Shown: positions 1 through 64,000 of the stretch, one piece after another
Layout of the letters: each line of letters starts with the position of its first letter
How positions within the stretch are numbered: position 1 is the first letter of the stretch
DNA from: an uncultured Cytophagales bacterium
GTDB taxonomy: Bacteria > Bacteroidota > Bacteroidia > Cytophagales > Bernardetiaceae
Reading direction: 5' to 3'
DNA length: 64,000 nt
Assembly (NCBI GenBank): GCA_963761725.1
Contig: CAVXHP010000006.1
Location: forward strand, 253,534-317,533
Made by a program: the position numbers and the translations under genes
Notes under the pieces: model-generated
The model's input: the letters and a program-made list of their open reading frames with translations, nothing else
Databases searched by the model: none
Told to the model about the DNA's origin: nothing

Positions 1-2253
1 TCCTGCTCCGATAGTAAACTCTCCAAATTGCTGATCATCATCTTCTTCTTCCTTTAGTTTTTGATGACCATAACCTAAAGAAATTGCAATTGTATTTGTT
101 GGCATACCAGGTTGAATAATTACAGGGAGTAAGTATTCTAATCCATCAACTGTAACTTTTGCTTGAGAAGTTTTTACTTCAACCGTTTCAAAACCAAGCT
201 CCTTTGCTTTGAGCATAGAAACAAGAACAGCATGTCCCCAAGTCAATTTTGTAATTGGATCTGGCGTTTCTTGTATCCAAGGATTATTTGCCATTGAACC
301 CGTTCCCATTACAGGGGAAGGATAAACTACTAATTCTACTTCATTTCCTTCGTAAGGAACAGTAGTTTTATAGTTTTTGGTAATATTAGCATTTACACTA
401 GACCAATCAGCCTCTGCATAAATTAGTTCTTTTTGATTATCTTCTTTTAAATTTATTTCTTCTTGATTGTCTTGCTCTACAACAGTACCCAAAACAATTT
501 CTTCTGCCGTAACTGTATCAGCATCAACTACAAAATCTGTTTTTGAAAAGTCTGTTTTTAGAGCAGCTAAAGTATCGCCTTGGTTTTGAGTGGCTTCATT
601 TGTTATTGAAGCAGTTCCTAGAGCCGATGACTTCATTCTACGAGTATAAACCCCATCATGAAGCACTTTTTTCCAAAAGTTATCAAAGTTCATACCTTTC
701 ATAGAAAGACCTTTGTTTTGCCAACTTTTACGAAGATATGTATAATAATCACCCTCCATTCCTGCCCAAGTCATTAAGCTGTCTTGAAACTGACGAGTAT
801 CAAAAATTGGATTAATGGTAGGTTGAATAAGACTTAAATGTCCTGCTTTTGGTTCTGCATCATTCCAAGATTCTAAATAGTGACGGTCTGGAGTTAGATA
901 CGTACAAAATTTAGCTGTTGCATCAATTCTGTCAGAAGTAGAAACAGACAACTTAGCTTTTGGAAGTGCTGCTGCAATTCTACCTCCCATTGGGTGGTCA
1001 TAAACAGGGTTACAGTTATAAAAAATTACACCTGCTCCGCTCTCCAAATCTTTTACAAATTCTGCCATTTGCTTATCATCGCCTTTACGTTGATAAGAAG
1101 GGTTTTGCATATCAATTGTAGTACCATAACTACCTAATTTTTGATTGATTGCATTTACAAGCTGCTGAATATCTGGGTCATTTGAGCCAGAAACTACAAG
1201 CACTTTTCCACCAGCAGATTTAATATCTTTGAGAAGCTGCTGATAATTTTTCTCTAAAACAGCATTTTCAAATTTGAAAGAACCACCAGCATTTCCGCCG
1301 ATAGCCTTATACAAAGCTGCTACAATAGCACCTTCTTGTGAAGGAGAAATCGGCAAACGATAATCTGCAGAAGCACCTGTATTTGTATAAACTGATTCAA
1401 TTTGATAATGGCGAGACATTGTTTTTTTCTTATCCGAAATTCTACGTGTCTTGGCGTATTGTACTGAATGTTCAACTTGTGAAAGCCAATAACCTAAAAA
1501 GTCAGCGTTTATAGAAACAATAAGCTCTGCTTTGTCAAAATTATAAGAAGGAACTACTTTTCTACCAAAACTACGGTAATTCGCCTCCATCATACCAGAA
1601 ACAGAAACAGGATCATAAGATACATGTTTTGCTCCCGTTTTAGCACAAAATTCATTTATAAGTTTTTGAGTAGTCGGGCTTACAACCGTCTGACTAACCA
1701 AACGAAGATTAGAACCAGTAGAAGAAATTTTTGACGAAATTTCATTATCAATTGTTTTCCAATCTACCTTTACTTTATCTTTTAGTGGGTGTTTTGCTTT
1801 TTCGTTATCATATAATCCTAAAACAGAAGCACTAATACGAGCATTTACTTTTCCTTGTGAAAGAGGAGAAAAGGCGTTTCCGTCTGCAAAAATAGGACGA
1901 CCTTCACGAGTTTTGATTACTACTGGACTAGCCTCACCACCATCTACAAAAGTAGAAGCGTAGTAATTTGGAATAGTGGGAATAACTTCTTCTGGTGCAG
2001 TAAGATATGGGATAGCATGTTTGACAGGAGCTTCACATGCAGTCAAAGAAACTGCTGCTACACTAAATCCCATCACTTTCAAGAAATCACGACGAGAGCT
2101 TTTCGTTACGTCGTCTTCCTCTTCTGTATTATCACCAAAGGTATCTTTTATTTTAAGATCCTTTGGAAATTCTTTTTCAGCGTTTTGGATAAATTCAGGC
2201 TCGTTCTTTAATTGTTCGATGCCTTTCCAATATATGCGTTCACTTAATTTCAT
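1..2253 (-). CDS. actB: Alternative complex III ActB-like Fe-S/molybdopterin-family subunit, N-terminal ~750 aa (3' end lies beyond window start)
   Basis: The minus-strand frame is open from 2253 to the window edge. The N-terminus MKLSERIYWKG...SRRDFLKVMGFSVAAVSLTAC carries a twin-arginine (RRDFLK) signal. It sits 33 nt downstream of the multihaem cytochrome c gene, as in act operons. It is absent from the ORF track because it runs off the edge. Confidence 0.5.
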   Translation of the reverse strand, partial: MKLSERIYWKGIEQLKNEPEFIQNAEKEFPKDLKIKDTFGDNTEEEDDVTKSSRRDFLKVMGFSVAAVSLTACEAPVKHAIPYLTAPEEVIPTIPNYYASTFVDGGEASPVVIKTREGRPIFADGNAFSPLSQGKVNARISASVLGLYDNEKAKHPLKDKVKVDWKTIDNEISSKISSTGSNLRLVSQTVVSPTTQKLINEFCAKTGAKHVSYDPVSVSGMMEANYRSFGRKVVPSYNFDKAELIVSINADFLGYWLSQVEHSVQYAKTRRISDKKKTMSRHYQIESVYTNTGASADYRLPISPSQEGAIVAALYKAIGGNAGGSFKFENAVLEKNYQQLLKDIKSAGGKVLVVSGSNDPDIQQLVNAINQKLGSYGTTIDMQNPSYQRKGDDKQMAEFVKDLESGAGVIFYNCNPVYDHPMGGRIAAALPKAKLSVSTSDRIDATAKFCTYLTPDRHYLESWNDAEPKAGHLSLIQPTINPIFDTRQFQDSLMTWAGMEGDYYTYLRKSWQNKGLSMKGMNFDNFWKKVLHDGVYTRRMKSSALGTASITNEATQNQGDTLAALKTDFSKTDFVVDADTVTAEEIVLGTVVEQDNQEEINLKEDNQKELIYAEADWSSVNANITKNYKTTVPYEGNEVELVVYPSPVMGTGSMANNPWIQETPDPITKLTWGHAVLVSMLKAKELGFETVEVKTSQAKVTVDGLEYLLPVIIQPGMPTNTIAISLGYGHQKLKEEEDDDQQFGEFTIGAG

Positions 2254-2286
2254 TTTATTAGGTTTAAGTAGTTGAGCGTTAGTGGT

Positions 2287-3690
2287 TTAATAGTGACATT
2301 TAGAACATTCAAGCCCACCAATATCTTCAACTTTTAATGGTTCTTTTGAAGTAGAATTATGCAACTTAATAAGATTATCGTAATAATCATTTCCTTTTGC
2401 ATTTACATCCCACTCACGATGACAATTGATACACCAACCCATGGTAAGTAGTGAAACTTGTTGTACTACTTCCATTTCTTTTATATTGCCATGACACGTT
2501 TCACATTCAATACCACCTACTTTTACGTGTTGGGAGTGATTGAAGTAAGAAAGGTCTGGTAGATTATGAATACGAACCCATTGAATAGGTTCATTATTTT
2601 CGATAGCGTTATAGATTTTTTGAATTTCTGGAGAACCACGACGAATCTCGCCATGACAATTCATACAAACGTTTGCAGAAGGAATAACAGCAGATTTACC
2701 TTTTTCTACTCCTGAATGACAGAATTTACAATCAATTTCGTAAAATCCTGCATGTAATTTGTGAGAGAATGCAATAGGTTGAGTAGGAGCATATCCTTGC
2801 TGAACACCGATTGTCCAAAGTCCTGCAAAAAGTTCTTTTGCTCCAACAGCTACCAGTACGAATAATACGACACCAACAAATCCAGGGCTGGTAAAGAAGG
2901 CTTTAAAATTAAAAAGTGGTTGAGTAACTACTATATTTTCGTCCTCTTCTAACTTTTCTCTTTGTAAATAACCAGAAAGAACTGATGTAAGAACAACTAA
3001 TACTAAAGCTACTACTAATAATATAGCAATAAGAGAAATTACAATTCCTAATAAAAGACCAGAATTTGCAGTTCCACCAGCTTCACCGCCTGCAACAGCA
3101 CCTCCACCACCTGCAACAGCAGTAGTAGCAGAAGGAACAGGAACAGTATTTATGTAATCTAATATAGAAGCAACTTGATCATCAGAGAAAAAATCATGAT
3201 TTGGCATCATTTGACCGTACTCTTTATACAAGTCGGCTGCATATTGATTTCCTCCAGTAATTACTTTTTCTGGATATTTAATAAAATTAATGATTGCTGC
3301 ACGACTTTCCCAACGAGATTCTGCTCCAGCTAAAGCAGGACCGACCACTTTTTTGTGGACAGCATGACATTGCTGACAATTTCCCTCGAAAAGCTCTTTT
3401 CCTTGTGCTATTGCTTCTGGACTTGCTCCTCCAGCAGTAGCATCAGCCACAGTAGCATCAGGAGTTGTGGTAGCACCATCACCATCAGTAGGCGTTGTTT
3501 GTGCTGTTGTGTCTTGTTGAGCATAAGCACACTGTATTGAAAGTGTAGTTATGGTAGAGAAGACTAAAAGCATCAAAGCAAAACCAAAAGCACTTCCTTT
3601 TACATTTCTTTTAAGGCTTCGTCTGAATGACCGAAGTTTGTTTTCCTTGTCAGAATATGACTTTTGTATTAGTAGTTGTTTGAATAACAT
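2287..3690 (-). CDS. actA: ActA-like multihaem cytochrome c (N-terminal monohaem c domain + TM helix + pentahaem domain)
   Basis: Six CxxCH motifs are present (CQQCH; then CKFCH, CMNCH, CETCH, CINCH, CSKCH). Hydrophobic signal/TM segments are present. The ATG at 3688-3690 (MLFKQLL...) is preferred over the track start at 3774. The stop is TAA. Confidence 0.65.
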   Translation of the reverse strand: MLFKQLLIQKSYSDKENKLRSFRRSLKRNVKGSAFGFALMLLVFSTITTLSIQCAYAQQDTTAQTTPTDGDGATTTPDATVADATAGGASPEAIAQGKELFEGNCQQCHAVHKKVVGPALAGAESRWESRAAIINFIKYPEKVITGGNQYAADLYKEYGQMMPNHDFFSDDQVASILDYINTVPVPSATTAVAGGGGAVAGGEAGGTANSGLLLGIVISLIAILLVVALVLVVLTSVLSGYLQREKLEEDENIVVTQPLFNFKAFFTSPGFVGVVLFVLVAVGAKELFAGLWTIGVQQGYAPTQPIAFSHKLHAGFYEIDCKFCHSGVEKGKSAVIPSANVCMNCHGEIRRGSPEIQKIYNAIENNEPIQWVRIHNLPDLSYFNHSQHVKVGGIECETCHGNIKEMEVVQQVSLLTMGWCINCHREWDVNAKGNDYYDNLIKLHNSTSKEPLKVEDIGGLECSKCHY

Positions 3691-4353
3691 ATTTTTTAAA
3701 TAATATAGGTGGCAAGCACAAAATGATAGAGATAAATGATTTGTAAAATTCCGTATTGTCTTTTCAGTAATCAAGATTTTGGCTTATCAATTTAGCTTTT
3801 ATGAGACTGTGCTGTTTTCGTTTACAAAATTAGTATGCGAATTGGTTTTTATCAATGTTTATTTCGAATTCCATCAAAATTTATTTTTCAATAAAAAAAC
3901 GCAACTCATTGACTTACAGTTTATTATGGTATTTTATAAAACTTTAAAGGATAATTTAAAATGATTCTAAATAATTTTGAGTTCTTTTTTTTACTTGTTT
4001 TTATAAAAAAAGGAATTTTCAGTTCTATTTCTTCAATTCTGAAATAACTTAATTACAACCGAATTGAAGCAATTTATCAAACCTTTATTTATTGTTTTTA
4101 TCCGTTATAAAATGTGTTACTATCAGAGATAGAAAAAGTTTGAATAAATTGAAAAGATTTATGTTAAATTCGTTATTTCATTTGTTTTCAATTGTAATAC
4201 TTAAACAAAAGTAGTTTTTTTTGAGTAAAAATCATAATCTCAAACAAAAAATATTTGAACGAAATCCTTCTTGATTCAAAGGCAATAAAAAAAGCATAAA
4301 GTACAACCTTATGCTTTTCTTCTAAAAATATTTTTTGCACAAAACCTTATATA

Positions 4354-5541
4354 CTATTCCAACCAACTATAGGCATAATTTGTATCTACATACTCCAAAG
4401 CTTGTTTTGTCAGATAAAGAGGACGAAATGTATCGACCATAACTGCATATTCATGAGTAGCTTTTTTACCAATACTTGCCTCATAGGTACCAGGGTGAGG
4501 ACCATGAACAATACCTCCAGGATGTATAGTAAAAGACCCTCTATCAATTCCTTTTCTGCTCATAAAATCACCTTCTGCATAGAAAAGCACTTCATCAGAA
4601 TCTATATTTGAATGATTGTACGGTGCAGGAATAGAATCTGGATGATAATCAAAAAGACGAGGCACAAAGGAACAAATTACAAAACCTCCCTCTGCTTGAA
4701 AGGTCTGATGAACAGGTGGCGGCTGATGAATACGTCCCGTAATTGGCTCAAAATCATAAATTGAAAGCGTATAAGGATACAAACACCCATCCCAACCCAC
4801 AACGTCTAAAGGAGAGAAATCATAAACATGTTGGTGTAAAAAATTTCCTTTTTTTGTTTTTATTAATGTCTCATTTAGTTCCTTTTCTGTAACTAATTCT
4901 TGTGGTGGATGAATATCTCGTTCGCAATAGGGAGAATGTTCTAAAAGTTGTCCCATTTTATTTCTATATCAATTAACTGTTTCGATAGGTGCACTAGATT
5001 CAGTAATCATCATTCTGACTTCTATTTTATTTCCATCTTCATCTACTTCTTCATCAAATTCCATTTTATATACTGTTGTTCTTGGAATGACTACATAATC
5101 TCCTTTTTTTACTCTTAGTTTTCCTTGTGGACAATACAGATACCCATTACCATCGTGCATATAAATCACTTCGTCTTTTTCACCATTTTTATAAAAGTAA
5201 TCCATTGTGTTTTTGCTTGGATTACAAATTGACAAAATACAATCATTATTGGCAAGCAAAGGAACACGAGCATCTAGAAAATCGCCTCCTGTTCTTTCGG
5301 AGAGTGAAGTCTTCAAGTGCATCGGCTGAAGTGGGTAATCTGTGAGCAATTCTGTTTTGATAGGAACTGGCTCAAGCATTTTTTTTATTCTTGTAGGTGG
5401 ATTGATATGATAAAGTATTGTATAGATACCATCAAATCCACGAGAACTGACGAGCTGTTCGTGATATAGACTACCATCTTCTTGTCTAAATTGTGTATGT
5501 CTTTTGGGAGGAATTTGTCCCATTTTTTGGTAATAACTCAT
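4354..5541 (-). pseudogene. hmgA: Homogentisate 1,2-dioxygenase interrupted by one in-frame TGA (4969-4971); both halves are in the same frame
   Basis: The N-terminal half (MSYYQKMGQIPPKRHTQFR...) and the C-terminal half (...FVPRLFDYHPDSIPAPYNHSNIDSDEVLFYAEGDF...HPGGIVHGPHPG) are typical of HGD. Track ORFs 4969..5541 and 4354..4956 are in the same frame (5541-4956=585), separated by ...ETVN-TGA-YRNK-MGQ... Confidence 0.6.
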
Positions 5542-5828
5542 TTTTTAGTAGTGTTTATTATATGATTTTGTGGTTGGCTTATTTTGTTTTTTATTAAAAG
5601 TAGAACTCTGATAACTTATTTTAGTTTAGAGTTGAAACAATTAATGAGTTGCATTTATTTTTGTAATTCTTAGGTATAAGAAAGTACAATTTATTTGAAA
5701 ATGGAAATTTACATAAAAATAGTGCGACATCTCTATTAGCTAGGATTTTTTTTGTGTTATCTTTGTGCGTATTTTTAAATTGCTTTTTCTAAGAAAAATT
5801 TTCTTCAAAAAAACAGAAACAAACGTTC

Positions 5829-6980
5829 ATGTCTTCTACTTCCAATCCTAAACACAATCAACATTTGGAGAACTCTAAAGAGAATACTGAAAAAATAGCT
5901 GATGGTACTTCCAATGAAAAAGAAGTTTTCAAGACCCTTAATACAAATAAGATTTATATTCCTGTTTTAATTGGTCTAGGTGTTGCTATTTATTTTTTCT
6001 TAGAGAAAGTGGATATTCCTATTTTTGTGGAAGCATTAGGAAGGTCAAATTGGATTTGGTTTTTTGCTGCCTTAGTTATGCTTTTAGCTAGAGATGTGGG
6101 CTATGTCTATCGGATTCGAATGATTAGTGATAATGAACTTTCTTGGCAATCTAGTATTTATATTATTTTGTTGTGGGAGTTTGCTTCTGCTGTTACGCCT
6201 TCTGTGGTTGGTGGAACGGCTGTCGCTATTTTTATATTAAATAGAGAAGGATTGTCTTTTGGGAAGTCAATGGCGTATGTTATGATGACGGCATTATTAG
6301 ACAATTTATTTTTTATTCTTTTTTCTCCTCTGGCTATCTTTATTTCTAGTTCGTTTGACTTTGCTGTTTTCCCTCTTATTTCAGCCGACATGTTTAATGA
6401 ATTTGTGCAAAAACAGGGTTTGAAAGGAGCTTTTTATGTGAGCTATGGTCTGACAGTTATTTACGCTTTGTTTTTTGTTTATGGTTTGTTTATAAATCCT
6501 CGTGGTTTTAAGTGGCTATTAATAAGAGCAACTTCAATTCGCTTTTTGAGACGATTTAGAAAAGGTGCTATTACTACAGGAAACGAAATGATAATTGCTG
6601 CCAAAGCATTGCGTGGAAGTGGAGTTTCTCTTTGGGTAAAAGCAATTTTTCTCACTTTCTTTATATGGATAGCTCGTTATTTGATGCTAAACTGCCTCAT
6701 TTCTGCTTTTACGCCTCTTGCTGCTGTGGATCATCTTTTTGTATTTTCTCGTCAGATTGCAATGTGGATTGTTATGTTACTTTCTCCAACTCCTGGTAGT
6801 AGCGGAACAGCAGAAGCTGTTTTTTGTCTGTTTTATGCAGAATATTTGAGAACCGAATTTTGTGCTGCTGTAGGAATTTTATGGCGACTTTTCTATTATT
6901 ATCCTTATCTTTTTATTGGTGCGTTAATTTTGCCTCGTTGGTTGATACGAGTAAACAAGAAAAGGAAGGAAAAAAAATAA
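5829..6980 (+). CDS. Polytopic membrane protein, UPF0104/LPG-synthase-TM (flippase-like) family
   Basis: 383-aa ORF with about 8 hydrophobic helices and a family-like N-terminal region. This is a pattern-level assignment only. Confidence 0.4.
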   Translation: MSSTSNPKHNQHLENSKENTEKIADGTSNEKEVFKTLNTNKIYIPVLIGLGVAIYFFLEKVDIPIFVEALGRSNWIWFFAALVMLLARDVGYVYRIRMISDNELSWQSSIYIILLWEFASAVTPSVVGGTAVAIFILNREGLSFGKSMAYVMMTALLDNLFFILFSPLAIFISSSFDFAVFPLISADMFNEFVQKQGLKGAFYVSYGLTVIYALFFVYGLFINPRGFKWLLIRATSIRFLRRFRKGAITTGNEMIIAAKALRGSGVSLWVKAIFLTFFIWIARYLMLNCLISAFTPLAAVDHLFVFSRQIAMWIVMLLSPTPGSSGTAEAVFCLFYAEYLRTEFCAAVGILWRLFYYYPYLFIGALILPRWLIRVNKKRKEKK

Positions 6981-7069
6981 ACCTCAAAAAACCTTTATTT
7001 CTTATGTATCAGAAATAAAGGTTTTGCTTTTTTATTTAGCTTTGATTACTAAAATGTAGAACTCAATTA

Positions 7070-7684
7070 TTATTCCCTTCTACCTTTTCTATTTTCACCA
7101 CGTTTTGCTTTTCGATCTGTTTTAATTTCTTGATAATTAGCAAATTGCTCATCTGAAAGAATAGATTTCAATTCAGTTTCGAAGGCTGTTTTCAGTTTCT
7201 CTACTTCTGTCTTATCTATTCTTTCTTCTCCTGCTGCTTCTTTTAGAGCTTTCATTTTAGTCATGCGAGTTATCAAAGCAGTCTTTACCTTTGCAGTTTG
7301 TGCATCATTTAAAGATAATTCTGTTTTCCATTTCTCTACCCGTTTTTCAGCTCGGCTTTCTGGGTTTTTGCGTTCTGCTTTTAATGCTTCTGCTTTTTTA
7401 CGCTGTTCTGGTGTCAGAATTTTGTCCATTTCTGCTTTAAATTCTGCTCGGTTTTCTTTTCTTTGAGTATTACTTTCTTCTTTCTTTTTTTGATGAAGAG
7501 CTTTTATTTGTTCTACTTGAGCATTAGAAAGTTCTAATTCTGTTTTCATTTTTTCTAACCTTTCCTTTTTATTGTGATGATGTTTTCCTTTCTCGTGTTC
7601 TTGAGCAAAACTACTGACCAAGAAAACAAATAATAAAGCAAAAACTAAAACTGAAGATAAAATAAGTTTTTGAATATTTTTCAT
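7070..7684 (-). CDS. Periplasmic Spy/CpxP-like LTXXQ-motif protein
   Basis: Signal peptide followed by a highly charged helical protein with repeated LSNAQ/LTPEQ/LNDAQ/LSDEQ motifs. Confidence 0.55.
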   Translation of the reverse strand: MKNIQKLILSSVLVFALLFVFLVSSFAQEHEKGKHHHNKKERLEKMKTELELSNAQVEQIKALHQKKKEESNTQRKENRAEFKAEMDKILTPEQRKKAEALKAERKNPESRAEKRVEKWKTELSLNDAQTAKVKTALITRMTKMKALKEAAGEERIDKTEVEKLKTAFETELKSILSDEQFANYQEIKTDRKAKRGENRKGRRE

Positions 7685-7834
7685 AATTGATTAAAATTAA
7701 ATTTTGATTTAGTAAATAGATTTTAAATACTTTTATTTGTTGGTATTCGTAAGGTTAGATACAAACAAAAATCAAAGGTTTAATTTGAGGTAAACTCTTT
7801 TTATAAAACTAAAAATTCTACCAGTTTTTGAATA

Positions 7835-8527
7835 TCATTTCACAAAAACGAGTTTATCACAATCAAAAATAGCAGCAGGAGAAATTACATTTTCATTGAG
7901 CTTATTAATAGGAATTTTATTTCCGTATCGTTCTTTCATTTTATTCTTTACAATTTCATTTTCTATATCAAAACTAGATAGCTTTTCTAATTTTCCTAAT
8001 TGAATATTTAAAACTTCTTTATATATTTTCCACACCAGTTCAGAACAATAGATTTTTTCATCAGACCATTCAAAATAAAGGTCGTAATTCTTACCTAACA
8101 GATTTTTTCCTGTATCTTTCATTTTTTGTATTGCTTTGTCCGTCAAAATCTTATCAGCATCTTTCAACCGTTTAACAACAAAGTGAGAATTTTCTCCTCG
8201 TTTTATCCATTCCTTTAGAGGTGTAAATTTTACAGGCTGAACGGCTTCCAAAACTATAAAATCGTTTTCTTTGTCCGTATTAGATTTAAAAATGATTCCA
8301 ACATGACTATATTTAGAATTTGTAGCCAGTTGAATGGCTTTACTTTGAGAAGAAGTGGAGGTTTGAAAAATAATATCGCCTTCCTTTATAATTGATGCAT
8401 CTTTTGAAGTTTGTTCTGTAACCTGTTTTTCATTTGCAGTTTTTTGCTCTTCATAATTACAAGAAACAAGTGAAAAAAATAAAATAATGAAGTGAAAAAT
8501 GAAGTGAAAATAGTGTGAAAAAATCAT
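7835..8527 (-). CDS. YiiX/DUF1105-like permuted papain-fold (NlpC/P60 superfamily) lipoprotein
   Basis: The SKYSHVGIIF...YCSELVWKIYKE motif arrangement is family-like. An N-terminal lipoprotein-like signal (SLVSC) is present. The stop is TGA. Confidence 0.45.
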   Translation of the reverse strand: MIFSHYFHFIFHFIILFFSLVSCNYEEQKTANEKQVTEQTSKDASIIKEGDIIFQTSTSSQSKAIQLATNSKYSHVGIIFKSNTDKENDFIVLEAVQPVKFTPLKEWIKRGENSHFVVKRLKDADKILTDKAIQKMKDTGKNLLGKNYDLYFEWSDEKIYCSELVWKIYKEVLNIQLGKLEKLSSFDIENEIVKNKMKERYGNKIPINKLNENVISPAAIFDCDKLVFVK

Positions 8528-8654
8528 TTTGTTGTTTTGGTAAAAATTATTTGAGAATAAATTAAGCGTACATAAAAAACTTGCATAAGAATTTTTAGTT
8601 AAAAAGGCTAAAATACAATTTTTTGTTTTATATTCGCTTTATTAAAAGTAAACA

Positions 8655-10904
8655 GTGATTAGCGAGTTGGTACATTATAAAATAGATATGAGAAATAGGG
8701 AATACAATTATTATAAAATATACTTAAGACTATTTTTAGTAGTTCTTATCTGCATTCCTATTTTTTTGGTAAAAGCTCAAAACAACACTTCTAAAGTAGT
8801 TCAGGGTGATTCTTTAAAGACAATATGGATCTCCTCTCAACAAGAAAAAATAATTATTTCTGGTTCTTCTCAAATTGCTGAAGACAAAACAGGTTTTTTA
8901 TCTATTCAGAAAGCCATCAAAACATTAAACTTTGAGAATTCTAGTATAGAAAAACCTAATTTTGGTTATACTTCTTCTGCCTACTGGTGTAGGTTTCAAA
9001 TTCAAAACGCAGCAAATGTTGCTCAACTTCGCTGGTTAGAAGTGCAATATCCTTCAGTAGATTCTGTTTGGCTTTATGAGGTAGATAGTGCACAGAATAT
9101 TGTTCAAGTTAGATTGGTAGGTGATAGAATGCCATTTAATGTGAGAGAAATAAAAGATGCTGATTTGGTTTTTATATTAAATATTGATGCTAGAAAGACC
9201 AGAACGTATTATATGCGATTTAAGACAGAAGGAACAATGACCTTTCCGTTGGTACTTTGGCAGCCTCAAGCATTTAGTGAACAGACAGCCAAAGACAGGT
9301 TTGGTTTTGGTATTTATTATGGAATTATTGTCGTGATGGTGTTCTATAATTTATTTATTTTCTTTTCTTTAAGAGATAGAGCCTATTTGTATTACGTACT
9401 TACCATTATTTCGATTGCACTTTTTCAGCTTGCTTTTAATGGATTGGGATTTCAGTATTTGTGGGGAGATTTTTATGCTTTTAATGATATTGCTATGCCT
9501 TTCTCAATCATTTGTTTTTCCTTTATCTCTCTGCTCTTTGCAAGGCAGTTTTTGCATCTAAGAGAACTTCTCCCTAAAATAGATAGAATAGTTTTGATTT
9601 TTGTTGCACTAATTATCATCGAACTTTTGCTAGTCTTTCTTCTTCCTTACAAAATCATGATAAAAGTAAGCTCTATTACTGGAGTAATTGCGACAAGTTT
9701 GCTTTTTTATATGGGTGTAACGAGTTATAGAAAGGGATATAAATCAGCTATCTACTTCTTGATAGCTTGGTCTTTGTTTTGGATAGGTATTTTATTAAGT
9801 ATTTTTAAAGGCTTTGGTCTTGTATCTACCAATTTTATTACGACTTATGCTATACAGATTGGTTCGGCTTTAGAAGTTATTTTATTATCTCTAGGACTTG
9901 CAGACCGTATAAACACGCTAAAAAGTCAGCTTTCTCAAAAAATGATAGCCGAAAAAAATCAGAAAATAGAAAACGAAATAAGACAACGTTATTTAATAGA
10001 AACTCAAAATCAGCAATTAGAAAAACTAGTAACCGAACGAACAGCAGATTTGGAGCAAAAAACAACAGAATTACAAAGTCAAAATCAGAAAATAACAGAC
10101 AGCTTGAAATATGCAAAGCGTATTCAGGAAGCAATTTTGCCTCCCAAAGAAGAACGAGACGGTATTTTGGGAAATCATTTTGTGTTCTTTAAGCCAAAAG
10201 ATATTGTTTCTGGAGATTTTTACTGGATTTCAGAGCATAAAGAACAACAAAAAATAGTTATTGCAGCTGTAGATTGTACAGGACATGGAGTTCCGGGAGC
10301 TTTTATGTCTATTATCGGAAATAATTTATTAAATCAGATTATTAACGAAAAACAAATATTTCATCCTTCTCTGATTTTGGAAAAATTGCATAAAGGTGTT
10401 CGTACTGTCCTAAAGCAAGATTACGATTCACATTCAAGTTCTATAAATACTTCTAGGGACGGAATGGATATTGCACTTTGTGTTATCAATAGAAAAGAAA
10501 ATACATTAGAATTTGCAGGAGCAAATCGTCCTTTATGGATTGTGAAAGATGGAAACTTTGAAGAAATAAAAGGAGATAGAAAAGCAATTGGAGGTTGGCA
10601 AAACGAAACAAAACGAGAATTTACGACACATTCGGTTGTTTTGAATGGAAATATGAATGTCTATTTAGCTTCTGATGGATATAGCGACCAATTTGGAGGA
10701 TGTGATGAAGAAGGACAAGCAAGTAAAAAATTTATGTCCAAAAACTTCAAAAAGCTATTATTAGATATGAATACCAAGAATGATAAAGTACAAAGCCTAG
10801 AAAATCAGTATTCTACTTTAGAAGATGTTTTGGAGAAATGGAAAGGTGATGAACAGCAAATTGACGATGTTTTGGTGGTTGGTTTTAGTGTTAGCAAAGA
10901 ATAG
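8655..10904 (+). CDS. 7TM-DISM receptor fused to SpoIIE/PP2C-family serine phosphatase
   Basis: 749 aa. It has a signal peptide and an extracellular domain, then 7 TM helices, a coiled coil, and a C-terminal PP2C-like domain (DCTGHGVPGAFMSIIGNNLL ... DGYSDQFGG). Confidence 0.7.
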   Translation: MISELVHYKIDMRNREYNYYKIYLRLFLVVLICIPIFLVKAQNNTSKVVQGDSLKTIWISSQQEKIIISGSSQIAEDKTGFLSIQKAIKTLNFENSSIEKPNFGYTSSAYWCRFQIQNAANVAQLRWLEVQYPSVDSVWLYEVDSAQNIVQVRLVGDRMPFNVREIKDADLVFILNIDARKTRTYYMRFKTEGTMTFPLVLWQPQAFSEQTAKDRFGFGIYYGIIVVMVFYNLFIFFSLRDRAYLYYVLTIISIALFQLAFNGLGFQYLWGDFYAFNDIAMPFSIICFSFISLLFARQFLHLRELLPKIDRIVLIFVALIIIELLLVFLLPYKIMIKVSSITGVIATSLLFYMGVTSYRKGYKSAIYFLIAWSLFWIGILLSIFKGFGLVSTNFITTYAIQIGSALEVILLSLGLADRINTLKSQLSQKMIAEKNQKIENEIRQRYLIETQNQQLEKLVTERTADLEQKTTELQSQNQKITDSLKYAKRIQEAILPPKEERDGILGNHFVFFKPKDIVSGDFYWISEHKEQQKIVIAAVDCTGHGVPGAFMSIIGNNLLNQIINEKQIFHPSLILEKLHKGVRTVLKQDYDSHSSSINTSRDGMDIALCVINRKENTLEFAGANRPLWIVKDGNFEEIKGDRKAIGGWQNETKREFTTHSVVLNGNMNVYLASDGYSDQFGGCDEEGQASKKFMSKNFKKLLLDMNTKNDKVQSLENQYSTLEDVLEKWKGDEQQIDDVLVVGFSVSKE

Positions 10905-11060
10905 ATTTTGCCTAGAAATGTAATGAAAAAGTAATGAAAAAGTAAAAAAATTGACTTTACAAAAAAAAACCTTTATTCCAGTACATGAAAGTACTAAAGT
11001 AAAGGTTTTTATATGTTTTGGCTTTTTCTGATTCTTTGTAAAAAGATATACAAAATAAAC

Positions 11061-11216
11061 CTACGCTTTTTTGTTTTTCTCAAATTCTGCTTTAATTGCC
11101 TCAACATCTACGTTAAGCATTGGAGGAACAAAGTTATTGTGTTTGAGCATCTTTTCACGTGCAACAGATGCACGACGACGACGCTTCAATTTGCGTTCTA
11201 ATCTAGTAACTGACAT
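11061..11216 (-). CDS. Small basic protein (51 aa, MSVTRLERKLKRRRRASVAREKMLKHNNFVPP...)
   Basis: Short ORF found by hand on the minus strand. It is below the size cut-off of the ORF track. Its arginine-rich N-terminus is typical of small conserved Bacteroidota proteins. Function unknown. Confidence 0.3.
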   Translation of the reverse strand: MSVTRLERKLKRRRRASVAREKMLKHNNFVPPMLNVDVEAIKAEFEKNKKA

Positions 11217-11345
11217 AATTTTAATGGTTTAGTGTTTTCGAAAACTAAGATGCAAAGATAGGCAAAATTATTATCAAAAAAAGCTAGAATATATTTTTTT
11301 CTGTTTTATCTACTAGAAATCTTATTAAAGAGTAGTAGGATTCTA

Positions 11346-12158
11346 TTAATATCTATCTATTTTACTCAGTTTCAGAATTCGTATTGCTCCTTGTACAACG
11401 AGAATAAAGACGATAGTTCCTATAATTAAGTCTGGTAAACCTGAATTCAACCAGTTTACTAAAATTCCTGCTACTAGTACTCCTAGATTGATGATTATAT
11501 CATTAGAAGTAAAAATCAAACTTGCCTTCATATGTACTTCTTCTTTACTTTTTGATTTTTGCATCAAATAAAGACAAGCTCCATTTGCAAGTAGAGCAAG
11601 AAAAGATACAATAATCATAGTTTGAAAATCAGGTAATTGCTCGTTTCCAAAAAATCGTCTCAAAATTTCTACAAAACCAATACACGCCAAAATAACTTGA
11701 GAATAACCTGCCAGTTTGGCTACTCTTTGTTTTTGAATAAGTGGTTTTCCTACTGCAAAAAGACTAATTCCATATACAAAAGCATCTGCCAACATATCCA
11801 AACTATCGGCTACTAACCCCATAGATTTCGAAATTAGTCCTGTACTTATTTCTACAACAAAGAAAACAAAATTGATAAGTAAGACCGTCCAAAGTAATTT
11901 CCTTTGATTTTTAGTTTCTACAAAAGTTTCTTTTTCCGATTTCTCTGTCTTGATTTTTTTTGTTCCCAAATTCAACTCTAGGAGAAATTTTTCTATTTGT
12001 TCTTCACTATTTTCTTCCTCGTAAAAAACAATCAGTTCCCGATTTGGAATATCAAAATCAAGATTTTTGATAGTCAAAATGCTGTCTAGTTTCATTCTTA
12101 TTAGATTTTCCTCTGAAGGACAATCCATTTTTGAGATTTTGAAAAGCGTTTTTTGCAT
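11346..12158 (-). CDS. Cation diffusion facilitator (CDF) family transporter with N-terminal HMA-like domain
   Basis: The TM core LLINFVFFVVEISTGLISKSMGLVADSLDMLADA is CDF-like. It is preceded by an ~80-aa ferredoxin-like domain (KISKMDCPSEE...). Confidence 0.55.
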   Translation of the reverse strand: MQKTLFKISKMDCPSEENLIRMKLDSILTIKNLDFDIPNRELIVFYEEENSEEQIEKFLLELNLGTKKIKTEKSEKETFVETKNQRKLLWTVLLINFVFFVVEISTGLISKSMGLVADSLDMLADAFVYGISLFAVGKPLIQKQRVAKLAGYSQVILACIGFVEILRRFFGNEQLPDFQTMIIVSFLALLANGACLYLMQKSKSKEEVHMKASLIFTSNDIIINLGVLVAGILVNWLNSGLPDLIIGTIVFILVVQGAIRILKLSKIDRY

Positions 12159-12177
12159 AACTTCTTTACTTTAAAAT

Positions 12178-12414
12178 TTATTTAAAAACAGGAATTGCAG
12201 GGTCTTTCGAATTCGGATTATTCATTGCCGTATCAATTTCTAAAATTTCCTTATTAGATTGTTTTAGTAATTTAGTTTTTTCGTATTGCAGACTATCTTC
12301 CAAAAAAGCATCGTTTATTTTTTCCTCTTTACTCATTCCACAGGATATAAAAAGTAGAGAAGAGACAGTAAATAGTATCAAGACAAGGATTTTTGTAGTG
12401 TATTTTTGTAGCAT
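12178..12414 (-). CDS. Small lipoprotein
   Basis: Lipobox LLFISCG within a signal peptide. 78 aa. Confidence 0.35.
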   Translation of the reverse strand: MLQKYTTKILVLILFTVSSLLFISCGMSKEEKINDAFLEDSLQYEKTKLLKQSNKEILEIDTAMNNPNSKDPAIPVFK

Positions 12415-12420
12415 AATTAA

Positions 12421-12455
12421 AGTTGATTATTTCTAATTCGTAATTTCTAATTCGT
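12421..12455. repeat. AATTACGAATT-family repeat unit (ttctaattcgtaatttctaattcgtaatt)
   Basis: Member of the CGTAATT/AATTACG repeat family seen at seven or more sites in the window. Confidence 0.5.
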
Positions 12456-12556
12456 AATTAACAAAAGTATAGTATATTTAGCTTATTTTTGTTAGATTTT
12501 ATTATTTCGCATTATCCTTTTTTTGAAAGCATACTACATCAGAACTACAATTAATT

Positions 12557-14402
12557 TTGCTCAATTTTTTCGAAACTTCTTCTAACAACCTTCATAGTTC
12601 CTATACTCGTTATTCTAAAAAAATAAACGGAATTATTATTCGTTTCTTGATTTGGAAGGGTGAATATTTATCTGATAAAAACTTCCTACTCGTTGTCAGT
12701 ATTTTTATAGGCATTTTGGCAGGTATGGCTGCTATGTTTTTGCGTACAACGGTGCTTTGGGTAGAGCATAGTTTGGCTTCTTCAAGTCAATTTTCGGAAG
12801 ATTACAATTATGGTTTACTCTTTTATCCTACTATTGGACTACTTATTACGGCTTTTTTGTCTAATGTAATTTTCAAAACTGATTTTGGACATGGTTTTAC
12901 AGATATTCTCTATTCTATTTCCAAAAAAGATGGAAAAATAGATTTTAGTAATATTTATTCTCGTATGCTAGGTGCTATTTTTACAGTTGGTTTTGGTGGC
13001 TCGGCTGGTTTGGAAGCTCCGATTGTTATGTCGGGTGGTGCTATCGGTTCGAACGTTTCGAACGGCAATGCTTTTTGCTAAGAAAAAACGTATTTTACTC
13101 ATTGCTTGTGGTGTTGCTGGTACGATTGCAGCTATTTTTGATGCACCGATTGGAGGAGTTATTTTTGCTGCCGAAGTGATTTTATTTGATGTCAGTATTG
13201 CCAATATTGTCCCTATTTTACTGGCTTCTGTTGCTGCCAAACTTACAGCTTTAGTTTTGGGTGGCGATGATGCTCTTTTTACCTTTCGCTTAAAAGATGC
13301 TTTTCAAACCATCGATGTTCCTTACTGCATTGCTTTGGGAATTTTGTGTGGGTTTCTCTCACTTTATTTTATGATTGTCGTTAAGAAGACAAATAAATTA
13401 GCGAAAAAAATACCTAACCCTTATCTAAAAGCACTTATTGGAGGACTATTTTTGTCTGCTCTGATTGTCGTTTTTCCACCTGTTTATGGAGAGGGAACAA
13501 TGCTTTTGAAATCTCTTTTGAGCGGTAGTGAAATTGTAATTTTTGCAAACAGTATTGTTTTTAAAGAATTGCCTCCTCAGGCTTTATTTTTAATTTATGT
13601 TTTGGTAATGCTTTTGTTCAAATGTATTGCTTCGGCTATCACAATTGCAGCAGGTGGAAGTGGTGGTACTTTTGCACCTTCCTTGTTTTTGGGTGGAGTT
13701 TTGGGTTTTACCTTTGCTAGAATTGTCAATATTACGGGTTGGGAGAGCTTGTCAGAAAGTAATTTTATACTTTTTGGAATGTGTGCAGCTATCTGTGGCG
13801 TCCAGTATGCACCCTTAGCAGCTATATTTTTAATTGCCGAACTTACGGGTGGTTACGAATTATTTGTTCCTCTAATGCTTACTTCGGCAGTTACCTATAT
13901 TACTGTTACTTATTTCGAACCTCATTCGCCTTACATTCGTGAACTTGTAGAGCAAGGAGATATTATAAAAGGAGACCAAGATAAAAAAGTACTTAGTAAA
14001 ATTAAGATTAACAAATTAATAGAAAAAGACTTCAAATCTGTTCCAGAAAAAGGAACGCTTCAAAACCTTGTGGATACCATAAAATTGAGTCATCGCAATT
14101 TATTTCCTGTCTTGAACGAAGAAAAAGAGTTTGTAGGAATGATTCAATTAAATGATGTTAGAAATCTAATATTTGAACCCACAAAATACAAAACTATTGT
14201 TTTGCGTGATTTGATGCAACGTCCTTCCGAAATTATAGAATATGGAGAAGCAATGGACACTGTTATGAAAAAATTTGAAAGTAGTCAGGCGTGGAATTTA
14301 CCTGTTATCAAAAAAGGAAAGTACTTGGGTTTTGTGTCAAAATCTTCTATTTTAAATAAATATAGAGAGGGAATGCAAGAAGAAAATGAAGAGATTTGGT
14401 AA
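12557..14402 (+). pseudogene. ClC-family chloride channel with C-terminal CBS domains, split by a +1 frameshift near 13072-13076
   Basis: ClC motifs are present: GGSAGLEAP (GxEGP-like), GGTFAPSLFLGG (GxFxP) and the C-terminal CBS-like region. Track ORFs 12557..13081 and 12972..14402 are +1 apart. Removing one T from the T5 run at 13072-13076 gives ...GSNVSNGNAFAKKKRILLIACG... Confidence 0.65.
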
Positions 14403-14649
14403 AAGGAGATTTTGAATAAAATAGACTATATTTAGAGATATAATAAAGCAAAATTAATCCTATCTATCCTCTATTTTAAATTGGTCTGTACCGAAGAGCT
14501 GACCAGTTTAAAATGTGTATTTAAAGCTCAAAAAGGCTTATTTTGTTCAAGTCAGACCTTCGTTACAGACTTTAAAAAAATTAAGATATACTATAAACTA
14601 CTCATTACAAGTTACTTATACTCCACTACTTACTTTTCTATTTTACAAT

Positions 14650-15816
14650 ATGCACCTACAAAATGATTCTCTAAACGATAAAGAAAATTATACAAAGACA
14701 AAAAAAGAGCTTTTAATATGTAAAAATTGTGGTTTTGAGCCTGTTGATAAATTCTGTTCTAATTGTGGACAGCGTACTCAAAGTCGTTTTGATTTAAAGT
14801 ATATTGTACAAGAACTCTTTGCTGTATTCGAATTGGAAAAAGGATTTTTGAAAAATATAGTCGAACTTACCTTTCGTCCTGCCAAAATGATTGAAGAATA
14901 TATAAATGGAAAAACGAAAGATTTCTACTCTCCTTTTAGCTATTTCTTCGTTAGTATGACTATTTTTTTGTTTATTTCCTTCAACTTTCCTATTTCTTCC
15001 ACCTTTAGTATCGGAGAAGAGAACGATGATAACTCGGAGGAGATTATGGTTTTTAATGTAAAAGAAGAAGAGAACAATTTGAAGGAAAAATATGCTCAAA
15101 AAATAAAATCTATTTCTACACAAATAGGAATTGCAGATAGTTTGAGATGGAAAGAATATTTGATTCAAAACGAATTGAACGATAAAATGCTTACTTTACA
15201 GAAGTTTAGGGAAGCAGAAATTATATTAGAAAAAGATAGCCTTTTCGTAATAGACGAAAGCAAAAATAGAGATGAAACTGAAAATCAAAATGCTTCTATT
15301 TACAGTTCCTTTTATACAACTGTTTCACACCAGTTAATTAATTTACAAAATCAAAGAGAAAAGGAAGTAAAAGATTTAGAAAAAAAATCACTTTCTGCAC
15401 AAATTGCTACTTATACAATTTTTTATCTTACTCCTTTGTATTTAGCATTTATAGTTTCATTGTTTTACTCTAAAAAGAAACTTTATTTTACCGAACATCT
15501 CATCACTCAAACTTTTATTGTAACTCAACTTGTTGTGCTGATTACTTGTCTGGTGGGAGTATTTCGCATTTTATATTGGATAAGTTATTTTTTCGATAAA
15601 GATTCTACTTTTCTACAAGATATAAATATTATTTTGGCCGCTTTACTTTGGTTTTCTGGATTTCTTGGTATAATTGGCTATTACTTTTTTGTTATGCGTC
15701 GTCTATACAAACAATCTTGGTGGCTTACTTTACTCAAATGTACGGGAATAAGTATAATTTTGTACTTTATAGCTTTTATGTTTTTTGTTATCGTTAATTT
15801 AATTTTTGTAGGGTAA
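14650..15816 (+). CDS. Zinc-ribbon membrane protein (DUF3667-like)
   Basis: An N-terminal CxxC...CxxC ribbon (CKNCGFEPVDKFCSNCG) is followed by a multi-TM region. ATG at 14650 is preferred over the track start at 14515. Confidence 0.4.
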   Translation: MHLQNDSLNDKENYTKTKKELLICKNCGFEPVDKFCSNCGQRTQSRFDLKYIVQELFAVFELEKGFLKNIVELTFRPAKMIEEYINGKTKDFYSPFSYFFVSMTIFLFISFNFPISSTFSIGEENDDNSEEIMVFNVKEEENNLKEKYAQKIKSISTQIGIADSLRWKEYLIQNELNDKMLTLQKFREAEIILEKDSLFVIDESKNRDETENQNASIYSSFYTTVSHQLINLQNQREKEVKDLEKKSLSAQIATYTIFYLTPLYLAFIVSLFYSKKKLYFTEHLITQTFIVTQLVVLITCLVGVFRILYWISYFFDKDSTFLQDINIILAALLWFSGFLGIIGYYFFVMRRLYKQSWWLTLLKCTGISIILYFIAFMFFVIVNLIFVG

Positions 15817-15831
15817 TTTTAGCTTATCCTT

Positions 15832-16608
15832 TTATTTCACCAAAACCTCATCAAAACTACTTTTTAAAGTATTGAGGTTATAATGTTTCATCGTTAGTTT
15901 ATTCTTTATAGAATTAAGACCAAAATGAGAAATAATTTGTGTCAAGCTAACTGTTCCTCCGTGTGGGTCTTCCATCAAAATTTGTTCTCTAGGAATAGCA
16001 TTTTGTTTTTCTCCTCCTTTTACATGAAAATGCCACAATATTTGAGAAATAATATCTAATTTCTGTCCTTTTTTAAAGTAAAAATCTATCCACTGCTCAA
16101 ACCATTCTTCTCTTTTTTCGGCTATTTCAGAAGTATAAAGTGTCGCTGAAGACCAAATATAAGCAAATTTTGTATCTATGATTTTCTTATATAATTTATT
16201 TTCTTCTTCCACCCATCTATATTCAGTAAGTGAAAAAATACTCCTTTTCTCATGTTTTTCTATCCAAATAAGTGTAAAGGATTCTATTTTATCAAAATTA
16301 TAGCTCTCAATTTCGCTTTGAGAAGTTGCTGCTAATAAATCCATCAAAATAATTCCTCTACTTTTTCTGTAAGGCGTATTTCTATTGTGTCTTTGAAAAG
16401 CACCATTCAAAAGGCAAAGTGTACGCCCTTTATCTGTAATTCCAATCCAAGAACCACCCGCATCACCATCAATAGGACGAAGAATTTTAGTTTTATTTAA
16501 TTCTGTAAAAGAAGGTAATTCAGAATTTTTACGAGTTTTTTGTTCATCTCTGCTTGAAGTGAGAATAAAATCGTTGTTTTCTAAAGGAACAAAAGTAAGC
16601 GTACACAT
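15832..16608 (-). CDS. NRDE/TANGO2-family protein
   Basis: It starts MCTLTF with Cys2 (Ntn-like) and has an SSRDE motif in place of NRDE. Confidence 0.5.
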   Translation of the reverse strand: MCTLTFVPLENNDFILTSSRDEQKTRKNSELPSFTELNKTKILRPIDGDAGGSWIGITDKGRTLCLLNGAFQRHNRNTPYRKSRGIILMDLLAATSQSEIESYNFDKIESFTLIWIEKHEKRSIFSLTEYRWVEEENKLYKKIIDTKFAYIWSSATLYTSEIAEKREEWFEQWIDFYFKKGQKLDIISQILWHFHVKGGEKQNAIPREQILMEDPHGGTVSLTQIISHFGLNSIKNKLTMKHYNLNTLKSSFDEVLVK

Positions 16609-16810
16609 ATAATAATTACGAATTAAAAATTACGAATTACGAATATAATGATAAATGAGTGAACAAAAGTATCTACAAAAAACGGCATTTCAAAAATGTA
16701 TCTTTATCCTCTGTAAACTATGTGTTAGAAAAATAAATGATTAATGAACATAAATTTTATAACTTAGAATATTGTAATCGTAATTTTTAATTCGTAATTC
16801 GTAATTGTTT
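16609..16810. repeat. MITE-like element: ~32-bp terminal inverted repeats (AATTACGAATTAAAAATTACGAAT ... TCGTAATTTTTAATTCGTAATTCGTAATT) flanking ~135 bp
   Basis: The two ends are reverse complements of each other. The element lies between two minus-strand genes. Confidence 0.55.
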
Positions 16811-17272
16811 CTAATTTTCATTCTCAAAAAACTTCCTATAAACAGGACTTCTGTACGCAAATTGTGCCCACATTCCAGGATAAATAATAGCGTCTAATAC
16901 TTTTGAGGACGTGTAATAATCTATATCATCGATAATAATACAATTATTTTCATCTACTTTTTTGATTCTATGCTGATGTTTCCATGTTTTGAGGGGAAAA
17001 GGCAAATCTTCGGCTGTATCTACAAAATAAATTTCGCTGTCTGTTTCGGCTTGTTCTACTATATAGGAAGTCCATTTTGAGCTATAAATCCCAAAATCTA
17101 ATTCTAAATGTACCTCATCACCTACTTTACAGCCATCAAAACGGTTGAGTTTGAGTTTTGGAAAAGGAGGACTGAGTTTTAAAAATAATTTTTCTGTAAA
17201 ACCATTCCATACTTCTTCAGCAGAACGGTTGATTGGAGTTTCAACGGTTAATTTCATAGCCAACAAAAGCAA
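16811..17272 (-). CDS. SRPBCC (Bet v1/polyketide-cyclase-like) family protein
   Basis: ~150-aa protein with a START/Bet v1-like pattern. The likely start is MKLTVETPINRSAEEVW. Confidence 0.4.
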   Translation of the reverse strand: MLLLAMKLTVETPINRSAEEVWNGFTEKLFLKLSPPFPKLKLNRFDGCKVGDEVHLELDFGIYSSKWTSYIVEQAETDSEIYFVDTAEDLPFPLKTWKHQHRIKKVDENNCIIIDDIDYYTSSKVLDAIIYPGMWAQFAYRSPVYRKFFENEN

Positions 17273-17431
17273 ATACTAAAGGAAAATGTTTTGTTATCTT
17301 TGTTCTGAATTACTGTATATTATGATTGTTAAGGATTGACAGGATTTATAGGATTTGAAAATACAGATTAATACAAATGAATTTTTGTATTAATTAATCA
17401 CTAAACGCTTATAACTAATCACTAAAAAAAA

Positions 17432-18538
17432 ATGCTTTTCTCTGATATTTTAGGTTTAGACGACCTCAAAAAAACGCTTACTTCTGCCGTTCATAATAAC
17501 CATGTGGCACATGCACAACTTTTTTTGGGTTATGAAGGAAGTGCAGGACTTTCGCTTGCGTGGGCGTATGCGACTTTCTTGAATTGTGAAAACAAACAAG
17601 AAAACGATGCGTGTGGAAAGTGTAGTTCCTGTATTCGTTACAAAAAACTAATTCATCCAGATTTACATTTTGTCTTTCCGACAGCAAAAGCGAAAGCCTA
17701 TAAAGAGCGTGAGGAGTTTATGAAAGGCTGGAGAGAATTTTTACCAAAACATACTTATCCAGTTTTACAAGATTGGTCAGATTTTTTGGAAACCGATGGA
17801 AAACAGTTTAGTATTTCGGTATCTGAAAGTCGTTATATTTCCAAAATTTTATCTCTAAAAGCGTATGAAGGAGGTTATAAAATTATGATTTTGTGGTTGC
17901 CCGAATATATGAATGCCAGCGCAGCAAACGCACTTTTGAAGGGGTTGGAAGAGCCTCCAAACAAAACTATTTTTCTTTTGGTAACAGAAAAAACAGACAG
18001 AATGCTCGCTACTATTCTTTCTCGTTGTCAGCTTATCCAAATTCCTCGTTATTCGGATAAAGAAGTGAAAGAATATTTGACAAGTCAGAATATAAAAGAA
18101 GAAGAAGCCATAGAAATTGCTCCTTTAGTAGATGGAAATCTAAATGAAGCGATGAAACTTAGTCAGCATACACAAAATAAAAATCAAGAATGGTTTAGGG
18201 ATTGGATGCGTCTTTGTTTCAAACACGATTATGCAGGTTTTGTAGCTCAAGCCGATTTGTTTCATAGCTTAGGAAAAGAAGGACAAAAAACACTTCTGAT
18301 GTATGCCTTAACTATTTTGAGAGAATCCTTAATTTCTAATTTTGGAACAGAAGAGCTTATCCGTACAGAATCTGAAACATTAAAATTTGTACAAAATTTT
18401 GCTAAAGTAATAGATGAGAGGAATATTTTTTCATTAGTAGAAAAGATTGATGAAGCTTACTTTCACTTAGAAAGAAATGCAAATTCTAAAATTATCTTTA
18501 TGGATTTGTCGGTGCAGATTGCTAGGCTTTTGAGATAA
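17432..18538 (+). CDS. holB: DNA polymerase III delta-prime subunit
   Basis: HAQLFLGYEGSAGLSLAWAYATFLNCEN...CGKCSSCIRYKKLIHPDLHFVFP is a clamp-loader delta-prime signature. Confidence 0.7.
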   Translation: MLFSDILGLDDLKKTLTSAVHNNHVAHAQLFLGYEGSAGLSLAWAYATFLNCENKQENDACGKCSSCIRYKKLIHPDLHFVFPTAKAKAYKEREEFMKGWREFLPKHTYPVLQDWSDFLETDGKQFSISVSESRYISKILSLKAYEGGYKIMILWLPEYMNASAANALLKGLEEPPNKTIFLLVTEKTDRMLATILSRCQLIQIPRYSDKEVKEYLTSQNIKEEEAIEIAPLVDGNLNEAMKLSQHTQNKNQEWFRDWMRLCFKHDYAGFVAQADLFHSLGKEGQKTLLMYALTILRESLISNFGTEELIRTESETLKFVQNFAKVIDERNIFSLVEKIDEAYFHLERNANSKIIFMDLSVQIARLLR

Positions 18539-18551
18539 ACAAACTATATTC

Positions 18552-18875
18552 TCAATCCACAAAAGTTTCCTTTATTATTTCCTTTACTTTTTTTATTGTT
18601 TTGGGTTCTAATGTTCCTATATTTTTTGTTATTCTAGTTTTATCTATGGTTCTTATTTGGTCAATTACAATGGAGTTTTTCTTGCCTTCTAAATCAAAAG
18701 AAATACGAGTAGGGTAATTTTTGTTTTGCGAAGTAATAGGACAAATAACGATAGTTTTCAAATTGGTATTTATCTCATTTGGAGAAATAATAACACAAGG
18801 ACGAGTTTTTTTGATTTCACTTCCTACTGTCGGATTAAGATTGACAATTACTATTTCGTATTGATTGTAATTCAT
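18552..18875 (-). CDS. mazF: MazF/PemK-family toxin
   Basis: VIVNLNPTVGSEIKKTRPCVIISP...ICPITS...IDQIRTIDKTRI is PemK-like. Confidence 0.7.
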   Translation of the reverse strand: MNYNQYEIVIVNLNPTVGSEIKKTRPCVIISPNEINTNLKTIVICPITSQNKNYPTRISFDLEGKKNSIVIDQIRTIDKTRITKNIGTLEPKTIKKVKEIIKETFVD

Positions 18876-18927
18876 TTTTTGAGTTGTGTTTTATTGTTCG
18901 ATAATCGAAAATGACTTAATTTAAAGT

Positions 18928-19173
18928 TTAATCTAACTCCTCAAAATTTTCATCTTCAAAAATATCATCTATCAATAATTCATCATCTCCATTTTTGTGC
19001 ATTGCTTGAAAAGCCTTTTCCCAACCCTGACGAGGTTTTGTAATAGGCTTCATAATTATACAATCCTCTTCCAAAATAAGCTCTATTTTATCTGTAATCT
19101 GATATTTTTCCAAAAGCATTTTGTTCAAACGAATGCCTTTTGAGTTTCCAATCTGAACTACTGAAATTTGCAT
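18928..19173 (-). CDS. mazE: MazE/AbrB-type antitoxin
   Basis: 81 aa with a SpoVT/AbrB-like N-terminus and an acidic tail. It lies immediately upstream of mazF. Confidence 0.6.
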   Translation of the reverse strand: MQISVVQIGNSKGIRLNKMLLEKYQITDKIELILEEDCIIMKPITKPRQGWEKAFQAMHKNGDDELLIDDIFEDENFEELD

Positions 19174-19404
19174 AATAATTTTATTTTTAGGTAAATCTGT
19201 AATTACAACGTGATTACTTATAATTTTGTTATTCGTTCTACTATTAATAAATCTCTAATTCTTTTTTTATACAGATTTAGAATCTAAAGCAACCTTTCCA
19301 AATCATTCTGCATCTACCTAAACAAGAAACAAAAACAACTTAATCTAGCGTATTTTTAAAGAAATGCAGAAATACGTACTCAACCTTTTTTATGAAATAA
19401 TTTT

Positions 19405-20019
19405 ATGTTCGGATTTCTTCGCAATAAAGAACGCTCTACTCAAGATTTATCAGAAAACGAACTGATAGAAGCCTGTAAAAATGGTAGCAGTAAAGCACAA
19501 AAACAACTTTATGAACAGCATTCTGGCAAAATGTTCGGTGTCGCTCTGCGTTATGTGGGCAATCATCATGAAGCCGAAGACGTGCTAGTTACTGCTTTTA
19601 TGAAAGTGTTTGAGCATTTAGATTCTTTCAAAGGCGAAGGAAGTTTTGAAGGTTGGATTCGTAGAATTGTCAGTAATGAAGCTCTAGGTCTTATCCGAAA
19701 ACGCAAAAAAGTGTTTATGGAAGAAATAGAAAACGCAGATTATAAAGGAAAAAACAATCCTGCTAGTACGGCTTTAGAAACAAATGATTTGCTTTCTCTA
19801 GTCAAACAATTACCTGACGGATACAGAACTGTTTTTAATATGTATGCCATTGAAGGTTTTTCGCATAAAGAAATTGGCGAACAATTAGGGATTTCTGAAA
19901 ATACCTCAAAATCTCAACTCAGTAGAGCAAGAGCATTGCTCAAAAAGTGGTTAGAACAAATAGATAACAATACAGACGATACATTGAATAGTCAATCTGT
20001 TACTAGTTTTGTTTTATAA
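19405..20019 (+). CDS. ECF-type RNA polymerase sigma-70 factor
   Basis: Region 2 (FGVALRYVGNHHEAEDVLVTAFMKVFEHLDSF) and region 4 (YRTVFNMYAIEGFSHKEIGEQLGISENTSKSQLSRARALL) are present. Confidence 0.8.
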   Translation: MFGFLRNKERSTQDLSENELIEACKNGSSKAQKQLYEQHSGKMFGVALRYVGNHHEAEDVLVTAFMKVFEHLDSFKGEGSFEGWIRRIVSNEALGLIRKRKKVFMEEIENADYKGKNNPASTALETNDLLSLVKQLPDGYRTVFNMYAIEGFSHKEIGEQLGISENTSKSQLSRARALLKKWLEQIDNNTDDTLNSQSVTSFVL

Positions 20020-20113
20020 ATCGTAGCAGTTTGATTTATAAAAAATACAACAATAAAAAATTTGTCTTTTACATAAGGATTCTAGAAAAATCTTTTTAAA
20101 AATATACGTCATA

Positions 20114-21100
20114 ATGGACAATCAAAAAAATAAATTTTCTACAAATAATTCCGATTCTGATTTAGACCTTCTTTTCAAAGAAACCTTACAGAACCATTCA
20201 GTTCCTACTGAAGACTACGTTTGGAGAAGAATTCAGCATGGATTAGCAGATAGAAAAGGAGCAGAAATTTCTCCCATTACAAAATCAATTATAAAGCGTT
20301 CGTACCTTCCTATTTGGTCGGCTGTAACTGGAATTGCTGCATCACTTTTGATTTGGGCTATCTTTTTCACGCCTTCAACCTCAAATAATGTAGAATTAAA
20401 TTCCACTACAATTGCAAATTCTTCTCAAATAGAAACTGCAAAGGATTTGAACACTTCTTCAATTACTTCTAAAGAAATAGCTTCTCTTAGTTCTGATAAA
20501 GAAATAGTAAATAATAATTTAAAAATCAAAGAAAATCAGAACACAGAGGCAACCTCTTCAAATTTAATTGCATCTAAGAAGCAACAAAAAAAACCAACAA
20601 TTAATAAAATAAATACTCCTTCAAAAAATAAAATCAATCCTAATACTAGTATTGATGAAGTAGTAGCCAGTCTTGAAAAAGACCAAACCAAAAACAGAAA
20701 TCGCAATTCACAGGATAAAATAAATAGTAAAACATTTACTAATCCAAGCACACATATTTCTCAAAATGTTTGGGCAAGTGATTTTGTAGTTCAGAGTTCA
20801 AATTCTTCTTCTTTGAAAAAAAGTAACACAGATACACATCAATTAAATCTTGATAATCAGACTGTTGCTATTACAATCAAGGTAGGAAAAAATGATAATC
20901 TGAATAGTACAAGTCAAGCAACAGGTTTTGATACAATTCAGAATCCTTCACAGTTTGATAAAGCAAAAAATGTCTTGAAAGAAGTTTGGAATCTAAAAAC
21001 TGGTAAAAAAGTTAATTTACAAAATATACTTCCGAATAATGAAAATGAAAAATCAACCACTAATCAATCTAGTTCGAATAATGAAATTCAAGCAGATTAA
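20114..21100 (+). CDS. Putative anti-sigma factor (single TM helix, S/T/N-rich periplasmic tail)
   Basis: Its position directly after the ECF sigma gene. It has a cytoplasmic N-terminus, one TM helix (YLPIWSAVTGIAASLLIWAIFF) and a low-complexity C-terminus. Confidence 0.4.
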   Translation: MDNQKNKFSTNNSDSDLDLLFKETLQNHSVPTEDYVWRRIQHGLADRKGAEISPITKSIIKRSYLPIWSAVTGIAASLLIWAIFFTPSTSNNVELNSTTIANSSQIETAKDLNTSSITSKEIASLSSDKEIVNNNLKIKENQNTEATSSNLIASKKQQKKPTINKINTPSKNKINPNTSIDEVVASLEKDQTKNRNRNSQDKINSKTFTNPSTHISQNVWASDFVVQSSNSSSLKKSNTDTHQLNLDNQTVAITIKVGKNDNLNSTSQATGFDTIQNPSQFDKAKNVLKEVWNLKTGKKVNLQNILPNNENEKSTTNQSSSNNEIQAD

Positions 21101-22151
21101 TCTAAAAAAGCTCTCTGTACTCACTCTTATTGCTGGATTTATTTTATCTAGCACCTCCAATTCTCTGGCTCAATCGCAGCCTGATACTGTCATTATTGAT
21201 TTTGGAGATAGTAGTAAAGTAAATGTATTTATTCAAAACCAAAAAGATGCAAAGGAAATACGCAATCTTGATTGGAATTTGATTATGGAAAGAACGGCTA
21301 ATTATCTTGAAGAAGCACATCAAAACAACGATAAAGCTGAAAACGAAAGAAAGAAAAAAGAAATTAGCGATGTAGAGGAAACAGAAGACACTTCTAAAAA
21401 AGAAGATGGCAAAACTACTACAATTATTTTCGGAACAAAAGGAATTCGTATCGAACATGATGAAGATGGAGATGGAGTAGCTGATGAGCGTAAGCCAAAA
21501 ACTAAATATCGGAGAACAACTCACTACCAAATTCCAATTGAATTTGGTCTAAACAACTACTTTCAAAACGGTAACTTTGGAGAAACACCAACAGGAGAAG
21601 ATCATGAATTACGCACTTGGGGTTCTCGTTACTTTGCCTTTGGTACTATGTTCAAAACTCAAATTGGTGGTCAGAAAAGTCCTCTTTTGATACAATATGG
21701 ATTAGAAGCATCGTGGAACAACTTTATGTTTTCTGGAGATAATTATGCTTTAGAAACACTAAATGGAATTGAGTTTCCTGAATATGAAAATTCATTAGAA
21801 AAATCAAAACTAACGGCTGCTTATATAAACTTACCTCTTATGGTTCATTTAGATTTTGCAGAAAATAATAAAAGAGGTCTAAAATTAGCCTTTGGTGGTT
21901 ATGCAGGATATAGAGTTGGTGGTTATACCAAAATTGTATATCGTGAAAATGGCGACCGTCAGAAAGATAAAGAACATTCTAATTTCCTATTAAATGATTG
22001 GAGATATGGTCTAAGAGCAGAAATTGGAATTGGAGAAGACAAATTTGATAGTGGTCTGCGTCTTTTCTTTAGTTATGACCTCAATCCACTTTTTACAGAA
22101 AATTCGAATGCTCCCAAATTAAATGCTTTTAGTTTCGGAATTAGACTTTGA
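21081..22151 (+). CDS. Outer-membrane beta-barrel protein (OMP_b-brl-type)
   Basis: A signal peptide (MKFKQINLKKLSVLTLIAGFILSSTSNSLAQ) and alternating-polarity strands with a C-terminal ...FSFGIRL are present. The stop codon TGA is formed at the junction with the IS. Confidence 0.5.
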   Translation: MKFKQINLKKLSVLTLIAGFILSSTSNSLAQSQPDTVIIDFGDSSKVNVFIQNQKDAKEIRNLDWNLIMERTANYLEEAHQNNDKAENERKKKEISDVEETEDTSKKEDGKTTTIIFGTKGIRIEHDEDGDGVADERKPKTKYRRTTHYQIPIEFGLNNYFQNGNFGETPTGEDHELRTWGSRYFAFGTMFKTQIGGQKSPLLIQYGLEASWNNFMFSGDNYALETLNGIEFPEYENSLEKSKLTAAYINLPLMVHLDFAENNKRGLKLAFGGYAGYRVGGYTKIVYRENGDRQKDKEHSNFLLNDWRYGLRAEIGIGEDKFDSGLRLFFSYDLNPLFTENSNAPKLNAFSFGIRL

Positions 22152-23096
22152 AGCTGTTTAAACTTTTTTATTTTTCATAAAGTATTCCCAAAAAGTGTTA
22201 TTTTTAAATAGACTAACATTTAAAATTACTACACTCATGGGAATACTTGGCAAAGATATAATTGAAAAATGGATTTTACCTCATTTACCAGTTGGAAAAA
22301 GAGGTTTTAGTATTGGAGTTCCTTTGGAAGAACTTGTTGAATGTATCTTGCATCGTTTAAAAACAGGTTGTCAATGGCGAGAACTTCCAACAAGACAATT
22401 TTTTGTAAGTGGTACTGTTTTAGACTGGAATACAGTTTATTATCACTTCAATAAATGGTCTAAAGCAGGTTGTTGGAAGCAAATTTGGCTTTCAGTTCTG
22501 ATAGCTCATCGTGAGTATTTAGACTTATCTTCTATAGAATTAGATGGAAGCCACACTCCTGCTAAAAATGGAGGAGAAGCTGTTGGCTATCAAGGACGAA
22601 AAGGTTGCAAAACAAGCAATGCTTTGTTTATGTCTGATAGTCAAGGTGTTATGCTCGCCATTTCTACTCCTCAAGAAGGACAGCACCACGATTTGTTTGA
22701 AATACAAACTCTTTTTGAAGAGTTATGCACTATTTTAAAAGAGGCGAAAATTGATTTAGAAGACTTGTTTTTGAATGCAGACCCTGGATTTGATTCAGAG
22801 AATTTCAGAGAAGCCTGTAAGAAAGAGAATATATTTCCTAATGTGAAACCAAATCCGAGAAATAACTCAAAAAATGAAGATAGAGAACCTTATCAAAGTG
22901 GAACACATATTTTTGATGAGCAACTTTATAAAAAAAGAACAGTAATTGAACATGCTAATGCTTGGTTAGATGGATTTAAAGCTCTTTTAGTACGATTTGA
23001 GTTTAAAAAACAGAATTGGGTAGCTTTACATTTTATCGCATTTGTAATTATATTTTTAAGGAAAATTAAGAAACTAAAAAAAGTTTAAACAGCTTC
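22150..23096 (+). mobile_element. IS5-family insertion sequence (~947 bp), with perfect 20-bp terminal inverted repeats GAAGCTGTTTAAACTTTTTT and flanking TTT on both sides
   Basis: The left IR lies at 22150-22169. Its reverse complement lies at 23077-23096. The TTT flanks (22147-22149 and 23097-23099) are a putative 3-bp TSD. The element contains a single DDE transposase ORF. Confidence 0.75.
22195..23088 (+). CDS. IS5-family DDE transposase (DUF4096 N-terminal + DDE_Tnp_1-like)
   Basis: The HRLKTGCQWRELP...WSKAGCWKQIW N-terminal motif plus a DDE C-terminal region are present. The TAA stop lies inside the right IR. Confidence 0.75.
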   Translation: MLFLNRLTFKITTLMGILGKDIIEKWILPHLPVGKRGFSIGVPLEELVECILHRLKTGCQWRELPTRQFFVSGTVLDWNTVYYHFNKWSKAGCWKQIWLSVLIAHREYLDLSSIELDGSHTPAKNGGEAVGYQGRKGCKTSNALFMSDSQGVMLAISTPQEGQHHDLFEIQTLFEELCTILKEAKIDLEDLFLNADPGFDSENFREACKKENIFPNVKPNPRNNSKNEDREPYQSGTHIFDEQLYKKRTVIEHANAWLDGFKALLVRFEFKKQNWVALHFIAFVIIFLRKIKKLKKV

Positions 23097-23564
23097 TTTA
23101 AAATAAAGTAAGAAGTAAAATGTCAGAGGTTAAGTAGTCGTACAAAATTAATAATACATATTAGCGAGTGATTTTTAAGATTTTTAAGATAAAATACAAG
23201 ATAAATGCAAATAAAACAAATAATAATTGTTTTTTTAATAGTAATTAAATTTTTATTGCATTTATCTTCATTCATCATATAGATCATAAAAATCATTTAC
23301 CAATAAGTTCAAGTCATTTTTATTTTGTCCAACTACTTAGAAATGTAGAATTTGACTTCATACTTCTGACTTTCATTAAAAAACCAGCTATGATAATTAA
23401 ATAATCAAACAAATACTCTCTTCCAATTAATGAAGAATAAGCAATTACAAATATCTTGTAGTTGCTTATTTTTTTTGATTTTACTTTACTAAAAAAATGA
23501 ATAGTTTTACGGTATTGAATTTTAGCTATTTTAGCTAAAGAGTAATATTTAAAAAAATCAAAAA

Positions 23565-24179
23565 ATGAAATTAAATTACTTATTCTTATTGGCACTAATC
23601 ATTCTTAATTCTTGTAAAAATCTACCTTCTACCTCTAGCACTTCTTTTTTTTCAGAAGAAGAATTAAAATTAATCTATGAGCAGGATTCTAGTCAAGCCA
23701 TGCGTGTTTGGAAAATTACAAATAAAGAAGATTCTATATTTTTGAGGAAGAGTTCTCAAGAGGTAAAATTTGACCCAACAGACACCACTATTCAGCATTT
23801 CGTTTACCGACTTTTCAAAACGGTTCGTCATCCCAACTCATTAGGAGTAGGAATTGCTGCTCCACAAGTAGGAATTAATAAGCGTATTATTTGGGTAAAG
23901 CGTTTTGATAAAGTGACAGAAGAAATGCCTTTTGAGGTTTATATCAATCCTAAAATTATCAAATATAGCGACGAAGTAAAAGAAACGATGGAAGGCTGCC
24001 TTTCTATTCCAGACCGTAGAGAAAAAGTAATTCGTCCAGACAAAATAACGATTGAATACCAGACTTTAGATGGAGAAAAACACCAAGAAATTGTCAATGG
24101 TTTTACTTCTGTTATCTTTCAACACGAAATAGACCATCTTGATGGAATATTGTATTTGGATCATTTGAAGAATGAGTGA
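23565..24179 (+). CDS. def: Peptide deformylase with an N-terminal lipoprotein-signal-like extension
   Basis: Catalytic motifs GIAAPQVGINKRIIWV, EGCLSIP and HEIDHLDG are present. The first ~45 aa (MKLNYLFLLALIILNSCKN...) resemble a lipoprotein signal. An alternative internal start is MRVWKIT.... Confidence 0.7.
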   Translation: MKLNYLFLLALIILNSCKNLPSTSSTSFFSEEELKLIYEQDSSQAMRVWKITNKEDSIFLRKSSQEVKFDPTDTTIQHFVYRLFKTVRHPNSLGVGIAAPQVGINKRIIWVKRFDKVTEEMPFEVYINPKIIKYSDEVKETMEGCLSIPDRREKVIRPDKITIEYQTLDGEKHQEIVNGFTSVIFQHEIDHLDGILYLDHLKNE

Positions 24180-24273
24180 GATATTGTTACTTATTAGATT
24201 TAATGAATTTTAGCTACAGAGATTACATTGCTCTGCAACTAAAATTCTGAAAATAATTTAATTAATAATCATA

Positions 24274-24810
24274 ATGTCAAAAAAAACTAAACTGATTTTA
24301 TTATTTTTAATGATGACTCTACTACAGTCTTGTAAAAATGATAAGTCAAATACTAATATAGAATTAAAGTTAGATAGCATTTTTATTAATCAACACCAAA
24401 ATAAAGAAATTGAAGGTTTACCCTATGTTTTTTTCTATTATAGTTTTTTCAACAATACAAAAGATACAGTCATTTTAGATTTTAAAATGTTTGCAGACTT
24501 AGAAAATGCTAATTTAGAAAACGCTAGAGATAGAGCCTTTTGTTTGTGTAACAAAGATTCAATAGAGTTATTTACTGATATACTTGATGAATACATAGTT
24601 CCTCCTAATAAAGTACAAGATATTAGATTTGGTATTTCTATTGATTTTTTTACAGATAATAATCTTAAACTAGACACATTAACTTTTTATGCAAATAATT
24701 GTAAAAACATATTCTACATAAATAGTAAAATTATTGAAGACCTTTCCATTAAGCCTAAAATTAGATATAGAGATGTAAATGATACATCAGAAACTCAAAT
24801 TTGGAAATAG
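24274..24810 (+). CDS. Lipoprotein of unknown function
   Basis: A signal peptide with lipobox LLQSC is present. 178 aa. Confidence 0.4.
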   Translation: MSKKTKLILLFLMMTLLQSCKNDKSNTNIELKLDSIFINQHQNKEIEGLPYVFFYYSFFNNTKDTVILDFKMFADLENANLENARDRAFCLCNKDSIELFTDILDEYIVPPNKVQDIRFGISIDFFTDNNLKLDTLTFYANNCKNIFYINSKIIEDLSIKPKIRYRDVNDTSETQIWK

Positions 24811-24869
24811 ATAAATTTATTAATGTTTGTGTTCTGCAAACAACATTCCCAACATTTTTCTAAAATCAC

Positions 24870-24900
24870 AATCTCATAATTATTATTTTATCAAAATAAA
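24870..24900. repeat. 31-bp direct repeat AATCTCATAATTATTATTTTATCAAAATAAA (left copy; putative attL)
   Basis: It is identical to 40069-40099. It lies 137 bp upstream of the integrase gene. Confidence 0.7.
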
Positions 24901-25036
24901 CAATCTATTGTTTTTTTACTTTTTATGTATAATATGAAAACGCCCCTCAGATATAAATAAGGCACTTTTTAGTCAAAAGAGTTGAATAAGTCAAAGTAGA
25001 ACATAGTGATTTTTTTTACACTATATTTACACCAAG

Positions 25037-26266
25037 ATGTCTTCTATCAAAACTATTTTGTACACACAGAAAAAACTAGCAGACGGACAGTCGCCAGTTA
25101 TGCTTTACGTTTATGAAGAAAAACCTTATCGTCTTTCACTAGGTTACAGAGCTTTTCCGAAAGACTGGGATAATAAGAAAGGGAGGTTTAATAAAAGCCA
25201 TCCTAATGCAAAAGCTAAAAACCTTGAATTACGTAAAAAGGAACTACTTGCTCACGAGCTTGTAGATGATTTTGTCAGAAAAGGAGAACGATTTGATTTC
25301 CCTACTTTCAAAAAAGTATTTAGAGGAGAAAAAGAAGAAAAACAGGAAGAGAAAAAAGAAGTTAATTTTTATGACTTTGTTGAAGAGCTAATTTCTGCTA
25401 AGAAAAAACTTGGAAAAATATCTACTTCAAGAGGTTACAAAGATGTTTACAATATCTTAAAGCGTTACCATCCAAAGCCATTAAAGTTTGAGGATATAAA
25501 CTATTCCTTTCTGAAAAAAATAGAAGCTGAACTATTTGCAATAGGGTCTAAAAAAGGAACTGTCTTTACTCGTATGGCTATACTAAGAGCTATGTATTAT
25601 GAAGGTATTAGATGCAATCACATTTCAAAAGATAAAAACCCCTTTAATAATTCCTTTAAAAAAGACGGATATAATTTTTCAAAATTTAAGTCAGATTTAA
25701 GACCTAGAGCTTTAGATAAAGAAGAGTTAGATAGGTTCAGAAATTTTGATATTAAGAAATATCCAGAGCTATCCTTAGCTTGGTATTATTTTATGTTTTC
25801 TTTCAAGTTGTTTGGGATTAATTTCACAGATATAGCAAAGCTAACAGACGATAATATTAAAGGCACACGTTTGGAGTATGTAAGACAAAAAACAGGTAAA
25901 TCCTTTAGTTTGCTACTAACAAAAGAAACACAAGATATTATAAAAAATTTTAGTTCTGAATCAGATTATCTCTTTCCAGTTCTCAAAAAAGAGAAGCATA
26001 ACACTATTGTAAAAATAAAAAACAAAATAGGTAATACTCAAAAGCAAATCAACGACGATTTGAGACAAATTGCACTAATCCAAGGCATTAGTAAATATAT
26101 CACGTTTTATACAGCTAGACATACTGCTGCAATGGCTTTAAAACGCAAGGGAATAAGCACAGATATTATTTCAGAAGCGTTAGGACACAGCGACTTAGCA
26201 GTTACACAACATTATTTGTCTAAGTTTGATAACAATGTTTTAGATAGTGCTATAATGGACTTGTAG
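25037..26266 (+). CDS. Tyrosine site-specific integrase (Bacteroidota type)
   Basis: An N-terminal arm-binding-like region (ILYTQKKLADGQSPVMLYVYEEKPYRLSLGY) is present. The C-terminal catalytic region is ...ARHTAAMALKRKGISTDIISEALGHSDLAVTQHYL, carrying the R..H..R..Y signature. Confidence 0.85.
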   Translation: MSSIKTILYTQKKLADGQSPVMLYVYEEKPYRLSLGYRAFPKDWDNKKGRFNKSHPNAKAKNLELRKKELLAHELVDDFVRKGERFDFPTFKKVFRGEKEEKQEEKKEVNFYDFVEELISAKKKLGKISTSRGYKDVYNILKRYHPKPLKFEDINYSFLKKIEAELFAIGSKKGTVFTRMAILRAMYYEGIRCNHISKDKNPFNNSFKKDGYNFSKFKSDLRPRALDKEELDRFRNFDIKKYPELSLAWYYFMFSFKLFGINFTDIAKLTDDNIKGTRLEYVRQKTGKSFSLLLTKETQDIIKNFSSESDYLFPVLKKEKHNTIVKIKNKIGNTQKQINDDLRQIALIQGISKYITFYTARHTAAMALKRKGISTDIISEALGHSDLAVTQHYLSKFDNNVLDSAIMDL

Positions 26267-26353
26267 CACTTATTCGGATTCAAATCACTTGAAATATCCA
26301 TTTCTATTTACATACTCTTGAAAATAAATTTTCAAACAAAAATGTAACACAAA

Positions 26354-26668
26354 ATGGATATTTCAAAATTTGGCTGGACACGAAAAGAACAAGAAGTAAA
26401 AACAGGAGATTATCATTTTTCTGGTCGTATTCTTATGACAGCTACTGTTCAAGAGCATTTAGAACAAGAGGTAATACAAGCTATTGTATTTGATGCCTTG
26501 AAATTTGCAAAAGAACAAAACGGAATAGACTATTTATTAGTCTATCTAAATGCAGAAACAGGCGAAAAGCTATTTTTCATTGATGAATCTACTAAGGCTG
26601 AATTACAGTCTGGTCAAAAGCCACAAGAGTATAATTATGCTACTCTTATGTTTGCAGAAGATTACTAA
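26354..26668 (+). CDS. Hypothetical protein (104 aa)
   Basis: Intact ORF directly downstream of the integrase. No family recognised. Confidence 0.3.
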   Translation: MDISKFGWTRKEQEVKTGDYHFSGRILMTATVQEHLEQEVIQAIVFDALKFAKEQNGIDYLLVYLNAETGEKLFFIDESTKAELQSGQKPQEYNYATLMFAEDY

Positions 26669-26677
26669 AAAAACAAA

Positions 26678-26712
26678 AAGCAAGAACAGATTTGTTCTTG
26701 CTTTTCTTTTAT
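26678..26712. terminator. Bidirectional rho-independent terminator hairpin (GCAAGAACAgattTGTTCTTGC followed by a T-run)
   Basis: It lies between the convergent genes 26354..26668 (+) and 26728..27090 (-). Confidence 0.5.
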
Positions 26713-26727
26713 AAAGAATATTATCTT

Positions 26728-27090
26728 TTATAAGATTCTGGTTCCATCTTCTACTTTAAAAGAAGGCTCTAACAATACAGTTCCTTCTTTTTTACATATA
26801 GCAGCCAATACTAAAACCTCAGATTTCACACCAGCAATCCTTTTTGAAGGGAAATTAATTACAGCAATGATTTGTTTGTTCATTAGGTCTTCAATAGTGT
26901 AATTTTCTGTTATTTGTGCAGAACTATTTTTTACCCCTAACTTTCCAAAGTCAATTTCTAATTTATAAGCTGGTTTACGAGCCTTTGGATTTAGTTCTAC
27001 TGATATTATAGTTCCAGTAAACATTCCAACTTTTAAGAAATCATCAAACTGGATTTCTTGTAAATTTTCTATATTTTGCATTGATTTCAA
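26728..27090 (-). CDS. tRNA-binding-domain protein (CsaA/EMAP-like)
   Basis: 120 aa. The MFTGTIISVELNPKARKPAYKLEIDFG...QIIAVINFPSKRIAGVKSEVLVLAA motif is typical of the tRNA_bind fold. Confidence 0.6.
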   Translation of the reverse strand: MKSMQNIENLQEIQFDDFLKVGMFTGTIISVELNPKARKPAYKLEIDFGKLGVKNSSAQITENYTIEDLMNKQIIAVINFPSKRIAGVKSEVLVLAAICKKEGTVLLEPSFKVEDGTRIL

Positions 27091-27165
27091 AGGTTAAATT
27101 AAATGTTTTAAACAAAAACTCCCCACTACTGACTATCAGTATAGTGAGGAGGATTACTATTTTAA

Positions 27166-28074
27166 CTAATCAAAACCATTAACCAAGCTAAATTCTAAAG
27201 GAATTTCCAAATGCTCCTCTAAAGAATCAAACTTGAAAGAAGGGTGTTTTTCGCTTTTTGGTCTTCTCGTGAAGAAAAGAATCATATCTCGCCACGCTTC
27301 TAAGTTTTCGTCGTGTGGATTCAATGCAGATACTGAATGTTTCAATTCGCTATCTACAATAATAAGGGTATCTAAAAAATGCCAATGTTGGCACTTACCT
27401 ATAACAAATCTAGGGTCTGTTTTATCCCAAGATACGCCTATTTGTTGCTTTTCATTATGTACTTCTGATATTGCAGAGTTCTTTTTCATATTACTAGAAC
27501 GAATAAACGTAGTCATAGTATGCTCTACTCCATCGCTATGAACCCCCTCTTTTGCAGGTTCTCCAATATGGTCTTTATTAGTGATAGTACGAAGCTGAAA
27601 AACTGTTGATACCCAACACATTACATCTTTTTGCAAGTTTGAACGAAGTTTTACATCCACGCTGCTAATAATGATAGCCTTAAATTTCATTAGAGCTTGA
27701 AATGCAGTGTTACATTGTAAATTATCTTGAATCCCTCTAAAATGACGCAACATACCTGCATCATCTCTGACAAAATCTTCATCCTCAGAAAGAACAAAAG
27801 GTTGAAATTTTAGTCTAGAAACTTTCTCTTCTTGTAGGTTAATAAGAAAACGACCATTACGAGACTTTCTAAACGGAAGAGTTGGGTCTTCTCCCAAATC
27901 TTGGTTAGCATATTGAAGATTAGACAAATCTTCCTCACTTGCACCTAAAAAGCGTAGGATAGTTTCAATCTTCCATCCTTGAATAAAAACAAATCTGTTT
28001 TTTTCATAATTTTCCTTAATCTCCATTAGGTATTTCCCAACAGGAGTTACTTTTGACATCAAATTTGTACTCAT
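27166..28074 (-). CDS. Hypothetical protein, possibly an Fe(II)/2-oxoglutarate-dependent oxygenase-like fold
   Basis: HSD...(45 aa)...HWH spacing is reminiscent of a His-x-Asp...His facial triad. This is a weak assignment. Confidence 0.25.
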   Translation of the reverse strand: MSTNLMSKVTPVGKYLMEIKENYEKNRFVFIQGWKIETILRFLGASEEDLSNLQYANQDLGEDPTLPFRKSRNGRFLINLQEEKVSRLKFQPFVLSEDEDFVRDDAGMLRHFRGIQDNLQCNTAFQALMKFKAIIISSVDVKLRSNLQKDVMCWVSTVFQLRTITNKDHIGEPAKEGVHSDGVEHTMTTFIRSSNMKKNSAISEVHNEKQQIGVSWDKTDPRFVIGKCQHWHFLDTLIIVDSELKHSVSALNPHDENLEAWRDMILFFTRRPKSEKHPSFKFDSLEEHLEIPLEFSLVNGFD

Positions 28075-28427
28075 AGTATTAGTTATTTTGTTTGAGTATA
28101 AAATAATATTGCGTTTGACTGTCTAATCATTAAAAAAGGTCTAGGTAGTCTTTAAGTTATTTTGTACTACCCAGTGTCGTAAATGTATCCTATTTACGGC
28201 ACTTTTTTTATGTGAAAAAGATAACAAACAACAATGCATCACAAACGTTAGTAATGTTATCATAAATATAAGTTATATTTTTTATTTAGGCAAATTATTT
28301 GATATAATAACTAACAAAAATCACGAATTTTTTTTTCGCAATAGTTTCTACATAAAATATATATTGCTATTATAGCTTACAATTTTGTAGTTTTGCAAAA
28401 AATCACAGCACTAAAACATAATTTATA

Positions 28428-29546
28428 GTGAGAAATAATACAACAAACGTTAGGAATATCTTATCTCTTTGGTTAGGTGTATTCCTTAGTAGGATGAGAC
28501 AACAAAGGAGTATTTCAGCTAATGACCTTAGTACGACAATGAAATTTTCTACTCCTTATTTACGTATGGTGGAAAATGGTCTTACCAACATAGCCCCAGC
28601 AAGAGCATTAGATGTATTGATAGGTTTTACAGACTTATTCAGTTTGAATGGTTACTTGTCATCACTTAGTAATTACTTAGTTGCTGTACAGTATCTATCA
28701 ACTTATGATGACGTAAAAAGCACAAAAGCTGCATTACAAGATTTGAAAGATGCAGATAAAGGTTTAGAAAAATTACTTTCAAATATTAATGATATACATT
28801 GGAAATATTTGGAAGAACAAGATTATGATGAACTAAAGAATAGTTTTGGAAAAAAGCCATTTGTTGAAGAGTTAGAAAAATATTTGACTAATCCATATTA
28901 TGCCCTTAATCAAGTAGATGGAATTGCTCAAAATTGGGCAGACTTATATGGTAAAACACCTTCACTATTTCAAGATTTTCTATATAGAAGATACAATTCA
29001 ATAAAAAACGACATAGAAGACTTAATCTCATACTCTCAATATTATAGCTTATCAGATTGGGAAGATAATAATGAAAAAATGATAGTAAAGTGTTTGGGGA
29101 TTACAAGAAGTATAGACCACTTACTATTAGATTCAGATAAGTTTAAGTGGAGCTTTTTGAAAAATAAAAGTTTTAAAAGTCTGAAATGTATAATATTTGA
29201 GCCGTACAATTCCCTTAAGGAAGATAAACTATTCAGTATAATTTCAGAACAATGCCAAATACCTATTGACAAAGCAAGACAACTTATTAATTTGGTTACA
29301 CTTCCCTCGGATGAGGTAGAGTATATTTGTAATCACTTACCAAGGTATACAAAAAGTTTAAATATAGATTACTGGCTTTATGAATTAAAGAACACAAATA
29401 AAATAGGTTTCTGTATTACTTTTCAAGATAGTTTACCTATAGAACTTAGTAAGCAATATTTAAACTATACTCTATATGATACTTCAGAGATTTTGAGTAA
29501 TGATGAAATACGAGAAATATTTACGATAATAAATCAATATTTATGA
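28428..29546 (+). CDS. XRE-type HTH regulator with a large C-terminal domain of unknown function
   Basis: The N-terminal RQQRSISANDLSTTMKFSTPYLRMVENGLTNI is a Cro/C1-like HTH. The track start is GTG at 28428. An alternative ATG lies at ~28494. The stop overlaps the next gene (ATGA). Confidence 0.45.
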   Translation: MRNNTTNVRNILSLWLGVFLSRMRQQRSISANDLSTTMKFSTPYLRMVENGLTNIAPARALDVLIGFTDLFSLNGYLSSLSNYLVAVQYLSTYDDVKSTKAALQDLKDADKGLEKLLSNINDIHWKYLEEQDYDELKNSFGKKPFVEELEKYLTNPYYALNQVDGIAQNWADLYGKTPSLFQDFLYRRYNSIKNDIEDLISYSQYYSLSDWEDNNEKMIVKCLGITRSIDHLLLDSDKFKWSFLKNKSFKSLKCIIFEPYNSLKEDKLFSIISEQCQIPIDKARQLINLVTLPSDEVEYICNHLPRYTKSLNIDYWLYELKNTNKIGFCITFQDSLPIELSKQYLNYTLYDTSEILSNDEIREIFTIINQYL

Positions 29547-30355
29547 AAGCCAAAATATTATTAGAAACTACTGAGAGTAGTATGCATCTAATAGCTAAAG
29601 AGTTTGGAACTCCAATCTTTGTTAGAAAAAATAAAATACTTAATCTCATATCTGATGTTGTCAGAGTAAAAGCAAACTTATTATACCAAGAAATTGAACT
29701 AAATGGAAATTTCCATTGTGATAATCTTACAGTTGAGAAAGTAAAAGTGTATGGTCTACTTGGCAAAACTAGTAATAGCATAAAAACTAATCTTTTACTA
29801 ACAAAAGACATAAAATTATATACTACATTGCCAGTATTGTCAGTCGGTAATAAGGTAATTATCTCATTTTCTAATTTACAGTTTACATCTAAGAATCAAA
29901 GAGTACTAGACCTTGATGATATACCTAAAGATAAATCTAGCCTTATTAATTTCTGTAAAGTATGTAGAGATAACTGTTGTGTATTAGGTAAAGTAAATGT
30001 AACAGAAGAGGAGTATAGAAAAATTTATGAATATACAGGACGAGGAGATTACTTTTTACGCAATGAAGATGGTGTTAGGCAAATTGACAATGAAAAGGGT
30101 AAATATTGTCGTTTTTTTGATAAAGAAAAAAAACTTTGCTCAATTCAACATATCAAACCAATTGAATGTAAAAGTTACCCAGTTTATTTTGGAGAGAAAG
30201 GTTCAATAAAAAATTTTTCAATCTATACTGGATGTCCTGCAAAAAGCTTTTTGACTGAAAAATATGTTTTACAGGCAAAAAAAGAGCTAGAGAAAATACC
30301 TAAGCAAGACAGAGAAAAATATTATGAGATTACTAAAAAACTGGGACAACTATGA
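29543..30355 (+). CDS. YkgJ-family putative Zn/Fe-chelating (CxxCxxCC) protein
   Basis: The CKVCRDNCC motif is present, plus a downstream cysteine cluster (CRFF...KLCSIQHIKPIECKSYPVYF). Its TGA stop overlaps the potA-like start. Confidence 0.5.
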   Translation: MKAKILLETTESSMHLIAKEFGTPIFVRKNKILNLISDVVRVKANLLYQEIELNGNFHCDNLTVEKVKVYGLLGKTSNSIKTNLLLTKDIKLYTTLPVLSVGNKVIISFSNLQFTSKNQRVLDLDDIPKDKSSLINFCKVCRDNCCVLGKVNVTEEEYRKIYEYTGRGDYFLRNEDGVRQIDNEKGKYCRFFDKEKKLCSIQHIKPIECKSYPVYFGEKGSIKNFSIYTGCPAKSFLTEKYVLQAKKELEKIPKQDREKYYEITKKLGQL

Positions 30356-31443
30356 TATTAGAACTATCAAATATAACAAAGCGTTTTCCTAAGACATTGG
30401 CAGTAGATAATATTTCTCTACAAGTTCAGGCTAATGACCACTTTTTCATTTTAGGCTCTAGTGGATGTGGAAAGAGTACGCTTTTAAATATGATAGCAGG
30501 TTTTATTAAACCTGATAAAGGAATTATAAAATTAGATGGAAATATAATAAATGAAATTTTACCTAATAAACGCCCTATTCATACTGTTTTTCAAGATTAT
30601 GCTCTTTTTCCTCATTTAAATGTATTTGAAAATATAGCATTTAGTTTAAAAGTTCAAAAAGTAAATAAGAGTAATATAAAACATAGAGTGGGAGAGATGC
30701 TAGAACTAGTTAAATTAAGTGGCTTTGAACTCCGTAGAGTTAATGACCTTAGTGGAGGAGAAAAACAAAGAATTGCATTAGCTAGAGCTTTAATAAATCG
30801 TCCTTTAATACTACTCTTAGATGAACCACTTTCTGCTTTAGATTCTAAATTGAAGCGTGAAATGATTGTAGATTTACAAAAAATCAAAAGAGATATTAAT
30901 TGTACATTCATTCACGTAACTCACGACCAATCAGAAGCTCTAAGTTTAGGGGATAAAATTGCAATAATGAGTAAGGGTAAAGTAATACAAGTAGATTCTC
31001 CTATGAACATTTATCAAAAACCTACTACTCATTTTACAGCTTCTTTTATGGGGAAAATAAATACTTTTGAAATAAATAATATATTTAATCGTAGTAATAG
31101 TATTTATATAGGGAAAGCCAAAGATGGTAGTTTATTTTCTTTTGTCTCTGATAAAAAGATTGAAAAAACTGTTTTACTTGGTATTAGACCAGAAAATATT
31201 ATTGTTAGCAAAATAAAAAATAAATCTTTGTTACCTGATTTCTCCTTAGAGAAAAATAAATTGATAGGAAAAATACTATTACAATCCTTTCAAGGTAGTG
31301 ATATTGAATATACATTATTAACATCAATAGGAGAGTTTATAGTGCGAGTTCCTTTAAGTAAAGTAGCAGATTTTAAAACTGAGGAAGAGCTTTTACTTGA
31401 GTGGGAGACTGAATCTTCAATAGTTCTAAATAAAAATGTATAA
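30352..31443 (+). CDS. potA: ABC transporter ATP-binding protein, PotA-like (spermidine/putrescine-type importer)
   Basis: Walker A (GSSGCGKST), the signature LSGGEKQRIALARAL, Walker B (LLLDEP) and a C-terminal TOBE-like extension are present. Confidence 0.7.
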   Translation: MILELSNITKRFPKTLAVDNISLQVQANDHFFILGSSGCGKSTLLNMIAGFIKPDKGIIKLDGNIINEILPNKRPIHTVFQDYALFPHLNVFENIAFSLKVQKVNKSNIKHRVGEMLELVKLSGFELRRVNDLSGGEKQRIALARALINRPLILLLDEPLSALDSKLKREMIVDLQKIKRDINCTFIHVTHDQSEALSLGDKIAIMSKGKVIQVDSPMNIYQKPTTHFTASFMGKINTFEINNIFNRSNSIYIGKAKDGSLFSFVSDKKIEKTVLLGIRPENIIVSKIKNKSLLPDFSLEKNKLIGKILLQSFQGSDIEYTLLTSIGEFIVRVPLSKVADFKTEEELLLEWETESSIVLNKNV

Positions 31444-32279
31444 TGAAAAAAATAAAAGTAAGTTGGATAAATAAAATACTGATATTTCCTTCTGGACTTT
31501 GGATAACAGCATTTTTTTTGATGCCCTTTTTTGTAGTTTTTATTTATACGTTTTTTAGTAGGGGTATTTATGGTAACATTGAGTACAACATCAATATAAA
31601 TAATTATTATAGAGCTTTTGAGTTTGTGTATGCTACATCTTTTTTTCGTTCATTAATATATGCTATACTCACTAGTTTAATAACTTTATTAATTGGATAT
31701 CCTGTTGCATATTGCATAGTTAAAATTTCAAATTTAAAGGTTAAAAGACTACTATTATTTCTTATAATACTTCCTTTTTGGTCAAATTATATTGCGAGAA
31801 TATATGCTTGGGCTATGCTACTGAGTGATAAAGGAATAGTATATCAATTACTATTTGAGTTAAATTTGATAGAAGAAAATCTAAGTATCTTATACTCATC
31901 AAACGCAGTTTATATTGGTCTAATTCATAATTATCTACCTTTTATGATACTATCAATATATGTCGCATTAGAAAACATAGATAAAAGGATATTAAATGCT
32001 TCCTATGATTTAGGTGCATCATTTAGTTACTCATTTATGAGAATTATACTACCCTTGTCTTATAGTGGAATTAGAAATGGATGTATAATGGTATTTAGTT
32101 TTGCAATAGCTGACTACGTAATACCTAACATACTTGGAGGTTCTAAAAAACTTCTAATAAGCAATGTAATTTCTAACCAGTTTATTACAACTAGAGATAT
32201 TCCTTTCGGTGCTACTTTAACAGTCTTATTCACTATTTTAGTATTTGCAATGATATATTACTTATATAAAAAAAATTAA
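31443..32279 (+). CDS. potB: ABC transporter permease, PotB-like
   Basis: Six TM segments and an EAA-like loop (NASYDLGASFSYSFMRIILPLS) are present. Confidence 0.6.
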   Translation: MKKIKVSWINKILIFPSGLWITAFFLMPFFVVFIYTFFSRGIYGNIEYNININNYYRAFEFVYATSFFRSLIYAILTSLITLLIGYPVAYCIVKISNLKVKRLLLFLIILPFWSNYIARIYAWAMLLSDKGIVYQLLFELNLIEENLSILYSSNAVYIGLIHNYLPFMILSIYVALENIDKRILNASYDLGASFSYSFMRIILPLSYSGIRNGCIMVFSFAIADYVIPNILGGSKKLLISNVISNQFITTRDIPFGATLTVLFTILVFAMIYYLYKKN

Positions 32280-32281
32280 AA

Positions 32282-33061
32282 ATGTTTGTAATGAATAAAA
32301 CCTTATCTATATATACATTCCTAATAATAAGTTTCTTATACATTCCTATAATTATACTAGCTATATATTCATTCAGTTCTGACCCCTATTCTATTTCTTT
32401 AAATAGTTTTTCTTTAGATGCATACATAGATTTATATAATGATAGAAGTTTTATATCAGCAATATGGAATAGTGTCATCGTAGCAATAATAGCATCTACA
32501 TTAGCTATAACTATTACAATTCCATTAGTTTATATTTTACACAAAAAGAAAAATATTATAGCGATAACAATAAAGAGTGTGTCCAAGTGGATTTTAATAG
32601 TGCCAGATATAAGTGTTGCTATTGGCATAATGATTTTATTTAAAGCTCTCAACTTCAATAGAGGTTTAGAAACAATTATTATTTCTCATACTACATTTTC
32701 TATAGCATATACAATACTAATAATTGAACCACATATTGAAAGTATTGTACCAAAATTAACAAATGCTGCGATGGATTTAGGTGCAACCGAAATACAAGTT
32801 ATTACAAGTATAATCATACCCTTGATAACTCCCAATTTAATAGTTGCTTTTTGTATTAATTTTACGTTATCTTGGGACGACTTTATTTTTTCTTTTTTCA
32901 ATTCAAGTGCAGGAAATTCTACTCTTTCTGTTTATATTTACACTCTTATAAAAAAAGGTGCTAATCCATCAATCAATGCTATATCTATCATATCTATGAT
33001 TGTATCATTGATTTTTATTACTATTAGCATAAAATTTCAAAGAATTTTGAACAAAATTTAA
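32282..33061 (+). CDS. potC: ABC transporter permease, PotC-like
   Basis: Six TM segments and an EAA-like loop (AAMDLGATEIQVITSIIIPL) are present. Confidence 0.6.
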   Translation: MFVMNKTLSIYTFLIISFLYIPIIILAIYSFSSDPYSISLNSFSLDAYIDLYNDRSFISAIWNSVIVAIIASTLAITITIPLVYILHKKKNIIAITIKSVSKWILIVPDISVAIGIMILFKALNFNRGLETIIISHTTFSIAYTILIIEPHIESIVPKLTNAAMDLGATEIQVITSIIIPLITPNLIVAFCINFTLSWDDFIFSFFNSSAGNSTLSVYIYTLIKKGANPSINAISIISMIVSLIFITISIKFQRILNKI

Positions 33062-33066
33062 CAATT

Positions 33067-34111
33067 ATGTTGAAGCATATAAAACATAGCCTATTTATAA
33101 CCATACTTTTCATTTTTGGAGGTTGTTCTTTTCGACAACAACAATAATAAAGAAAAAACAGACGAATTCATAAACGTCTATAATTGGACATATGTTATTC
33201 CTTCTGAGGTAATTACAGATTTTGAAAAAACATATCATGTGAAAGTAAATTATGATAATTACTCTTCTAATGAAGAATTATTAGCTAAAATACAAAGCCC
33301 ATCACATAATTACGATTTAATTTTTCCTAGTGATTATATGGTGCAAATAATGATAAAACAAGATTTATTAGCACCATTGAATTACAGTAATATTCCTAAT
33401 TCAGAAAATATTTCAGACGATTTTAAAGGCTTATTTTTTGACCCTAAAGATAAATATAGCATACCTTTTGAATGGTCTACAGCAGGTATTAGTGTCAATA
33501 CTAATAAAGTTCAGAATTACAATAAGTCGTGGGATATACTATTTGATGAAAAGTTTAAGAATGATGTAACAGTGTTAGATGACATGAGGTATGGTATTTT
33601 ACCAGCTATATTTAAGCTAGGTTACAATCCAAACACAAAGGAAGAAGACGAGATTAATAAAGCAAAAGAATTGATGTTTAAACAAAAAGAATTTGTTAAA
33701 GCATATAGTAGTGATACTTATATTGATATGCTAAAAAAAGAAGAAGTTGCTATTGCTTATGGTTGGAGTATAGACTTATTAAAAATCCAAAAGGAAAAAC
33801 CACACATTCGTTATTTTATTCCCAAAGAAGGTTCTACAAAAATTATAGAATTGATGTGTATTCCAAAAGAATCTAAAAGAAAAGGTTTAGCAGAAAAGTT
33901 TATTAATTACATACTAATTCCAGAGATTCACGCTAAAATCTCTAACTATTCAATGGCAACAAACCCTAATGAGAAGGCAAAACCTTTTATAAACGAAAAT
34001 TATAGAAGTATTAGTGATAGCGTTGATATGGACAAGCTCTTTTTTCTGAAAGATGTTGGAGACGCAACTATATTTTATGATAATGCTTGGAATGATATAA
34101 AAAATAAGTAA
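33067..34111 (+). pseudogene. potD: PotD/PotF-like periplasmic polyamine-binding lipoprotein; the signal peptide is out of frame with the body
   Basis: The body (33116-34111, TTG start in the track) has PotD-like motifs (VYNWTYVIPSEVITDFEKTYHVKVNYDNYSSNEELLAKI). The lipoprotein signal MLKHIKHSLFITILFIFGGCSF (33067-) is in the -1 frame relative to the body. Removing one T from the T4 run at 33129-33132 joins them. Confidence 0.55.
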
Positions 34112-34257
34112 TGTGATTAAAATTAGTTTTAACTTTTTTAATCAAAATGAACCTACTCCCCCACCAAATAGCCCAAAAGTTATGAGTTTCCGAAAGGACA
34201 ATCTATAATTATAGAAAAAAAATAAAAGGTAAATTCAAAGAAGAGCTAAGAAACGGC

Positions 34258-34737
34258 ATGACTTACCTAGAGTTTGTACCATTTTTAGAGTATGCAAAAT
34301 CACTTGGCAATACCTTTCCGAAAGATTCAGAAATATTTCCGAATATTCAGAAAGAGGCACAAAATGATTCAGAAAAAGTGAAAGAAAACAAGATAGAAAA
34401 GCCAAATTGAAATTTCTGAAATATTTCGGAAAGGGTTGCAGAAGTTTCCGAAAGCAAGGAAAATACCCAAAACCGAAATAAAAAGAAAAAACAGCTAGAA
34501 AATTATAGCAATAATCTAAATGAACAAGTTCAAAAATATGCACTTGCATTTAATGAAGAAAAAGCAGAGAGAAAAGAATTACAAAAAAAATACGATACTT
34601 TAGAAACTAGATTTTTGGATAAGGTAGAAGAAGTAGCTCGTTTTAAATGAAAAACAGCTTTATTCTTTGCACTTTTGGGAGGACTTGCTTTTGCTCTTAC
34701 ACTAATTTTAGTTTACCTACTCTTTCTCAAAACCTAA
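34258..34737 (+). other. 160-codon frame open only if TGA is sense: coiled-coil protein with a C-terminal TM anchor (possible mobilization/partition-like protein)
   Basis: It is a single frame from ATG 34258 to TAA 34735-34737. In-frame TGA codons lie at 34408, 34417 and 34648. There is no in-frame TAA/TAG. The C-terminus KTALFFALLGGLAFALTLILVYLLFLKT is a TM helix. Confidence 0.4.
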
Positions 34738-34814
34738 AGAAAAACAACGTTGTCTTTTTTTATTTTACTATTTTATATATTTTACGCAGCTTAAAGACCA
34801 GTTCAGACCTAGTG

Positions 34815-34912
34815 TTTCAGACTTAAAGATGGAATAAGATAGGTCTAAATAAGAGTATTATGGGGTAAAATATGAATAAATTAGGGTTTAAGATGGAATA
34901 AGATAGGTTCTA
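34815..34912. repeat. Putative iterons: two copies of TTAA(A)GATGGAATAAGATAGGT(C/T)CT spaced ~73 bp apart, 120-220 bp upstream of the Rep_3 gene
   Basis: Direct repeats lie at ~34815-34840 and ~34888-34912. A related copy (CTAAGATGGAATGTTGCATAGG) lies at ~36768-36790. Confidence 0.45.
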
Positions 34913-35034
34913 TATATGAGAAAAATGAGGTTGTTGAAAAAATAAGTATGGAAATAAAAGTTTTCCACTCATATTTTAGCTTGTATTTATGTAAATTTTC
35001 CTTAGATTTTTAGTGTTTAGCTTATCTTACTGCA

Positions 35035-36231
35035 ATGGAAAAAGCCACACAACAGTTAGTAGTAAAGCATAATTATCTGATTAATGCCAAATATGATTTT
35101 TCTCTTTTAGAAATGAAGGTATTTTTGTTAGCCGTTTCTAAAATACAGCCACAAGATAAAACAACTACCAAGTATAGAATTTATGTAAAAGATTTTAAGC
35201 AACTTGTAAACACACAATCTAAGCAGGAATATAAAAGAGTGAAAGCAACCGTTAAAAGTCTAATGAAAAAGATTGTAGAAATACCAAGAGGAGAAGATAA
35301 ATCTGTTTTGATGTGTCAATTATTTTGACCTTCTGTTTACCACGACGGAGAAGGCTATGTAGAAATTCAGTTTTATGAAGAAATAAGAGCTTATTTATTA
35401 GAACTCAAAGAGAGATTTACACAGTATAACCTTCACAATATTGTCAGAATAAAATCCTTTTCCAGTATTAGAATCTATGAATTACTCAAACAGTACGAAA
35501 CGATAGGAAAAAGAACTTTTGAACTTACAGAGCTAAAAAGTATTCTAAAGGTAGAGAAAAAGTATAAATCATACGCTGATTTTAAAAGGTATATTTTAAA
35601 GAGAGCGCAGAAAGAAGTTTGAGCCTATTGTGATATTTCATTTACCTTTAAAGAAATCAAAAAGGGTAGGAGAGTAAATAAATTAGTGTTTTACATCCAA
35701 AGGAAGGAAAAAAAAGATACTCAAAACCCAGTTCAGACCGTCGTAGAAAATGATTTAAGTGCAAAATTTTTGCTTACCCCTAGACAAGTCCGTGAAGTGC
35801 TAAAAAAATATGAGAATGATTTGCTTCATTTAGAGAAAATTCTTTGAGAAATAGCTAAGAAATATAAAACAGGAGAAATAGAAAAATTAGGAGCTTATAC
35901 TTTCAAAACTTTAATAGAAGGAAAACACGAAAAAAGTCTTTTTGATGAAGAAGTCCAAATAGAAAAAGACAAAAAGCAACAGAAGAAAGCAGCAAAGATA
36001 GAAGAACAAAAACAGAGTGAAAAAGATAAACAGAAAACACAAGAAGAAAAAGAGCAGCTAATCACTCAGATAGAAAAAGCACTTTCAGAAGATGAAAAAA
36101 ATAGTTTGGAAGAGGAATTTAAAACTCATATTTCAAAACCTCATTTGCAACAACTAAGCGAACGCCCACGAGGAAAGAAGATATTACGACAAAATTTTTT
36201 GGCTAAAAAGTTCCTATCCGAAGACGATTAA
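35035..36231 (+). pseudogene. Rep_3-family plasmid replication initiator containing three in-frame TGA codons (open only if TGA is sense)
   Basis: The N-terminus VVKHNYLINAKYDFSLLEMKVFLLAVSKIQ is Rep_3-like. So are the core RFTQYNLHNIVRIKSFSSIRIYELLKQYE and KSYADFKRYILKRAQKEV...FTFKEIKKGRRVNKLVF. The frame is continuous from 35035 to TAA 36229-36231. TGA codons lie at 35326, 35620 and 35845. There is no TGG codon in the ORF. Confidence 0.7.
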
Positions 36232-36254
36232 ATTTTATTTTCAACTTTGTTTGA

Positions 36255-36689
36255 ATGGAAAAGACAAAAGCAGATTTTGATTTGCGAAACAAGCAGAAAC
36301 AAAAAATAGAAAAAAGTGATGATTCTATACTTTCAGTTCGTGAATGACAACTTTGGCGATATTATGAGTGAATGAATGTAGGTAACGAACAATCAAAATG
36401 AAGAGAATGAAATTTTAGAAGAGTAGGTTTGATTCTAAACAAAAAAGTAGGTCGTTGAATGGTTCTTATTCTACCTATCACAACAAAATACAAAGAAGAA
36501 CATAGGGTTTACAAACTTCTCATTAAGAACCCTACTCAATACGGACTTTCAAATCCAAGTGCATTTATCTTAAATCGTTTCAACGTTATTTCTACAAAAA
36601 GATTAATTAAGGAAAAATCTGATTCTGTTTTACACTCTAATTTTTTGCAACTTTTGAAGAGGAAAATAATTAGCACTATTCACGAATAA
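36255..36689 (+). pseudogene. MazF/PemK-like toxin gene containing five in-frame TGA codons (open only if TGA is sense)
   Basis: A single frame runs from 36255 to TAA 36687-36689. TGA codons lie at 36345, 36369, 36399, 36408 and 36456. ...VGNEQSK-x-RE-x-NFRRVGLILNKKVGR-x-MVLILPITTKYKEEHRVYKLLIK...ISTKRLI parallels the MazF G-x-E-Q...R-P...P-x-T-T core. Track ORF 36459..36689 is only the tail of this frame. Confidence 0.5.
36624..36670. repeat. ~47-bp direct repeat A (copy 1), core TCTGTTTTACACTCTAATTTTTTGCAACTT
   Basis: The same 30-bp core plus a similar tail recurs at 39182-39228. Together they bracket the nuclease cassette. Confidence 0.6.
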
Positions 36690-36879
36690 AGAAATACATC
36701 ATTATTTATTTTTCTCTAATATTAAATTAGCAACTTTTTAGATTATTTGAACTTAATTACCATTTCTAAGATGGAATGTTGCATAGGGTGGATAGTTATA
36801 AGAATATTTTGTAGAAATAATGTTATATTTGATTAGAGTTAGTGTTAACAAATTTACTTACAAATAACGTGCATTATAA

Positions 36880-38241
36880 ATGATTATAGTTAGACCTAGG
36901 TTGAATGATTATCATAACATTCCATTCACACAAGAAGAAGTAGATTTTGCAATTCCTTATTTGAATGAAGATATACCTTTATATGTTGATCCATTTTTAT
37001 TGTGGAAATCTCCATCACTTCAAGATAATTCTTTGCATACAGTTATCATCAACTCATTTAATCATCTTGGTCATTTAGTTAATACAAATAAAGAAGACAA
37101 AGCTATTGATATTCTGGTACAAACAAGTGAATGTAATGAAGTTGGAATGGGTAATTCAAAAACAAGAATAGGAAAACCAATAGGACATAAAACAGCTAAA
37201 GAAATATTGAATTTATTTATAAATATTCCTCAGTTAAAAAGCTCTGGTTTCGTCCATTTTGAAAGTATTCAACTACTTGTTAATGGTATTTCAAAGGATA
37301 GAATTAGTGATTTTACTACTAGCTTTATTAAATCTTTTCTAATAGATTATACAATAGAACAATGTGAAAAATATCACATACCTATTCATTCTGTAAAAAT
37401 AGAATCACTTTATAGTTACAAAGAAAATTCTATAATTTCAGAGAACGTTTATTTACCTACGAATCCTGAAAATAACTCTCCTATTTTGTTTGTTCCAAAA
37501 AGATGGTTAAGATTCATTCCTTGGATAAATTTTGATGACTACTATAAAACCTTTCAATTAAAAGATACACAACAACAAAAAGATAGAATTCCATTATTGA
37601 ATTACAATAGACAGAATTTCGATGCTGTTATGGCTTATGTAAAAATTAAGGAAAGTGAAAGAAAATTATGTAAAAATGACTTGATATTTAAGCCTATTTC
37701 AAAGACTTCTGTTACTAGAAAGGTAAATACAATTATTAAACTAGATACAGGCAAGACAAATAATGCTGATATTGAATTTGAAAAAAATATTTGTTCTGTA
37801 CTTCCTACGACATTCTTTCCATATTTGGATTTTGCTGAAGCACAAAGTAGAACTGTAGATGGAGTACATATAAGAGATTTAATATTTTATAATAATCGTT
37901 CTCACTCTTTCCTTGAGGAAATATATGAACAGTATGAATGTAAACAGATTATTTTTGAACTAAAGAATGTTAAGGAGCTAAGTAATGAACACGTAAATCA
38001 ACTGAATAGATACTTAAAAGAGCAATTTGGTAAATTTGGTGTTTTAGTAACGAGAAGCCCTCCATCTAAGAAAGTCCTGAAAAACATAATAAATTTATGG
38101 TCAGGTCAGCGAAAATGTATTTTAGTTCTTACAGATGAAGACATGAAATTAATAGGCAGTCTTTATCAAGGAAATCAAAGACCAGCCATTGATATTTTAA
38201 AGAAAAAATATGTAGAGTTTACAAGAGATTGTCCATCCTAA
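36880..38241 (+). CDS. 453-aa protein with an unknown N-terminal domain and a C-terminal Mrr-like PD-(D/E)xK restriction-endonuclease-like domain
   Basis: The C-terminal region TVDGVHIRDLIFYNN...QIIFELKNVKELSNEHVNQLNRYLKEQFGKFGVLVTRSPPSKKV matches the hydrophobic-D ... hydrophobic-ExK ... vLvT layout of the Mrr_cat/PD-(D/E)xK fold. This is a motif-level call. Confidence 0.45.
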   Translation: MIIVRPRLNDYHNIPFTQEEVDFAIPYLNEDIPLYVDPFLLWKSPSLQDNSLHTVIINSFNHLGHLVNTNKEDKAIDILVQTSECNEVGMGNSKTRIGKPIGHKTAKEILNLFINIPQLKSSGFVHFESIQLLVNGISKDRISDFTTSFIKSFLIDYTIEQCEKYHIPIHSVKIESLYSYKENSIISENVYLPTNPENNSPILFVPKRWLRFIPWINFDDYYKTFQLKDTQQQKDRIPLLNYNRQNFDAVMAYVKIKESERKLCKNDLIFKPISKTSVTRKVNTIIKLDTGKTNNADIEFEKNICSVLPTTFFPYLDFAEAQSRTVDGVHIRDLIFYNNRSHSFLEEIYEQYECKQIIFELKNVKELSNEHVNQLNRYLKEQFGKFGVLVTRSPPSKKVLKNIINLWSGQRKCILVLTDEDMKLIGSLYQGNQRPAIDILKKKYVEFTRDCPS

Positions 38242-38253
38242 ATTTTAAACTAG

Positions 38254-38649
38254 ATGAATGAAGAGCAAATTAACAATTTTGAGAAATGTCAGACACAAAT
38301 TGAAGGATTATTATCTGAGATAGGTTTATTATCTAAGAAAAATCCTAATGATGCAGTAAATAAATTCAAACTTATTTTTATTAATGAATTAATTACGAAT
38401 GCTAACATAATTCTGACTTCTGACTATATGCCTTTCAAATCGTTCAATGATTTTGATGTAGATTCTGTCCCCTCTAATAGTGATGTTACTTTCATCCTAT
38501 CACAATATCTAAATTGTTTTGAGAAACTAAGAGCAGATAATATATACTGTAAGTCTGAATACATAGGAGGTAAATACCATAATAATTGGTATTGGAGAAC
38601 AGGTAATAAAAAATTAATAGCTACTTCACAACCAAACAAAATAAAATGA
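38254..38649 (+). CDS. Small protein A (131 aa), paralogous to the next gene
   Basis: It shares KKNP-D..NKFK...PSNSD...QY...R...W blocks with 38646..39062. It starts 13 nt after the nuclease-domain gene. Confidence 0.4.
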   Translation: MNEEQINNFEKCQTQIEGLLSEIGLLSKKNPNDAVNKFKLIFINELITNANIILTSDYMPFKSFNDFDVDSVPSNSDVTFILSQYLNCFEKLRADNIYCKSEYIGGKYHNNWYWRTGNKKLIATSQPNKIK

Positions 38650-39062
38650 AAAATAACAAAAAAAATGAAAAAGATTTATTTCCTTCTCAAGAAGAAGTAG
38701 ATAAATTCAAAATGTTAGAAGGTTTAATTGAATCTATTACTTTAGAAATGAAGGAATTTGCTAAGAAGAAGCCTGATGAAACATTGAATAAGTTTAAGAC
38801 TAATACAATAAATAATATTCTAAAAGACTTGAAAGAAATCATGAGAAAGGAAGCTACCAATGATTATCTTGTTTTATTAGATAAAGATGTTTTACCATCT
38901 AATAGTGATGCTGTGATTGTCATAGGACAATATAACTCAGCAATATCTCAATTTAGAGCAAAATATAATGGTAAAACAGACGAATATTCGTTACAACGTT
39001 GGTTCACACAAGAAAATCCAGGAACTCATTATAAGCAAAGAGGTTTATTAGATGGGTTGTAA
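38646..39062 (+). CDS. Small protein B (138 aa), paralog of 38254..38649
   Basis: Its start overlaps the preceding stop (ATGA). The paralog pair shares conserved KKKPDETLNKFK and PSNSD blocks. Confidence 0.4.
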   Translation: MKNNKKNEKDLFPSQEEVDKFKMLEGLIESITLEMKEFAKKKPDETLNKFKTNTINNILKDLKEIMRKEATNDYLVLLDKDVLPSNSDAVIVIGQYNSAISQFRAKYNGKTDEYSLQRWFTQENPGTHYKQRGLLDGL

Positions 39063-39181
39063 GTTTTATTTTAGTTAAAAATTATAAGCTACATCTATTA
39101 ATTTAGTGGTAGCTTTTTTTATATAAGTAACCATATTGTTAGCAAATAAAAAACATTTAATTTATTATAATTGAATCTCCT

Positions 39182-39228
39182 TCTGTTTTACACTCTAATT
39201 TTTTGCAACTTCTCAAAAGGAAAAATTT
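39182..39228. repeat. ~47-bp direct repeat A (copy 2)
   Basis: Matches 36624-36670. Confidence 0.6.
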
Positions 39229-39233
39229 CATTT

Positions 39234-39294
39234 AAAAAAATCGCCTACTCACACTAAGGAGAGTAGGAAGCTGGAGACTCAAATTAAGGTCTCT
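39234..39294. repeat. Repeat R (copy 1): AAAAAAATCGCCTACTCACACTAAGGAGAGTAGGAAGCTGGAGACTC plus a second small hairpin
   Basis: A 7-bp stem hairpin CCTACTC/GAGTAGG with an AAGGA-containing loop. A ~48-nt match lies at 39978-40027. Confidence 0.55.
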
Positions 39295-39442
39295 ATGGCA
39301 TTTGCTTTTAAGCTAATGCCTATGAAAATAGCTTATTGATTTTTAAAGAAAGATCAAGTTTTTATTATTTCTACTTATTTACAACTTAATGCTCTAATTG
39401 TCGTACTCATATAGAAGATTTTTTTAATTAAACCTTACTATT

Positions 39443-39778
39443 ATGTCAATAAGAAATGTATTAAGCATAAACTATAGCTTTACACAAGAACAAGAAGAAA
39501 TGATTAATTCTGAAATTCATAAACACGCTAAAGAAAATGCAGGTTTTCTAAGTAAATACTCTGTTGAGTTTAAGTCTGTTAAAATCACTGGGAATAAAAA
39601 TGGAGATTTTATTACTCTTAAAGGGAGTGGTACTGTACAAGGGCATATCACAAAAAGTAGTAATTCTAATTATACCCAAGAGGGTGTAGAGGAAAAAACA
39701 GCATACTTTAATTTTGATGTTTCCATAGATGAAGAAGATGAAATAGTGGTTGAATCTAATAGCACAACTTATATCTAA
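39443..39778 (+). CDS. Hypothetical protein (111 aa)
   Basis: Intact ORF bracketed by the R repeats and followed by a terminator hairpin. Confidence 0.3.
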   Translation: MSIRNVLSINYSFTQEQEEMINSEIHKHAKENAGFLSKYSVEFKSVKITGNKNGDFITLKGSGTVQGHITKSSNSNYTQEGVEEKTAYFNFDVSIDEEDEIVVESNSTTYI

Positions 39779-39796
39779 ATATGTTCTTTTTACTAA

Positions 39797-39840
39797 AAAT
39801 AGCCATTCATAATCAAAAATTATGAGTGGCTATTTTTCAT
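39797..39840 (+). terminator. Rho-independent terminator (ATAGCCATTCATAA...TTATGAGTGGCTAT followed by TTTT)
   Basis: A near-perfect 14-bp stem plus a T-run lies directly after 39443..39778. Confidence 0.5.
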
Positions 39841-39977
39841 TTTATAGGCATTGAAAGTATTAATGATTTATTTCATTTTTCAATTCAGAAAAGAAGTTGA
39901 ATTTATTTTGTCTTTTGGTTTTTTGCCTTTCGGTTCGCTCGTGGAAAAAGAAGAAAAGGAATAGCGAAATGTTGTTT

Positions 39978-40027
39978 AAAAAAAATTGCCTACTCACACT
40001 AAGGAGAGTAGGATGTTGGAGACTCTG
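39978..40027. repeat. Repeat R (copy 2)
   Basis: Matches 39234-39280. It lies ~40 bp before the right-hand att repeat. Confidence 0.55.
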
Positions 40028-40068
40028 CCTTTGTTAGTATTCCCACCAACGATATTTTCAATATTTCT

Positions 40069-40099
40069 AATCTCATAATTATTATTTTATCAAAATAAA
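40069..40099. repeat. 31-bp direct repeat (right copy; putative attR)
   Basis: Identical to 24870-24900. It lies 57 bp upstream of the sucD start. Confidence 0.7.
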
Positions 40100-40155
40100 A
40101 GGTATTTTTGTCTATATCATTTTTTACATTCACAAAAAATAACTATAACGAAACT

Positions 40156-41043
40156 ATGAGCGTACTTGTAAATAAAGATTCTAAAATTATCGTTCAAGGA
40201 TTTACTGGAAAAGAAGGTTCTTTTCATGCCGAACAAATGATCGAATACGGAACTAATGTAGTAGGTGGAGTTACACCAGGAAAAGGTGGTACTTTGCATT
40301 TGGGTTTGCCTGTTTATGATACGGTTGCTGATGCTGTTGAAGATGCAAAAGCTGATACTTCAATTATTTTTGTTCCACCTGCGTTTGCTGCCGATGCCAT
40401 TATGGAAGCTGCTGATGCTGGAATTAAGGTAATTATTGCGATTACAGAAGGAATTCCTGTTCAGGATATGGTAAAAGCAAAAGCATATGTTTTGGCTCAC
40501 AAAGATTGTCGTCTGATAGGTCCAAACTGTCCTGGAGTAATTACGCCAGGTGAAGCAAAAGTAGGAATTATGCCTGGTTTTGTATTCAAGAAAGGTAAAA
40601 TCGGAATTGTTTCTAAATCAGGAACATTGACGTATGAAGCTGCCGACCAAGTAGTAAAAGCAGGAATGGGAATCTCAACAGCTATCGGAATCGGTGGTGA
40701 CCCAATCATCGGAACAACTACAAAAGAAGCCGTAGAACTTTTGATGAATGACCCAGAAACAGAAGCAATCGTTATGATTGGTGAAATTGGTGGAAACTTA
40801 GAAGCAAATGCTGCTCGTTGGATTAAAGAAACAGGTAATAAGAAGCCAGTAGTTGGTTTTATTGCTGGACAAACAGCTCCAAAAGGAAAACGTATGGGAC
40901 ACGCAGGTGCAATAATCGGAGGTGCAGATGATACAGCAGAAGCAAAAATGCGTATTATGCGTGAATGTGGAATCCACGTGGTAGATTCTCCTGCAAATAT
41001 TGGAGTTACGATGAAAGAAGTTTTGGATAAAGCTCACGCTTAG
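40156..41043 (+). CDS. sucD: Succinyl-CoA ligase (ADP-forming) alpha subunit
   Basis: [45 protein letters not shown]...the phosphohistidine-loop region...is present. ATG at 40156 is preferred over the track start at 40108. Confidence 0.85.
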
Positions 41044-41044
41044 T

Positions 41045-41205
41045 TTCTTCAATTACGAATTACGAATTAAAAATTACGAATGTAAATTGCTATTTATTAG
41101 CTCTCTTTAATTTAAGAATTAGTGTTTTAATTTGTGATAATTAAATTCCTTTCTAAATTAGAAAAAATTCTACGTAATTTTTAATTCGTAATCCGTAATT
41201 ATTCA
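41045..41205. repeat. MITE-like element: inverted AATTACGAATTACGAATTAAAAATTACGAA / TACGTAATTTTTAATTCGTAATCCGTAATT ends flanking ~90 bp
   Basis: The terminal inverted repeats fill the gap between the convergent genes sucD and 41206..42486. Confidence 0.55.
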
Positions 41206-42486
41206 TTAATCCTCCAACGTCTGCAAATCTTTCCAAATTCGTTGAATTACGTTTTCTTCTTTTGGATTATAAACCCAATTGTGGTCAAAGACTTCCAATA
41301 TTTCTGCATTTGCATCTTTAGCAATGGCAAGACTGTGAAAACGAGTATCTTTTTGGCGTTCGGTTTCCATTCGTTTTATAAAATCTTCTCTCAAAGAATA
41401 CATCACAAAATCCGAAACCATAAGTACATCGGCATCTTTAAAGTCATTTTCTTTTAACAGGTTTAATGTTTCAGAAAGTGCGGGTGTGGCATCTGTTCCA
41501 CCATCAAAAGACATAGATAAGAAATCTACAATTCTATCCAACGATTCTGCAATATCATCTAAGCGAATTTTCTTTATTCCTACCGAAAACGATATTAAAT
41601 AAGCCTTTCTACTTTCTTTTGCAGCCATTTTCATAATAGCAAAACAGAGCGTTTTGGCAATCTGTGAAGGTGTTCCTTGCATTGAACCACTTGTATCAAT
41701 ACAGACTATAAATGCTCCTTTTTCTTTCTTTTTTTGATGTTGGTGTGAAAATGTTTCTTCTTCAGAATTATAAATAGTCTTTGTTCCTTCGTATTGAAAA
41801 GATAATAATTGACTATCAGCATATTTTTTCAAAAACATCCATTCGGTTTCTGGCGTTGCTAGAAAAGCAATTTCAGACGGCAAGACCGTATTCAAATCAT
41901 TACTTGTTCGTGTTCCGTTTATTTCAGAACGCAAATGTGGGTCTTTTACTTTGGATTGATAAACGACAACTTCTTTATATTCTTCTTCTTCAGTTTCAAT
42001 TTGTGCTTCACGCATTTTTCCTAGTAAATCTACCAGTTCTTGAATCGCTGTTTCGTTTTCTAAAATAGCAGCATATTTTTCTAGTGCTTCAAAACCCGTT
42101 TTTTTCCAAAGTGCTTGCGACAAATCCCAATAACGACCTACTTCCATTGCAAAAGGCGAAATCAGTTTGCCTAATTTTTCCAAATCATCAGCTTTTTGAT
42201 AGAGTTTTTGAGAAAAATCTTCGCTTGCCTCTTCTAAATAGTGAGCTTGAAATTCTAACCATTTTGCTGTCAAAAGTGCGTCCCATTGTGCCAGTAAATC
42301 AGCAATTAAAATATCTAAAGGTAACTTTTTTTCTGCTTGTGGGTCGTATTCTTTTGAGAGAATAAAATCTTTACTTTGAGGTATTAAATCTTTAAATTTT
42401 TGAGTATAGAAGCTACTATCTAACTCTTCTCTATTATATCGAATAGAAAGATAATTGATAAGATTATCCCAATCTGTCAGATACAA
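41206..42486 (-). CDS. von Willebrand factor A (VWA) domain protein with an N-terminal helical domain (ViaA/CoxE-like)
   Basis: A MIDAS motif (DTSGSM) and a VWA core (...LISFSVGIKKIRLDD...DGGTDATPAL...VLMVSDF) are present. Confidence 0.6.
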   Translation of the reverse strand: MYLTDWDNLINYLSIRYNREELDSSFYTQKFKDLIPQSKDFILSKEYDPQAEKKLPLDILIADLLAQWDALLTAKWLEFQAHYLEEASEDFSQKLYQKADDLEKLGKLISPFAMEVGRYWDLSQALWKKTGFEALEKYAAILENETAIQELVDLLGKMREAQIETEEEEYKEVVVYQSKVKDPHLRSEINGTRTSNDLNTVLPSEIAFLATPETEWMFLKKYADSQLLSFQYEGTKTIYNSEEETFSHQHQKKKEKGAFIVCIDTSGSMQGTPSQIAKTLCFAIMKMAAKESRKAYLISFSVGIKKIRLDDIAESLDRIVDFLSMSFDGGTDATPALSETLNLLKENDFKDADVLMVSDFVMYSLREDFIKRMETERQKDTRFHSLAIAKDANAEILEVFDHNWVYNPKEENVIQRIWKDLQTLED

Positions 42487-42600
42487 ATGGGTTGGTTTGT
42501 GCGCCCATGCATCAAACTTGTCTTGTTCTTCTTGAAATGGATTTTTTGCATTAATTTTTTTGTCTGTATCTTTTATCCATTTTATGGTGTCATTTATTAT

Positions 42601-42897
42601 CTAAGTGGTCAAAGATTCATTTTCTTTGGCAAGTTTAATAAGCGTTTGATTTTCAAAAATGGTATCTAATGTTTTTCTTAGATATGCAAAATAAGAAGAT
42701 TGAAATTCTTCTTTGTTTATCCCTTCTTCTCCTAATTGATTATATTCACTTTCATTATGTTTACTACTTTCTCCTTTCAGAATTGAATATAAATAAAACA
42801 CCAAAAACTTGCGTGTTGGTTTGTCTAATACTTTTCCAAAATCTATAAAACGGCTAAAGGTAAGTTCTAATTCTTCGTAAGAAATCATGTTCTTCAT
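42601..42897 (-). CDS. Hypothetical protein (98 aa)
   Basis: ORF upstream of the VWA gene. No family recognised. Confidence 0.25.
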   Translation of the reverse strand: MKNMISYEELELTFSRFIDFGKVLDKPTRKFLVFYLYSILKGESSKHNESEYNQLGEEGINKEEFQSSYFAYLRKTLDTIFENQTLIKLAKENESLTT

Positions 42898-42979
42898 AAT
42901 TGTCAGTTATCAGTTTTTCAGTAAACAGTTATCGCTTGAATACCTTTTGCTGGGTAGAATTGTTATTTAATGGATAAAC

Positions 42980-43465
42980 TTAATTTTCTCCTGCAATTTC
43001 TAAAATAGTAGCAAATAATTGCTCACTTATGAAAACTCCTTGTTGCTTTACTTGAAATAATAAAGGTTTTATTTCACTAATCAATCCTACTTCTTTAGCT
43101 CTAAGAAGCACACCAAACGAACCTATATAATTGCAATTTTGCCTTTGAGCATAAGTTCTACCTAATTTCTCATCAATAATAAGTAAATCAGCTTTCAATT
43201 CTTCGTATAAAATTAAGGCTTGAGCTTCTCCTTTGTCTAAATGATTTTCTAGTTGCTGTAAAGCTAATTTATTATTAACCTCTCTTATTTCTATCCAGTC
43301 ATAACTTTTCAAATCAGTATAAAACTCTTTTTCTACTCCATTTTCTATTTCTTCATATACACCTATTGGAATATATATTTTCCCATAGATTTCTTTCAAT
43401 ATTTCTAGTTTATCTATTACCAAAAACGTAATAATAGGAGTCGTATTTGAAACTATAATATCCAT
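42980..43465 (-). CDS. DUF3368-type PIN-like toxin
   Basis: 161 aa, paired with a UPF0175-type antitoxin immediately upstream. The stop and start are adjacent. Confidence 0.5.
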   Translation of the reverse strand: MDIIVSNTTPIITFLVIDKLEILKEIYGKIYIPIGVYEEIENGVEKEFYTDLKSYDWIEIREVNNKLALQQLENHLDKGEAQALILYEELKADLLIIDEKLGRTYAQRQNCNYIGSFGVLLRAKEVGLISEIKPLLFQVKQQGVFISEQLFATILEIAGEN

Positions 43466-43466
43466 T

Positions 43467-43745
43467 TTATTTTTTATGTAATCCAGTTTTACGAGCTTTA
43501 TTTAGTTCTTCTTGTAATTCTGATGTGTCTAAATCCTCAAAAATGCTTACTTGATATTGGTTTAATATATCAATAAAAGCAATTTTTGTAACTCCTAATA
43601 AAAATGCTGCTTTCCCAGAAGATACTTTTCCTAATTCATAAAGTTTTATCAGAGCTATTTTTTTTATTTCGTAACTAAACTCTACTTCATTCATGTGAAG
43701 TAAAAAGGCTAGTTCTTGAGGAAAATCTACTTGTAGTTGTTTCAT
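43467..43745 (-). CDS. UPF0175-family antitoxin
   Basis: 92 aa with a helix-turn-helix-like core LGKVSSGKAAFLLGVTKIAFIDIL. Confidence 0.5.
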   Translation of the reverse strand: MKQLQVDFPQELAFLLHMNEVEFSYEIKKIALIKLYELGKVSSGKAAFLLGVTKIAFIDILNQYQVSIFEDLDTSELQEELNKARKTGLHKK

Positions 43746-43809
43746 TTTTTAATAAAATTAATGTGTAATTATTCAACGAATTAAGTAATCAAAACGTTTT
43801 ACTCTGTTT

Positions 43810-44421
43810 TCATTTCTTCCACTCAAAAGTTTCCAACATGTGCATCATATCATCTTTTGTATATTTCAAAATTGGAGCAAGCGAATCATTTTGGCTAGAA
43901 GTAGGAACGTACATAGCTGCTCTCAAAAAATGCGTAGAACTATCAGAAACCCAATAATTAAAAACTGTCGGAACTTCTCCTTCCGAAAATGTAAAGACAA
44001 TTCCGTTACCCTTTTTTGAATCAATTACTTGGTCAATGGCAGACGAACGAGCTGTGTTTATTTCATTGAAAGTGATTTTGTGAGCATCGTTTACATATTC
44101 CATAAAAAGTTTGGGTTCGTTTTTTATCTCTTTGTAGGTAATATGAATTTCGGCTACACTTATAGGTGCATATTTCAACGTAATCCAATACTCTTCAGCA
44201 TTTTGGCTTTCGTTTTTAACTACTTTAGCGTATTTTGAATGCTCAAAAGAATACGGAAAATTACCTTCTAATTTTACATAACTCTTTTCTGGAAGGTCAA
44301 TTCTGAAATAACCGTAGGGTTTTGGAATAAAACTATCTTCTTCATTTTGGCAGGAAGAAAAAACTAAATTTGTTATAATAAATAAAAAAAGGAGCGTTGC
44401 AATGGGATGGATAAATTTCAT
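43810..44421 (-). CDS. gldD: Gliding-motility lipoprotein GldD-like
   Basis: The lipobox (VFSSC) is followed by PKPYGYFRIDLP, which resembles the GldD N-terminus. Size is ~200 aa. Confidence 0.4.
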   Translation of the reverse strand: MKFIHPIATLLFLFIITNLVFSSCQNEEDSFIPKPYGYFRIDLPEKSYVKLEGNFPYSFEHSKYAKVVKNESQNAEEYWITLKYAPISVAEIHITYKEIKNEPKLFMEYVNDAHKITFNEINTARSSAIDQVIDSKKGNGIVFTFSEGEVPTVFNYWVSDSSTHFLRAAMYVPTSSQNDSLAPILKYTKDDMMHMLETFEWKK

Positions 44422-45152
44422 CTTTTCGTTTTAATTTTCTTAGAATATTTTCTTAGGACTCTACTTGAAATTATATAACTTCAAAAAATAGTTTTTGGTA
44501 TAAATTATTTTTGTTCAATTTATTAAACCAATAAAATTAATTTCTTAGTAAACTTCTTTGCAAGCCCTATCATTATTTCAAATGAAGAGGCAGAATAATT
44601 CAACGAAAGATACATCAAAGGGAACAATAATTGTAAAAGTGATACTTAGATATATCAAAAAAGTGATTGTATTACCAAAATCAAACTGTATTAACACTAT
44701 TTCTTGTAAAAAATCTGTTTTTTAAACAAAAAAATCATAACAAAATCCTATCTTTACTAAAAAAATAGAAATGTATTCGTGTTTTAAAGACTAGAAAAAT
44801 CACAGAATTATTTTAGTAGTAAATAAACGCAAAATCTGTTTTTTTTTGATTTATCACTTTTCACTTTCTTATTCAATCGTGTTAGCGTATTTTTGTTTTT
44901 TCTATATTTTAAGGATTCTATTCAATATGCTACTCAAAAGAACCGTTAAATACGAAAGCGTAAGCTACATAAATAGAGAGTGATTCACTTTGTTTTAGAA
45001 AAGATTTTTTTAGTTTATATTAATTATTCATTTCCTGATTATATTTATCTTGTATTATTATTTTTTAAGTCTATCTATTTGAATGAATAGTTTGTACTCT
45101 GATTTGATAAATAAGTTATTATAGTAATTAAAATATAATTTGATTATATATT

Positions 45153-48100
45153 ATGCGTAACATACAATTTTTATTTCTTTCGTTTTTTGTTCTCATTAGT
45201 CTTACTGGCATTGCTCATTCTTCCTATGGACAGCTTCTTCAAGGTATTGTTACAGTGAATAATGGGGGTTCAATCAGCAATGATGCAGAAGGACGTGTTA
45301 TTTTGAAGATTTTTGCCAAAGGAGCCAGTGAAATGCGTGTTAGTAATAATGCCAGTTTTATTGGTGCAAAATGGGAACCTTTTGAAGGACAAAAAAGTTG
45401 GCGTTTGGATGCTCGTGAAGATGGAATCAAAACTGTTTATGTACAATTTAGAGATGGTTCTGCTACTATGGTTTCAGACCCTGCGGTTGCACAAGTAGAG
45501 CTTGACCGTAGCCCTCCTACCAATCCATCTATCAATATTAATTCAGGTGCAGAATATACTAATGCTAGAGATAGAAAAGTATATTTAGAATTGTATTGTG
45601 ATGAAGCCTATGAAATGCAGATTAGTAATAGAAGTGATTTTCAAGATGCTCCTCGTTGGTATCCTTATAAAGAAACTATACAAGGCTGGCCACTTACAGG
45701 TGGAGAAGGTACTAAGCAAGTATATGCTCGTTTCAAGGATTATGCAGGAAATATTTCTGCAAGTGCTGTTGATACTATTATTGTTGATCAAACTCCTCCA
45801 AAGGGACAATTTGAAATAAATAATAATGCAAAATTTACGACTACTCGTAATGTAAAACTACAATTTAATGCTGAAGGAGCAAGTGATATTTCTATTCAAT
45901 CATTAGGAACTTGGGTACCTTATGCAAAGGAGATGGATTTTGAGTTATCTGCTGTGCAAGGTCCTCAAGTAGTAGCGGTAAAGTTTAGAGATAAAATGGG
46001 TAATCAATCAAAACCTGCTTTTGCACGTATTATTTTAGATTTAGAGGCTCCTTCTATGCCTAGAATATTATTGAACGGTGGAAATCGCTACACCAAAAGT
46101 TATAATGTAAATATTCGTCTTTCTGCTATTGGTGCATCTGAAATGATAGTTAGTAATAATCCAGATTTGCGTGGTGCAGAATGGCAACCCTATCGCTATT
46201 TACTTCCTAGCTGGACATTTGATGTAACAGATGGAGAAAAAACAGTTTATGTGAAATTTAGAGACGAAGCGGGAAATGAAACAGAAATAAAATCAGATAA
46301 AATTATTCTTGATCAAGGACAACCCTCAGGAGGAAAAATAAAAATTATCTCAAAAGAAGGCACTCAAGGAATAACAAGTAATAAAGAAGGATTAGTAAAC
46401 CTTGAGCTTTCAGTGGAAGGCGATGATGCTCGTTATATGATGGTTAGCAATACAGAAAATTTCTTTGAAGGACGTTGGGAGATTTATAGAAATAAGGTAG
46501 AAGATTGGAAATTGGCAGTAGGAGACGGTGAAAAAGCAGTTTATGTGAAATTTAGAGATAGAGCAGGTAATGTTTCCAGTCCTGTTTCGGATAGGGTAAT
46601 CTTAGACCTTACTGCTCCCATTGATACACGTATAGCCGTAGAAAAAAGAGCTAAATACGTACAAAGCAATTCGGTTGCTGTAAATGTATATGCTCGTGGA
46701 GCAAGTGAAGTAATGTTAGGCAAATCCGAACAGTTTACGAATGGAAAGTGGCAAAAATACGAAGAAGAAATAAAAGGTTGGCAATTAGAAGGAGAAGACG
46801 GAAAAAAAGTAGTTTATGCAAAATTCAAAGACCAAGCAGGAAACGAAACTCCACCTATTAGTACAGAAATTATTTTGGATAGAGTAGCACCACAAGACCC
46901 ACAAATTAGAATAAATAAAGGAGATAGTGTTACTAATAATCCGAATAAAACAGTTTTGATGCAAGCTAAATCCGATGGAGCAGTGATGATGCAACTCGGT
47001 ATGGACGAAATTTTTAGTGGTAGCCGTTGGATTAATTATCAAGCAGGAAAAAATATTCCTTTTACCCTACCAGGTGATGATGGAATGAAAGAAGTGTTTG
47101 CTCGTTTTAGAGATGAAGCGGGAAATGTTTCGGATATAGTTTCTCAAAAAATCCTTCTTGACCGTACTCCTCCTATTGTTGGGGAAGTCAAAATAAATGA
47201 AGGAGATAATGGAACAAATATTCAAACAGTATCTCTTACCTTAAATGCACAAGGTGCAACTCATATGATGCTATCTAGCCGTATCAATTTTCCAGACGCA
47301 AAATGGGAGTCTTACAATACAACAAGGCAATTTACTTTAGTAGGAGATGATGGAGTTAAGTTTGTTTTTGTTCGTTATAGAGATGGGGTGGGTAATATTT
47401 CTGAAATTGCCTACGATAGAATTGGTCTTGATCGTACAGCTCCTACTGAAGGTGAAATTGTGATAAACAAAAATGCAAAATATACCACAAATATCAACAA
47501 ATATGTAACGCTTCAACTTCGTGCTAAAGGTGCCTCAGAAATGCGTATTGGTAAAAGCGAATCTATGGATAGTGCTTCATGGCAGACTTACAGACCAATT
47601 ATTACAAATCATATTTTACCAAATGAAGATGGCGAAAATAAAGTTTGGGTACAATTTGGAGATAAATCAGGCAATCAAACCAAACCAATTAGTGCAAGTA
47701 TTATTTTGGATAGACAAGCACCCTTTGGAGAGGAAATTATAATAAATGGAAGTGAGCCTTATACGAATAAGCATCAAGTAAAATTAGATATAATGGCAGA
47801 AGAGGCATCACATATGATGATTAGTAATATGAGAGGTTTTCCACCTCCTGCACGATGGGAAGATTACAATACGACTTCTAATTGGACTCTTTCTGGTGCA
47901 GATGGTTACAAAACAGTTTATATAAAGTTTAGAGACGAAGCTGGAAATCAGTCTTTTGTGGCTAGTTCTCAGATTCTTTTAGACACGCAGCCACCACAAC
48001 CTGGTATTATCAGGATTGAAGGAGGACAAACTCGTGTCAAAGACAATCAAGTAACATTACTATTCAATGCTCGTCAAGCTAATTATATTATGGTTTCGAA

Positions 48101-48266
48101 TTCGGCTAAATTTGATGATGGTGCATATTGGCAAGAATATACTGATAAATTAGATTGGGTTCTTACAAGTGGCGAAGGCTACAAAAGAGTGTATGCAAAA
48201 TTCAAAGATACCAGTGAAAACGAAACAGGAATTATCTTTGCAGAAATTACGGTAGAAGGCTTTTAA
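45153..48266 (+). CDS. Secreted 1037-aa protein of ten tandem ~104-aa domains
   Basis: A signal peptide is present. A repeating unit recurs ten times: AP....I.IN.G..YTN...V.L.L.A.GASEM..SN...F....W..Y.....W.L..GDG.KTVYVKFRD.AGN.S...SD.IILD. The nucleotide copies have diverged. Confidence 0.6.
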   Translation: MRNIQFLFLSFFVLISLTGIAHSSYGQLLQGIVTVNNGGSISNDAEGRVILKIFAKGASEMRVSNNASFIGAKWEPFEGQKSWRLDAREDGIKTVYVQFRDGSATMVSDPAVAQVELDRSPPTNPSININSGAEYTNARDRKVYLELYCDEAYEMQISNRSDFQDAPRWYPYKETIQGWPLTGGEGTKQVYARFKDYAGNISASAVDTIIVDQTPPKGQFEINNNAKFTTTRNVKLQFNAEGASDISIQSLGTWVPYAKEMDFELSAVQGPQVVAVKFRDKMGNQSKPAFARIILDLEAPSMPRILLNGGNRYTKSYNVNIRLSAIGASEMIVSNNPDLRGAEWQPYRYLLPSWTFDVTDGEKTVYVKFRDEAGNETEIKSDKIILDQGQPSGGKIKIISKEGTQGITSNKEGLVNLELSVEGDDARYMMVSNTENFFEGRWEIYRNKVEDWKLAVGDGEKAVYVKFRDRAGNVSSPVSDRVILDLTAPIDTRIAVEKRAKYVQSNSVAVNVYARGASEVMLGKSEQFTNGKWQKYEEEIKGWQLEGEDGKKVVYAKFKDQAGNETPPISTEIILDRVAPQDPQIRINKGDSVTNNPNKTVLMQAKSDGAVMMQLGMDEIFSGSRWINYQAGKNIPFTLPGDDGMKEVFARFRDEAGNVSDIVSQKILLDRTPPIVGEVKINEGDNGTNIQTVSLTLNAQGATHMMLSSRINFPDAKWESYNTTRQFTLVGDDGVKFVFVRYRDGVGNISEIAYDRIGLDRTAPTEGEIVINKNAKYTTNINKYVTLQLRAKGASEMRIGKSESMDSASWQTYRPIITNHILPNEDGENKVWVQFGDKSGNQTKPISASIILDRQAPFGEEIIINGSEPYTNKHQVKLDIMAEEASHMMISNMRGFPPPARWEDYNTTSNWTLSGADGYKTVYIKFRDEAGNQSFVASSQILLDTQPPQPGIIRIEGGQTRVKDNQVTLLFNARQANYIMVSNSAKFDDGAYWQEYTDKLDWVLTSGEGYKRVYAKFKDTSENETGIIFAEITVEGF

Positions 48267-48285
48267 AATCATCAACTTTAAGAAC

Positions 48286-48326
48286 AAAGCATTTTCATAA
48301 TTTTACTATGAAAATGCTTTTTTTGT
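48286..48326 (+). terminator. Rho-independent terminator (AAAGCATTTTCAT...ATGAAAATGCTTT plus a T-run)
   Basis: A perfect 13-bp stem lies immediately after the repeat-protein gene. Confidence 0.55.
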
Positions 48327-48452
48327 TTTATGAAAAAAGCATTTGTAGTTCAAAAGGCTTGCCTTTGACTATATTCTTTTTTTGGTATATTTGTGCTATT
48401 AAAACAGTATTGAAAAACAAGTAGAAGACAATTTTAAAAGAGAAAATAAATT

Positions 48453-49842
48453 ATGAAAAAACCTTCTGTTCCACAGGGAATGCGTGATTTTTCACCCAAT
48501 CAAATGCTCAAACGTCAATGGCTTTTTGATTCTATAAAAAAGGTATTTGTAAAATATGGTTTTCTACCTTTAGAAACTCCTACAATGGAAAATCTAAATT
48601 CTCTAACAGGAAAATATGGCGATGAAGGCGACCAGCTTCTTTTTAGAGTGCTTAATTCAGGCGATTTTTTGAAAGATGTACAAAAAAAAGAGGGTCAAAA
48701 AAAAGTAGAAGAATTAGATTATAAAGAAATTACGACAAAGGTAAGTAAGCGAGGTTTACGATATGATTTGACTGTTCCTTTTGCTCGTTATGTAGTTCAG
48801 CACCAAAGCGAAATTACGTTTCCTTTTCGCAGATTTCAAATTCAACCTGTTTGGCGTGCCGACCGTCCACAAAAAGGACGTTACCGTGAATTCTATCAAT
48901 GTGATGCTGATGTTGTGGGTTCAGATTCTTTAATTAATGAAGCCGAATTATTACAATTAGCCGATGAGGTTTTTGAGAAATTGAATCTAAAAGTTACTAT
49001 CAAACTCAATAGTAGAAAAATATTGCAAGGACTTTCAGAAGTAGTCGGTTTTCCAGAAAAAATGACTGATATTACTGTTGCCATTGATAAGTTAGATAAA
49101 ATCGGCTGGGAAGGCGTTTCGAAAAGAACTCACAGAAAGAGAACTTTCAGAAGAGGCTATTTCTAAAATAAGTGAATTTATAGATTTCTTGACCAATAAA
49201 AATACAAGTTTCAATCAAGAGAAATTAGATTACTTAAAATCTTTTTTTAGTGGAAATCAAGTAGGAGAAGCAGGAATTATAGAACTAGAACAAGTACAAC
49301 AGTTTTTAGAGCATATTCCGTTTGTCAATAATTTAGAAATTGACCCAACTCTTGCAAGAGGTTTAGGATATTACACAGGCTGTATTTATGAAATAAAAGC
49401 AGACGAAGCCCAAATGGGTAGTATTGGTGGTGGAGGTCGTTATGATGACCTTACAGGAATTTTTGGTTTAAAAGGATATTCTGGAGTAGGAATTTCATTT
49501 GGAATAGAACGAATTTATGATGTTTTGGAAGACTTAGATTTATTTCCAAAAGAAATTTCAGAATCTACCAAAATTATATTTTTAGCCTTTGATGAATCTG
49601 CACGAATTTGGAGTTTGCCACTTGTAAGAAGGCTTAGAGACAGAAATATTGCTACCGAAGTCTATACAGAAAACAAGAATATCAAAAAACAATTTGATTA
49701 TGCCAATAAAAGAAATATTCCTTTTTGTGTAATTATAGGAGATAATGAAATGAAAACAGGAAAATTGGCAGTCAAAAATATGGTTGAAGGTTCGCAAGAA
49801 GTAATGTCTATTGATGAACTAATTGAAAAATTTGCTTTATGA
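48453..49842 (+). pseudogene. hisS: Histidine--tRNA ligase with a +1 frameshift in an A4 run (49122-49125)
   Basis: An N-terminal class II core ([34 protein letters not shown]...[26 protein letters not shown]) is present. A C-terminal motif 3 and anticodon-binding domain (GGGGRYDDLTGIFG...GVGISFGIERI) are present. Track ORFs 48453..49166 and 49189..49842 are +1 apart. Deleting one A gives ...[19 protein letters not shown].... Confidence 0.7.
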
Positions 49843-50072
49843 TTAATTTCTTGTCTAAAACTTTGTCAGTAGTGTTTTGGTAATCCAAAATAACTCTGAA
49901 TAGTTGATGTAAATATTTATATCAAACTATTGATAGCCTTCTGGAAGGTCTGTCAAAGTTTTAGAAACAAAAAGACATTTAGACAAAAAAATAAGCCTTC
50001 AAAAATTAAACGTTTTTGAAGGCTTATTTTTACACTAATCACTAATAATTAAAAAATTAATCACTAGATCTG

Positions 50073-51521
50073 TTACCTTATCCTCAAGCGTCTTCCCAGT
50101 CTCAAACTCGCTCGTGTACTAATATTATTAAGTTTACAAATTGAAGCAATCGTTACTCCATATTGGCGACTAATTTTCCAAAGAGAATCTCCACTTTTGA
50201 TTTTGTGATAAATTACTCTTCTTACAGTATGAACTTCTTCAGAGTCGTCATCTCCATCATCCTCGTGTGTATGTGTACTATTTACTCTTGCACCCAAATG
50301 CTTGAAGTTGGCAGCCGTAAGCTCAAAATCTTTTAGCTTTATTTCGTTTTTTTCAAAATCAAAAATAGTTGCTGGGTCTATCGAATTGCCTTCATAACGC
50401 ATCTCAAAATGCAAATGAGGTCCCGTACTCCTTCCAGTACTTCCACCCTTTCCAATCATCTGACCTGCTTTTACGTAATCACCTACCTCTACATCGGTTG
50501 CACTAAGATGTCCATACACCGTTTCAAGTCCGTTATTATGTCGTATTACAATATGATTTCCAAAACCTCTACCGTATTTTTTTACTCTAATTATTCCATC
50601 AAAAACAGCATAAATAGGGTCACCTGTATCCAAATCTAAATCGGTTCCGTGATGCCAGCGATAACGACGATACCCAAAATTTGAGTTTATTCTGTTACTC
50701 GCCATAGGTGGCGACCAATATTGGCTTTTTGCTGAATCATAGAGAGCAATCTGAACGGTGTCTCTAAATTTTGAAGCATCAATTCCATACGGGTTTACGG
50801 CATCTGAACTCCAAACTTTATAATACTGACGCATTGTAATCCAAACACAATCAATTGCAATTTCTTCTGAAATCAAAACGATATTGCTCATCTTTACATT
50901 ATCGTAATTACTTGTATCTTCTCTAAATAAACTTTTGCGAGTATTCATACTAATAGCAAGCGTATCTAAAAAAAGTGAGTATCCCCAGCTTCCACTAAGT
51001 GTACTAAGGCGTAACATAGTTGTATCAGAAAGATTTAAGAGAGTAGCATTTGCAGGACGAAAATTTTCTTCCTCATAACTATCTCCACCAATAGAAGGAG
51101 CATTTTTATTAAATACAGCAGAGTTTTCAAAGGATTTTGAAGTAACTACTCCTAGTGAATCTTTTGATGAATCGCTTTTAACTTCTCCATTTTCAGAAAC
51201 TGACCTAGATAAATCAGAATCCATATTACTTTTAGAAATGCTAAAAGCATCTATTGAATCTGTCTTCGAAATGGCTAGAGTTAATCTTAAAGAATCTGTT
51301 TTCTTGTCTTTTGTATCTTCCTTTATATCTTCTCTTGGAGCTACTTTTTCAATAGCTGCATTTTTATCTGTTGTAGCAGGGAGAATTAAAAAATTTGGAA
51401 TTATAATAGTTTTAAAATCACTTTGACTGTTACTTTTGTCTTGCAGAGTATTTTGTGCTGTAACGTTATTCTTTTGAGCTAAAAAAGTAAATAAAATGAA
51501 AAAGAAACTGATAAATCTCAT
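50073..51521 (-). CDS. M23-family metallopeptidase with a C-terminal LysM domain
   Basis: HHGTDLDL...GNHIVIRHNNGLETVYGHL is the M23 signature. The C-terminal HKIKSGDSLWKISRQYGVTIASICKLNNI is LysM. The signal peptide start MRFISFF (51519-51521) is preferred over the track start. Confidence 0.75.
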   Translation of the reverse strand: MRFISFFFILFTFLAQKNNVTAQNTLQDKSNSQSDFKTIIIPNFLILPATTDKNAAIEKVAPREDIKEDTKDKKTDSLRLTLAISKTDSIDAFSISKSNMDSDLSRSVSENGEVKSDSSKDSLGVVTSKSFENSAVFNKNAPSIGGDSYEEENFRPANATLLNLSDTTMLRLSTLSGSWGYSLFLDTLAISMNTRKSLFREDTSNYDNVKMSNIVLISEEIAIDCVWITMRQYYKVWSSDAVNPYGIDASKFRDTVQIALYDSAKSQYWSPPMASNRINSNFGYRRYRWHHGTDLDLDTGDPIYAVFDGIIRVKKYGRGFGNHIVIRHNNGLETVYGHLSATDVEVGDYVKAGQMIGKGGSTGRSTGPHLHFEMRYEGNSIDPATIFDFEKNEIKLKDFELTAANFKHLGARVNSTHTHEDDGDDDSEEVHTVRRVIYHKIKSGDSLWKISRQYGVTIASICKLNNISTRASLRLGRRLRIR

Positions 51522-52079
51522 CGCTTTTGTGTAATACAAAGTAGGATAAAATATGTTTTTTGAGTAATTATTCGAGTCCATTTGAAAGATAATAAAGATA
51601 TAAGGCATAAAAACAAACCAATGTTTGTTTGATATGAGCTATTAAACTACTTATTTTGTAAATTTATCTTTAAATAAATAAGTCCTTGGGAATATTTTTT
51701 GAGCAACTATTTTGAGCAACTATAAGTCTAACCCCAAATACTACTAGTTTGCAGTATGTATTTTGTTTGAAGGGTTCAATATTTTTTATAAAAGAAACTA
51801 ATTTTAGTTTTCTTTTAAATGAAGGTGCAATTTACAACTATTTTATAAACACTACCAAATATTATATTTGATTTGGCTTTTCATTTGTACTTATAATTTA
51901 AACAATAGGATAAAACTAATATAAATTCTGTAATTTCATTTATTTTTGTCTTTAAAAGAGATTGTACTAAACAAAATTAATTTTTCTTTGTCCTATAAGT
52001 GAGTAAGAGTAGTCAGTTTTGCTCAAAAATATATATTTTTGTATTGGTAGAAAATGTGTTTTTAAATAAAGAGAAGCGT

Positions 52080-52922
52080 ATGGAAAATAGGAATGAGAAT
52101 ATTAATAATGAGGATACTAATAATGAGAATACTAATAAAGGTAATTTTAGTCTCATAGCTAATGAGCAAATAAAAAATTTAGTCTCAAAAAACTACGTCT
52201 ATGCTGCTGTATTACATTATTTTGGCATAGATTTTTACAATCACACTCATCAAACTTTGGCTCAAACGTGTACAGAAAACGGGATTGATGCACGTTTTTT
52301 GATACAGCAATTAGAGCAAGCCGTAAAAAATAAGACTAAATCTAATGTATCAAAGCCTTCATTTCAGAATATAGGTAATTACCCTGTCCAACTCGTTATC
52401 CATTATTTGAAGCATTCGCATCGTATTTTTATGCGTCGTAGCTTGCCTTATATGTCAAAACTAGTTTGTGATTGTCAGAGTGATGGCTTTGAGAATAAAT
52501 ATAAATCAGTAATAGAAGATTTGAAAATTGCTTTTCCTTTATTTGCAGAAGATTTTATTCATCATATTTTTGAAGAAGAAGAGTCGCTCTTCGATTATAT
52601 CAACCTCTTAGACAACGCTTTCTATGAAAAAATACCAATGACAAAAGTATTTTATCCCATGCAAGAACATTCTATTTCTCGTTTTTTGCGTCAGCATCAG
52701 CAAGACGATGACGAAATGAAAGGGATTAGAGAACTTACAGAAAATTATAAAACTACATCAAATACACCTCTTTTGATAAAAGTATTGTATTCAGAGTTGA
52801 AGGATTTTGAAGAGGAATTGAAGATACACGCAGATATAGAAAACAGAATATTGCTTCCAAAAGCTCTAAAATTAGAATTAAAATTAAAAGAAAGTATTAT
52901 AGCAAAAAGTAAGTTTAATTGA
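52080..52922 (+). CDS. ScdA_N-like plus hemerythrin-like domain protein (RIC/YtfE-like, degenerate motifs)
   Basis: An N-terminal region resembling ScdA_N (VYAAVLHYFGIDFYNHTHQTLAQTCTENGID) and HHxxEE-type hemerythrin motifs (IHHIFEEEES, HADIENRILLPKA) are present. Confidence 0.4.
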   Translation: MENRNENINNEDTNNENTNKGNFSLIANEQIKNLVSKNYVYAAVLHYFGIDFYNHTHQTLAQTCTENGIDARFLIQQLEQAVKNKTKSNVSKPSFQNIGNYPVQLVIHYLKHSHRIFMRRSLPYMSKLVCDCQSDGFENKYKSVIEDLKIAFPLFAEDFIHHIFEEEESLFDYINLLDNAFYEKIPMTKVFYPMQEHSISRFLRQHQQDDDEMKGIRELTENYKTTSNTPLLIKVLYSELKDFEEELKIHADIENRILLPKALKLELKLKESIIAKSKFN

Positions 52923-53099
52923 GCAAATAGAAATGAAGAACAGGAAACGGGAAGGAAGAGTACAATTTCTAATTCAAATTATTTTAATCACTAAATATTC
53001 CTAAATCAGCTTTTTTCTGCAATCCTTTAAATAGTTTTTACGTAAGTAAATTAAATAAATTACTATTTTTTAATTATTAATTCATTGATAATCAATACA

Positions 53100-53150
53100 T
53101 TAAATTCGTAATTTTTAATTAGCTTCGCTGCTTTAGCAGGTCGTAATTAC
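53100..53150. repeat. AATTACGAATT-family element with an internal GC-rich hairpin (AGCTTCGCTGCTTTAGCAGGTCG)
   Basis: It is the reverse complement of the copy at 56968-57025. Confidence 0.5.
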
Positions 53151-53212
53151 TCCTAAGTTGTAAAGACGAAGGAAAACAAAATAAAATTATAGTATAAGTC
53201 AAAACTCAATAC

Positions 53213-53635
53213 ATGGGAAATTTAATATTACCACCTTCACTTACTCGTGAACTTCCTTATGCTGTTACGGCACAACTTGCAGAATTGCCACAGGAAGCAC
53301 AACGAGAGTTTTTTGAAGAATACAACCGAAATGCACGTACTACTTCGATAGGTTACATTTTGCATCTGCTTGTCTTTGGAACTCATTATGCTTATCTCAA
53401 TCAGTGGCTTTTGCAGTTTTTGTATTGGTTTACGGCTGGAGGTTTTGGTATTTGGTGGTTTATAGATTTGTTCAGAATTCCCTCTATGATAGAGGCACAT
53501 AATAATAAAGTAGCTGACCAAACGCTTCAACACGTACTTGTAAAATACCGTTACGGACTTAAAAATAATACAACATCTGATTTTATTTCATCTTCTGCAA
53601 AAGGTTCGAAGGTTTATGCTCCGAACGCCTTATGA
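53213..53635 (+). CDS. TM2-domain membrane protein
   Basis: GTHYAYLNQWLLQFLYWFTAGGFGIWWFIDLFRI is a TM2-type hairpin. Confidence 0.5.
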   Translation: MGNLILPPSLTRELPYAVTAQLAELPQEAQREFFEEYNRNARTTSIGYILHLLVFGTHYAYLNQWLLQFLYWFTAGGFGIWWFIDLFRIPSMIEAHNNKVADQTLQHVLVKYRYGLKNNTTSDFISSSAKGSKVYAPNAL

Positions 53636-54242
53636 TTTACAGAAAAAAGAAGACAACCCTCAAAATAATGATACATTAGACAAACGCAGTATTTCTAGAA
53701 TGCGTCCGATTGTGCCACGAGTTTTGGATAATCCAGAAGCTGACCCCATGCGACTCAGCATCGTAAATATAAAGGCAGGCTATTTAGTAGATTTTGATTT
53801 GACAACGTGGGAAACTGTACAGGAATGGCAATACGACTGGGATAATGGAAATAGTGGAAAAGAATTTCGTTTAGTAAATGAAAAAGAAACGCTGCATTTA
53901 TATATGCGAAATGAAGGAACTCAACTGCATACTATTCTGGGAAGAAAAGTAAATATTTTTTCTATTGATAGAGAATTGGAAGACGAAATTCAGACCAATT
54001 CTCGTCCTCCATCGGTACTCAATTATCAAGAAATAGACTATTTTAGAGAAAATACAAAAACAGGTTGGAGACACGAACTATCCTCCAAAACAAGTGCAAA
54101 CAAACTTACTATTTGGGAATATTTTGATGAAACCATGACGTTTTTTATGCGTATCGAACAAATAGAAAATCAAACTTACAAAGCAACCGTAGGCGAAGTA
54201 ATTTCTCCTTTTGAGTTTTCGAATGTTTTGCCGAAAGAATAG
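53616..54242 (+). CDS. DUF4178-like protein
   Basis: 208-aa ORF overlapping the end of the TM2 gene. This is a weak family impression. Confidence 0.3.
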   Translation: MLRTPYDLQKKEDNPQNNDTLDKRSISRMRPIVPRVLDNPEADPMRLSIVNIKAGYLVDFDLTTWETVQEWQYDWDNGNSGKEFRLVNEKETLHLYMRNEGTQLHTILGRKVNIFSIDRELEDEIQTNSRPPSVLNYQEIDYFRENTKTGWRHELSSKTSANKLTIWEYFDETMTFFMRIEQIENQTYKATVGEVISPFEFSNVLPKE

Positions 54243-54244
54243 AA

Positions 54245-54300
54245 TATTTAATCAAAAATTACGAATTCGGAAAAGAATTATAATTCTATTTCCGTAATTC
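54245..54300. repeat. AATTACGAATT-family element
   Basis: AAAAATTACGAATTCGG...TTCCGTAATTCGTAATTG. Confidence 0.5.
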
Positions 54301-54315
54301 GTAATTGATTTTCAG

Positions 54316-54410
54316 GTAGTGTTAAATATATAATGCTGCAATTCTAAAAATCTGTGTTTTGTTCGTTTAATCTGCGTTATCTGTGTTCCATTTTTATTTA
54401 CAGCATTACT
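54316..54410. repeat. ~95-bp repeat element (copy 1) with a 9-bp stem GTAATGCTG...CAGCATTAC and three ATCTGTGTT-like motifs
   Basis: It is ~90% identical to 57166-57261. It is located between convergent genes. Confidence 0.6.
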
Positions 54411-54430
54411 TTGTGATACACTACCGATTT

Positions 54431-55501
54431 TCAATTTCCCAAAGCTCTATTAAAAAGCTGTTTTATAAGCTCAAAACCTTCATCAAATTTATTTCTTTTC
54501 TGCTCAAAAGACAAAGTACCATCTTCATTTTCTGTAATCAAGTAGGTAAACACAAAATCGCCATCTCCATTCTGCCAGCCGTCTAATTGTCCGAAACGAA
54601 GGTCATTTATTTGATACATGGTATTTCCATTTTCTTCATATTTTCCTACTGTATAATATCCTTGTGGAACTTCTATAAGCTGTTTTACTTTTTTATTGTC
54701 TTTTATTGGGTCTAAGGCTTCCCAATTTTTTTCAAAATAATGGTATTTTATTTCCTTATTATTGTCTAAGACAGAATAATAACCACTATAATAACCGTCT
54801 TCTGTTTCTACAATATTATTCCAAAGCAAAATATTCAAAGGTGTAGTTTTGGTATCATAACGTAGATAATCAATGTTTTGAGCCTTTAGACTTTCTTCAA
54901 AAACAGAATTTACTCGCTGCTGATTAATAATTCCCATCAATAGATAAAAAGAAGACATTCCAACACCAAACCAAACCAAAAAAGAACGTTTCTCATTATA
55001 CGAATGACTGTATAAATTCCCTTTGAAAACGGGTAAAAATCTAGCCCAAAGCAGTAAAATAAGAAAAGGAATTGTATAGAAAAAATCAATTACAAAAACG
55101 GTTTTGAGTGCATAACCATGTTCTGAAAAAGGATAAAATATTTTTGTTCCCCAAGTAGTGAAAATATCCAACCAAGAATGCGTAATCATTCCCCAAAAAA
55201 ACAGATTTGTCCACCTCCAAAAACTCATTTCTAAAAGATATTTGAGTTTGTATTTTGTTCCCAAAGAATTGAAAAGCCAACCTAAAAAAGGAGCAAATAA
55301 GACAGCAAACAAAATAGAGTGCATCAAACTTCTATGCCAACGCAATTCTTGTACAATATCTAAAAAAGGGTTTACCAAAACATCTAAATCTGGAATTGTG
55401 CCAGCGACTGCTCCCCAAAGCATAGCCTGATTTCCAATTTTTCGTCCTGCGATAAGCTCGCCAACGGCTGCTCCTAATACAATTTGTGTGAGTGAATCCA
55501 T
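54431..55501 (-). CDS. YdjM-family membrane-bound metal-dependent hydrolase
   Basis: The N-terminus MDSLTQIVLGAAVGELIAGRKIGNQAMLWGAVAGTIPDLDVL is characteristic of PF04307. Confidence 0.55.
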   Translation of the reverse strand: MDSLTQIVLGAAVGELIAGRKIGNQAMLWGAVAGTIPDLDVLVNPFLDIVQELRWHRSLMHSILFAVLFAPFLGWLFNSLGTKYKLKYLLEMSFWRWTNLFFWGMITHSWLDIFTTWGTKIFYPFSEHGYALKTVFVIDFFYTIPFLILLLWARFLPVFKGNLYSHSYNEKRSFLVWFGVGMSSFYLLMGIINQQRVNSVFEESLKAQNIDYLRYDTKTTPLNILLWNNIVETEDGYYSGYYSVLDNNKEIKYHYFEKNWEALDPIKDNKKVKQLIEVPQGYYTVGKYEENGNTMYQINDLRFGQLDGWQNGDGDFVFTYLITENEDGTLSFEQKRNKFDEGFELIKQLFNRALGN

Positions 55502-55864
55502 TCTACAAAAATACTCTAAAATCAGTTAAACTACAGATTTCAAATAATAAATTAACTATTTTCAAAATTGAAGCAAAAAAATTATCTATTGCCAAATTCT
55601 TTATCAACGCTTTACCAATTCAGTTTTTCTAGTAAACGATAAATTATTATTTCGTCATAAATCCATTTTACAAAATAGATTTTTTATAGCACTAATTTTA
55701 CTACTAACTGATTATCAATTAAATAGCGATTTTTATAATTAAAAATTCTATTTTTGTTCGTTAAGTATCTAAATCGTTTTTTACCAATCAAACTATATCG
55801 TTGCTTGTCTGACCACCAGCGACCTACTATAAAACACAAACACACTTCTTTTTTATATAGAATT

Positions 55865-56965
55865 ATGATACAAACTCAAACGCTCGCTCCTCCTTCAACT
55901 GACTCTGTAATGGAGATTATGCAAAAAATGGGACATGAAAACCTCGTTTTTTGTCAAGACGAACACTCTGGTCTTCGTGCAATTATTGGTATTCACTCTA
56001 CCGTTTTAGGACCTGCTTTGGGAGGAACTAGAATGTGGAACTATGCAAATAGCACAGAAGCTGTAACCGATGCACTACGCCTTTCTCGTGGCATGTCGTA
56101 TAAAAACTCCATTGCTGGACTAAATTTGGGAGGTGGAAAAGCCGTTATTATTGGCGATGCACGTACGCAGAAAAACGAATTTTTATTGCGTCGTTTCGGA
56201 AAATTTGTAGAAAGTCTTAACGGAAAATATATCACTGCCGAAGACGTAGGAATGTCCACAATAGATATGAGCTATATTGCGATGGAAACCAAACACGTAA
56301 CAGGACTAGATGAAAGTCGTGGTGGTTCGGGTGATCCTTCTCCATTTACTGCTCTTGGAACGTATATGGGAATGAAAGCAGCAGCCAAAAAAATGTATGG
56401 AAGTGATAGCTTAGAAGGCAAAAAAGTTTCTATTCAAGGTGCAGGACATGTAGGCGAATATATCATCGAACACTTATCAAAAGAAGGTGCAAAGATTTAT
56501 GTTACAGATGTGTATGAAGACCGTTTGAAAGAAATTTCGGATAAGTATAAAGTAGAAATTGTAGGGTTAGAAGAAATCTATGATTTAGACGTAGATATTT
56601 ATTCTCCTTGTGCTTTGGGTGCAACTATTAACGACGAAACATTAAGCCGTTTGAAATGTCAAATTATTGCGGGTTGTGCCAACAATCAGCTTAAAGACGA
56701 GACAATTCATGGAAATGCATGTCTTGAGCGAGGAATTATTTATGTTCCAGACTTTTTGATTAATTCGGGTGGTGTAATCAATGTATATTCTGAATTTGCT
56801 TCACTTCCTCGTGAATGGGTCGTACAAAAAACAGAGCGTTTGTATGATATGTGTTTGGAGGTAATCAATACTTCTGTTTCTGAAAACAAAAATGCTCAAG
56901 ATGTAGCTATTCAGATTGCTCAAGAAAGAATTGATTCGATTGCAAATATCAAAACTAGAAGATAA
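55865..56965 (+). CDS. Glu/Leu/Phe/Val dehydrogenase family enzyme (leucine-dehydrogenase-like)
   Basis: The catalytic Lys region GGGKAVIIGD and a Rossmann GAGHVGEYI are present. ATG at 55865 (MIQTQTL...) is preferred over the track start. Confidence 0.7.
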   Translation: MIQTQTLAPPSTDSVMEIMQKMGHENLVFCQDEHSGLRAIIGIHSTVLGPALGGTRMWNYANSTEAVTDALRLSRGMSYKNSIAGLNLGGGKAVIIGDARTQKNEFLLRRFGKFVESLNGKYITAEDVGMSTIDMSYIAMETKHVTGLDESRGGSGDPSPFTALGTYMGMKAAAKKMYGSDSLEGKKVSIQGAGHVGEYIIEHLSKEGAKIYVTDVYEDRLKEISDKYKVEIVGLEEIYDLDVDIYSPCALGATINDETLSRLKCQIIAGCANNQLKDETIHGNACLERGIIYVPDFLINSGGVINVYSEFASLPREWVVQKTERLYDMCLEVINTSVSENKNAQDVAIQIAQERIDSIANIKTRR

Positions 56966-56967
56966 GG

Positions 56968-57025
56968 AACAATTACGACCTGCTAAAGCAGCGAAGCTAA
57001 TTACGAATTAAAAATTACGAAGCTA
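56968..57025. repeat. AATTACGAATT-family element with an internal hairpin (CGACCTGCTAAAGCAGCGAAGCT)
   Basis: It is the inverted copy of 53100-53150. Confidence 0.5.
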
Positions 57026-57106
57026 TTTAATTTTTATTCCTAATATTTTAATTGTCAGACACTTTCAGAAGTGTCAGACAATGTACACACAAAAAAACAG
57101 AGAAAA

Positions 57107-57137
57107 GCGAATTGCCTTGCTGCAATTCGCTTTTTTT
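57107..57137 (+). terminator. Rho-independent terminator (GCGAATTGCcttgctGCAATTCGC plus TTTTTTT)
   Basis: A perfect 9-bp stem with a T-run lies downstream of the dehydrogenase gene. It is preceded by a second perfect hairpin, TGTCAGACACTttcAGAAGTGTCAGACA. Confidence 0.55.
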
Positions 57138-57165
57138 GTGCGTATAGTTTAAGAATAAAATACAA

Positions 57166-57261
57166 GGTAGTGTTAAAGATGTAATGCTGCAATTCTAAAA
57201 ATCTGTGTTTTATTCGTTCAATCTGTGTTATCTGTGTTCTATTTTTTATTTACAGCATTAC
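57166..57261. repeat. ~95-bp repeat element (copy 2)
   Basis: Matches 54316-54410. It lies in the 5' region of the first T9SS-CTD paralog. Confidence 0.6.
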
Positions 57262-57309
57262 TTGTTATAGACTACCAAATACAAATTACCTTAAAATCAA
57301 TCTGCTTTT

Positions 57310-58008
57310 ATGAAAAAAATCTATCAAATCGTTTTTGCACTTCTGTTCTTATTTTTCATTATAGGACAGGAAAGTCTAGTTTTTGGGCAAATGGATTTAC
57401 AAACTGCTCTTTCGGGTAAATTAGTTTGTCTTCAATCTATGGCAACTTCTACTAAAGCAGACAGTACAAACCAAACAGTAAAAGATACAACTAAAACGAC
57501 TAGAATTGTAATGCGTTGTTATTCCTCTTATACTCCAACTAAAGAACCATTATATATCATAGATGGTATTCCTCTTTCTGAAAATGATTCTACTTTCAAA
57601 AATCTTTCTCCAGAAGATATTGAATCAATTTCTGTGATGAAAGGAGTATCTGCAACAGCTCTCTATGGTTCAAGAGGTGCAAATGGAGTAATTCTTATTA
57701 TCCTCAAAAAGAAAGAAATTAAAGAAGAGAAAACAGAAAAACCAGTAGAAGAAGTTGAAATAAATGTTTTTCCTAATCCGACAACAGAGTTTGTAAATAT
57801 TGCTTTAAACCTCAAAGAAAAATCAGAAGTAGAAATCAAAATTTATAATCTTCAAACTTTAGAGAGTTATGAAATAAATAAAGAAATGTATGAAGCAGGA
57901 GAACAGCAGATTAACTGGAAAGTTAATTCTTTAGCAAATGGAACATACAACATAAAAATTAAAATTGGAAAACAGATTATTACTAAAAAACTTGTTATTC
58001 AAAAATAG
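57310..58008 (+). CDS. Small secreted protein with a TonB-plug-like motif and a T9SS C-terminal sorting domain
   Basis: A signal peptide, LYIIDGIPLS...ISVMKGVSATALYGSRGANGVILII (plug-like) and a CTD (VFPNPTTEFVNIAL...GTYNIKIKIGKQIITKKLVIQK) are present. Confidence 0.6.
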   Translation: MKKIYQIVFALLFLFFIIGQESLVFGQMDLQTALSGKLVCLQSMATSTKADSTNQTVKDTTKTTRIVMRCYSSYTPTKEPLYIIDGIPLSENDSTFKNLSPEDIESISVMKGVSATALYGSRGANGVILIILKKKEIKEEKTEKPVEEVEINVFPNPTTEFVNIALNLKEKSEVEIKIYNLQTLESYEINKEMYEAGEQQINWKVNSLANGTYNIKIKIGKQIITKKLVIQK

Positions 58009-58174
58009 AGATTTGGTATTTTACGTTTTTGAAATATTGAAACTGTATCTATTGATTTTATTAGAAAAATTATACAAAAAACTCAAAAAAACACATTATA
58101 TTTTGGTATAGTGTGTTTTTTTGTAAATTGAACGAATTATAGTCCTAAAATTTATATAAAAAATACTAAAATAT

Positions 58175-58801
58175 ATGAAGCAAAATTTTAAAATTATTTT
58201 TGCCTTTACTACTTTATTCTTTGTTGTAAGTCAAGTAAATATATTGGTGGCACAAGATAAAAGTCTAAAAAAAGACCATTCTGAAGTCATAACAAGAGGT
58301 TCTACATCGTCTATTACTGAAAAAATACCAACTTTATATGTTGTAGATGGTGTCATACAAGCTGACTCTGCCGCTGTTATGAGTAAAATCAGTCCAAGTC
58401 AAATTGAATCTGTAACTATATTCAAAGGTGAAAAAGCGGTTTCACTATATGGTTCTAGAGGAGTAAATGGTGTAGTTTATATCATACTCAAAAAAGATGA
58501 AAAAATCATAGAAGAACAAGAAGAAGAAATAAAAGAAATAGAAGAAACTCTGGTAAATATTTTTCCAAATCCTACTTCTGAGCTTGTAAATGTTACTTTA
58601 TATTTAAAAGAAAAATCTGAAGTAGAAATTATTATGTATAATCTTCAAACGCTAGAAAAGCACGAAATAAGCAAAGAAATGTATGAAGCAGGAGAACAGC
58701 AAATTAATTGGAAAGTTAATTCTTTAGAAAATGGAACATATAACGTAAAGATTAAAATTGGAAAACAGATTATTACTAAAAAACTTGTTATCCGAAACTA
58801 A
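58175..58801 (+). CDS. Paralog of 57310..58008 (plug-like motif plus T9SS CTD)
   Basis: It has the same architecture. The last ~125 nt are nearly identical to the 3' end of the preceding gene. Confidence 0.6.
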   Translation: MKQNFKIIFAFTTLFFVVSQVNILVAQDKSLKKDHSEVITRGSTSSITEKIPTLYVVDGVIQADSAAVMSKISPSQIESVTIFKGEKAVSLYGSRGVNGVVYIILKKDEKIIEEQEEEIKEIEETLVNIFPNPTSELVNVTLYLKEKSEVEIIMYNLQTLEKHEISKEMYEAGEQQINWKVNSLENGTYNVKIKIGKQIITKKLVIRN

Positions 58802-58968
58802 ATACTCTGCTATTGCTCGTATTCTGACAAGCGATATGTAAATCACAAAAAAAATATAAAAAAAGCGTATTGTATTTTATTACAATACGCTTTTTTGTAT
58901 GTAAATTTGAAAAATGTAACGTACCTTTTAAGGTGCGAAAAATCAATGAAAATATTTTATTAATAACT

Positions 58969-59172
58969 ATGGCAACAGAAAAATATATTTGTGAATCGTG
59001 TGGTAGTAATGAATTTGTAACCAAACCCAACCATTTTGATTTATTTTCAGCAGAAGACGGAAAACTTATTTTTCAAGAATCAATGCTAGTAGAAGACGAT
59101 AGCAATTTAGAGCTTTTTTGTTTTGAGTGTGATGAAAAATTAGAATTTGATGAGGAAGATTTGGAGTTTTAA
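58969..59172 (+). CDS. Small zinc-ribbon protein
   Basis: The MATEKYICESCGSNEF...CFECDEKLEF paired CxxC motifs are present. The acidic tail is typical of such ribbons. Confidence 0.3.
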   Translation: MATEKYICESCGSNEFVTKPNHFDLFSAEDGKLIFQESMLVEDDSNLELFCFECDEKLEFDEEDLEF

Positions 59173-59309
59173 TTTTTTGTTTTTATTCATTGAAAATTAG
59201 ACTTTGGAGAATAGAAGTGGGTAAATACTAATTCTATTCTCTTTCTTTTTTTGTAAATTGGGTTTGAGTCTTGAAGTAAATCATTTTATAAATTAAGAAT
59301 AGTATAGAC

Positions 59310-59405
59310 ACTATTTTAGCAGAATTTCCAGACTTAGAAAGAGAAGATATATTTGCTTGTTTGCAGTATTCTTTGGCTAATATTGTTCAAAAAAGAATAA
59401 ATTAA
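59310..59405 (+). pseudogene. Remnant of a DUF433-family gene (C-terminal fragment LAEFPDLEREDIFACLQYSLAN)
   Basis: Only the conserved C-terminal tail survives. No start or upstream body is present. Confidence 0.35.
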
Positions 59406-59666
59406 TTACTTCTTTTTAATTCTTGACGCAGTGTGTCAAGAATTGAAAAATATAGCAAATCTAATATTTGACGCATTGCCTTAAGAATTCAAAACAAACA
59501 TCTTTTCGCATCAAAATACATGCTTTATTTGCCAAAAGAAGAAGAACTAAAAGCAGAATTAGAACGAGAAAGATTATTTATTGAGAATAGAAAGAAGTCA
59601 TAAAACGGAACAAAGAACATCAAAAAGCGTATTCAATAGTAAAGAACACTATAAAATAAATCAATT

Positions 59667-59879
59667 ATGCAAGAACAACTCATTTTATCGCAACTTTACA
59701 CACTTCCAGAAAATCTAAAAACAGAAGTATTACGTTTTATTCTATTTCTAAAATCTGAAAGTGAAAGTGATACAGTAATTGCTGAAAAAAAACAGCGAGT
59801 TTTTGGACGTTCGAAGGGACGTTACAAAATGGCTGATGATTTTGATGCACCTTTAGATGATTTTAACGAATATATGTAA
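59667..59879 (+). CDS. DUF2281-family antitoxin
   Basis: LILSQLYTLPENLKTEVLRFILFLKSE is a DUF2281 signature. Confidence 0.5.
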   Translation: MQEQLILSQLYTLPENLKTEVLRFILFLKSESESDTVIAEKKQRVFGRSKGRYKMADDFDAPLDDFNEYM

Positions 59880-59938
59880 TGAAATATTTATTAGATACAC
59901 ATACTTTTTTATGCTGAAATATTTTAGAAAAGAAATAA
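59879..59938 (+). pseudogene. Truncated PIN/VapC toxin remnant (MKYLLDTHTFLC-TGA)
   Basis: The canonical VapC N-terminus is cut by TGA at the position of the conserved Trp (LLDTHxxLW). A TAA follows six codons later. Confidence 0.4.
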
Positions 59939-60321
59939 CAACAGAGAATGGTTATTATTTGCTTGAACAAGTTGATAAAAATATCAAACTTGGCAACAAA
60001 CAGAAATTAGGTTTAAAAAGATTTCTTAGATCTGAATTTAAAGATAATTATAAAAGAACTACAATTATACCTTGGGATTTAGATTTTCGTAGCAGAATAT
60101 TAAATTACTTCATAGATGTATTTCCTCCCAATGGTTCTACAATCAAAAAATTTTACTTAACTGAGAATAATGAATTGTGTATTTTGTACGAACAATTACC
60201 AGATTTTGACAGTGATATACATTTCTATCCATTTAATTTAGACAAAAAATCTGAATGGTTAGCCACATTTAATTTTTCTGAGCAAAAATGGAAGCTAAAA
60301 AGAATAAGCTATTTAAAGTAA
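59911..60321 (+). CDS. Hypothetical protein (136 aa)
   Basis: An ORF in a different frame occupies the place of the lost PIN body. No family recognised. Confidence 0.25.
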   Translation: MLKYFRKEITTENGYYLLEQVDKNIKLGNKQKLGLKRFLRSEFKDNYKRTTIIPWDLDFRSRILNYFIDVFPPNGSTIKKFYLTENNELCILYEQLPDFDSDIHFYPFNLDKKSEWLATFNFSEQKWKLKRISYLK

Positions 60322-60364
60322 TAGCTTTCATATAAAAAATAAAGAATTACAGAGCTAAAATTAT

Positions 60365-60425
60365 GTACGAATCAATTCGTAATTTTTAATTGACTGCGTC
60401 GTCTTTCAGTTCGTAATTCGTAATT
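60365..60425. repeat. AATTACGAATT-family element with an internal hairpin (GACTGCGTCGTCTTTCAG)
   Basis: CAATTCGTAATTTTTAATT...TTCGTAATTCGTAATTG. It lies immediately upstream of scpA. Confidence 0.5.
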
Positions 60426-60434
60426 GAATAAAAC

Positions 60435-61166
60435 ATGTACGAAATAAAAATACCCGTTTTTGAAGGAGCTTTTGATTTGTTACTTTTCTTTATTGAGAGG
60501 GACGAATTAGATATTTATGACATTCCGATTACTAAAGTAACGACTGATTTTTTGGAGTACATTCGTGCGCTAGAAAAAATGAATATCGAACTTGCCAGCG
60601 AATTTATTGTAGTGGCTGCAACGCTCATGCAAATAAAAGCAAAAATGCTCATTCCTCGTGAGCAAGTCGATGCAGAAGGAAATATTATTGACCCAAGAAA
60701 AGAACTCATTCAGCAGCTTTTAGAATACAAGCGTTTTCGTCCTGTCATTGAGCAGCTTTCTAATTTGGAAGACGATTCTTTGGCTAGAGAAACGAGAGGA
60801 AATATTATTTCAGAACTCAAATCTCTTAATAAAGTGCGTCCAGAAGATGTGGACTTGGAAGACGTAGATTTGTATAAATTACTAAAGGCTTTTCAGAATG
60901 TGATGGAATTACACGAGCTTTCTCAACCCAGATTAGATAATATAAAACCTTATCCGTATAGTGTAAATAATCAAAGAGTCTATTTAATAGAAAAGATTTT
61001 AAAGAATGAACGAGTAAATTTTGTAGAAATCTTAAAAGAAAGTGGAAATCGCATTTTGGTTGTCTTTAACTTTTTGGCAATCTTAGAACTTATACAAATT
61101 GGAGATATTAAGCTAGAAATGGGTGAAGAACCTGATTTCAATGAGTTCTATCTTTGCAGAGGATAA
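60435..61166 (+). CDS. scpA: Segregation and condensation protein A
   Basis: MYEIKIPVFEGAFDLLLFFIERDELDIYDIPITKVTTDFLEYI is the ScpA N-terminal signature. Confidence 0.75.
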   Translation: MYEIKIPVFEGAFDLLLFFIERDELDIYDIPITKVTTDFLEYIRALEKMNIELASEFIVVAATLMQIKAKMLIPREQVDAEGNIIDPRKELIQQLLEYKRFRPVIEQLSNLEDDSLARETRGNIISELKSLNKVRPEDVDLEDVDLYKLLKAFQNVMELHELSQPRLDNIKPYPYSVNNQRVYLIEKILKNERVNFVEILKESGNRILVVFNFLAILELIQIGDIKLEMGEEPDFNEFYLCRG

Positions 61167-61318
61167 ACTTTTTATTAATAAATCCTCAAGTGATTATACC
61201 AAAAAAGTACAATTTATTAGTAAGAAGTTAATGAAGGCGTAAGGTAAGAAGAGTAAGTTTGCAACATCAATAAAACAATGAAATATTGATTCAAAAATTT
61301 ACTAATAACACTATCAAA

Positions 61319-62788
61319 ATGAAAACTTCAAAACTCAATTTATTTGCACTTGCTTTTTTAGGTTTGAACCTAACGACAGCTTGTAACGACGACAATACGC
61401 CTGACGCAATCCGTACAGAAGCTCAATTGGTTGCTCATTCTATTACTCCTTCTTTCCTGAAAGTTGCTCCTGAGTTTTCAGGTATTAAAGTAATGCCTTT
61501 GCTTACCTCAGAGGATAAATTAAGCGAAACTCCTAATTTCGTTTATGGTTCAATGGCTGATGGTGCAGGTTTATTAAAAAATCCAGACGGAACTTATACG
61601 CTCATAAATAATATTGAAGCCGATTATTCTATCGCCAGAATTACACTTGACAAAACGTTCAAACCTGTAAAAGGCGAGTATATTCTCAATGCACAAGCAA
61701 CAGCTTTTACTGCTCAATGTTCGGGTACACTTGTTACTCCTCAAGAACATGGTTTTGGTCCTGTTTATTTATCAGGTGGAGAATGGGGTGGAGCTTCAAA
61801 AGGTGTTTTTATTGTTGATCCTTTCAAAAGTGCTACTCTGGCTTCTTCTCCTCGTATGCTAAATGCTATGGGACAATGGTCGACAGAGAATGCAGTTCCT
61901 ATTGGAAAAGACGCTTATTCTGACAAAACGGTTGTCTTTATAGGTGATGACCATTCTGACAATTCTATTCCTTCAGGACAGTTAGGAATGTATGTAGGAA
62001 ACAGAGGCGATTTGGAGGGTGGCAAACTCTATGGTCTTAAAGTTACTTCTGCTGGCGTAAACTACGAAATGGATATGAAAGAAGGTACTTCATATGATAT
62101 GGAATTTGTAGAATTAAAAGAAAAAAGCATCGATTTGCTTGATGCAGAAGCCAAACAAAAAGGCGTTATGGGTTTTTCAAGAGTAGAAGATATTGATTGG
62201 AGAAGAGGTTCTGGAGCTAACAACAGAGAAGTTTATTTTTGTGTTACAGGTCGTAAAAGAGATGCTTTAGCAGGAAAAGGAACATTCTACGGACGTATCT
62301 ATAAAGTAACACTAAATCCAGAAGACCCAACTAAAATAGGCAAAATTACATGTGTTTTAGATGGCGATAAGCTAGATGGAAAAGCAAAAGCATTCCATAG
62401 TCCAGATAATATCTTAGTTACTGAAAATTATGCCTACATTCAAGAAGATCCAAATGGCGTTTCGGATGCTAGTACGCCAGAGAAGGAACACTATGCACGT
62501 TTATATCAATACAATTTGAATACAGGAGAATTGAAAAACGTACTAGATTGTGATCAAGCAAAAGCAATATCACAAGGATATGGAACGGAGAATTTCTGGG
62601 AACTTACAGGAATGATTGATATTTCCGATATTGTAGGAATTGATGAAACATTTTTACTGATTACTCAAAATCACGGTTGGGAAAGAGCTGACGGTGTTCC
62701 ATTTACAGACCCAAATGCTGTTTCAGATATAAATAATAGTAGAAAAGAAGGAAGTATGCTATTCATAATAAATGGTTTGGGAAGATAA
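61319..62788 (+). CDS. Secreted lipoprotein (possibly PhoX/DUF839-like beta-propeller)
   Basis: A lipobox (LTTAC) is present. The family call is weak. ATG at 61319 is preferred over the track start. Confidence 0.3.
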   Translation: MKTSKLNLFALAFLGLNLTTACNDDNTPDAIRTEAQLVAHSITPSFLKVAPEFSGIKVMPLLTSEDKLSETPNFVYGSMADGAGLLKNPDGTYTLINNIEADYSIARITLDKTFKPVKGEYILNAQATAFTAQCSGTLVTPQEHGFGPVYLSGGEWGGASKGVFIVDPFKSATLASSPRMLNAMGQWSTENAVPIGKDAYSDKTVVFIGDDHSDNSIPSGQLGMYVGNRGDLEGGKLYGLKVTSAGVNYEMDMKEGTSYDMEFVELKEKSIDLLDAEAKQKGVMGFSRVEDIDWRRGSGANNREVYFCVTGRKRDALAGKGTFYGRIYKVTLNPEDPTKIGKITCVLDGDKLDGKAKAFHSPDNILVTENYAYIQEDPNGVSDASTPEKEHYARLYQYNLNTGELKNVLDCDQAKAISQGYGTENFWELTGMIDISDIVGIDETFLLITQNHGWERADGVPFTDPNAVSDINNSRKEGSMLFIINGLGR

Positions 62789-63008
62789 TTTTTCCATTTT
62801 TATTCTAAAAAACAACCCTAAGAAATAATTGATTAATTCAGTTTTTCTTAGGGTTTTGATAATTATAATTCATTTTCATAGAACTTTCGCACAATCTCGT
62901 TCAAGCATCTGCTTGGACGCTCTTTTTCGCAAGCATATGCTTGCAAAGTAATAAGCAAAAGATAGAATCTTGCGATAGAAAGATTAATCTTAAAAAAAAC
63001 TACCTCAA

Positions 63009-64000
63009 ATGAAATTCCCAATTTACTTTCTCATTTTAATTTCTATTCTCTTTCTTGTAGTAATTTCTTGTACAAATTCTCAAAAAGAAACTTCTCCAAA
63101 TAGCAACCTTCAAGAAGCTAGAAATCCATTCCAAGAAATAGAAAAAATCTATCTTGCGAATATAGAAAACGCTATCAAAAACTTAGAAGCTACCAAAACT
63201 ACGCTCAATTTCATAGATAAAGATACGGCTTATAATAAAGTTCATATCCAAAAAAGCCAAGAACATTACAGAGAAGCCAGAAATAGTTTTAAGAAAATAG
63301 AACCCATTTTATCTTTTGTAGATGCCAATAATTACAAGACACTTATTTCTCCAAATATTCTGAAAGTAGAAGAAGAAGATGCAACAGATATTAAAATAAA
63401 TGAACCTTTCGGTTTTCAGGTATTAGAAGAACTATTATTTTTAGAAATAAATCCGAATGGAAATAATGAAGAAAAGCTAATCCAAAAAGTTCAAGACAAT
63501 GCAGACAAAACACTTCAACGCCTTCGATTGATTGAAAGAAATACAGACCTTTCTGTTTATAAAAATTATCATTTTCTGTGGCTTTTTAGAGATGCCATCT
63601 TTAGAGTAGCTCTGACAGGAATTACAGGTTTTGATTCGCCTTCTGGAATTTCTCTTGAGGATAATAAAATTGTTTATCAAGAATTAGAAAACTATTTATC
63701 CTTTTTTGAAACGAACTTTGAAAATACAAACCTGTTTCAAGAATGGAAAGAATCATTACAAAAAAGTACGGAATTTTTGAACGAAAATAATGGAACTAAC
63801 TTCGAAAACTTTGACAGATATTCCTTCATTAAAAATCATACAGAAGCACAAATCAAACTTTGGAACAAAACAGTAAAGGATTGGAATATTACTTTTCCAT
63901 TAGAACTCGCCATTCAGAACAATACAACATCGCTTTTTTCAGATTCTACCTTTAATCTAAATTTCTTTTCTGACCAACAATTAGGACAAATTTCTCAAGA
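63009..64000 (+). CDS. Lipoprotein of unknown function (3' end beyond window)
   Basis: It starts MKFPIYFLILISILFLVVISCTNSQ (lipobox). The frame is open to the window end. It is absent from the track because no stop falls within the window. Confidence 0.4.
   Translation, partial: MKFPIYFLILISILFLVVISCTNSQKETSPNSNLQEARNPFQEIEKIYLANIENAIKNLEATKTTLNFIDKDTAYNKVHIQKSQEHYREARNSFKKIEPILSFVDANNYKTLISPNILKVEEEDATDIKINEPFGFQVLEELLFLEINPNGNNEEKLIQKVQDNADKTLQRLRLIERNTDLSVYKNYHFLWLFRDAIFRVALTGITGFDSPSGISLEDNKIVYQELENYLSFFETNFENTNLFQEWKESLQKSTEFLNENNGTNFENFDRYSFIKNHTEAQIKLWNKTVKDWNITFPLELAIQNNTTSLFSDSTFNLNFFSDQQLGQISQ

Follow-up and report, generated by a model that had tools for sequence, protein, structure and literature searches.

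Inverted AATTACG heptamer arrays between Bernardetia genes and their probable membership of a widespread IVS-like cassette family

Heptamer arrays of the AATTACG type occupy seven sites in the 64,000-nucleotide stretch of DNA analysed here (the window), and on balance we regard them as gene-less members, either complete or consisting of a single arm, of a widespread family of palindromic cassettes that resemble the intervening sequences (IVSs) of 23S rRNA. Identical arms flank a gene of the PF05635 family in cassettes from many phyla, and the association between gene and arms is reciprocal, being found both when the search starts from the arms and when it starts from the protein. The identity of the arms suggests that the copies in the window descend from such gene-bearing cassettes. 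The source of the window is a species of Bernardetia (Cytophagales, Bacteroidota); the SucD protein encoded here shares 94% identity with its counterpart in Bernardetia litoralis DSM 6794. The window has a G+C content of about 31%, and its housekeeping genes include sucD, leucine dehydrogenase and scpA.

Matches to AATTACGAATTACG were counted with up to two mismatches allowed. The 64-kb window contains 21, all within the seven sites, compared with 0.96 ± 0.94 (maximum 4) in shuffled windows. A sequence-only reading of this DNA had placed AATTACG repeats at seven intergenic sites, and the 21 matches fall at exactly those sites. All seven consist of arrays of AATTACG and AATTAAA units. Three are inverted pairs forming long hairpins and four are arrays in one orientation, three of the latter being interrupted by a GC-rich insert of 20-21 nt. 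The features are as follows.

12432-12459, minus strand: solo heptamer array, AATTACG AATTAGA AATTACG AATTAGA on the minus strand, without an inverted partner and folding no better than shuffles
16614-16641, plus strand: left arm of element B, AATTACG AATTAAA AATTACG AATTACG
16642-16778, no strand assigned: core of element B, AT-rich, 137 nt, without an ORF or a PF05635 remnant
16779-16806, minus strand: right arm of element B, CGTAATT TTTAATT CGTAATT CGTAATT
41051-41078, plus strand: left arm of element C, beginning 7 nt past the sucD stop codon
41079-41172, no strand assigned: core of element C, AT-rich, 94 nt
41173-41200, minus strand: right arm of element C; the convergent VWA gene has its stop codon 5 nt away
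53107-53148, minus strand: split one-orientation array, CGTAATT TTTAATT [insert] CGTAATT
54257-54306, no strand assigned: small complete palindrome, AATTACGAATTCGGAAAAGAATTATAATTCTATTTCCGTAATTCGTAATT
56971-57019, plus strand: split one-orientation array, AATTACG [insert] AATTACG AATTAAA AATTACG
60378-60425, minus strand: split one-orientation array, CGTAATT TTTAATT [insert] CGTAATT CGTAATT

Element B lies between two genes, its left arm lying 5 nt from the ATG of a TANGO2-family gene (15832-16608, minus strand) and its right arm 4 nt from the stop codon of an ORF at 16811-17272 (minus strand). Its arms are 28-39 nt long and 82-87% complementary, with 137 nt separating the 28-nt arms; the pair reported by an inverted-repeat finder was 16611-16649/16771-16809. 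The same procedure gave element C arms of 28 nt with 96% complementarity. These are the two complete elements with terminal inverted repeats of about 30 bp that had been recognised from the sequence; both were confirmed, and the palindrome at 54257-54306 is a third. The cores of the three (16642-16778, 41079-41172 and 54264-54292) are mutually unrelated.

The remaining sites had been described as single ends enclosing a GC-rich hairpin, a description that did not hold. Three of them are one-orientation arrays split by an insert: 21 nt at 53121-53141 (AGCTTCGCTGCTTTAGCAGGT), 21 nt at 56978-56998 (ACCTGCTAAAGCAGCGAAGCT) and 20 nt at 60392-60411 (GACTGCGTCGTCTTTCAGTT). The 4-bp hairpin of these inserts is no more stable than in shuffles (z of -0.4, +0.1 and -1.5 for 53107-53148, 56971-57019 and 60378-60425 respectively), and the fourth site, 12432-12459, is a plain solo array. 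The unit at 53107-53148 is the reverse complement of that at 56971-57019. The latter array begins 5 nt past the stop codon of leucine dehydrogenase, and that at 60378-60425 stops 9 nt short of the scpA ATG. All seven sites are intergenic, as had been stated, but the supposed preference for convergent genes is weak, since the neighbouring genes are convergent at two sites, tandem at four and divergent at one. The host genes beside the arrays have no common function.

To examine folding, predicted RNA structures were compared with those of shuffled sequences. The three paired copies folded well: -40.9 kcal/mol for the whole of element B (z -4.6), -40.0 kcal/mol for element C (z -7.6) and -21.7 kcal/mol for the palindrome at 54257-54306 (z -5.9). 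Folds at the other four sites were no better than those of shuffles. Intrinsic terminators of the canonical kind, with a G+C-rich stem leading into a run of T, were absent from 40900-41350 in a simple scan; the stems of the elements are A+T-rich. In the convergent spacer between sucD and the VWA gene, the element is present in three Bernardetia lineages and there is no other hairpin; without the element this spacer would be only about 12 nt long. Genomes with a different gene next to sucD have, at this spot, a conventional GC hairpin and T-run. The terminator role suggested from the sequence is thus plausible for the three hairpin-forming copies, although the scan around element C revealed no terminator of the canonical kind. 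No Rfam family, rRNA included, matched anywhere in the window at the gathering threshold, and neither element B nor the full cassette of locus L065 had an Rfam match at E <= 1.

The sites were then compared one by one with syntenic contigs of other Bernardetia, in which the flanking genes have 82-93% nucleotide identity. The element in the sucD/VWA spacer has kept its arms in all three lineages that carry it (the window, L126/L127 and L217), with cores of 94 nt (window), 27 nt (L126) and about 95 nt (L217) that are only partly alignable. At the site of element B (16609), L135/L136 have a left arm only, with a core unrelated to that of element B. At 54245, L133 has a larger element whose right arm encloses the 21-nt GC insert, and L135 has none. 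A variant is found at 56968 in L135/L136 and a different GC-rich insert in L133. The site at 53100 is filled only in the window, the orthologous spacer of L130, L133 and L135 containing no array. Orthologous copies also differ in the number of units. Copies are therefore inherited vertically at fixed sites within Bernardetia, with fast internal turnover: some sites are old and have undergone changes in unit number, internal deletions and nested insertions, while elsewhere presence varies from species to species.

No target-site duplication was found at any copy in the window, or at paired copies in other loci. There was likewise no clean empty site for an AATTACG copy, the site being filled wherever gene order was kept, or else the spacer being too diverged. 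Inspection of the outer flanks by eye gave no sign of complementarity, such as insertion into the loop of an existing hairpin would leave. A different element in the window serves as an internal control. A 111-bp MITE at 54315-54425, 8 nt from the palindrome at 54257-54306, has a second copy at 57166-57276; both copies are flanked by perfect 8-bp duplications and have single-copy empty sites in L133 and L136. As these duplications are visible in the same comparison, any at the AATTACG copies would be expected to show.

These observations bear on the proposal, made in the sequence-only reading, that the AATTACG elements are mobilisable MITEs. Classical MITEs would be non-autonomous deletion derivatives of an insertion sequence, with a transposase that recognises the terminal inverted repeats of about 28 bp and moves them by a cut-and-paste or copy-and-paste route. 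The AATTACG copies do share with MITEs their inverted paired ends, small size (less than about 600 bp), multiple dispersed copies and intergenic position; related species differ in the presence, absence and size of copies, and full-length relatives with identical ends exist. They differ from the neighbouring 111-bp MITE in lacking duplications, and from MITEs generally in having unrelated cores and arms made of tandem heptamers in variable number. Together with the lack of any recurrent transposase in the arm-bearing loci, described below, this makes a classical MITE origin unlikely.

A collection with one genome per species was searched for exact copies of the 21-mer AATTACGAATTAAAAATTACG to learn how widely the arms are distributed. 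It occurs in more than 115 stretches of genome, a lower bound, and these represent many phyla. The suggestion that the family extends beyond the window was thus supported, other Bernardetia contigs with the heptamer arrays (L002, L019, L060, L067, L070, L097 and L049) being among the examples. Among the matches listed, the hosts are mostly Bacteroidota of many families. The list further includes Patescibacteria (Shapiro-, Falkow-, Pacei- and Saccharibacteria), Peregrinibacteria, Peribacteria and Gracilibacteria; Acidobacteriota, Planctomycetota and Verrucomicrobiota (Opitutaceae, Victivallales); and Desulfobulbia, another deltaproteobacterium and a gammaproteobacterial metagenome-assembled genome (MAG). 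Nine viral contigs also carry the 21-mer. The loci range from 30 to 63% in G+C content, and the DNA abutting the arrays has the composition of the host, indicating that these are real insertions in very different genomes and not mis-binned contigs. Many of the source genomes are MAGs. High-G+C flanks (L003, L006, L011 and L106) and the presence of isolate or complete genomes among the sources (L002, L021, L065, L074, L081 and L085) argue against binning artefacts.

In the arms, AATTAAA keeps its position within a pattern of 21-28 nt, including in genomes of 60% G+C, and the usual outer boundary is sharp, of the form C-AATTACG...CGTAATT-G. Gaps between paired arms in the 115 loci have a bimodal distribution: 24 pairs are 9-106 nt apart and seven are 347-397 nt apart, the longer class being the one that includes the gene-bearing cassettes described below. 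Of 189 arms at these loci, 171 lie between genes, in DNA that is 80% ORF, and the arms hug stop codons. The median distance from the outer end of an arm to the stop codon of the neighbouring gene is 7 nt (10 nt or less in 62 of 102 cases), and that from arm to ATG is 44 nt. An arm carries stop codons in all three frames when read in the right-arm orientation and in one frame in the left-arm orientation, and some host ORFs terminate within an arm. Insertions near the 3' ends of genes would therefore be tolerated.

Placement near gene 3' ends, often as inverted doublets, recalls the REP, BIME and REPIN elements, which are likewise abundant extragenic palindromes with proposed roles in mRNA stability or termination. 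REP units, however, are imperfect palindromes and specific to a species or to a RAYT, whereas the AATTACG arm is a non-palindromic heptamer array that is identical across phyla. No RAYT (IS200-like TnpA) family recurs near the arms in the 115 loci, and single AATTACG arms do not fold on themselves beyond the level of shuffles.

To identify genes associated with the arms, all ORFs of at least 90 amino acids from the 115 loci were clustered without prior assumptions. One family recurred. It was present at eight loci, always beside or between arms, and matched PF05635, "23S rRNA-intervening sequence protein" (E 6e-29), and TIGR02436, "four helix bundle protein" (E 1e-30). The closest solved structure is 2RLD, and a weak bAvd match relates the protein to Avd, the accessory protein of diversity-generating retroelements (DGRs). 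Family and structure matches revealed no recombinase features, and neither PHROGs nor PADLOC has a family for it. PF05635/TIGR02436 is very large, with at least 8000 matches at E <= 1e-10, and very diverse, most clusters at 90% identity having a single member.

A full-length cassette is about 430 bp long and consists of a left array, a gene of about 116 codons and an inverted array. The left arm reads AATTACG AATTAAA AATTACG AATTACG, often with a C in front, and ends 0-40 nt before the ATG. At the other end the right arm itself encodes the C-terminus of the protein, ...K-N-R-N-S, and its TAA stop codon (aaa aat CGT AAT TCG TAA TTTTTAATTCGTAATT). In a Desulfobulbia contig of 63% G+C the cassette ORF has 51% G+C and the arms are unchanged. 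In 54 of 75 cases a PF05635 cassette points the same way as the gene upstream, which is indistinguishable from the usual co-orientation of bacterial neighbours. Neither the window nor about 200 kb of Bernardetia DNA yielded a PF05635 gene or remnant in protein HMM searches, and a DNA HMM found no remnant at the elements of the window, the cores of which are not recognisable as products of gene deletion.

The clustering also bears on the question of a cognate transposase with matching ends, the existence of which the MITE proposal had made a point to check. No transposase-like family recurs in the 115 loci; the PF05635 gene is the sole recurrent arm-linked ORF and the only gene found between identical arms there; the full-length relative of the AATTACG elements encodes no transposase. 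Moreover, identical arms in many phyla would demand a transposase of unprecedented host range.

The specific link to one gene family also counts against the view that the sites are independent AT-rich microsatellites or terminator hairpins, born by slippage and with neither a common origin nor mobility. The low G+C content of the genome (31%) would favour such sequences, and orthologous copies vary in unit number as slippage would produce. This explanation must nevertheless account for 21 matches where 0.96 are expected, and for one 21-28-nt pattern with AATTAAA fixed in place at all sites and in genomes of 60% G+C. We consider it very improbable, and a mere low-complexity AT-rich motif is ruled out: the arrays form a real dispersed family with paired inverted ends.

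To approach the association from the other side, metagenome contigs were scanned by protein alignment only, blind to the presence of arms. The scan recovered 591 relatives of the PF05635 protein, and the best 80 of the 591 (49-78% identity) were examined. Nearly all of these 80 genes have tandem heptamers just before the ATG and a reverse-complement array at or after the stop codon. AATTACG is present on both sides at 17 of the 80 best loci, and other lineages have AATTAAG, AATTAGG, AATTATG, AATTGAC, AATGCAG, AATTGAA, AATTAGC, AAACATT, AGTGGTT and other heptamers. When the flanks were compared with themselves, the best 21-nt match averaged 16.9-17.2 at lag 7, compared with 9-10.5 for lags 4-11. 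At 61 of 72 loci the upstream and downstream flanks share an exact inverted stretch of 11 nt or more, which none of 212 random controls does. At 35 of 84 loci one heptamer dominates both flanks, in sense orientation before the gene and as its reverse complement after it. Along the protein tree, the heptamer flavours change one base at a time (AATTACG, AATTATG, AATTAGG, AATTAAG and others). Thus the two arms co-vary. AATTACG arms accompany proteins that are only 56-78% identical, in some cases as little as 56-59%, in hosts of up to 62% G+C. The constancy of AATTACG over such divergent proteins and hosts therefore indicates that the unit is kept far more strictly than neutral drift or pairing by itself predicts.

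The closest known counterpart of these cassettes is the IVS of 23S rRNA, known from Coxiella burnetii and also from Leptospira. In C. burnetii the IVS is 428-444 nt long, has a terminal stem formed by a 28-bp inverted repeat and contains an ORF for S23p, a PF05635 protein; the S23p ATG is immediately preceded by two or three tandem GACAGAT heptamers, the first of which is where RNase III cleaves, as found in vitro and by RACE mapping (PMC4990558). The origin and mobility of this IVS are described as unknown (PMC4990558). The gene-bearing cassettes match it in length (about 430 nt), in a stem of about 28 bp, in an ORF of the same Pfam family and in tandem heptamers within the 5' arm immediately before the ATG. 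They also share a G+C content lower than that of the host and a sporadic distribution, and horizontal transfer has been inferred (PMC4990558). There are also differences. The present copies lie between protein-coding genes and not in helix 25 or 45 of 23S rRNA; the copies in the window have no ORF, having lost it or never had it; and the heptamer is AATTACG/AATTAAA, with RNase III processing known from Coxiella and the present elements described at the level of sequence.

Heptamer repeats have also been described without reference to IVSs. Intergenic TAACTGA repeats are common to Beggiatoaceae, Cyanobacteria and five Bacteroidetes, including Flexibacter (now Bernardetia) litoralis, and for their sharing across phyla "no mechanism is evident" (MacGregor 2015, PMC4679880). 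That paper makes no mention of four-helix-bundle proteins or IVSs (the terms "four helix" and "23S" occur 0 times). Like the AATTACG arrays, TAACTGA repeats are tandem heptamers, intergenic and near gene ends, occur in "split" sets, and share one identical unit among distant phyla without a known vehicle; Bernardetia is a genus concerned in both cases. Unlike them, they are almost all direct and upstream of starts, while AATTACG forms typically inverted pairs at stops. The window itself contains a TAACTGA-type array, at 42903-42933, 5 nt before an ATG. A tie between TAACTGA and the PF05635 arms was considered and is not established; it is hinted at by L072, which has a second, distant PF05635 paralogue between arms of the GATAACC/GATAACT type. 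Cyanobacterial STRR heptamers, reportedly described by Elhai et al. in 2008, are said to be intergenic and to have small dispersed repeats of about 21-27 nt nested inside them. Tandem heptamers with nested mini-inserts are thus a common feature of STRRs and of the split arrays here (inserts of 20-21 nt, GC-rich, at 53121, 56978 and 60392), the phylum and the unit sequences being different.

A further possibility is that the arrays are sites for a sequence-specific RNA- or DNA-binding regulator, which controls the adjacent gene post-transcriptionally or translationally and could be the PF05635 protein itself. Avd binds nucleic acid, and this homologue acts within DGR retroelements. The unit is conserved far beyond what pairing needs (over proteins of 56-78% identity and hosts of 30-63% G+C), and several arrays end 0-9 nt from start codons. 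A regulator-binding role has been proposed for the TAACTGA repeats of Beggiatoaceae, Cyanobacteria and F. litoralis, and the TAACTGA-type array of the window has the position described there (PMC4679880). Against this, the arms are found mostly at stops (median 7 nt) and not at starts (44 nt to the ATG), the genes adjoining the arrays are functionally unrelated, and the roughly 200 kb of Bernardetia DNA examined contains no PF05635 gene. A simple operator model also leaves the inverted pairing and the co-variation of the arms unexplained, and we judge the regulator reading rather unlikely as an account of the arrays.

If the sites are, as we favour, gene-less members of the IVS-like cassette family, the paired arms would form a double-stranded RNA stem of about 28 bp, rich in A and U, when transcribed. 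By analogy with the Coxiella IVS this stem could be cut by RNase III, could act as a 3'-end or terminator hairpin, or both. With processing or termination of this kind, an insertion directly after a stop codon would be tolerated and could at times be of use. The stem model covers three of the seven sites in the window, the other four having no significant hairpin. Arrays probably change through replication slippage and arm-to-arm homogenisation, and the solo arrays may be decayed or half elements. The sharp boundary, the missing duplications and the strictness with which the unit is conserved point to a sequence-specific factor, for which the PF05635 protein and a host factor are candidates. 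To our knowledge, no catalytic or recombinase activity has been reported for a PF05635 protein.

A broader reading can be put forward tentatively, and we hold it with some doubt. Inverted heptamer arrays and the PF05635 gene may together constitute one unrecognised class of promiscuous cassette, the free-living form of the 23S IVS, with diverse gene copies that number many thousands and span eight or more phyla. An Avd-like pentameric protein would recognise the arrays, as RNA or DNA, and aid their spread or maintenance, and gene-less copies such as those in the window would be its non-autonomous offspring. We found no literature linking heptamer arrays in general to PF05635 genes, in a search that left most subscription journals outside its reach, so that a prior description is possible; nothing was found on the AATTACG sequence itself.

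For annotation, the arrays can serve as marks of gene boundaries, and probably of transcript ends, in Bacteroidota and many uncultured lineages. If the broader reading is true, the PF05635 cassette would be the vehicle for the STRR and TAACTGA heptamers common to Cyanobacteria, Bacteroidota and Beggiatoaceae. The data also tie together three puzzles that have been separate for decades: the origin and mobility of 23S IVSs, the function of PF05635/TIGR02436 proteins, and the occurrence of identical heptamers in unrelated phyla.

Two copies of a small mobile element lie in the window.

Window 54315-54425: 111-bp MITE, first copy
Window 57166-57276: 111-bp MITE, second copy

The copies are about 90% identical across the element, begin GGTAGTGTTAAA and end ACACTACC, with terminal inverted repeats, and each is bracketed by a perfect 8-bp target-site duplication (GATTTTCA and AAATACAA). 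In the Bernardetia relatives L133 and L136 the orthologous sites are empty and the 8-mer is present as a single copy. The 111-bp element is a genuine MITE.

Smaller, GC-rich inserts of 20-21 nucleotides, with the sequence ACCTGCTAAAGCAGCGAAGCT and variants of it, are nested within heptamer arrays, both in the window and in Bernardetia relatives.

Window 53121-53141: GC-rich mini-insert
Window 56978-56998: GC-rich mini-insert
Window 60392-60411: GC-rich mini-insert
L019 5103-5121: GC-rich mini-insert in a relative
L133 6204-6222: GC-rich mini-insert in a relative

Their position is constant, with an AATTAAA-type unit on one side and an AATTACG unit on the other. The L133 element contains the mini-insert in its right arm, and its counterpart at that site in the window lacks it; the mini-insert therefore looks like an independent insertion. 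In Flavobacterium, the loci L032 and L036 have a longer insert at this position of the array, with GCGAAGCA at its end.

A heptamer array of another type precedes the gene for a VWA protein.

Window 42903-42933, minus strand: TAACTGA-type heptamer array of about four units

It reads TAACTGT TTACTGA AAAACTGA TAACTGA, in agreement with the TAACTGA repeats known in Flexibacter litoralis (PMC4679880). Five nucleotides separate the end of the array from a downstream ATG, and a VWA gene started at this ATG would encode about 563 amino acids, compared with 551 in relatives. In the Bernardetia relative L129, the position immediately upstream of sucD, which different genes fill in the window, is taken by a CBASS-like gene set (391-2670). 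Alongside an SMODS/DncV-like nucleotidyltransferase and a Cap15-type effector domain, this set includes a third gene.

In a large screen, '23S rRNA IVP' is one of the protein domains labelled as CRISPR-linked, according to a figure legend (PMC10910872). We speculate that the tandem arrays flanking such genes might contribute to the association labelled in that legend.

Differing flavours of heptamer array are grouped within shared spacers: arrays of GGAATGA, TGCTAAT, TTAAACA, AAACCCG, CTAAAAC, AATAAAC and other units directly adjoin AATTACG arrays in many loci (for example L031, L111, L102, L022, L009, L089 and L079). In an Alkalitalea MAG, a longer repeat, of which three copies were seen, has an AATTACG array as its tail (gtggttaatggtttcacgcaaagcgcaaaagtc-AATTACG).

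L092 35-55: longer repeat with AATTACG tail
L101 4471-4491: longer repeat with AATTACG tail
L101 4801-4821: longer repeat with AATTACG tail

A further GC-rich hairpin repeat (CCTCAACGACGGTTGT and GTTGTCGTCGGTGGGGACACCAACAACGGC) occurs in spacers of L133 and the relative L135 that are orthologous to window 54243-54430 and 56966-57309, where the window itself carries AATTACG elements. The same intergenic spots appear to be contested by several small repeat families.

Follow-up and report, generated by a model that had tools for sequence, protein, structure and literature searches.

How does a block of genes written in genetic code 25 come to lie in three genomes with the standard code, one of them that of a cultured isolate, and still carry a signature of protein-level selection? 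An alternative genetic code is usually seen as a barrier to gene flow. The block is part of a 15.2-kb segment in the window, i.e. the whole 64,000-nucleotide stretch of DNA analysed here, from an uncultured Cytophagales bacterium (the host is a marine gliding bacterium). The original prediction had regarded the segment as an integrative plasmid-like element with cargo. Its integration, its flanking attachment sites and its cargo are borne out by our data; its replicon is open under code 25 only.

The segment is a site-specific genomic island with its own tyrosine integrase, by which it was inserted between def and sucD of a Bernardetia-like Cytophagales bacterium, at an intergenic attB of 29-31 bp. 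The 31-mer AATCTCATAATTATTATTTTATCAAAATAAA is found in two exact copies (24870-24900 and 40069-40099; all features lie on the + strand unless stated otherwise) and, as predicted, nowhere else in the window, where a third copy is missing even if three mismatches are allowed (expected number in 100 shuffles: 0). Weaker similarity extends about 14 bp leftward beyond the repeat (45 nt, 87%). The left copy is the attL core, with the native attB flank on its left and element DNA on its right, and the right copy, the attR core, ends 56 bp upstream of the sucD ATG (40156). Related islands occupy the same site in two other species: a Cytophagales MAG (CY) and the isolate Bernardetia sp. OM2101 (OM), for which a complete genome is available. 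What follows the core on the left, the P' arm (24901..25036), is near-identical in all three islands; the right (P) arm (39787..40068), which includes the repeat D1b (39960-40025), is conserved in CY and, over its first ~184 bp (39787-39970), in OM. The left flank of attL in OM2101 resembles the right end of the element, as expected of a tandem or remnant junction.

Empty sites, with a single repeat copy between def and sucD, are present in two relatives: L002, a strain from the same sample that is 98-99% identical to the window flanks, and L006, a Flexibacter sp. MAG. The latter is a clean empty attB, with flanks matching the left side of attL and the right side of attR, and both support att-type repeats and, as predicted, a target in front of sucD that is not a tRNA. 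Dispersal of the 31-mer over many unrelated places is not seen: when 185,579 species genomes other than the complete genome behind the window were searched, its 25-nt core was recovered from two Cytophagales relatives, invariably at the def-sucD locus, besides two single chance matches in a Streptococcus and an archaeon. A search of JGI metagenomes with an attL/attP DNA pattern returned no free circular form or attP junction. A lipoprotein ORF to the left of attL (24274-24810) was suspected, since L002 lacks it, of belonging to the island or of being left over from an earlier island. This reading was rejected; it is a separate lineage-specific insertion outside the island, because def is directly followed by the attB flank in L006, CY and OM.

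The integrase (25037..26266; 409 aa, TAG stop) starts 136 bp past the attL copy and contains no in-frame TGA. Its architecture (Pfam Arm-DNA-bind_5, Phage_int_SAM_5 and Phage_integrase; it also matches the PHROG integrase) is of the Bacteroidota type that had been proposed. The protein is at least 90% identical in Bernardetia sp. OM2101 (dN/dS 0.063 versus OM), and further relatives, with 50-56% identity, reside on island-like Cytophagales contigs; these relatives are Cytophagales island integrases, and none is found among known code-25 genes. The three islands share a backbone consisting of the integrase, orf104 (26354..26668; a conserved gene with no assigned function), the two arms, and a module of orfA, origin region, rep and toxin. 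Cargo is exchanged at two slots, one in the orf104-orfA interval and the other 3' of the toxin.

In the first slot, two genes on the - strand encode a CsaA-like tRNA-binding-domain protein (26728..27090; Pfam tRNA_bind, NCBIfam NF007494 and TIGR02222 above cut-offs), as foreseen from the sequence and missing from the CY and OM islands, and a 2OG-Fe dioxygenase (27166..28074; PF10014, Pfam E 9e-46). They are followed by a 372-aa protein with a weak N-terminal HTH (28428..29546; HTH_31 E 0.0025, below the gathering score; PADLOC HTH_VI E 4e-4) and a CxxCxxCC (YkgJ-type) metal-binding protein (29543..30355; PF03692, 30.2 bits with a cut-off of 23), both of which end in a TGA stop, and by an ABC importer (30352..34111; Pfam ABC_tran, two BPD_transp_1, SBP_bac_8). 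Pfam thus recovers the HTH-YkgJ-potABCD-like operon of the original prediction. The importer genes, in the order PotA-, PotB-, PotC- and PotD-like (30352-31443, 31443-32279, 32282-33061 and 33116-34111), have PotA, PotB, PotC and PotD/F as their best NCBIfam matches, all of them below the equivalog cut-offs (score/cut-off 333/482, 221/348, 165/326 and 141/582). Judged from its sequence, this is a Pot-like ABC importer that fails the cut-offs for a PotABCD spermidine/putrescine transporter. Compared with contig_18618, a 1-bp indel at 33129 leaves PotD with a shorter N-terminus.

The second slot holds the predicted nuclease-domain cassette, identified by PADLOC as the candidate defence system PDC-M36 (36880..39062): PDC-M36A, a PD-(D/E)XK / DUF8370 protein (36880-38241; PADLOC E 1e-220, Pfam PDDEXK_3), and two PDC-M36B paralogs (38254-38649 and 38646-39062; E 3e-50 and 1e-36) lie next to one another and match at full length. 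PDC-M36 is a computational PADLOC candidate for which our literature search found no papers, and its defence function is a predicted one. The sister islands CY and OM have no PDC-M36, and possess in the equivalent slot 3' of the toxin a CBASS cassette with Cap15 and CD-NTase. The traces of insertion are still visible: the 3' end of the toxin gene (D2a, 36616..36666) recurs at 39174-39224 (90%), with PDC-M36 between the two copies, and the stretch 39174..39280 (D2b + D1a) consists of the leftover of the original toxin 3' end and a hairpin-containing 66-nt repeat. The D1 hairpin sequence directly follows the toxin 3' end in CY and OM. The variable slot from D1a to the right arm, occupied by CBASS in CY and OM, contains orf111 in the window (39443..39778), which has no assigned function and yielded no match in family searches. 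All cargo is devoid of in-frame TGA, including the CBASS cassette common to CY and OM, and was therefore acquired in standard-code cells.

It is the plasmid module (34147-36689), with an HTH/membrane protein, a Rep_3 initiator and a MazF-like toxin, that departs from this pattern. The iteron/Rep_3/toxin backbone that had been proposed cannot be expressed in the host, as there are 12 in-frame TGA codons in Rep, the toxin and the third gene. This third gene, orfA (34147..34737; 196 codons, four in-frame TGA), is open only if TGA is sense, and its first codon forms the left edge of the code-25 module. Its product has an N-terminal HTH, a coiled coil and a C-terminal membrane helix. A putative origin region (34738..35034) follows, in which the candidate iterons amount to only two 22-nt repeats (34823-34844 and 34887-34908, 64 bp spacing) and a short TTCAGAC pair. 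Rep (35035..36231; 398 codons, TAA stop) has in-frame TGA at 35326-35328, 35620-35622 and 35845-35847, all three of which are kept in the window, CY and OM. Its complete Rep3_N (E 7e-40) and Rep3_C (E 3e-16) matches appear only with TGA read-through; code 11 leaves 97 aa of Rep3_N open, and an intact Rep_3 (WH1 + WH2) is absent in the host code. The PemK/MazF-like toxin (36255..36689; 144 codons, five in-frame TGA; PHROG MazF-like) likewise shows a full PemK_toxin match only when read through. No antitoxin gene was found beside it: the rep stop is 23 bp from the toxin start and there is no adjoining small ORF.

The code of the module is genetic code 25, that of Gracilibacteria and Absconditabacteria, in which TGA specifies glycine. 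Over ~740 codons its frames contain the 12 TGA and neither TAA or TAG nor a frameshift (the off-frame background is 29% TGA), and orfA, rep and toxin all terminate with TAA. The assignment to glycine follows from TGA columns that coincide with conserved glycines and from exchanges of GGN and TGA among relatives. Such exchanges occur at the invariant G107 and the 'KLGAY' motif of Rep and at 'RNG' and 'LLGG' of orfA, and each of the toxin's five TGA columns has G (in one case TGA) in at least one homolog, with G in both at two columns. The toxin homologs had been retrieved in an exhaustive search with the TGA-free C-terminus only, so the TGA columns were not used in finding them; a word-index search with X at the TGA sites gave no matches. 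Pfam scores of the module proteins are higher with G than with W at the TGA positions, e.g. 26.1 versus 21.3 bits for PemK_toxin (cut-off 23.1) and 3-8 bits in favour of G for the HTH models of orfA, all of which stay below gathering scores. The toxin's Trp codon is TGG. A reading of TGA as Trp (code 4) was rejected, since 'W' at TGA columns in database proteins (P0001, P0138) is only TGA called under code 4. The closest Rep (53% identity) is encoded on small contigs with TGAs in most ORFs, rep of the code-25 plasmids L003 and L020 is preceded by an orfA homolog that has TGA in the same column of the HTH turn, and the called genes that end within the locus of L015, a further code-25 relative, all have TAA or TAG stops.

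The host, on the other hand, uses code 11, because TGA is the stop codon of 7 of the 34 long ORFs that lie outside the island; most of the long ORFs there have no internal TGA, and a few stop-to-stop ORFs do (e.g. 4354-5544, 7733-8638 and 43675-44430). Under this code translation would be cut short at codon 97 in Rep, codon 30 in the toxin and codon 12 in orfA, and the module is therefore predicted to be silent in the host. Even so, its reading frames bear the marks of strong purifying selection. Among the three island pairs, Rep dN/dS is 0.05-0.08 at dS 0.21-0.27 (0.064-0.088 past the first TGA), with 41-52 synonymous versus 10-20 non-synonymous differences per pair and no indel in 1.2 kb. 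On each of the three terminal branches synonymous changes prevail over non-synonymous ones (21/3, 17/5 and 26/10). Rep dN is 0.01-0.02 versus 15% divergence in the intergenic origin region (window versus CY), which is near the synonymous rate. Protein-level selection on frames that the host is unable to translate implies that they were selected somewhere in which TGA is a sense codon.

Where this took place can have several explanations. We lean towards an island that was inserted by its integrase, whose code-25 module is silent in the host and whose backbone lives mainly, or lived until very recently, as a plasmid in code-25 bacteria; this life cycle we infer from the module's code and its selection. 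In Gracilibacteria or Absconditabacteria every backbone gene would be readable and the backbone could replicate; the code-neutral integrase would permit insertion into Cytophagales chromosomes, and in the integrated state expression would be limited to the TGA-free genes (integrase, cargo, defence). The difference in code may then act as a switch that holds replication and toxin off. The fuller proposal, a plasmid of code-25 CPR bacteria that is integrated in Cytophagales (Bernardetia) partners, with the code partitioning expression in each cell, is put forward tentatively and with considerable doubt. Cargo acquired in standard-code cells is poorly explained by a plasmid living mainly in code-25 cells, and together with the Cytophagales-type relatives of the integrase and the failure to find a free form it counts against such a life cycle. 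Rep peptide patterns found no free plasmid in JGI metagenomes, Rep had no match in IMG/VR, no full-length call of the island Rep other than the integrated copies was found among the proteins searched, and PLSDB gave only short 70-90% matches within rep genes of Chondrinema and Emticicia plasmids. Our literature search recovered no link between Bernardetia and Gracilibacteria, and no code-25 organism tied to Bernardetia physically or ecologically. Moreover, dS of the element (0.2-0.44) is only about two- to three-fold below that of the flanking host genes (0.34-0.74), which might still allow an old vertical presence with loss.

Alternatively, the module might be read in Cytophagales themselves, whenever TGA is decoded by a suppressor tRNA, be it chromosomal, from another element or brought in by a recoded phage on infection. 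Rep and toxin would be made only then, leading to phage-triggered replication of the island or to abortive infection. Purifying selection on the TGA-containing frames would be accounted for, residence, cargo gain and integrase are all linked to Cytophagales, and a toxin with no visible antitoxin next to defence cassettes would suit such a role. Infection of standard-code hosts by recoded phages is documented (bioRxiv 10.1101/2021.08.26.457843) and speaks for it as well. We nevertheless consider it unlikely. Neither the window nor any island locus contains a tRNA gene, three to five TGAs per gene demand efficient suppression in competition with RF2, and the glycine columns, together with nearest relatives on contigs with most or all ORFs recoded, point to a true code-25 origin rather than a purpose-built sensor. 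In known recoded phages TGA stands for Trp or TAG for Gln, and a use of TGA for Gly is not known among them.

Less probable again is a fragment of a code-25 plasmid that was captured once by a Cytophagales island and has been passive, untranslatable DNA ever since. Identical module boundaries in the three islands suggest a single capture, no free form was found, and decay is visible in CY, where int has an internal deletion, orfA is frameshifted and TAA or TAG replaces one TGA of the toxin. Such DNA should have dN/dS near 1, TAA or TAG stops and indels; Rep displays the opposite on each terminal branch, with a dN far below the divergence of the origin region, so that this explanation is already strongly disfavoured. 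Finally, an artefact or ordinary pseudogenes can hardly be credited, although several of the assemblies are metagenomic: a chimera of CPR plasmid and Cytophagales DNA conflicts with the same junctions in three independent assemblies, including the complete OM2101 isolate genome, and in two contigs of another strain, decay of TGG to TGA with TGA columns that align with Gly and not Trp, and selenocysteine with 12 sites in three genes and an Rfam scan of the island in which no family reached its gathering score.

Two possibilities follow: a regular transfer of DNA from code-25 bacteria to Cytophagales or back, or a conditional decoding of UGA as glycine by these Cytophagales; neither is known to have been described. 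If the former holds, Bernardetia would be a candidate host genus for the uncultivated Gracilibacteria and Absconditabacteria, and a difference in code would be shown to be capable of switching expression naturally in a mobile element. A plasmid that does shuttle between the two codes would provide the first direct genomic link of a code-25 lineage to a cultivable host genus. Annotation under the standard code fragments code-25 genes and hides such cases.

Among known systems, the integrase-borne islands and integrative mobilizable elements of Bacteroidota, e.g. those of NBU1/NBU2 type, are similar in having an Arm-DNA-bind_5 / SAM_5 / catalytic integrase at one end, direct repeats equal to attB, variable defence-rich cargo, and presence or absence among close strains. 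The island differs in its target, the intergenic promoter region upstream of sucD and not a tRNA 3' end, and in carrying a Rep_3 replicon that is unreadable in the host code; mobilization or relaxase genes were not found in it. The actinomycete integrative plasmids pSAM2 and SLP1 likewise combine a site-specific integrase with a plasmid replication initiator. There, both work in one host; in the island, by contrast, either code suits the integrase, and the replicon can be read under code 25 alone.

Stop-codon-recoded phages often bring suppressor tRNAs; the island differs from them in being non-viral, in TGA standing for glycine, in the lack of a tRNA and in nearest relatives that reside on recoded contigs. 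The resemblance lies in in-frame stops used as sense in an element of a standard-code host, and in recoding that is limited to a functional subset of genes, possibly as an expression switch (bioRxiv 10.1101/2021.08.26.457843). Another parallel comes from phages for which interactions with code-25 CPR bacteria as well as with standard-code ones are predicted (Liu et al. 2023, PMC10746230), i.e. mobile elements that join Gracilibacteria/Absconditabacteria with standard-code bacteria; five of nine such Gracilibacteria phages are co-targeted by Bacteroidetes spacers. In these phages, genes needed in both hosts avoid TGA, and most phages avoid in-frame TGA genome-wide (PMC10746230). In the island, by contrast, TGA-free genes stand beside a block rich in sense TGA, and the element is physically part of the standard-code partner's chromosome.

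Three consecutive plus-strand genes of the island (34147-36689) are open only if TGA is read as sense: orfA (196 codons, four in-frame TGAs), a Rep_3 gene (398 codons, three) and a PemK/MazF-like toxin gene (144 codons, five). Neither an in-frame TAA or TAG nor a frameshift was found in any of the three, and all of them terminate with TAA. Since TGA accounts for only 29% of the stop triplets in the two off-frames here, the occurrence of TGA at 12 of 12 in-frame stops is not due to chance. With TGA read through, Rep gives complete matches to Rep3_N (E 7e-40) and Rep3_C (E 3e-16). The original prediction of a plasmid backbone was correct in that Rep_3 and toxin genes are present, but the 12 in-frame TGAs make this backbone untranslatable under the host code, and the open Rep fragment under code 11 measures only 97 aa. 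The host itself reads TGA as a stop: outside the island, 7 of 34 long ORFs, including def, end with TGA, and stop-to-stop ORFs are mostly without internal TGA (exceptions are e.g. 4354-5544, 7733-8638 and 43675-44430). The other listed long ORFs of the island likewise lack internal TGA; the shorter orf104 and orf111 come from the ORFs listed under code 11. Judging from the sequences compared, we regard it as firmly established that these genes form a plasmid module in code 25, which belongs to the island backbone and which the host would be unable to translate.

The island is bounded by the 31-mer AATCTCATAATTATTATTTTATCAAAATAAA, of which a search of the window returned exactly two copies, on the same strand (24870-24900 and 40069-40099); a third copy was found nowhere in the window with up to three mismatches allowed, the chance expectation likewise being none. 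Imperfect similarity of the two copies reaches about 14 bp farther left. A 409-aa integrase ORF with Arm-DNA-bind_5, Phage_int_SAM_5 and Phage_integrase domains starts 136 bp after the left repeat, and sucD starts at 40156, 56 bp past the end of the right one. The crossover region comprises 29-31 identical bases and overlaps the zone just upstream of sucD. Because the def and integrase proteins cluster with Bernardetia proteins and a GldD gliding lipoprotein gene lies downstream, the host is a Bernardetia-like member of the Cytophagales (Bacteroidota).

The window's own ENA sample contains both an occupied contig that matches the window at 99.8-99.9% identity (L001, L011 and L019) and a contig with flanks 98-99% identical (L002), where sucD comes after def and the repeat core is present as one copy. 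When the 25-nt core was scanned against one genome per species, a Flexibacter sp. MAG (L006) presented a clean empty site, whose left flank corresponds to the flank left of attL in the window and whose right flank to that right of attR; the Cytophagales MAG MFD03250.bin.2.105 (hereafter CY) had two core copies 9.3 kb apart. Bernardetia sp. OM2101 (hereafter OM), an isolate with a complete genome (CP170094), possesses a near-identical integrase at the same locus. Occupied and empty loci follow the classical attB/attL/attR pattern. The repeat pair with its adjacent integrase, and integration at a non-tRNA site upstream of sucD, had both been predicted and are confirmed, and the empty site proposed for related genomes exists as a single-copy site in L002 and L006. 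These loci firmly show an integrase-borne island that is polymorphic within the species and common, with turnover of its cargo, to Bernardetia-like species.

A predicted lipoprotein gene (24274-24810, 178 aa) between def and attL is missing from L002, L006, CY and OM, and is therefore a separate, lineage-specific insertion outside the island; the corresponding stretch of L002 consists of 85 bp of unrelated sequence, rich in TTCGTAATT. An IS5-family transposase gene (22195-23088; NCBIfam NF033580, above cut-off) is shared with contig_18618, a contig compared with the window, and is missing from L002, which for its part bears a DDE_3 transposase insertion just downstream of sucD (8505-9667 of that contig) that the window lacks. 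The OM locus has genes for an AraC-type regulator and an SDR protein between def and attL (7827-9864 of L013), and the 53 bp left of its attL core resemble an island right arm (87% identity to window 40047-40099), as would be expected if this attB had received a second element, now in tandem or reduced to a remnant.

The window, CY and OM islands have in common the left arm with int and orf104 (24901-26668) and the 2.5-kb module (34147-36667), which is 92-94% identical between islands. The right arm is also conserved: in CY all the way from 39787 to attR, in OM for the part 39787-39970, the OM locus stopping before attR. Cargo varies at two slots. The first, between orf104 and the module, holds in the window a CsaA-like tRNA-binding protein, a PF10014 2OG-Fe dioxygenase and an HTH/CxxCxxCC/PotABCD-like operon; in OM thyA, AAA_28 and Ham1 genes; and in CY genes differing from both sets. 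All Pot-like proteins of the window score under the NCBIfam equivalog cut-offs, hence they are called Pot-like only and no substrate is assigned. Compared with contig_18618, the window has an extra T at 33129, close to where the PotD-like gene begins (331 aa vs 347 aa); either a genuine frameshift or a sequencing error in a homopolymer may account for it. The second slot, after the toxin, carries in the window the PADLOC candidate defence system PDC-M36, with A (E 1e-220) and two B paralogs, the insertion being flanked by 51-bp repeats, duplicates of the toxin 3' end, as well as orf111, which has a copy of a hairpin-bearing 66-nt repeat on either side; CY and OM have a CBASS cassette here. More distant integrase relatives (50-56% identity) come from Cytophagales contigs beginning about 150 bp upstream of int, with other defence-like or transporter cargo and no Rep in the DNA available; this integrase family therefore marks ordinary Cytophagales islands.

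Some further features were observed in the right flank. A VWA/CoxE-like gene on the minus strand (41206-42897; 563 aa in L001) is interrupted in the window, because an A at 42603, where contig_18618 has G, changes CAA to TAA on the coding strand. Next to the GldD gene lies a DUF3368 (PIN-like)/UPF0175 gene pair (42980-43744) that looks like a chromosomal toxin-antitoxin pair. The histidyl-tRNA synthetase gene (48450-49872) consists of two overlapping ORFs for the catalytic and anticodon-binding parts, and is split in the same way in L001 and L002 (called 237 aa and 217 aa).

Selection was assessed by Nei-Gojobori comparison of the three integrated copies. For Rep, dN/dS is 0.05-0.08 over the whole gene (dS 0.21-0.27) and 0.064-0.088 after the first TGA (dS 0.21-0.26), and synonymous changes dominate on its terminal branches (21/3 in the window, 17/5 in CY and 26/10 in OM). 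The corresponding dN/dS is 0.16-0.21 (dS 0.19-0.28) for 159 codons of orfA from an internal ATG at 34258, and 0.17-0.29 (dS 0.11-0.21) for the toxin; the non-coding ori region is 15% diverged. Flanking host genes yield 0.07-0.23 at dS 0.34-0.74, the integrase 0.063 at dS 0.44, and the CBASS cyclase of CY and OM 0.13. Rep is thus constrained like a housekeeping gene, though host translation would halt at codon 97. All TGAs of the module are conserved except one in the toxin, now TAA or TAG in CY; together with frameshifts in orfA and a deletion inside int, this change indicates that the CY copy is decaying. We infer that the module frames were translated for most of the time over which the three copies diverged, which requires cells in which UGA means glycine.

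Several observations identify the amino acid as glycine. Toxin homologs were fetched with the TGA-free C-terminal 76 residues only, so that the TGA columns had no influence on the search, and the two homologs have G/G, TGA/G, G/G, G/S and G/H at the five columns. The first column coincides with what we take to be the conserved glycine of the 'RGD' motif in Bacillus EndoA. The PemK score of the toxin is 26.1 bits with G and 21.3 with W, and its tryptophan codon is TGG; HTH models of orfA likewise prefer G over W (e.g. HTH_23, 21.2 vs 12.7), all below gathering scores. The closest Rep (P0001, 53% identity) lies on 3-10-kb contigs (L003-L005 and L020), in which most ORFs have in-frame TGAs and an orfA homolog also precedes rep. 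GGN and TGA interchange within this family at the invariant Rep column G107 (TGA in L020, GGA in L003 and the window), at Rep 'KL[G]AY' (TGA in L003 and GGA in the window; most homologs have G) and at orfA 'RN[G]' and 'LL[G]G'. L003 also has TGA at the presumably conserved glycines of Fic 'SxxxEG' and MerR 'GY..Y' motifs; however, this argument is weak, because the MerR preference is mixed (Pfam MerR_1, 66.4 bits with G vs 64.0 with W; a shorter MerR model, 37.8 vs 38.1) and the Fic scores are identical.

A homolog of the island toxin is found on L015 (ENA ERZ26858972 contig_18, 135 kb), where 2.6% of codons are TGA and TAA or TAG is the stop of every called gene whose end falls inside the 20-kb locus. 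This is a chromosome-sized contig of a TGA-recoded organism, with a giant ORF of >4000 aa. L020 (Logan SRR33677550, 10.1 kb) is a mosaic code-25 plasmid relative: its ORFs 58-405, 669-1181, 2302-3108 and 8555-9427 have no TGA, while its other long ORFs, among them rep, orfA and the gene of an ATPase with a TraG-D_C coupling-protein domain, have 1-12 sense TGAs. Such mixing of codes may be frequent among plasmids of this family. TGA as glycine corresponds to translation table 25, of which Gracilibacteria and Absconditabacteria are the only known users (PMC10746230; PMC13092985).

The presence of such a module in a Cytophagales chromosome can have several explanations. We lean slightly towards two hosts, the backbone replicating in code-25 bacteria and inserting into Cytophagales. 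In the simplest model, all backbone genes would be readable in code-25 cells, where TGA-terminated cargo genes would be extended by only 2-17 residues; insertion into Cytophagales would proceed via the TGA-free integrase, and the code difference would keep Rep and toxin off there. Against two hosts count the Cytophagales pedigree of the integrase, the TGA-free state of all cargo, including the CBASS common to two islands, the failure to find a free form of the element in the protein collection, JGI metagenomes or IMG/VR, and the lack of any reported ecological link between Bernardetia and code-25 bacteria in the literature searched. The main rival is conditional UGA decoding within the Cytophagales host, by a suppressor tRNA that would come from the chromosome or a phage; the window and all related island loci are without tRNA genes. 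The substitution pattern contradicts a passive relic, in which the module would be carried as untranslated DNA, and three independent assemblies, one of them an isolate genome, exclude an assembly chimera.

The original prediction was right about the integrated island but missed the conserved code-25 module, a finding that we rate above what it proposed. The island itself is ordinary, an addition to the class of Bacteroidota integrase islands; what is new is the embedded, conserved module, with a mechanism open to rival readings. Phages predicted to be common to code-25 CPR and standard-code bacteria tie code-25 to standard-code cells as the island would, and Bacteroidetes spacers co-target several of these phages (PMC10746230). 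Neither these nor the recoded phages of standard-code hosts (10.1101/2021.08.26.457843) are chromosomal islands mixing code-neutral genes with a selected code-25 replicon, a combination for which we found no earlier report in the literature searched. With the recoded phages the island has in common the concept that recoding may switch expression.

Follow-up and report, generated by a model that had tools for sequence, protein, structure and literature searches.

The window (the whole 64-kb stretch of DNA analyzed) carries at positions 34147–36689 a module which, judged by its genes and putative origin, is the replication/maintenance backbone of an iteron plasmid, and the alignments indicate that it is written in the code of the Absconditabacteria/Gracilibacteria, with UGA as Gly and probably also CGA as Trp. 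The module lies in an integrase island of a standard-code host, Bernardetia (Bacteroidota). The original prediction of a foreign, TGA-recoded plasmid backbone (a protein with HTH, coiled coil, and TM helix, a Rep_3 initiator, and a MazF-like protein) in such an island is supported, and the CPR was the right one among the origins it listed. Coordinates are window positions, and all island features given with coordinates are on the + strand.

The three module frames (34147–34737, 35035–36231, and 36255–36689) each terminate with TAA and together contain 12 in-frame TGA, 1 TGG, no TAA or TAG, and no frameshifts in 738 codons. Recounting agreed with the counts reported earlier, namely 3 TGA and no TGG in ORF 34258–34737, the same in ORF 35035–36231, and 5 TGA in ORF 36255–36689, which also has the 1 TGG; none has an internal TAA or TAG. 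For the first ORF, the predicted frame stood and its start at 34258 did not, as the syntenic homologue on contig L001 places the true start at 34147, from where the N-terminus reads MNLLPHQIAQKL-TGA-VSERT... with a 12th TGA (34183). The pattern predicted was therefore kept, with its totals of 11 TGA and 704 codons replaced after the start correction. Chance open frames are excluded because the Rep3_N (136 bits) and Rep3_C (59 bits) matches span the TGAs and a TAA or TAG is expected about every 16 codons at ~70% AT. Under the host code, all three genes would stop early, and Rep would end at residue 97. The same module was found with 92–94% identity in two further Bernardetia-lineage genomes, the closed isolate Bernardetia sp. 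OM2101 and an MFD MAG. It is not an assembly artifact because it is present in the closed OM2101 genome and identical in the independent contig ERZ25039505 contig_18618 (99.78% identity over 21 kb).

Elsewhere in the window, the standard code applies and long table-11 ORFs are present. Host genes do stop at TGA, as had been stated: about 11 window ORFs of ≥120 aa end with it (8 host and 3 island cargo), and the next TAA or TAG is only 2–45 extra codons downstream. TGA is an ordinary stop in Bernardetia host genes, without unusual tandem stops. In-frame TGA was absent from 5,707 host codons and from the remaining island genes, which comprise 3,410 codons, the island result being in line with the earlier reading.

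Column analysis points to TGA being Gly, not Trp, in the module. TGA falls on conserved Gly columns and interchanges with GGN in the nearest relatives, which are themselves on TGA-recoded contigs; the informative TGA columns hold Gly or a small residue in all cases and Trp in none. The Gly at the HTH turn of ORF1 is written TGA in the window and L001 alike, L001 uses TGA opposite window GGC and GGA codons in ORF1 as well as Rep (the ORF1 GGC being Gly37), and it also has TGA at the invariant Gly of the Fic 'AIE-G-N' motif and at the Gly of the MerR 'G-Y' motif. All five TGA columns of the MazF-like ORF are Gly in at least one homologue, and contig L014 has TGA where 40/40 and 39/40 homologues have G, with TGG aligned to W. 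Gly versions of the proteins outscored Trp versions on 3/3 Pfam models. The TGA share of Gly codons is 40% in the module and 41% in L001, whereas a Trp reading would leave the module with 1.8% Trp and only 2.4% Gly. The module genes all end with TAA here and in OM2101, never with TGA, and 13/13 L014 genes with a stop inside the fetched locus end with TAA or TAG. The original prediction had preferred table 4 (TGA = Trp) and kept table 25 (TGA = Gly) as an alternative, and it is the alternative to which the columns point. It had also placed the first Rep TGA on a conserved Rep_3 Trp, which in fact sits two columns upstream; the TGA column itself holds S in 21, A in 7, V in 2, and T in 2 of 33 homologues, and its sole 'W' belongs to the Rep homologue P0001, being itself a TGA rendered as Trp by the gene caller.

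NCBI table 25 is the code of the Absconditabacteria (SR1) and Gracilibacteria, and in Absconditabacteria CGA and CGG also encode Trp (PMC8629427, PMC4032931). The CGA codons of the module probably follow this Absconditabacteria variant (PMC8629427), as three of the five align with Trp/TGG in the nearest homologues, a small sample that is strong for two columns and suggestive overall. In Rep, 'IL-CGA-QNFLAK' (CGA at codon 385) aligns with 'IL-TGG-YNFLAK' of P0001; in the MazF-like gene, TGG-CGA-TAT-TAT-GAG-TGA aligns with WWYHEG, and the CGA at codon 11 aligns with TGG in L014, a contig that has CGA at three columns that are W in 40/40 homologues. The scarcity of TGG in the module, including its confirmed absence from Rep, is best explained by CGA encoding Trp. 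All five CGA codons are retained in every copy examined.

The Rep_3-type initiator (35035–36231; TGA at 35326, 35620, and 35845, and two CGA) consists of WH1 and WH2 domains and a K/E-rich tail. The Pfam check proposed for it gave 136.3 bits for WH1 (PF01051; cut-off 22.4), read continuously across the TGAs, and WH2 (PF21205) scored 59.3 bits (cut-off 21.1); matches to the RepM and RepE NCBIfam models fell below their cut-offs. The closest curated plasmid Reps are ~37% identical and belong to Rep_3 plasmids of marine Bacteroidota (Chondrinema litorale, Aureispira). Upstream of rep, a near-invariant non-coding block (34738–34830) holds the ORF1 terminator region, an AT-rich stretch, and TTCAGAC repeats; it is presumed to be the origin core or a DNA-unwinding element and is essentially identical in the three copies, compared with ~25% difference at synonymous sites. 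The 12-mer CCAGTTCAGACC of this block recurs within rep at 35728. Two iterons of 19–22 nt (34826–34844 and 34890–34908) are also located upstream of rep, with two exact 19-nt copies 64 nt apart where 0.01 are expected by chance, and their variable core covaries within each element (TAAG/TAAG in the window, ACTT/ACTT in OM2101). Two iteron copies are fewer than in classical iteron origins.

ORF1 (34147–34737) has an N-terminal HTH, a coiled coil, and a C-terminal TM helix, with TGA at 34183, 34408, 34417, and 34648 and one CGA, and is syntenic with and 51% identical to L001:1575–2099. The MazF/PemK-like ORF (36255–36689; TGA at 36345, 36369, 36399, 36408, and 36456, two CGA, and one TGG) has homologues on the recoded contig L014 (P0143) and in the standard code (P0144). 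It is a candidate member of the MazF/PemK type II toxins, with weak family matches (Pfam PemK 26.1 bits with a cut-off of 23.1, passed solely when TGA is read as Gly; PHROG MazF-like 21.9 bits; an E value of only ~0.5 against MazF9 in the PDB) and the N-terminal motifs G-x-[LIV]-W-W and G-N-E-Q-S-K-G. It differs from that family in a 30-residue N-terminal extension and in having no cognate antitoxin gene beside it, rep being 23 nt upstream and a defense cassette downstream.

The island is 15.2 kb long (24856–40099) and lies between def and sucD, with the module as a conserved backbone segment. It is flanked by 45-nt att-like direct repeats, of which the left copy (24856–24900) has a 31-nt core identical to the right copy (40055–40099), located just upstream of sucD (40108–41043). 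Homology to the island-free B. litoralis ends at 24177 and picks up again at 40045; in that genome, def and sucD are adjacent, and a single attB copy with one mismatch is upstream of sucD. The tyrosine integrase (25037–26266; Arm-DNA-bind_5, SAM_5, and Phage_integrase domains) is in the standard code without TGA, ends with TAG, and is 91.8% identical at the nucleotide level to the same-site integrase of OM2101 (dN/dS 0.06). It adjoins a 104-aa backbone ORF (26354–26668) without a family match, kept in OM2101 and the MFD MAG, which is possibly an excisionase or regulator; its dN/dS is 0.07, and a CGA/CGC swap between copies fits Arg in the standard code. These two genes have no TGA among 24 Gly codons (P ~5e-6 at the TGA share of the module), are not TGA-terminated, and are similar to the module in divergence.

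A cargo cassette (36880–39062) was inserted at the 3' end of the MazF-like gene, replacing its final ~7 codons. The cassette is bracketed by 51-nt direct repeats, the first at the present 3' end of that gene (36616–36666) and the second in the remnant of its original 3' end (39174–39224), and the two segments are contiguous in OM2101 and MFD. It is in the standard code and encodes the candidate defense system PDC-M36 (731, 167, and 123 bits), consisting of A (453 aa, DUF8370/PD-(D/E)XK) and B (131 and 138 aa). Two 66-nt hairpin-containing repeats (39215–39280 and 39960–40025) bound a further cargo slot; in OM2101 and MFD, the corresponding slot, which closely follows the module, holds a CBASS pair (Cap15, SMODS) flanked by the equivalent repeats. 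The other cargo, a pot-type ABC transporter and a 2OG-Fe dioxygenase, also uses the standard code, and cargo is swappable. The scans of the cargo proteins covered Pfam and PADLOC; PHROG scans covered the ORF1, MazF-like, and 104-aa proteins, with no phage structural match above noise. Because the cargo is standard-code throughout and TGA terminates three of its genes, the element has clearly spent time in standard-code cells.

Between the window and OM2101, the module has 97 synonymous and 49 non-synonymous changes (dN/dS 0.105, binomial P = 1e-34). The dN/dS of ORF1 in this comparison is 0.15, that of Rep is 0.05–0.08 in 3/3 pairs, and synonymous changes in Rep dominate on all three branches; as only three or four copies exist, branch-level tests are thin. 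Constraint is equal on either side of the first TGA, with a Rep dN/dS of 0.064 downstream of it. The 2,223 nt of coding sequence contain no indels, whereas the 297-nt spacer has diverged by 17% and shows 2 indel columns, and no new TAA or TAG was observed where neutral simulation gave 6.3 (P for none = 0.002). All 12 TGA are retained in OM2101, and one, in the MazF-like gene, is TAA in the MFD copy, where an internal deletion in the integrase is a further sign of decay, as are two compensating 1-nt indels in ORF1 that are possibly long-read errors. Purifying selection has preserved the complete frames, the origin block, and almost every recoded codon. This selection and the lack of coding indels show that the module is neither decaying DNA nor an assembly chimera, and the description of it as not an ordinary pseudogene cluster is borne out. 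Its conservation in three genomes could not be seen from the window alone. No GGA/TGA or TGG/CGA swaps were found among the three Bernardetia copies, a comparison of low power, with ~1.5–2.5 expected under divergence in a recoded host. All three islands share their module junctions (on the left 34146/34147, on the right the MazF-like 3' end plus the segment at 39174), and the module and the integrase region show one and the same weak pattern, in which MFD is the closer relative of the window and OM2101 the more distant one. The island-bearing hosts are not mutually closest relatives, and the island dS (0.2–0.45) is lower than the host dS (0.35–0.8), both in line with mobility of the island.

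No tRNA or Rfam RNA was found in the 64-kb window or in the ~8–17 kb of flanks fetched around each island copy, so the suppressor-tRNA alternative raised earlier finds no support within the window. In particular, no carrier-cell tRNA-Gly(UCA) is present in the window or the fetched island surroundings, and Bernardetia genes stop at TGA, so the carrier does not fit the profile of a code-25 cell, which has tRNA-Gly(UCA) and no release factor 2. The nucleotide after the TGAs is A in seven, G in three, and C in two cases, without a readthrough-favoring bias. For each of the three genes, the closest relatives lie on contigs using the TGA = Gly code, their taxon being inferred from that code alone and not from marker genes. 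A search of 5.8 billion proteins gave no close recoded relative of Rep, the nearest being only 53% identical. Scans of GTDB genomes, JGI metagenomes, and IMG/VR gave Bernardetia-lineage copies only, none of them a free plasmid or from a recoded genome, and the phage collections INPHARED and IMG/VR gave no match. No association between Bernardetia and Absconditabacteria is documented.

As the frames are intact, selected, and unreadable by the host, we infer that their protein products arise in a cell decoding UGA as Gly (and CGA as Trp). The best explanation of the whole, held tentatively and at a little under an even chance, is that a recoded replicon is integrated and silent in Bernardetia and is translated only in a UGA = Gly cell. 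In its most likely arrangement, the element, or at least the module, would cycle between Bernardetia and an Absconditabacteria-like episymbiont or predator. It would persist silently in Bernardetia, integrated via its code-neutral integrase; once in a recoded cell, Rep would be translated and bind the iterons, and the element would replicate as a plasmid. The codon reassignments would act as a host-specific gate on the replication and toxin genes. A shade less likely is the boldest form of this reading, a dual-host shuttle whose integrase, needed in both partners, is written code-neutrally, whose replicon and toxin genes are readable only with UGA = Gly and CGA = Trp, and for which the genetic code itself would serve as a host-range switch.

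One-way, repeated import is rather unlikely and yet the strongest competitor. Here a resident Bernardetia island would have its module re-acquired or overwritten by homologous recombination from Absconditabacteria-like plasmids, with selection in the donor only and an inert passenger in Bernardetia refreshed before it decays. This would account for purifying selection without in-host translation, for the standard-code signature of the integrase and cargo, and for decay in the copy with the integrase deletion, and the closest Rep, ORF1, and MazF-like relatives do sit on recoded contigs. However, the module junctions are identical in all three islands, the weak relatedness pattern shared by the module and integrase fits co-inheritance better than independent imports, and no known donor plasmid is closer than 53%.

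Decoding in Bernardetia itself, by leaky readthrough or by a UGA suppressor tRNA encoded elsewhere (on the chromosome, a helper phage, or a plasmid), is improbable. The TGAs would then throttle or time expression, as proposed for recoded phages, and suppressor-tRNA-carrying recoded phages of standard-code Bacteroidota are known (PMC10879173, PMC11210395). In its favor, all copies under selection were found in Bernardetia, one of them in a cultured isolate, and recoded hosts have yielded no close copy. Against this stand the lack of any tRNA or Rfam RNA in the window and island flanks, the ordinary use of TGA as a host stop, and the unbiased post-TGA nucleotides. In addition, 3–5 readthroughs per protein would leave a negligible yield, a suppressor would leave the CGA at conserved Trp positions unsolved, and 0/12 TGA have become GGN, though standard-code selection should favor it.

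Very improbable is a single ancient transfer from a recoded donor that left three pseudogenes drifting neutrally in Bernardetia: the genes are untranslatable under the host code, the MFD copy has a TAA and indels, and other host-genome genes also carry ordinary nonsense mutations, but the selection (dN/dS ~0.1), indel, and stop-codon tests above contradict it, as do the near-invariant origin block and covarying iterons. Least probable of all is a table-4 origin in a Mollicutes-like replicon or code-4 phage, suggested by the Trp renderings of P0001 and P0143 by gene callers and the near absence of TGG, but contradicted by the column analysis, the GGN/TGA swaps, the L014 columns, the resulting residue composition, and the lack of phage genes and of matches in phage collections.

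The module resembles Rep_3 (RepE/RepA/RepB-type) iteron plasmids in its WH1/WH2 initiator, in the repeats and AT-rich block upstream of rep, and in the small regulator and toxin-like gene flanking rep. It differs from them in its UGA = Gly and probable CGA = Trp code, its location in a chromosomal island, its two clear iterons, and in that replication is predicted. Like Absconditabacteria/Gracilibacteria DNA, it has TGA at ~40% of Gly codons, TAA ends, CGA at Trp columns, and almost no TGG; unlike those genomes, it is embedded in and co-inherited with a standard-code Bacteroidota chromosome, with no tRNA-Gly(UCA) nearby. Stop-codon-recoded phages (TAG = Gln, TGA = Trp; crAss-like, Lak) are likewise mobile with in-frame stops relative to the host code, and their recoding has been proposed to gate the expression of a subset of genes (PMC10879173, PMC11210395). 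Such phages bring their own suppressor tRNAs and reassign to Gln or Trp, whereas the module has no phage genes and no tRNA and combines Gly reassignment with a CGA change that no suppressor can supply. Liu et al. (2023) inferred mobile elements that interact with code-25 CPR and standard-code bacteria, Bacteroidetes included (PMC10746230). The island similarly bridges both codes and has TGA-avoiding genes (the integrase and 104-aa gene); their phages avoid TGA throughout, whereas here one module is strictly code-25-only and the rest standard code, in an integrative plasmid-like island physically within the standard-code partner (PMC10746230). Tyrosine-integrase defense and genomic islands share the integrase at one end, the 45-nt flanking repeats, the empty attB in a relative, and defense cargo in repeat-bounded slots (PDC-M36 in the window, CBASS in two relatives), but not replication genes unreadable by the carrier host.

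Alternative genetic codes are usually regarded as barriers to gene flow. Here, DNA apparently readable only by Absconditabacteria-type cells is physically joined to the chromosome of a cultured bacterium with the standard code. Selection has long preserved it, which is suggestive of DNA exchange with an uncultured lineage of episymbionts. If expressed in a recoded partner, the module would for the first time tie a code-25 CPR lineage to a particular candidate host genus at the sequence level, and codon reassignment would serve as a host-specific gate on the expression of a plasmid-like element. If the dual-host reading is true, the island would be a physical record of the associations of a CPR lineage with mostly unknown hosts; if the module is expressed in Bernardetia, a Bacteroidota bacterium would have a novel capacity for UGA (and CGA) decoding. 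Both outcomes are directly testable, as Bernardetia sp. OM2101 is cultured and has a closed genome. Standard pipelines annotate the module genes as 50–100-aa fragments, and because of this blind spot, similar modules may be common and overlooked.

Proteins encoded in the window cluster with those of Bernardetia (Bacteroidota, Cytophagales). The def and sucD genes are adjacent in B. litoralis DSM 6794, and in the window an insert lies between them; homology to B. litoralis ends at 24177 and restarts at 40045. Direct repeats of 45 nt flank the insert (24856-24900 and 40055-40099); in B. litoralis the repeat sequence occurs once, upstream of sucD, and differs by a single mismatch. The insert belongs to the class of tyrosine-integrase islands. 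The island carries, in order, a tyrosine integrase with a 104-aa ORF; standard-code cargo (a tRNA_bind protein, a 2OG-Fe dioxygenase, two unknown genes, and a four-gene pot-like ABC transporter); a recoded module; a PDC-M36 candidate defence cassette, located within the 3' end of the MazF-like gene of the module and bracketed by a 51-nt duplication; and a slot between 66-nt hairpin repeats. Outside the module, the window has 31% GC and is coded in the ordinary way under table 11, with host genes that stop at TGA. None of the 24 Gly codons of the integrase and the 104-aa gene is TGA (P ~5e-6 at the module's TGA share), and a CGA/CGC swap was seen in this gene set; both genes evolve as standard-code genes, unlike the module.

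The module (34147-36689) comprises ORF1, a Rep gene, and a MazF-like gene, with 738 codons that include 12 TGA and 1 TGG. In the three frames of the original prediction, 3, 3, and 5 in-frame TGA codons were found, with no internal TAA or TAG and a TAA terminator throughout, and TGG is absent from Rep and ORF1, all as first counted. The start of ORF1 was moved from 34258 to 34147 using a syntenic homologue on metagenome contig L001, and the 5' extension contains an HTH motif (MNLLPHQIAQKL-TGA-VSERTIYNYRKK) and a twelfth TGA at 34183. ORF1 has an HTH together with a coiled coil and a TM helix. Read across its TGAs, Rep is a Rep_3 family member (Pfam Rep3_N, 136 bits; Rep3_C, 59 bits). The third ORF matches the PemK/MazF profile weakly, and its MazF assignment is weak; no antitoxin gene adjoins it. 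All three frames are real genes.

The Pfam models, all three, scored higher with TGA translated as Gly than as Trp, and the PemK curated cut-off was passed only under TGA = Gly. Homologues of Rep were searched for among 5.8 billion proteins. The closest (P0001, 53% identity) is encoded on metagenome contigs of 2.9-5.5 kb (L001-L003) by a gene that also has three in-frame TGA codons, the "W" residues in the database being TGA translated by a table-4 gene caller. L001 shares the gene order of the window (HTH-coiled-coil-TM gene, spacer, rep) and shows heavy recoding, one 267-codon ORF holding 17 TGA. On this contig, TGA stands where the Fic motif "AIE-G-N" has its invariant Gly and also at the MerR "G-Y" motif, and TGA codons face two window Gly codons (GGC in ORF1 and GGA in Rep); three TGA in ORF1 and one in Rep are common to the window and L001. 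For the MazF-like protein, a word-indexed search gave no match, and an exhaustive HMMER search with the TGA-free C-terminal part returned four proteins. Full-length homologues from exhaustive HMMER numbered two, P0144 on a standard-code contig and P0143 on a recoded 135-kb contig (L014), and all five TGA columns are Gly in at least one of them. The first TGA of Rep had been placed on a conserved Rep_3 Trp; of 33 homologues, 28 instead carry Ser or Ala there, and the position of the conserved Trp is two columns further upstream. Composition also agrees with Gly: read this way, the module has 4.1% Gly, near the range of 3.7-4.7% in the island's remaining genes (7.0% in host genes), and the Trp reading would leave it 2.4% Gly with 1.8% Trp. 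Selenocysteine is not credible: the 12 sites are spread over three unrelated proteins and each falls on a Gly column, and Rfam gave no SECIS match. We regard the reading of UGA as Gly in the module as established.

In Absconditabacteria, CGA and CGG are also read as Trp (Shulgina and Eddy, PMC8629427). Three of the five CGA codons in the module align with Trp. The Rep segment "KKIL-CGA-QNFLAK" places CGA opposite TGG in "KQIL-TGG-YNFLAK" of P0001, and the conserved Trp of this motif is also present in several more distant Reps. In the MazF-like gene, "QL-TGG-CGA-TAT-TAT-GAG-TGA" aligns with "DVWWYHEG" of the standard-code homologue and with "EL-CGA-TGG-YHE-TGA" of L014, and codon 11 is CGA in the module and TGG in L014. 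An alignment of 40 TMEM43 sequences independently established the code of L014: TGA falls at columns with G in 40/40 and 39/40 sequences, CGA at three columns with W in 40/40, AGA and AGG at R columns (40/40), and TGG at three columns where W is the main or sole residue; a search with the TMEM43 protein from L014 returned no named CPR matches. With CGA as Trp, the scarcity of TGG in the module is explained, and Trp comes to 6 of 738 codons, a normal content. The proposed assignment is well supported, on few columns. CGA at Trp columns, the near-absence of TGG, and UGA = Gly make the code of the Absconditabacteria type, and the module is shown to originate from a replicon with such a code.

L014 (ERZ26858972 contig_18, 135 kb; UGA = Gly, CGA = Trp) has 152 in-frame TGA in 5,805 codons, encodes a protein of >4,100 aa, and is probably a fragment of an Absconditabacteria chromosome; among full-length relatives of the MazF-like gene, the one on this contig is the closest. 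At the end of L001 (5141-5506), a P-loop ATPase fragment matches HerA/DUF87 and TrwB coupling-protein domains, which hints that relatives of the module may be conjugative or mobilisable plasmids.

The island is also present in the closed Bernardetia isolate genome OM2101, with an integrase 91.8% identical in nucleotides to that of the window, at the same site, and different cargo (thymidylate synthase, Ham1-like protein, and CBASS). Its module is 92.4% identical over 2,524 nt, with 12/12 TGA and 5/5 CGA kept and the frames open. A third module copy (93.7% identity, same site) occurs in the Cytophagales MAG MFD03250.bin.2.105. In this MAG, the integrase (L011 5109-5893) has an internal deletion of ~1 kb (window 25312-26352 missing), and the island copy is probably immobilised, though its rep is still intact. 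Its ORF1 has -1 and +1 indels, at least one in an A-run, that may be long-read errors, and one TGA of its MazF-like gene is TAA. An assembly chimera was rejected, since the module is present in a closed isolate genome and identical in an independent contig (L004, which comes from the same assembly as the MAG and matches the window at 99.78%). The island-bearing hosts are not mutual closest relatives, OM2101 being nearest to the island-free strain Wsw4-3y2, and dS is lower for the island (0.2-0.45) than for the host (0.35-0.8); the island has therefore moved between lineages or been lost repeatedly. In searches for a closer relative or a plasmid in free form, OM2101 and one Cytophagales MAG were the only GTDB genomes to match, and JGI metagenomes gave one 25% match; IMG/VR had no match for the Rep, ORF1, or MazF-like protein, and the best match in PLSDB and INPHARED was 37%. 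The module is shown to be a conserved backbone segment of a site-specific island in a standard-code bacterium.

Between the window and OM2101, 97 synonymous and 49 non-synonymous differences were counted under code 25 (dS 0.27, dN/dS 0.105), and neutrality was rejected (binomial P = 1e-34). Values of dN/dS were 0.15 for ORF1, 0.06 for Rep, and 0.17 for the MazF-like gene; Rep codons 99-398, after the first TGA, gave 0.064, with the same constraint upstream and downstream of that codon. Synonymous changes are in the majority on all three Rep branches (synonymous:non-synonymous, 21:3, 26:10, and 17:5). No indels separate the coding sequences of the window and OM2101, and for this pair the 297-nt spacer has two indel columns and 17% divergence. 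From 146 random substitutions, a mean of 6.3 new TAA/TAG would be expected (P of none, 0.002). Over its first ~95 nt the spacer hardly varies, and the cores of the two iterons change in concert within each element. The low dN/dS, indel-free coding sequence, near-invariant origin block, and concerted iterons are those of a working replicon rather than of decaying DNA, and the module is shown to be under purifying selection at the protein level. The invariant origin block (34798-34809) and rep itself (35728-35739) each contain the 12-mer CCAGTTCAGACC, against a chance expectation of 0; the 12-mer may serve Rep or a host factor as a second binding site, or be an operator.

The host's code is shown to be unable to translate the module. 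Our favoured reading, to which we give a little under an even chance, is that selection acts where UGA is decoded as Gly and CGA as Trp; the element, or at least the module, would then cycle between Bernardetia and an Absconditabacteria-like partner, with recoding as the gate. The contrast between a TGA-free integrase and a recoded replicon fits it, as do the lack of TGA-to-GGN changes and the fact that two reassignments are required, more than one suppressor could supply. Mobile elements bridging code-25 CPR and standard-code bacteria, Bacteroidetes included, have been inferred before (PMC10746230). The main weakness of the gated cycle is that no close copy of the module in a recoded context was found in the 5.8-billion-protein, GTDB, IMG/VR, and JGI searches, and the standard-code cargo, which shows that the element has lived in standard-code cells, also counts against it. 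Repeated one-way import from donors with an Absconditabacteria-type code is unlikely, if still a serious contender. Decoding within Bernardetia by an unseen suppressor is rather improbable: no suppressor tRNA was found in the window, in ~20 kb around each other island copy, or on L001-L003, and the bases flanking the TGA codons show no readthrough-context bias. A neutral relic is very improbable in view of the constraint on all three genes, and a table-4 origin hardly credible, TGA = Trp being ruled out by the column analysis.

TGA-specific tolerance in the host was also rejected, the split host genes being ordinary lesions. In the hgmA-like gene (HgmA_N; 4354-5544, minus strand), a single in-frame TGA splits the frame at a codon that is CGT (Arg) in B. 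litoralis; it is an ordinary nonsense mutation with no relation to the Gly recoding. The VWA_CoxE gene (41206-42906, minus strand) is broken by TAG and intact (563 aa) in the 99.78% identical L004, the lesion being either strain-level pseudogenisation or a consensus error.

Alternative-code mobile elements and elements bridging CPR and non-CPR bacteria are already known kinds. Unlike recoded phages, the module has no phage genes and no tRNA, and its reassignment differs. In the literature, no account was found of an Absconditabacteria-type-code plasmid module (UGA = Gly, probable CGA = Trp) kept in a standard-code chromosome, and nothing on Bernardetia together with Gracilibacteria. If confirmed, a code-gated dual-host element would be categorically new. 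The puzzle is sharp and can be tested in the cultured strain.

Directly downstream of the module, the PDC-M36 cassette (36880-39062), a candidate anti-phage system, consists of A and two B paralogues (731, 167, and 123 bits). In OM2101 (L010 18663-20933) and the MAG (L011 11898-14177), a CBASS pair (Cap15, SMODS) instead fills the adjacent slot, the one bounded by repeats just past the module, so the island behaves as an exchange site for defence cassettes. The 66-nt repeat bounding the cargo slot in the window (39215-39280 and 39960-40025) contains a perfect hairpin (CCTACTC...GAGTAGG). In the other two islands its equivalents lie on either side of CBASS, and the repeat may be where cassettes recombine. 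A 120-aa cargo protein with a tRNA-binding domain (PF01588, 57 bits; 26728-27090, minus strand) is found only in the window-type island and is absent from OM2101; no link between it and recoding could be shown. Between the VWA and GldD genes lies a DUF3368/UPF0175 pair, a PIN-like toxin and antitoxin (42980-43745, minus strand); in B. litoralis, which is without the pair, a 94-aa ORF stands in its place.

Follow-up and report, generated by a model that had tools for sequence, protein, structure and literature searches.

A compact operon matching the defense candidate PDC-M36

The stretch of DNA analyzed here (64,000 nucleotides in total, hereafter the window) carries three genes in close succession on the forward strand, i.e., gene A (36880..38241; 453 aa, TAA stop), gene B1 (38254..38649; 131 aa, TGA stop), and gene B2 (38646..39062; 138 aa), with the same coordinates and lengths as in the initial annotation. 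These genes form a tight operon, with a gap of 12 nt between A and B1 and an overlap of 4 nt (ATGA) between B1 and B2, all on one strand; this overlap of the B2 start with the B1 stop was as originally described, and the peptide segments that had been quoted were found in A. A terminator-like hairpin on the same strand (39086..39120; AAGCTAC...GTAGCTT, then TTTTT), located 24 nt past the B2 stop and with an RNA folding energy of -13.1 kcal/mol (z -2.08), likely marks the operon end; the terminator scan, whose requirement for G+C is stricter, did not pass it. The score of a sigma-70 promoter scan, which does not cover Bacteroidota promoters, was no better than that of shuffled sequences.

All three proteins matched the PADLOC models of PDC-M36 over their full length: A matched PDLC04597 (PDC-M36A) with an E-value of 1.2e-220 (residues 1-453 on model positions 1-457 of 457), B1 matched PDLC04599 (PDC-M36B, first subfamily) with an E-value of 3.3e-50, and B2 matched PDLC04600 (PDC-M36B, second subfamily) with an E-value of 1e-36. 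The three-component combination had initially been taken as undescribed, but it is already a PADLOC candidate, and the large protein is Pfam DUF8370 (PF28123). PDC-M36 was defined as FAM_01399>>FAM_00303>>FAM_00303 (Payne, Hughes, Fineran & Jackson 2024, supplementary file 8; bioRxiv 10.1101/2024.01.29.577857), i.e., a large gene with two members of one small family, which are the same genes as here; the gene order at this locus also agrees with the definition (large>>small>>small, one strand), and we count this in favor of a role in defense. PDCs are computational phage defense candidates of PADLOC-DB v2, and they were nominated by their embedding in BREX, DISARM, and type I RM loci (Payne et al. 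2024, bioRxiv 10.1101/2024.01.29.577857). The copy described here is located outside such loci, and sits instead in what is left of a plasmid, with housekeeping operons on either side. The locus carries a complete and apparently intact PDC-M36 cassette, for which “candidate defense system”, as first proposed, is the best current label via the PADLOC match. A literature search found no paper naming PDC-M36 or DUF8370, and no experimental test, which was counted against defense.

Protein A joins a predicted nuclease domain to a conserved helical domain

Two parts can be distinguished in A, namely a conserved, mostly helical N-terminal domain (aa 1-290; 36880..37749, forward strand) and a C-terminal nuclease domain (aa 291-453; 37750..38241, forward strand) with the residues E301 ... 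D333 ... E360-x-K362 ... Q374. The AlphaFold model built on a deeper alignment (pLDDT 90.8, pTM 0.79) was used in place of that from an earlier run on a shallow alignment (pLDDT 67.7). In this model, a restriction-endonuclease-like alpha/beta core fold is present in the C-terminal domain, and the closest solved nuclease domains are those of R.BspD6I and FokI; the model and these structural neighbors bear out the PD-(D/E)xK fold that had been proposed from the sequence. The proposed D...ExK layout also proved real, as D333, E360, and K362 were invariant in an alignment of 31 close homologs, and across 62 homologs (down to 22% identity) K362 was invariant and D333 and E360 were at least 90% conserved, which was counted for defense. 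By fold and residues, the C-terminal domain thus belongs to the PD-(D/E)xK superfamily, and nuclease activity is predicted from the model and the conserved site. The “Mrr-like” assignment did not hold at the family level, and membership of A in Mrr_cat (PF04471) was rejected, since this profile was absent from a Pfam scan at E <= 1 that returned PDDEXK_3, DUF2130, NA-iREase1, and QueC and nothing else. The sole nuclease-family match of A in Pfam was PDDEXK_3, which was weak (E 9.8e-5).

The N-terminal part contains a beta-hairpin (aa 170-192) amid its helices, and eight of its residues (F23, D31, E84, G91, G98, D140, D144, and P206) are invariant among homologs down to 22% identity. Helix-hairpin-helix (HhH)-like segments are possible in this part, with weak similarities in the A model. 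No structural relative of the ~290-aa domain was recognized by Foldseek in PDB and BFVD, where no match was obtained at E <= 1e-3 and none was significant for the whole protein; profiles built for each of the three proteins and searched against the PDB sequences likewise gave nothing under E 0.3. In a distant homolog, the A-type N-terminal domain is joined to a PNP_UDP nucleosidase-type domain, which suggests effector swapping of the kind seen in immune proteins and was counted for defense.

The cleavage domains of the type IIS enzymes FokI and R.BspD6I-Nt.BspD6I are only 9-13% identical to A, which lacks a methyltransferase partner and their recognition domains, and whose N-terminal 290 aa are unrelated to these enzymes. 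Unlike Mrr and type IV restriction enzymes, A combines the lack of an Mrr_cat match with a mostly helical N-terminal domain that contains no known modified-base reader, and Mrr is without the two obligatory small partners seen beside A. Shedu (SduA) shares the fusion of an N-terminal sensor or regulatory domain to a PD-(D/E)xK nuclease, but it is a single-gene system, unlike A-B1-B2; A did not match the SduA/DUF4263 models in PADLOC (it matched PDC-M36A models only), and a weak match of B2 to Shedu is limited to ~100 residues, all helical, and could stem from composition. None of A, B1, and B2 matched toxin or antitoxin families in Pfam, NCBIfam, or PADLOC.

The small proteins are paralogs that accompany A

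B1 and B2 had been described as paralogs, and this relationship was clear both from BLASTP (30% identity over 97 aa, E 4e-14) and from comparison of their family profiles (hhalign probability 99.7%, E 2.6e-26). The conserved blocks of B1 are SKKxPND..NKFKL, LP(S/T)NSD, QYLNC.EKLR.DNI, and W.W, and no relative of the B proteins was recognized by sequence in the PDB profile searches. As a word-index search with B2 yielded only nine relatives, translation of the loci was used to assemble the B families. Of the 78 related loci whose downstream sequence was long enough, 77 carry one or more B genes behind A, 74 have B1 following A, and 63 have B2 as the third gene, in the complete A-B1-B2 order; the number of B copies per locus ranges from one to three. 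This co-conservation of the three genes was counted for defense.

Flanking repeats and the plasmid remnant

The direct repeats reported to bracket the unit (36624-36670 and 39182-39228) were recovered in the same register as 51-nt copies at 36616..36666 and 39174..39224 (both forward strand), which are 90% identical with an exact core of 31 nt; chance alone would by no means produce two exact copies of a 31-mer in 7 kb. The left copy lies within the 3' end of a PemK/MazF-like open reading frame (36255..36689, forward strand), which is upstream context outside the system, and the right copy is an orphan PemK-like 3' end (reading ...SVLHSNFLQLLKRKNFI*; tblastn 88% over 17 aa against the PemK fragment) that leads straight into a second repeat family. 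Both here and in Algoriphagus, the copy behind the cassette is a duplicate of the 3' part of the gene immediately in front of it. The repeats had been read as the mark of an exchangeable cassette, but among eight other loci only one, the Algoriphagus locus, had substantial bracketing repeats (300 nt, from a primase gene), six had none, and a seventh had a weak 28-nt match across the cassette. The bracketing repeats are 77-90% identical and come from different host genes, DNA homology between loci ends 25-80 nt before A and at the B2 end, and inter-locus comparison found no conserved terminal sequences of the cassette. A general att-like site was rejected because the repeats are not common to the loci and homology stops at the gene borders; no common recombination site or repeat flanking the cassette in different genomes was found in the eight other loci. 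The repeats around this cassette are local scars.

The neighboring “toxin-like gene” is indeed this PemK/MazF-like frame (Pfam PF02452). It reaches 144 aa only if five in-frame TGA codons are sense: with TGA read as Gly it scores 26.1 bits against Pfam PemK_toxin (cutoff 23.1), and under the standard code only a 76-aa C-terminal fragment is left. We rejected the gene as a working partner, because the host does not read TGA as sense. The cassette sits here in the remnant of an integrated plasmid. Matches to the Rep3_N and Rep3_C profiles run through TGA codons in frames without TAA or TAG, and for these reasons antisense shadows or random decay were rejected as explanations of the TGA-rich frames. 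For the Rep frame, a viral-contig scan gave no match, and a DNA search returned Rep genes of two Cytophagales plasmids, whose alignment shed no light on the TGA positions; relatives that might show what TGA encodes were found neither for the PemK-like frame (by word-index search, plasmid tblastn, and viral-contig scan) nor for the HTH frame (by plasmid tblastn). Across the whole window, neither Rfam families nor tRNA genes were detected.

The cassette is cargo of diverse mobile elements

Spread of the cassette, at 53-72% identity across phyla, is patchy and includes Bacteroidota, Spirochaetes, Chlorobiales, Paenibacillus, Cyanobacteriota, Alphaproteobacteria, and the archaeon Methanolobus, which was counted for defense; an identity of about 55-60% between distant phyla is unusually high for immune genes and was counted against. 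The carriers are prophages, plasmids, integrative elements, and an archaeal casposon, which confirms the cassette as mobile-element cargo and was counted for defense. For example, on IMG/VR contigs it has portal, terminase, and tail genes no more than 6 kb away; it also follows a primase in an integrase-primase element of Algoriphagus, and follows Cas1 near PolB in a casposon-like context in Methanolobus. A search of 50,697 cultured phage genomes gave no homolog of A, which was also counted against defense.

We then consider the defense-island census that had been suggested for homologs. In Cyclobacterium the cassette has a TIR/SEFIR protein on one side and a helicase-nuclease of 1807 aa on the other, and DNA methyltransferases, NERD, and UvrD genes occur among the neighbors of the cassette, all of which was counted for defense; over the 15 loci sampled, the neighbors were mostly ordinary genes with few defense genes, so that island enrichment is weak and argues against defense. 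On a Methylobacterium plasmid and an unrelated Leptolyngbya plasmid, the cassette comes right after UmuD/UmuC-type genes and in the same orientation. This adjacency could point to DNA-damage biology and was likewise counted against defense.

Possible function and alternative explanations

Weighing these lines of evidence, we consider the cassette most likely to be a nuclease system that acts against phages or plasmids under the control of the B proteins, with a probability of roughly 55%. Mechanistically, A would be the effector, whose FokI/R.BspD6I-like domain with its intact D-ExK site may cut DNA, and its N-terminal domain might bind DNA or an infection cue and thereby set where and when cutting occurs. 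B1 and B2, as diverged duplicates of one small protein, would most likely bind A as a hetero-oligomer and serve either as its brake or as a specificity or trigger module. A could then be set free to attack the DNA of an invading phage or plasmid or, in a form of abortive infection, that of the host cell itself, and the compact three-gene unit would spread via prophages, plasmids, integrative elements, and casposons. The roles of the N-terminal domain and the B proteins are guesses, because the former has no recognizable fold relative and the latter have no sequence relative; this, too, was counted against defense.

It is unlikely, yet worth weighing, that the cassette is instead a toxin-immunity (addiction) module, in which A would be a nuclease toxin and B1 and B2 its immunity proteins or antitoxins, and which would stabilize carrier elements rather than stop phages. 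That the carriers are always plasmids, prophages, integrative elements, or casposons would suit such a module, as would the plasmid remnant that holds the cassette in the window and the variation of B copies from one to three, as expected of neutralizers; on the other hand, no toxin-antitoxin family was matched in the three databases searched, and a simple toxin would not typically be a protein of 453 aa with two domains, one of them a strongly conserved non-nuclease part of 290 aa. This explanation also overlaps with a role in defense, many abortive-infection systems being toxin-antitoxin-like. Rather improbable, in our view, is a repair or replication accessory of mobile elements, with A as a structure-specific endonuclease that has a DNA-binding N-terminal domain and small subunits and targets damaged or stalled DNA instead of invaders. 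Other loci lack the umuDC link seen on the Methylobacterium and Leptolyngbya plasmids, no Y-family polymerase family is among the shared neighbor families, and core repair genes would not show so patchy a distribution or such horizontal transfer, although the umuDC link on the two plasmids, the positions after a primase in Algoriphagus and after Cas1 near PolB in Methanolobus, together with the weak HhH-domain similarities in the A model, are what such an accessory might show.

Least of all do we expect an autonomous selfish cassette, in which A would act as a homing or insertion nuclease moving the three genes and the repeats would be insertion footprints. The repeats here and the 300-nt repeat in Algoriphagus, the downstream duplication of the upstream gene's 3' part in both loci, the restriction of inter-locus homology to the three genes, and the unusually high cross-phylum conservation would all agree with such movement. 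Yet six of the eight other loci are without bracketing repeats and a seventh has only the weak 28-nt match, the repeats are inexact (77-90% identical) and derive from different host genes, conserved terminal sequences were not found, and A, B1, and B2 have no similarity to transposases or recombinases.

Returning to the nuclease-based defense system that we favor, a bolder version can be proposed only tentatively and is somewhat doubtful: PDC-M36 might be an immune system of new mechanism common to bacteria and archaea, in which the ~290-aa domain, new in that neither PDB nor BFVD offers a structural relative and equipped with an invariant pocket that is acidic and rich in glycine (D31, E84, G91, G98, D140, D144), would sense an invader-specific DNA feature or small molecule and license the FokI-like nuclease, with a B heterodimer as an infection-sensitive brake and the cassette crossing phyla on prophages, plasmids, and casposons. 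If PDC-M36 works, it would represent a widespread immune module of many bacterial phyla and archaea, a new sensor or regulatory domain with a compact FokI-type cutter that might lend itself to use as a programmable or inducible nuclease, and an example of defense cargo on casposons.

The contribution of the window itself is small, i.e., one further intact PDC-M36 copy. What was gained is that the locus is tied to an existing candidate, that a confident model of A separates the known nuclease fold from an N-terminal domain without known relative, and that a small census shows B genes to accompany A almost always. As a side observation, an exact look-up of A gave no match, and a variant with one residue changed led to this locus on a metagenome contig in ENA.

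Identity of the cassette

The three cassette genes lie on the plus strand and encode proteins of 453 aa (A, 36880–38241), 131 aa (B1, 38254–38649) and 138 aa (B2, 38646–39062); these open reading frames (ORFs) and their lengths, already proposed in the initial annotation, were recovered by our ORF calls. The genes look like a single operon, as they share one strand, A and B1 are separated by 12 nt, B1 and B2 overlap by ATGA, and a hairpin followed by a T-run (39086–39120; folding energy −13.1 kcal/mol, z −2.1) stands 24 nt after B2. The paralogy suggested for the two small proteins was confirmed by BLASTP (30% identity, E 4e-14) and by a match between their subfamily profiles, each of 20 members, with an hhalign probability of 99.7%.

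All three proteins match one candidate system in PADLOC-DB v2: A aligns end to end with PDC-M36A (E 1.2e-220), while B1 (PDLC04599, E 3.3e-50) and B2 (PDLC04600, E 1e-36) are both assigned to PDC-M36B. PDC-M36 is among 145 predicted phage defence candidates (PDCs) derived via “guilt-by-embedding”, i.e., from genes located inside BREX, DISARM and type I RM loci, and is defined as a large gene with two members of a single small family after it (Payne et al. 2024, bioRxiv 10.1101/2024.01.29.577857), a gene architecture identical to that in the window. The earlier classification as candidate defence thus agrees with current knowledge, and the accompanying claim of an undescribed three-component combination was mistaken, because PDC-M36 already catalogues this architecture; the cassette is an additional member of a known candidate family and not novel as a class. 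In Pfam, A is labelled PF28123/DUF8370 by precomputed annotation. Mention of PDC-M36 or DUF8370 was found in no paper of the searchable literature library, and no experimental test of PDC-M36 was found in the literature searched, whereas other PDCs have been tested. The identity will not surprise a specialist running PADLOC, and the cassette, bearing a conserved N-terminal domain, is a reasonable experimental target.

Co-conservation and genomic contexts

The A family is large, with 2840 relatives in a word-index search and 1687 clusters at E ≤ 1e-3 in an exhaustive search of 50%-identity representatives. Relatives at 53–72% identity occur in Cytophagales, Flavobacteriia, Bacteroidales, Spirochaetes, Chlorobiales and Paenibacillus, on Leptolyngbya and Methylobacterium plasmids, and in the archaeon Methanolobus. 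Whether large and small genes are co-conserved had been left as a question, and in a census of 78 loci whose sequence extends 950 nt or more past A (a few being the same place counted twice), one or more B genes accompany A in 77. The arrangement A-B1-B2 prevails (63 loci), followed by A-B1-B1 (5), A-B1 (4), A-B2 (3) and A-B1-B1-B2 (2), and the one locus with no B gene holds a partial A match; on these counts A with one B gene is the minimal unit, and A with two diverged ones the usual form. Where loci share 80–90% DNA identity but differ in context, homology starts 25–80 nt before A and ends at the end of B2; the three genes move as one compact unit.

The contexts themselves are diverse. On IMG/VR contigs, portal, terminase, protease, tail and endolysin genes lie within 6 kb of the cassette, and one contig has a reverse transcriptase beside it; A was not found in cultured phage genomes. 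The Cyclobacterium cassette is flanked by a TIR/SEFIR protein and a 1807-aa SF1 helicase fused to an MTES_1575 nuclease, and that of Algoriphagus sits inside an element that also encodes an integrase, an AAA_25 protein and a primase. On two Methanolobus metagenome contigs (L010 and L011, 6725–9765), A and a single B1-like gene directly follow Cas1, and family-B DNA polymerase genes as well as another Cas1 are close by; we take this neighbourhood to be casposon-like, and the archaeal cassette is apparently casposon cargo. On two mutually unrelated plasmids, from Methylobacterium (L107, 5931–9131) and Leptolyngbya (L108, 5163–9191), the cassette stands on the same strand as UmuD/UmuC-type translesion polymerase genes and follows them immediately. 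Among 131 ORFs from 15 loci, defence-related neighbours were sparse (type II methyltransferases, NERD, UvrD and BpuJI, mixed with ordinary genes), which fits the lower island association that Payne et al. (bioRxiv 10.1101/2024.01.29.577857) note for embedded candidates.

Predicted nuclease domain and possible function

A structural model of A from a shallow alignment was poor (pLDDT 67.7); a deeper alignment of 62 sequences, reaching down to 22% identity after full-length distant relatives had been added from the exhaustive search of representatives, gave a model with pLDDT 90.8 and pTM 0.79. Its structural matches to nuclease domains span about 110–200 residues, consistent with a C-terminal strand-helix core (aa 316–450) that holds D333, E360-x-K362 and Q374. 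K362 and Q374 are invariant across the 62 sequences, and D333 and E360 are kept in at least 90%. The C-terminal domain thus belongs, by its modelled fold and intact catalytic motif, to the PD-(D/E)xK nucleases. Of the former description as “Mrr-like PD-(D/E)xK”, fold and motif sustain the second half; the Mrr-like label lacks support at the family level, since the Pfam scan returned no Mrr_cat match and a weak PDDEXK_3 match as the sole nuclease family. In P0277 (1144 aa), one distant relative from the representative search, the N-domain of A (residues 2–226) is combined with a PNP_UDP_1 phosphorylase-superfamily domain (residues 800–943), a single example consistent with modular A-type proteins in which a sensor or targeting domain carries an exchangeable effector.

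The closest structural relatives of A are FokI and BspD6I, which must pair their domains to cleave, so that A is likely to work as an oligomer. We envisage that A would cut DNA, that its conserved N-terminal domain (residues 1 to ~290) would bind DNA or a cue, and that a B1–B2 hetero-oligomer would restrain or direct A until infection. The evidence comprises the apparent operon, co-conservation, the predicted nuclease fold with its intact motif, horizontal spread on mobile elements and membership in a defence-candidate family, and we put the probability of an anti-phage or anti-plasmid system at roughly 55%. That the cassette is instead a toxin-immunity addiction module, a reading which partly overlaps abortive infection, seems doubtful to us. 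The umuDC and primase neighbours suggest an accessory nuclease for repair or replication, which we consider improbable; the umuDC link was not seen among neighbour families shared across the 15 other loci. A self-mobile homing cassette is, in our view, a highly improbable explanation.

Possible recoded remnant and flanking repeats

The cassette lies within about 6 kb of foreign DNA between potD (ending at 34111) and sucD (starting near 40150). The host is a Bacteroidota, as indicated by a GldD lipoprotein gene and by the nearest relatives of A, and its code is standard: long genes are free of in-frame TGA, TGG specifies Trp, and TGA terminates 11 of 48 long ORFs. Upstream of the cassette, ORFs for an HTH protein (34111–34737), a Rep3 initiator (35035–36231) and a PemK/MazF-like toxin (36255–36689) are open only if TGA is read as sense: in about 750 codons (34108–36689; 29% G+C) there are 13 in-frame TGA, one TGG and no TAA or TAG, and the Rep3_N and Rep3_C profile matches continue through TGA codons. 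Substituting Gly at TGA outscored X and Trp in all four Pfam families tested (PemK_toxin, 26.1, 24.0 and 21.3, respectively; HTH_23, 21.4, 16.3 and 12.9; HTH_11, 21.5, 19.1 and 16.8; Rep3_N, 136.3, 135.9 and 135.4), which favours genetic code 25 (TGA=Gly), a code belonging to Gracilibacteria and Absconditabacteria; code 4, on the other hand, would agree with the rarity of TGG. Close relatives of these ORFs were not found in word-index, plasmid tblastn or viral-contig searches. The region may be what is left of a mobile element that came from a recoded organism or phage and has no activity in its present host, and this plasmid remnant is a more unusual feature of the window than the adjoining cassette. 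The cassette itself was not shaped in the TGA-sense code, because A, B1 and B2 have no in-frame TGA and TGA serves as the stop of B1.

The bracketing repeats noted in the initial annotation (~47 bp) are real, as a 51-nt direct repeat (36616–36666 and 39174–39224; 90% identical, 31-nt exact core), but do not generalize. The left copy forms the 3′ end of the PemK-like ORF. On the right stands an orphan PemK 3′ end, and this copy continues into a second direct repeat (39215–39280 and 39960–40025; 66 nt, 83% identical), which holds a 24-nt exact hairpin, CCTACTC-ACACTAAGGA-GAGTAGG, identical in both copies. The second repeat brackets an orphan acidic ORF (39443–39778, 111 aa) with its own strong terminator (39795–39837). 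In alignment, three diverged “PemK-end plus hairpin” junction copies in a row separate the cassette and the orphan ORF, a pattern that looks like the product of successive insertions or recombination events at a single hotspot in a plasmid-derived element. Bracketing repeats were absent in six of eight other loci, and a seventh has a weak 28-nt match across the cassette only, so we interpret the repeats as local recombination scars rather than a defining part of the system. In Algoriphagus chordae (L004), a 300-nt direct repeat (7166–7465 and 10546–10845; 77% identical) brackets the cassette, with its upstream copy in the primase (Toprim) gene of an element that bears an integrase and its downstream copy in a truncated Toprim ORF; as happens in the window, the gene preceding the cassette has its 3′ part duplicated on the far side.

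A DUF3368 (PIN-like)/UPF0175 pair of genes on the minus strand (42980–43465 and ~43467–43745; L001 gene calls), some 4 kb downstream of the cassette, adjoins a VWA/CoxE-like gene and is probably a toxin-antitoxin module. Elsewhere in the window, a 396-codon minus-strand frame (4354–5544) resembling homogentisate 1,2-dioxygenase contains one in-frame TGA (...APIETVN*YRNKMGQ...), which could reflect a pseudogene, a sequencing error or read-through.
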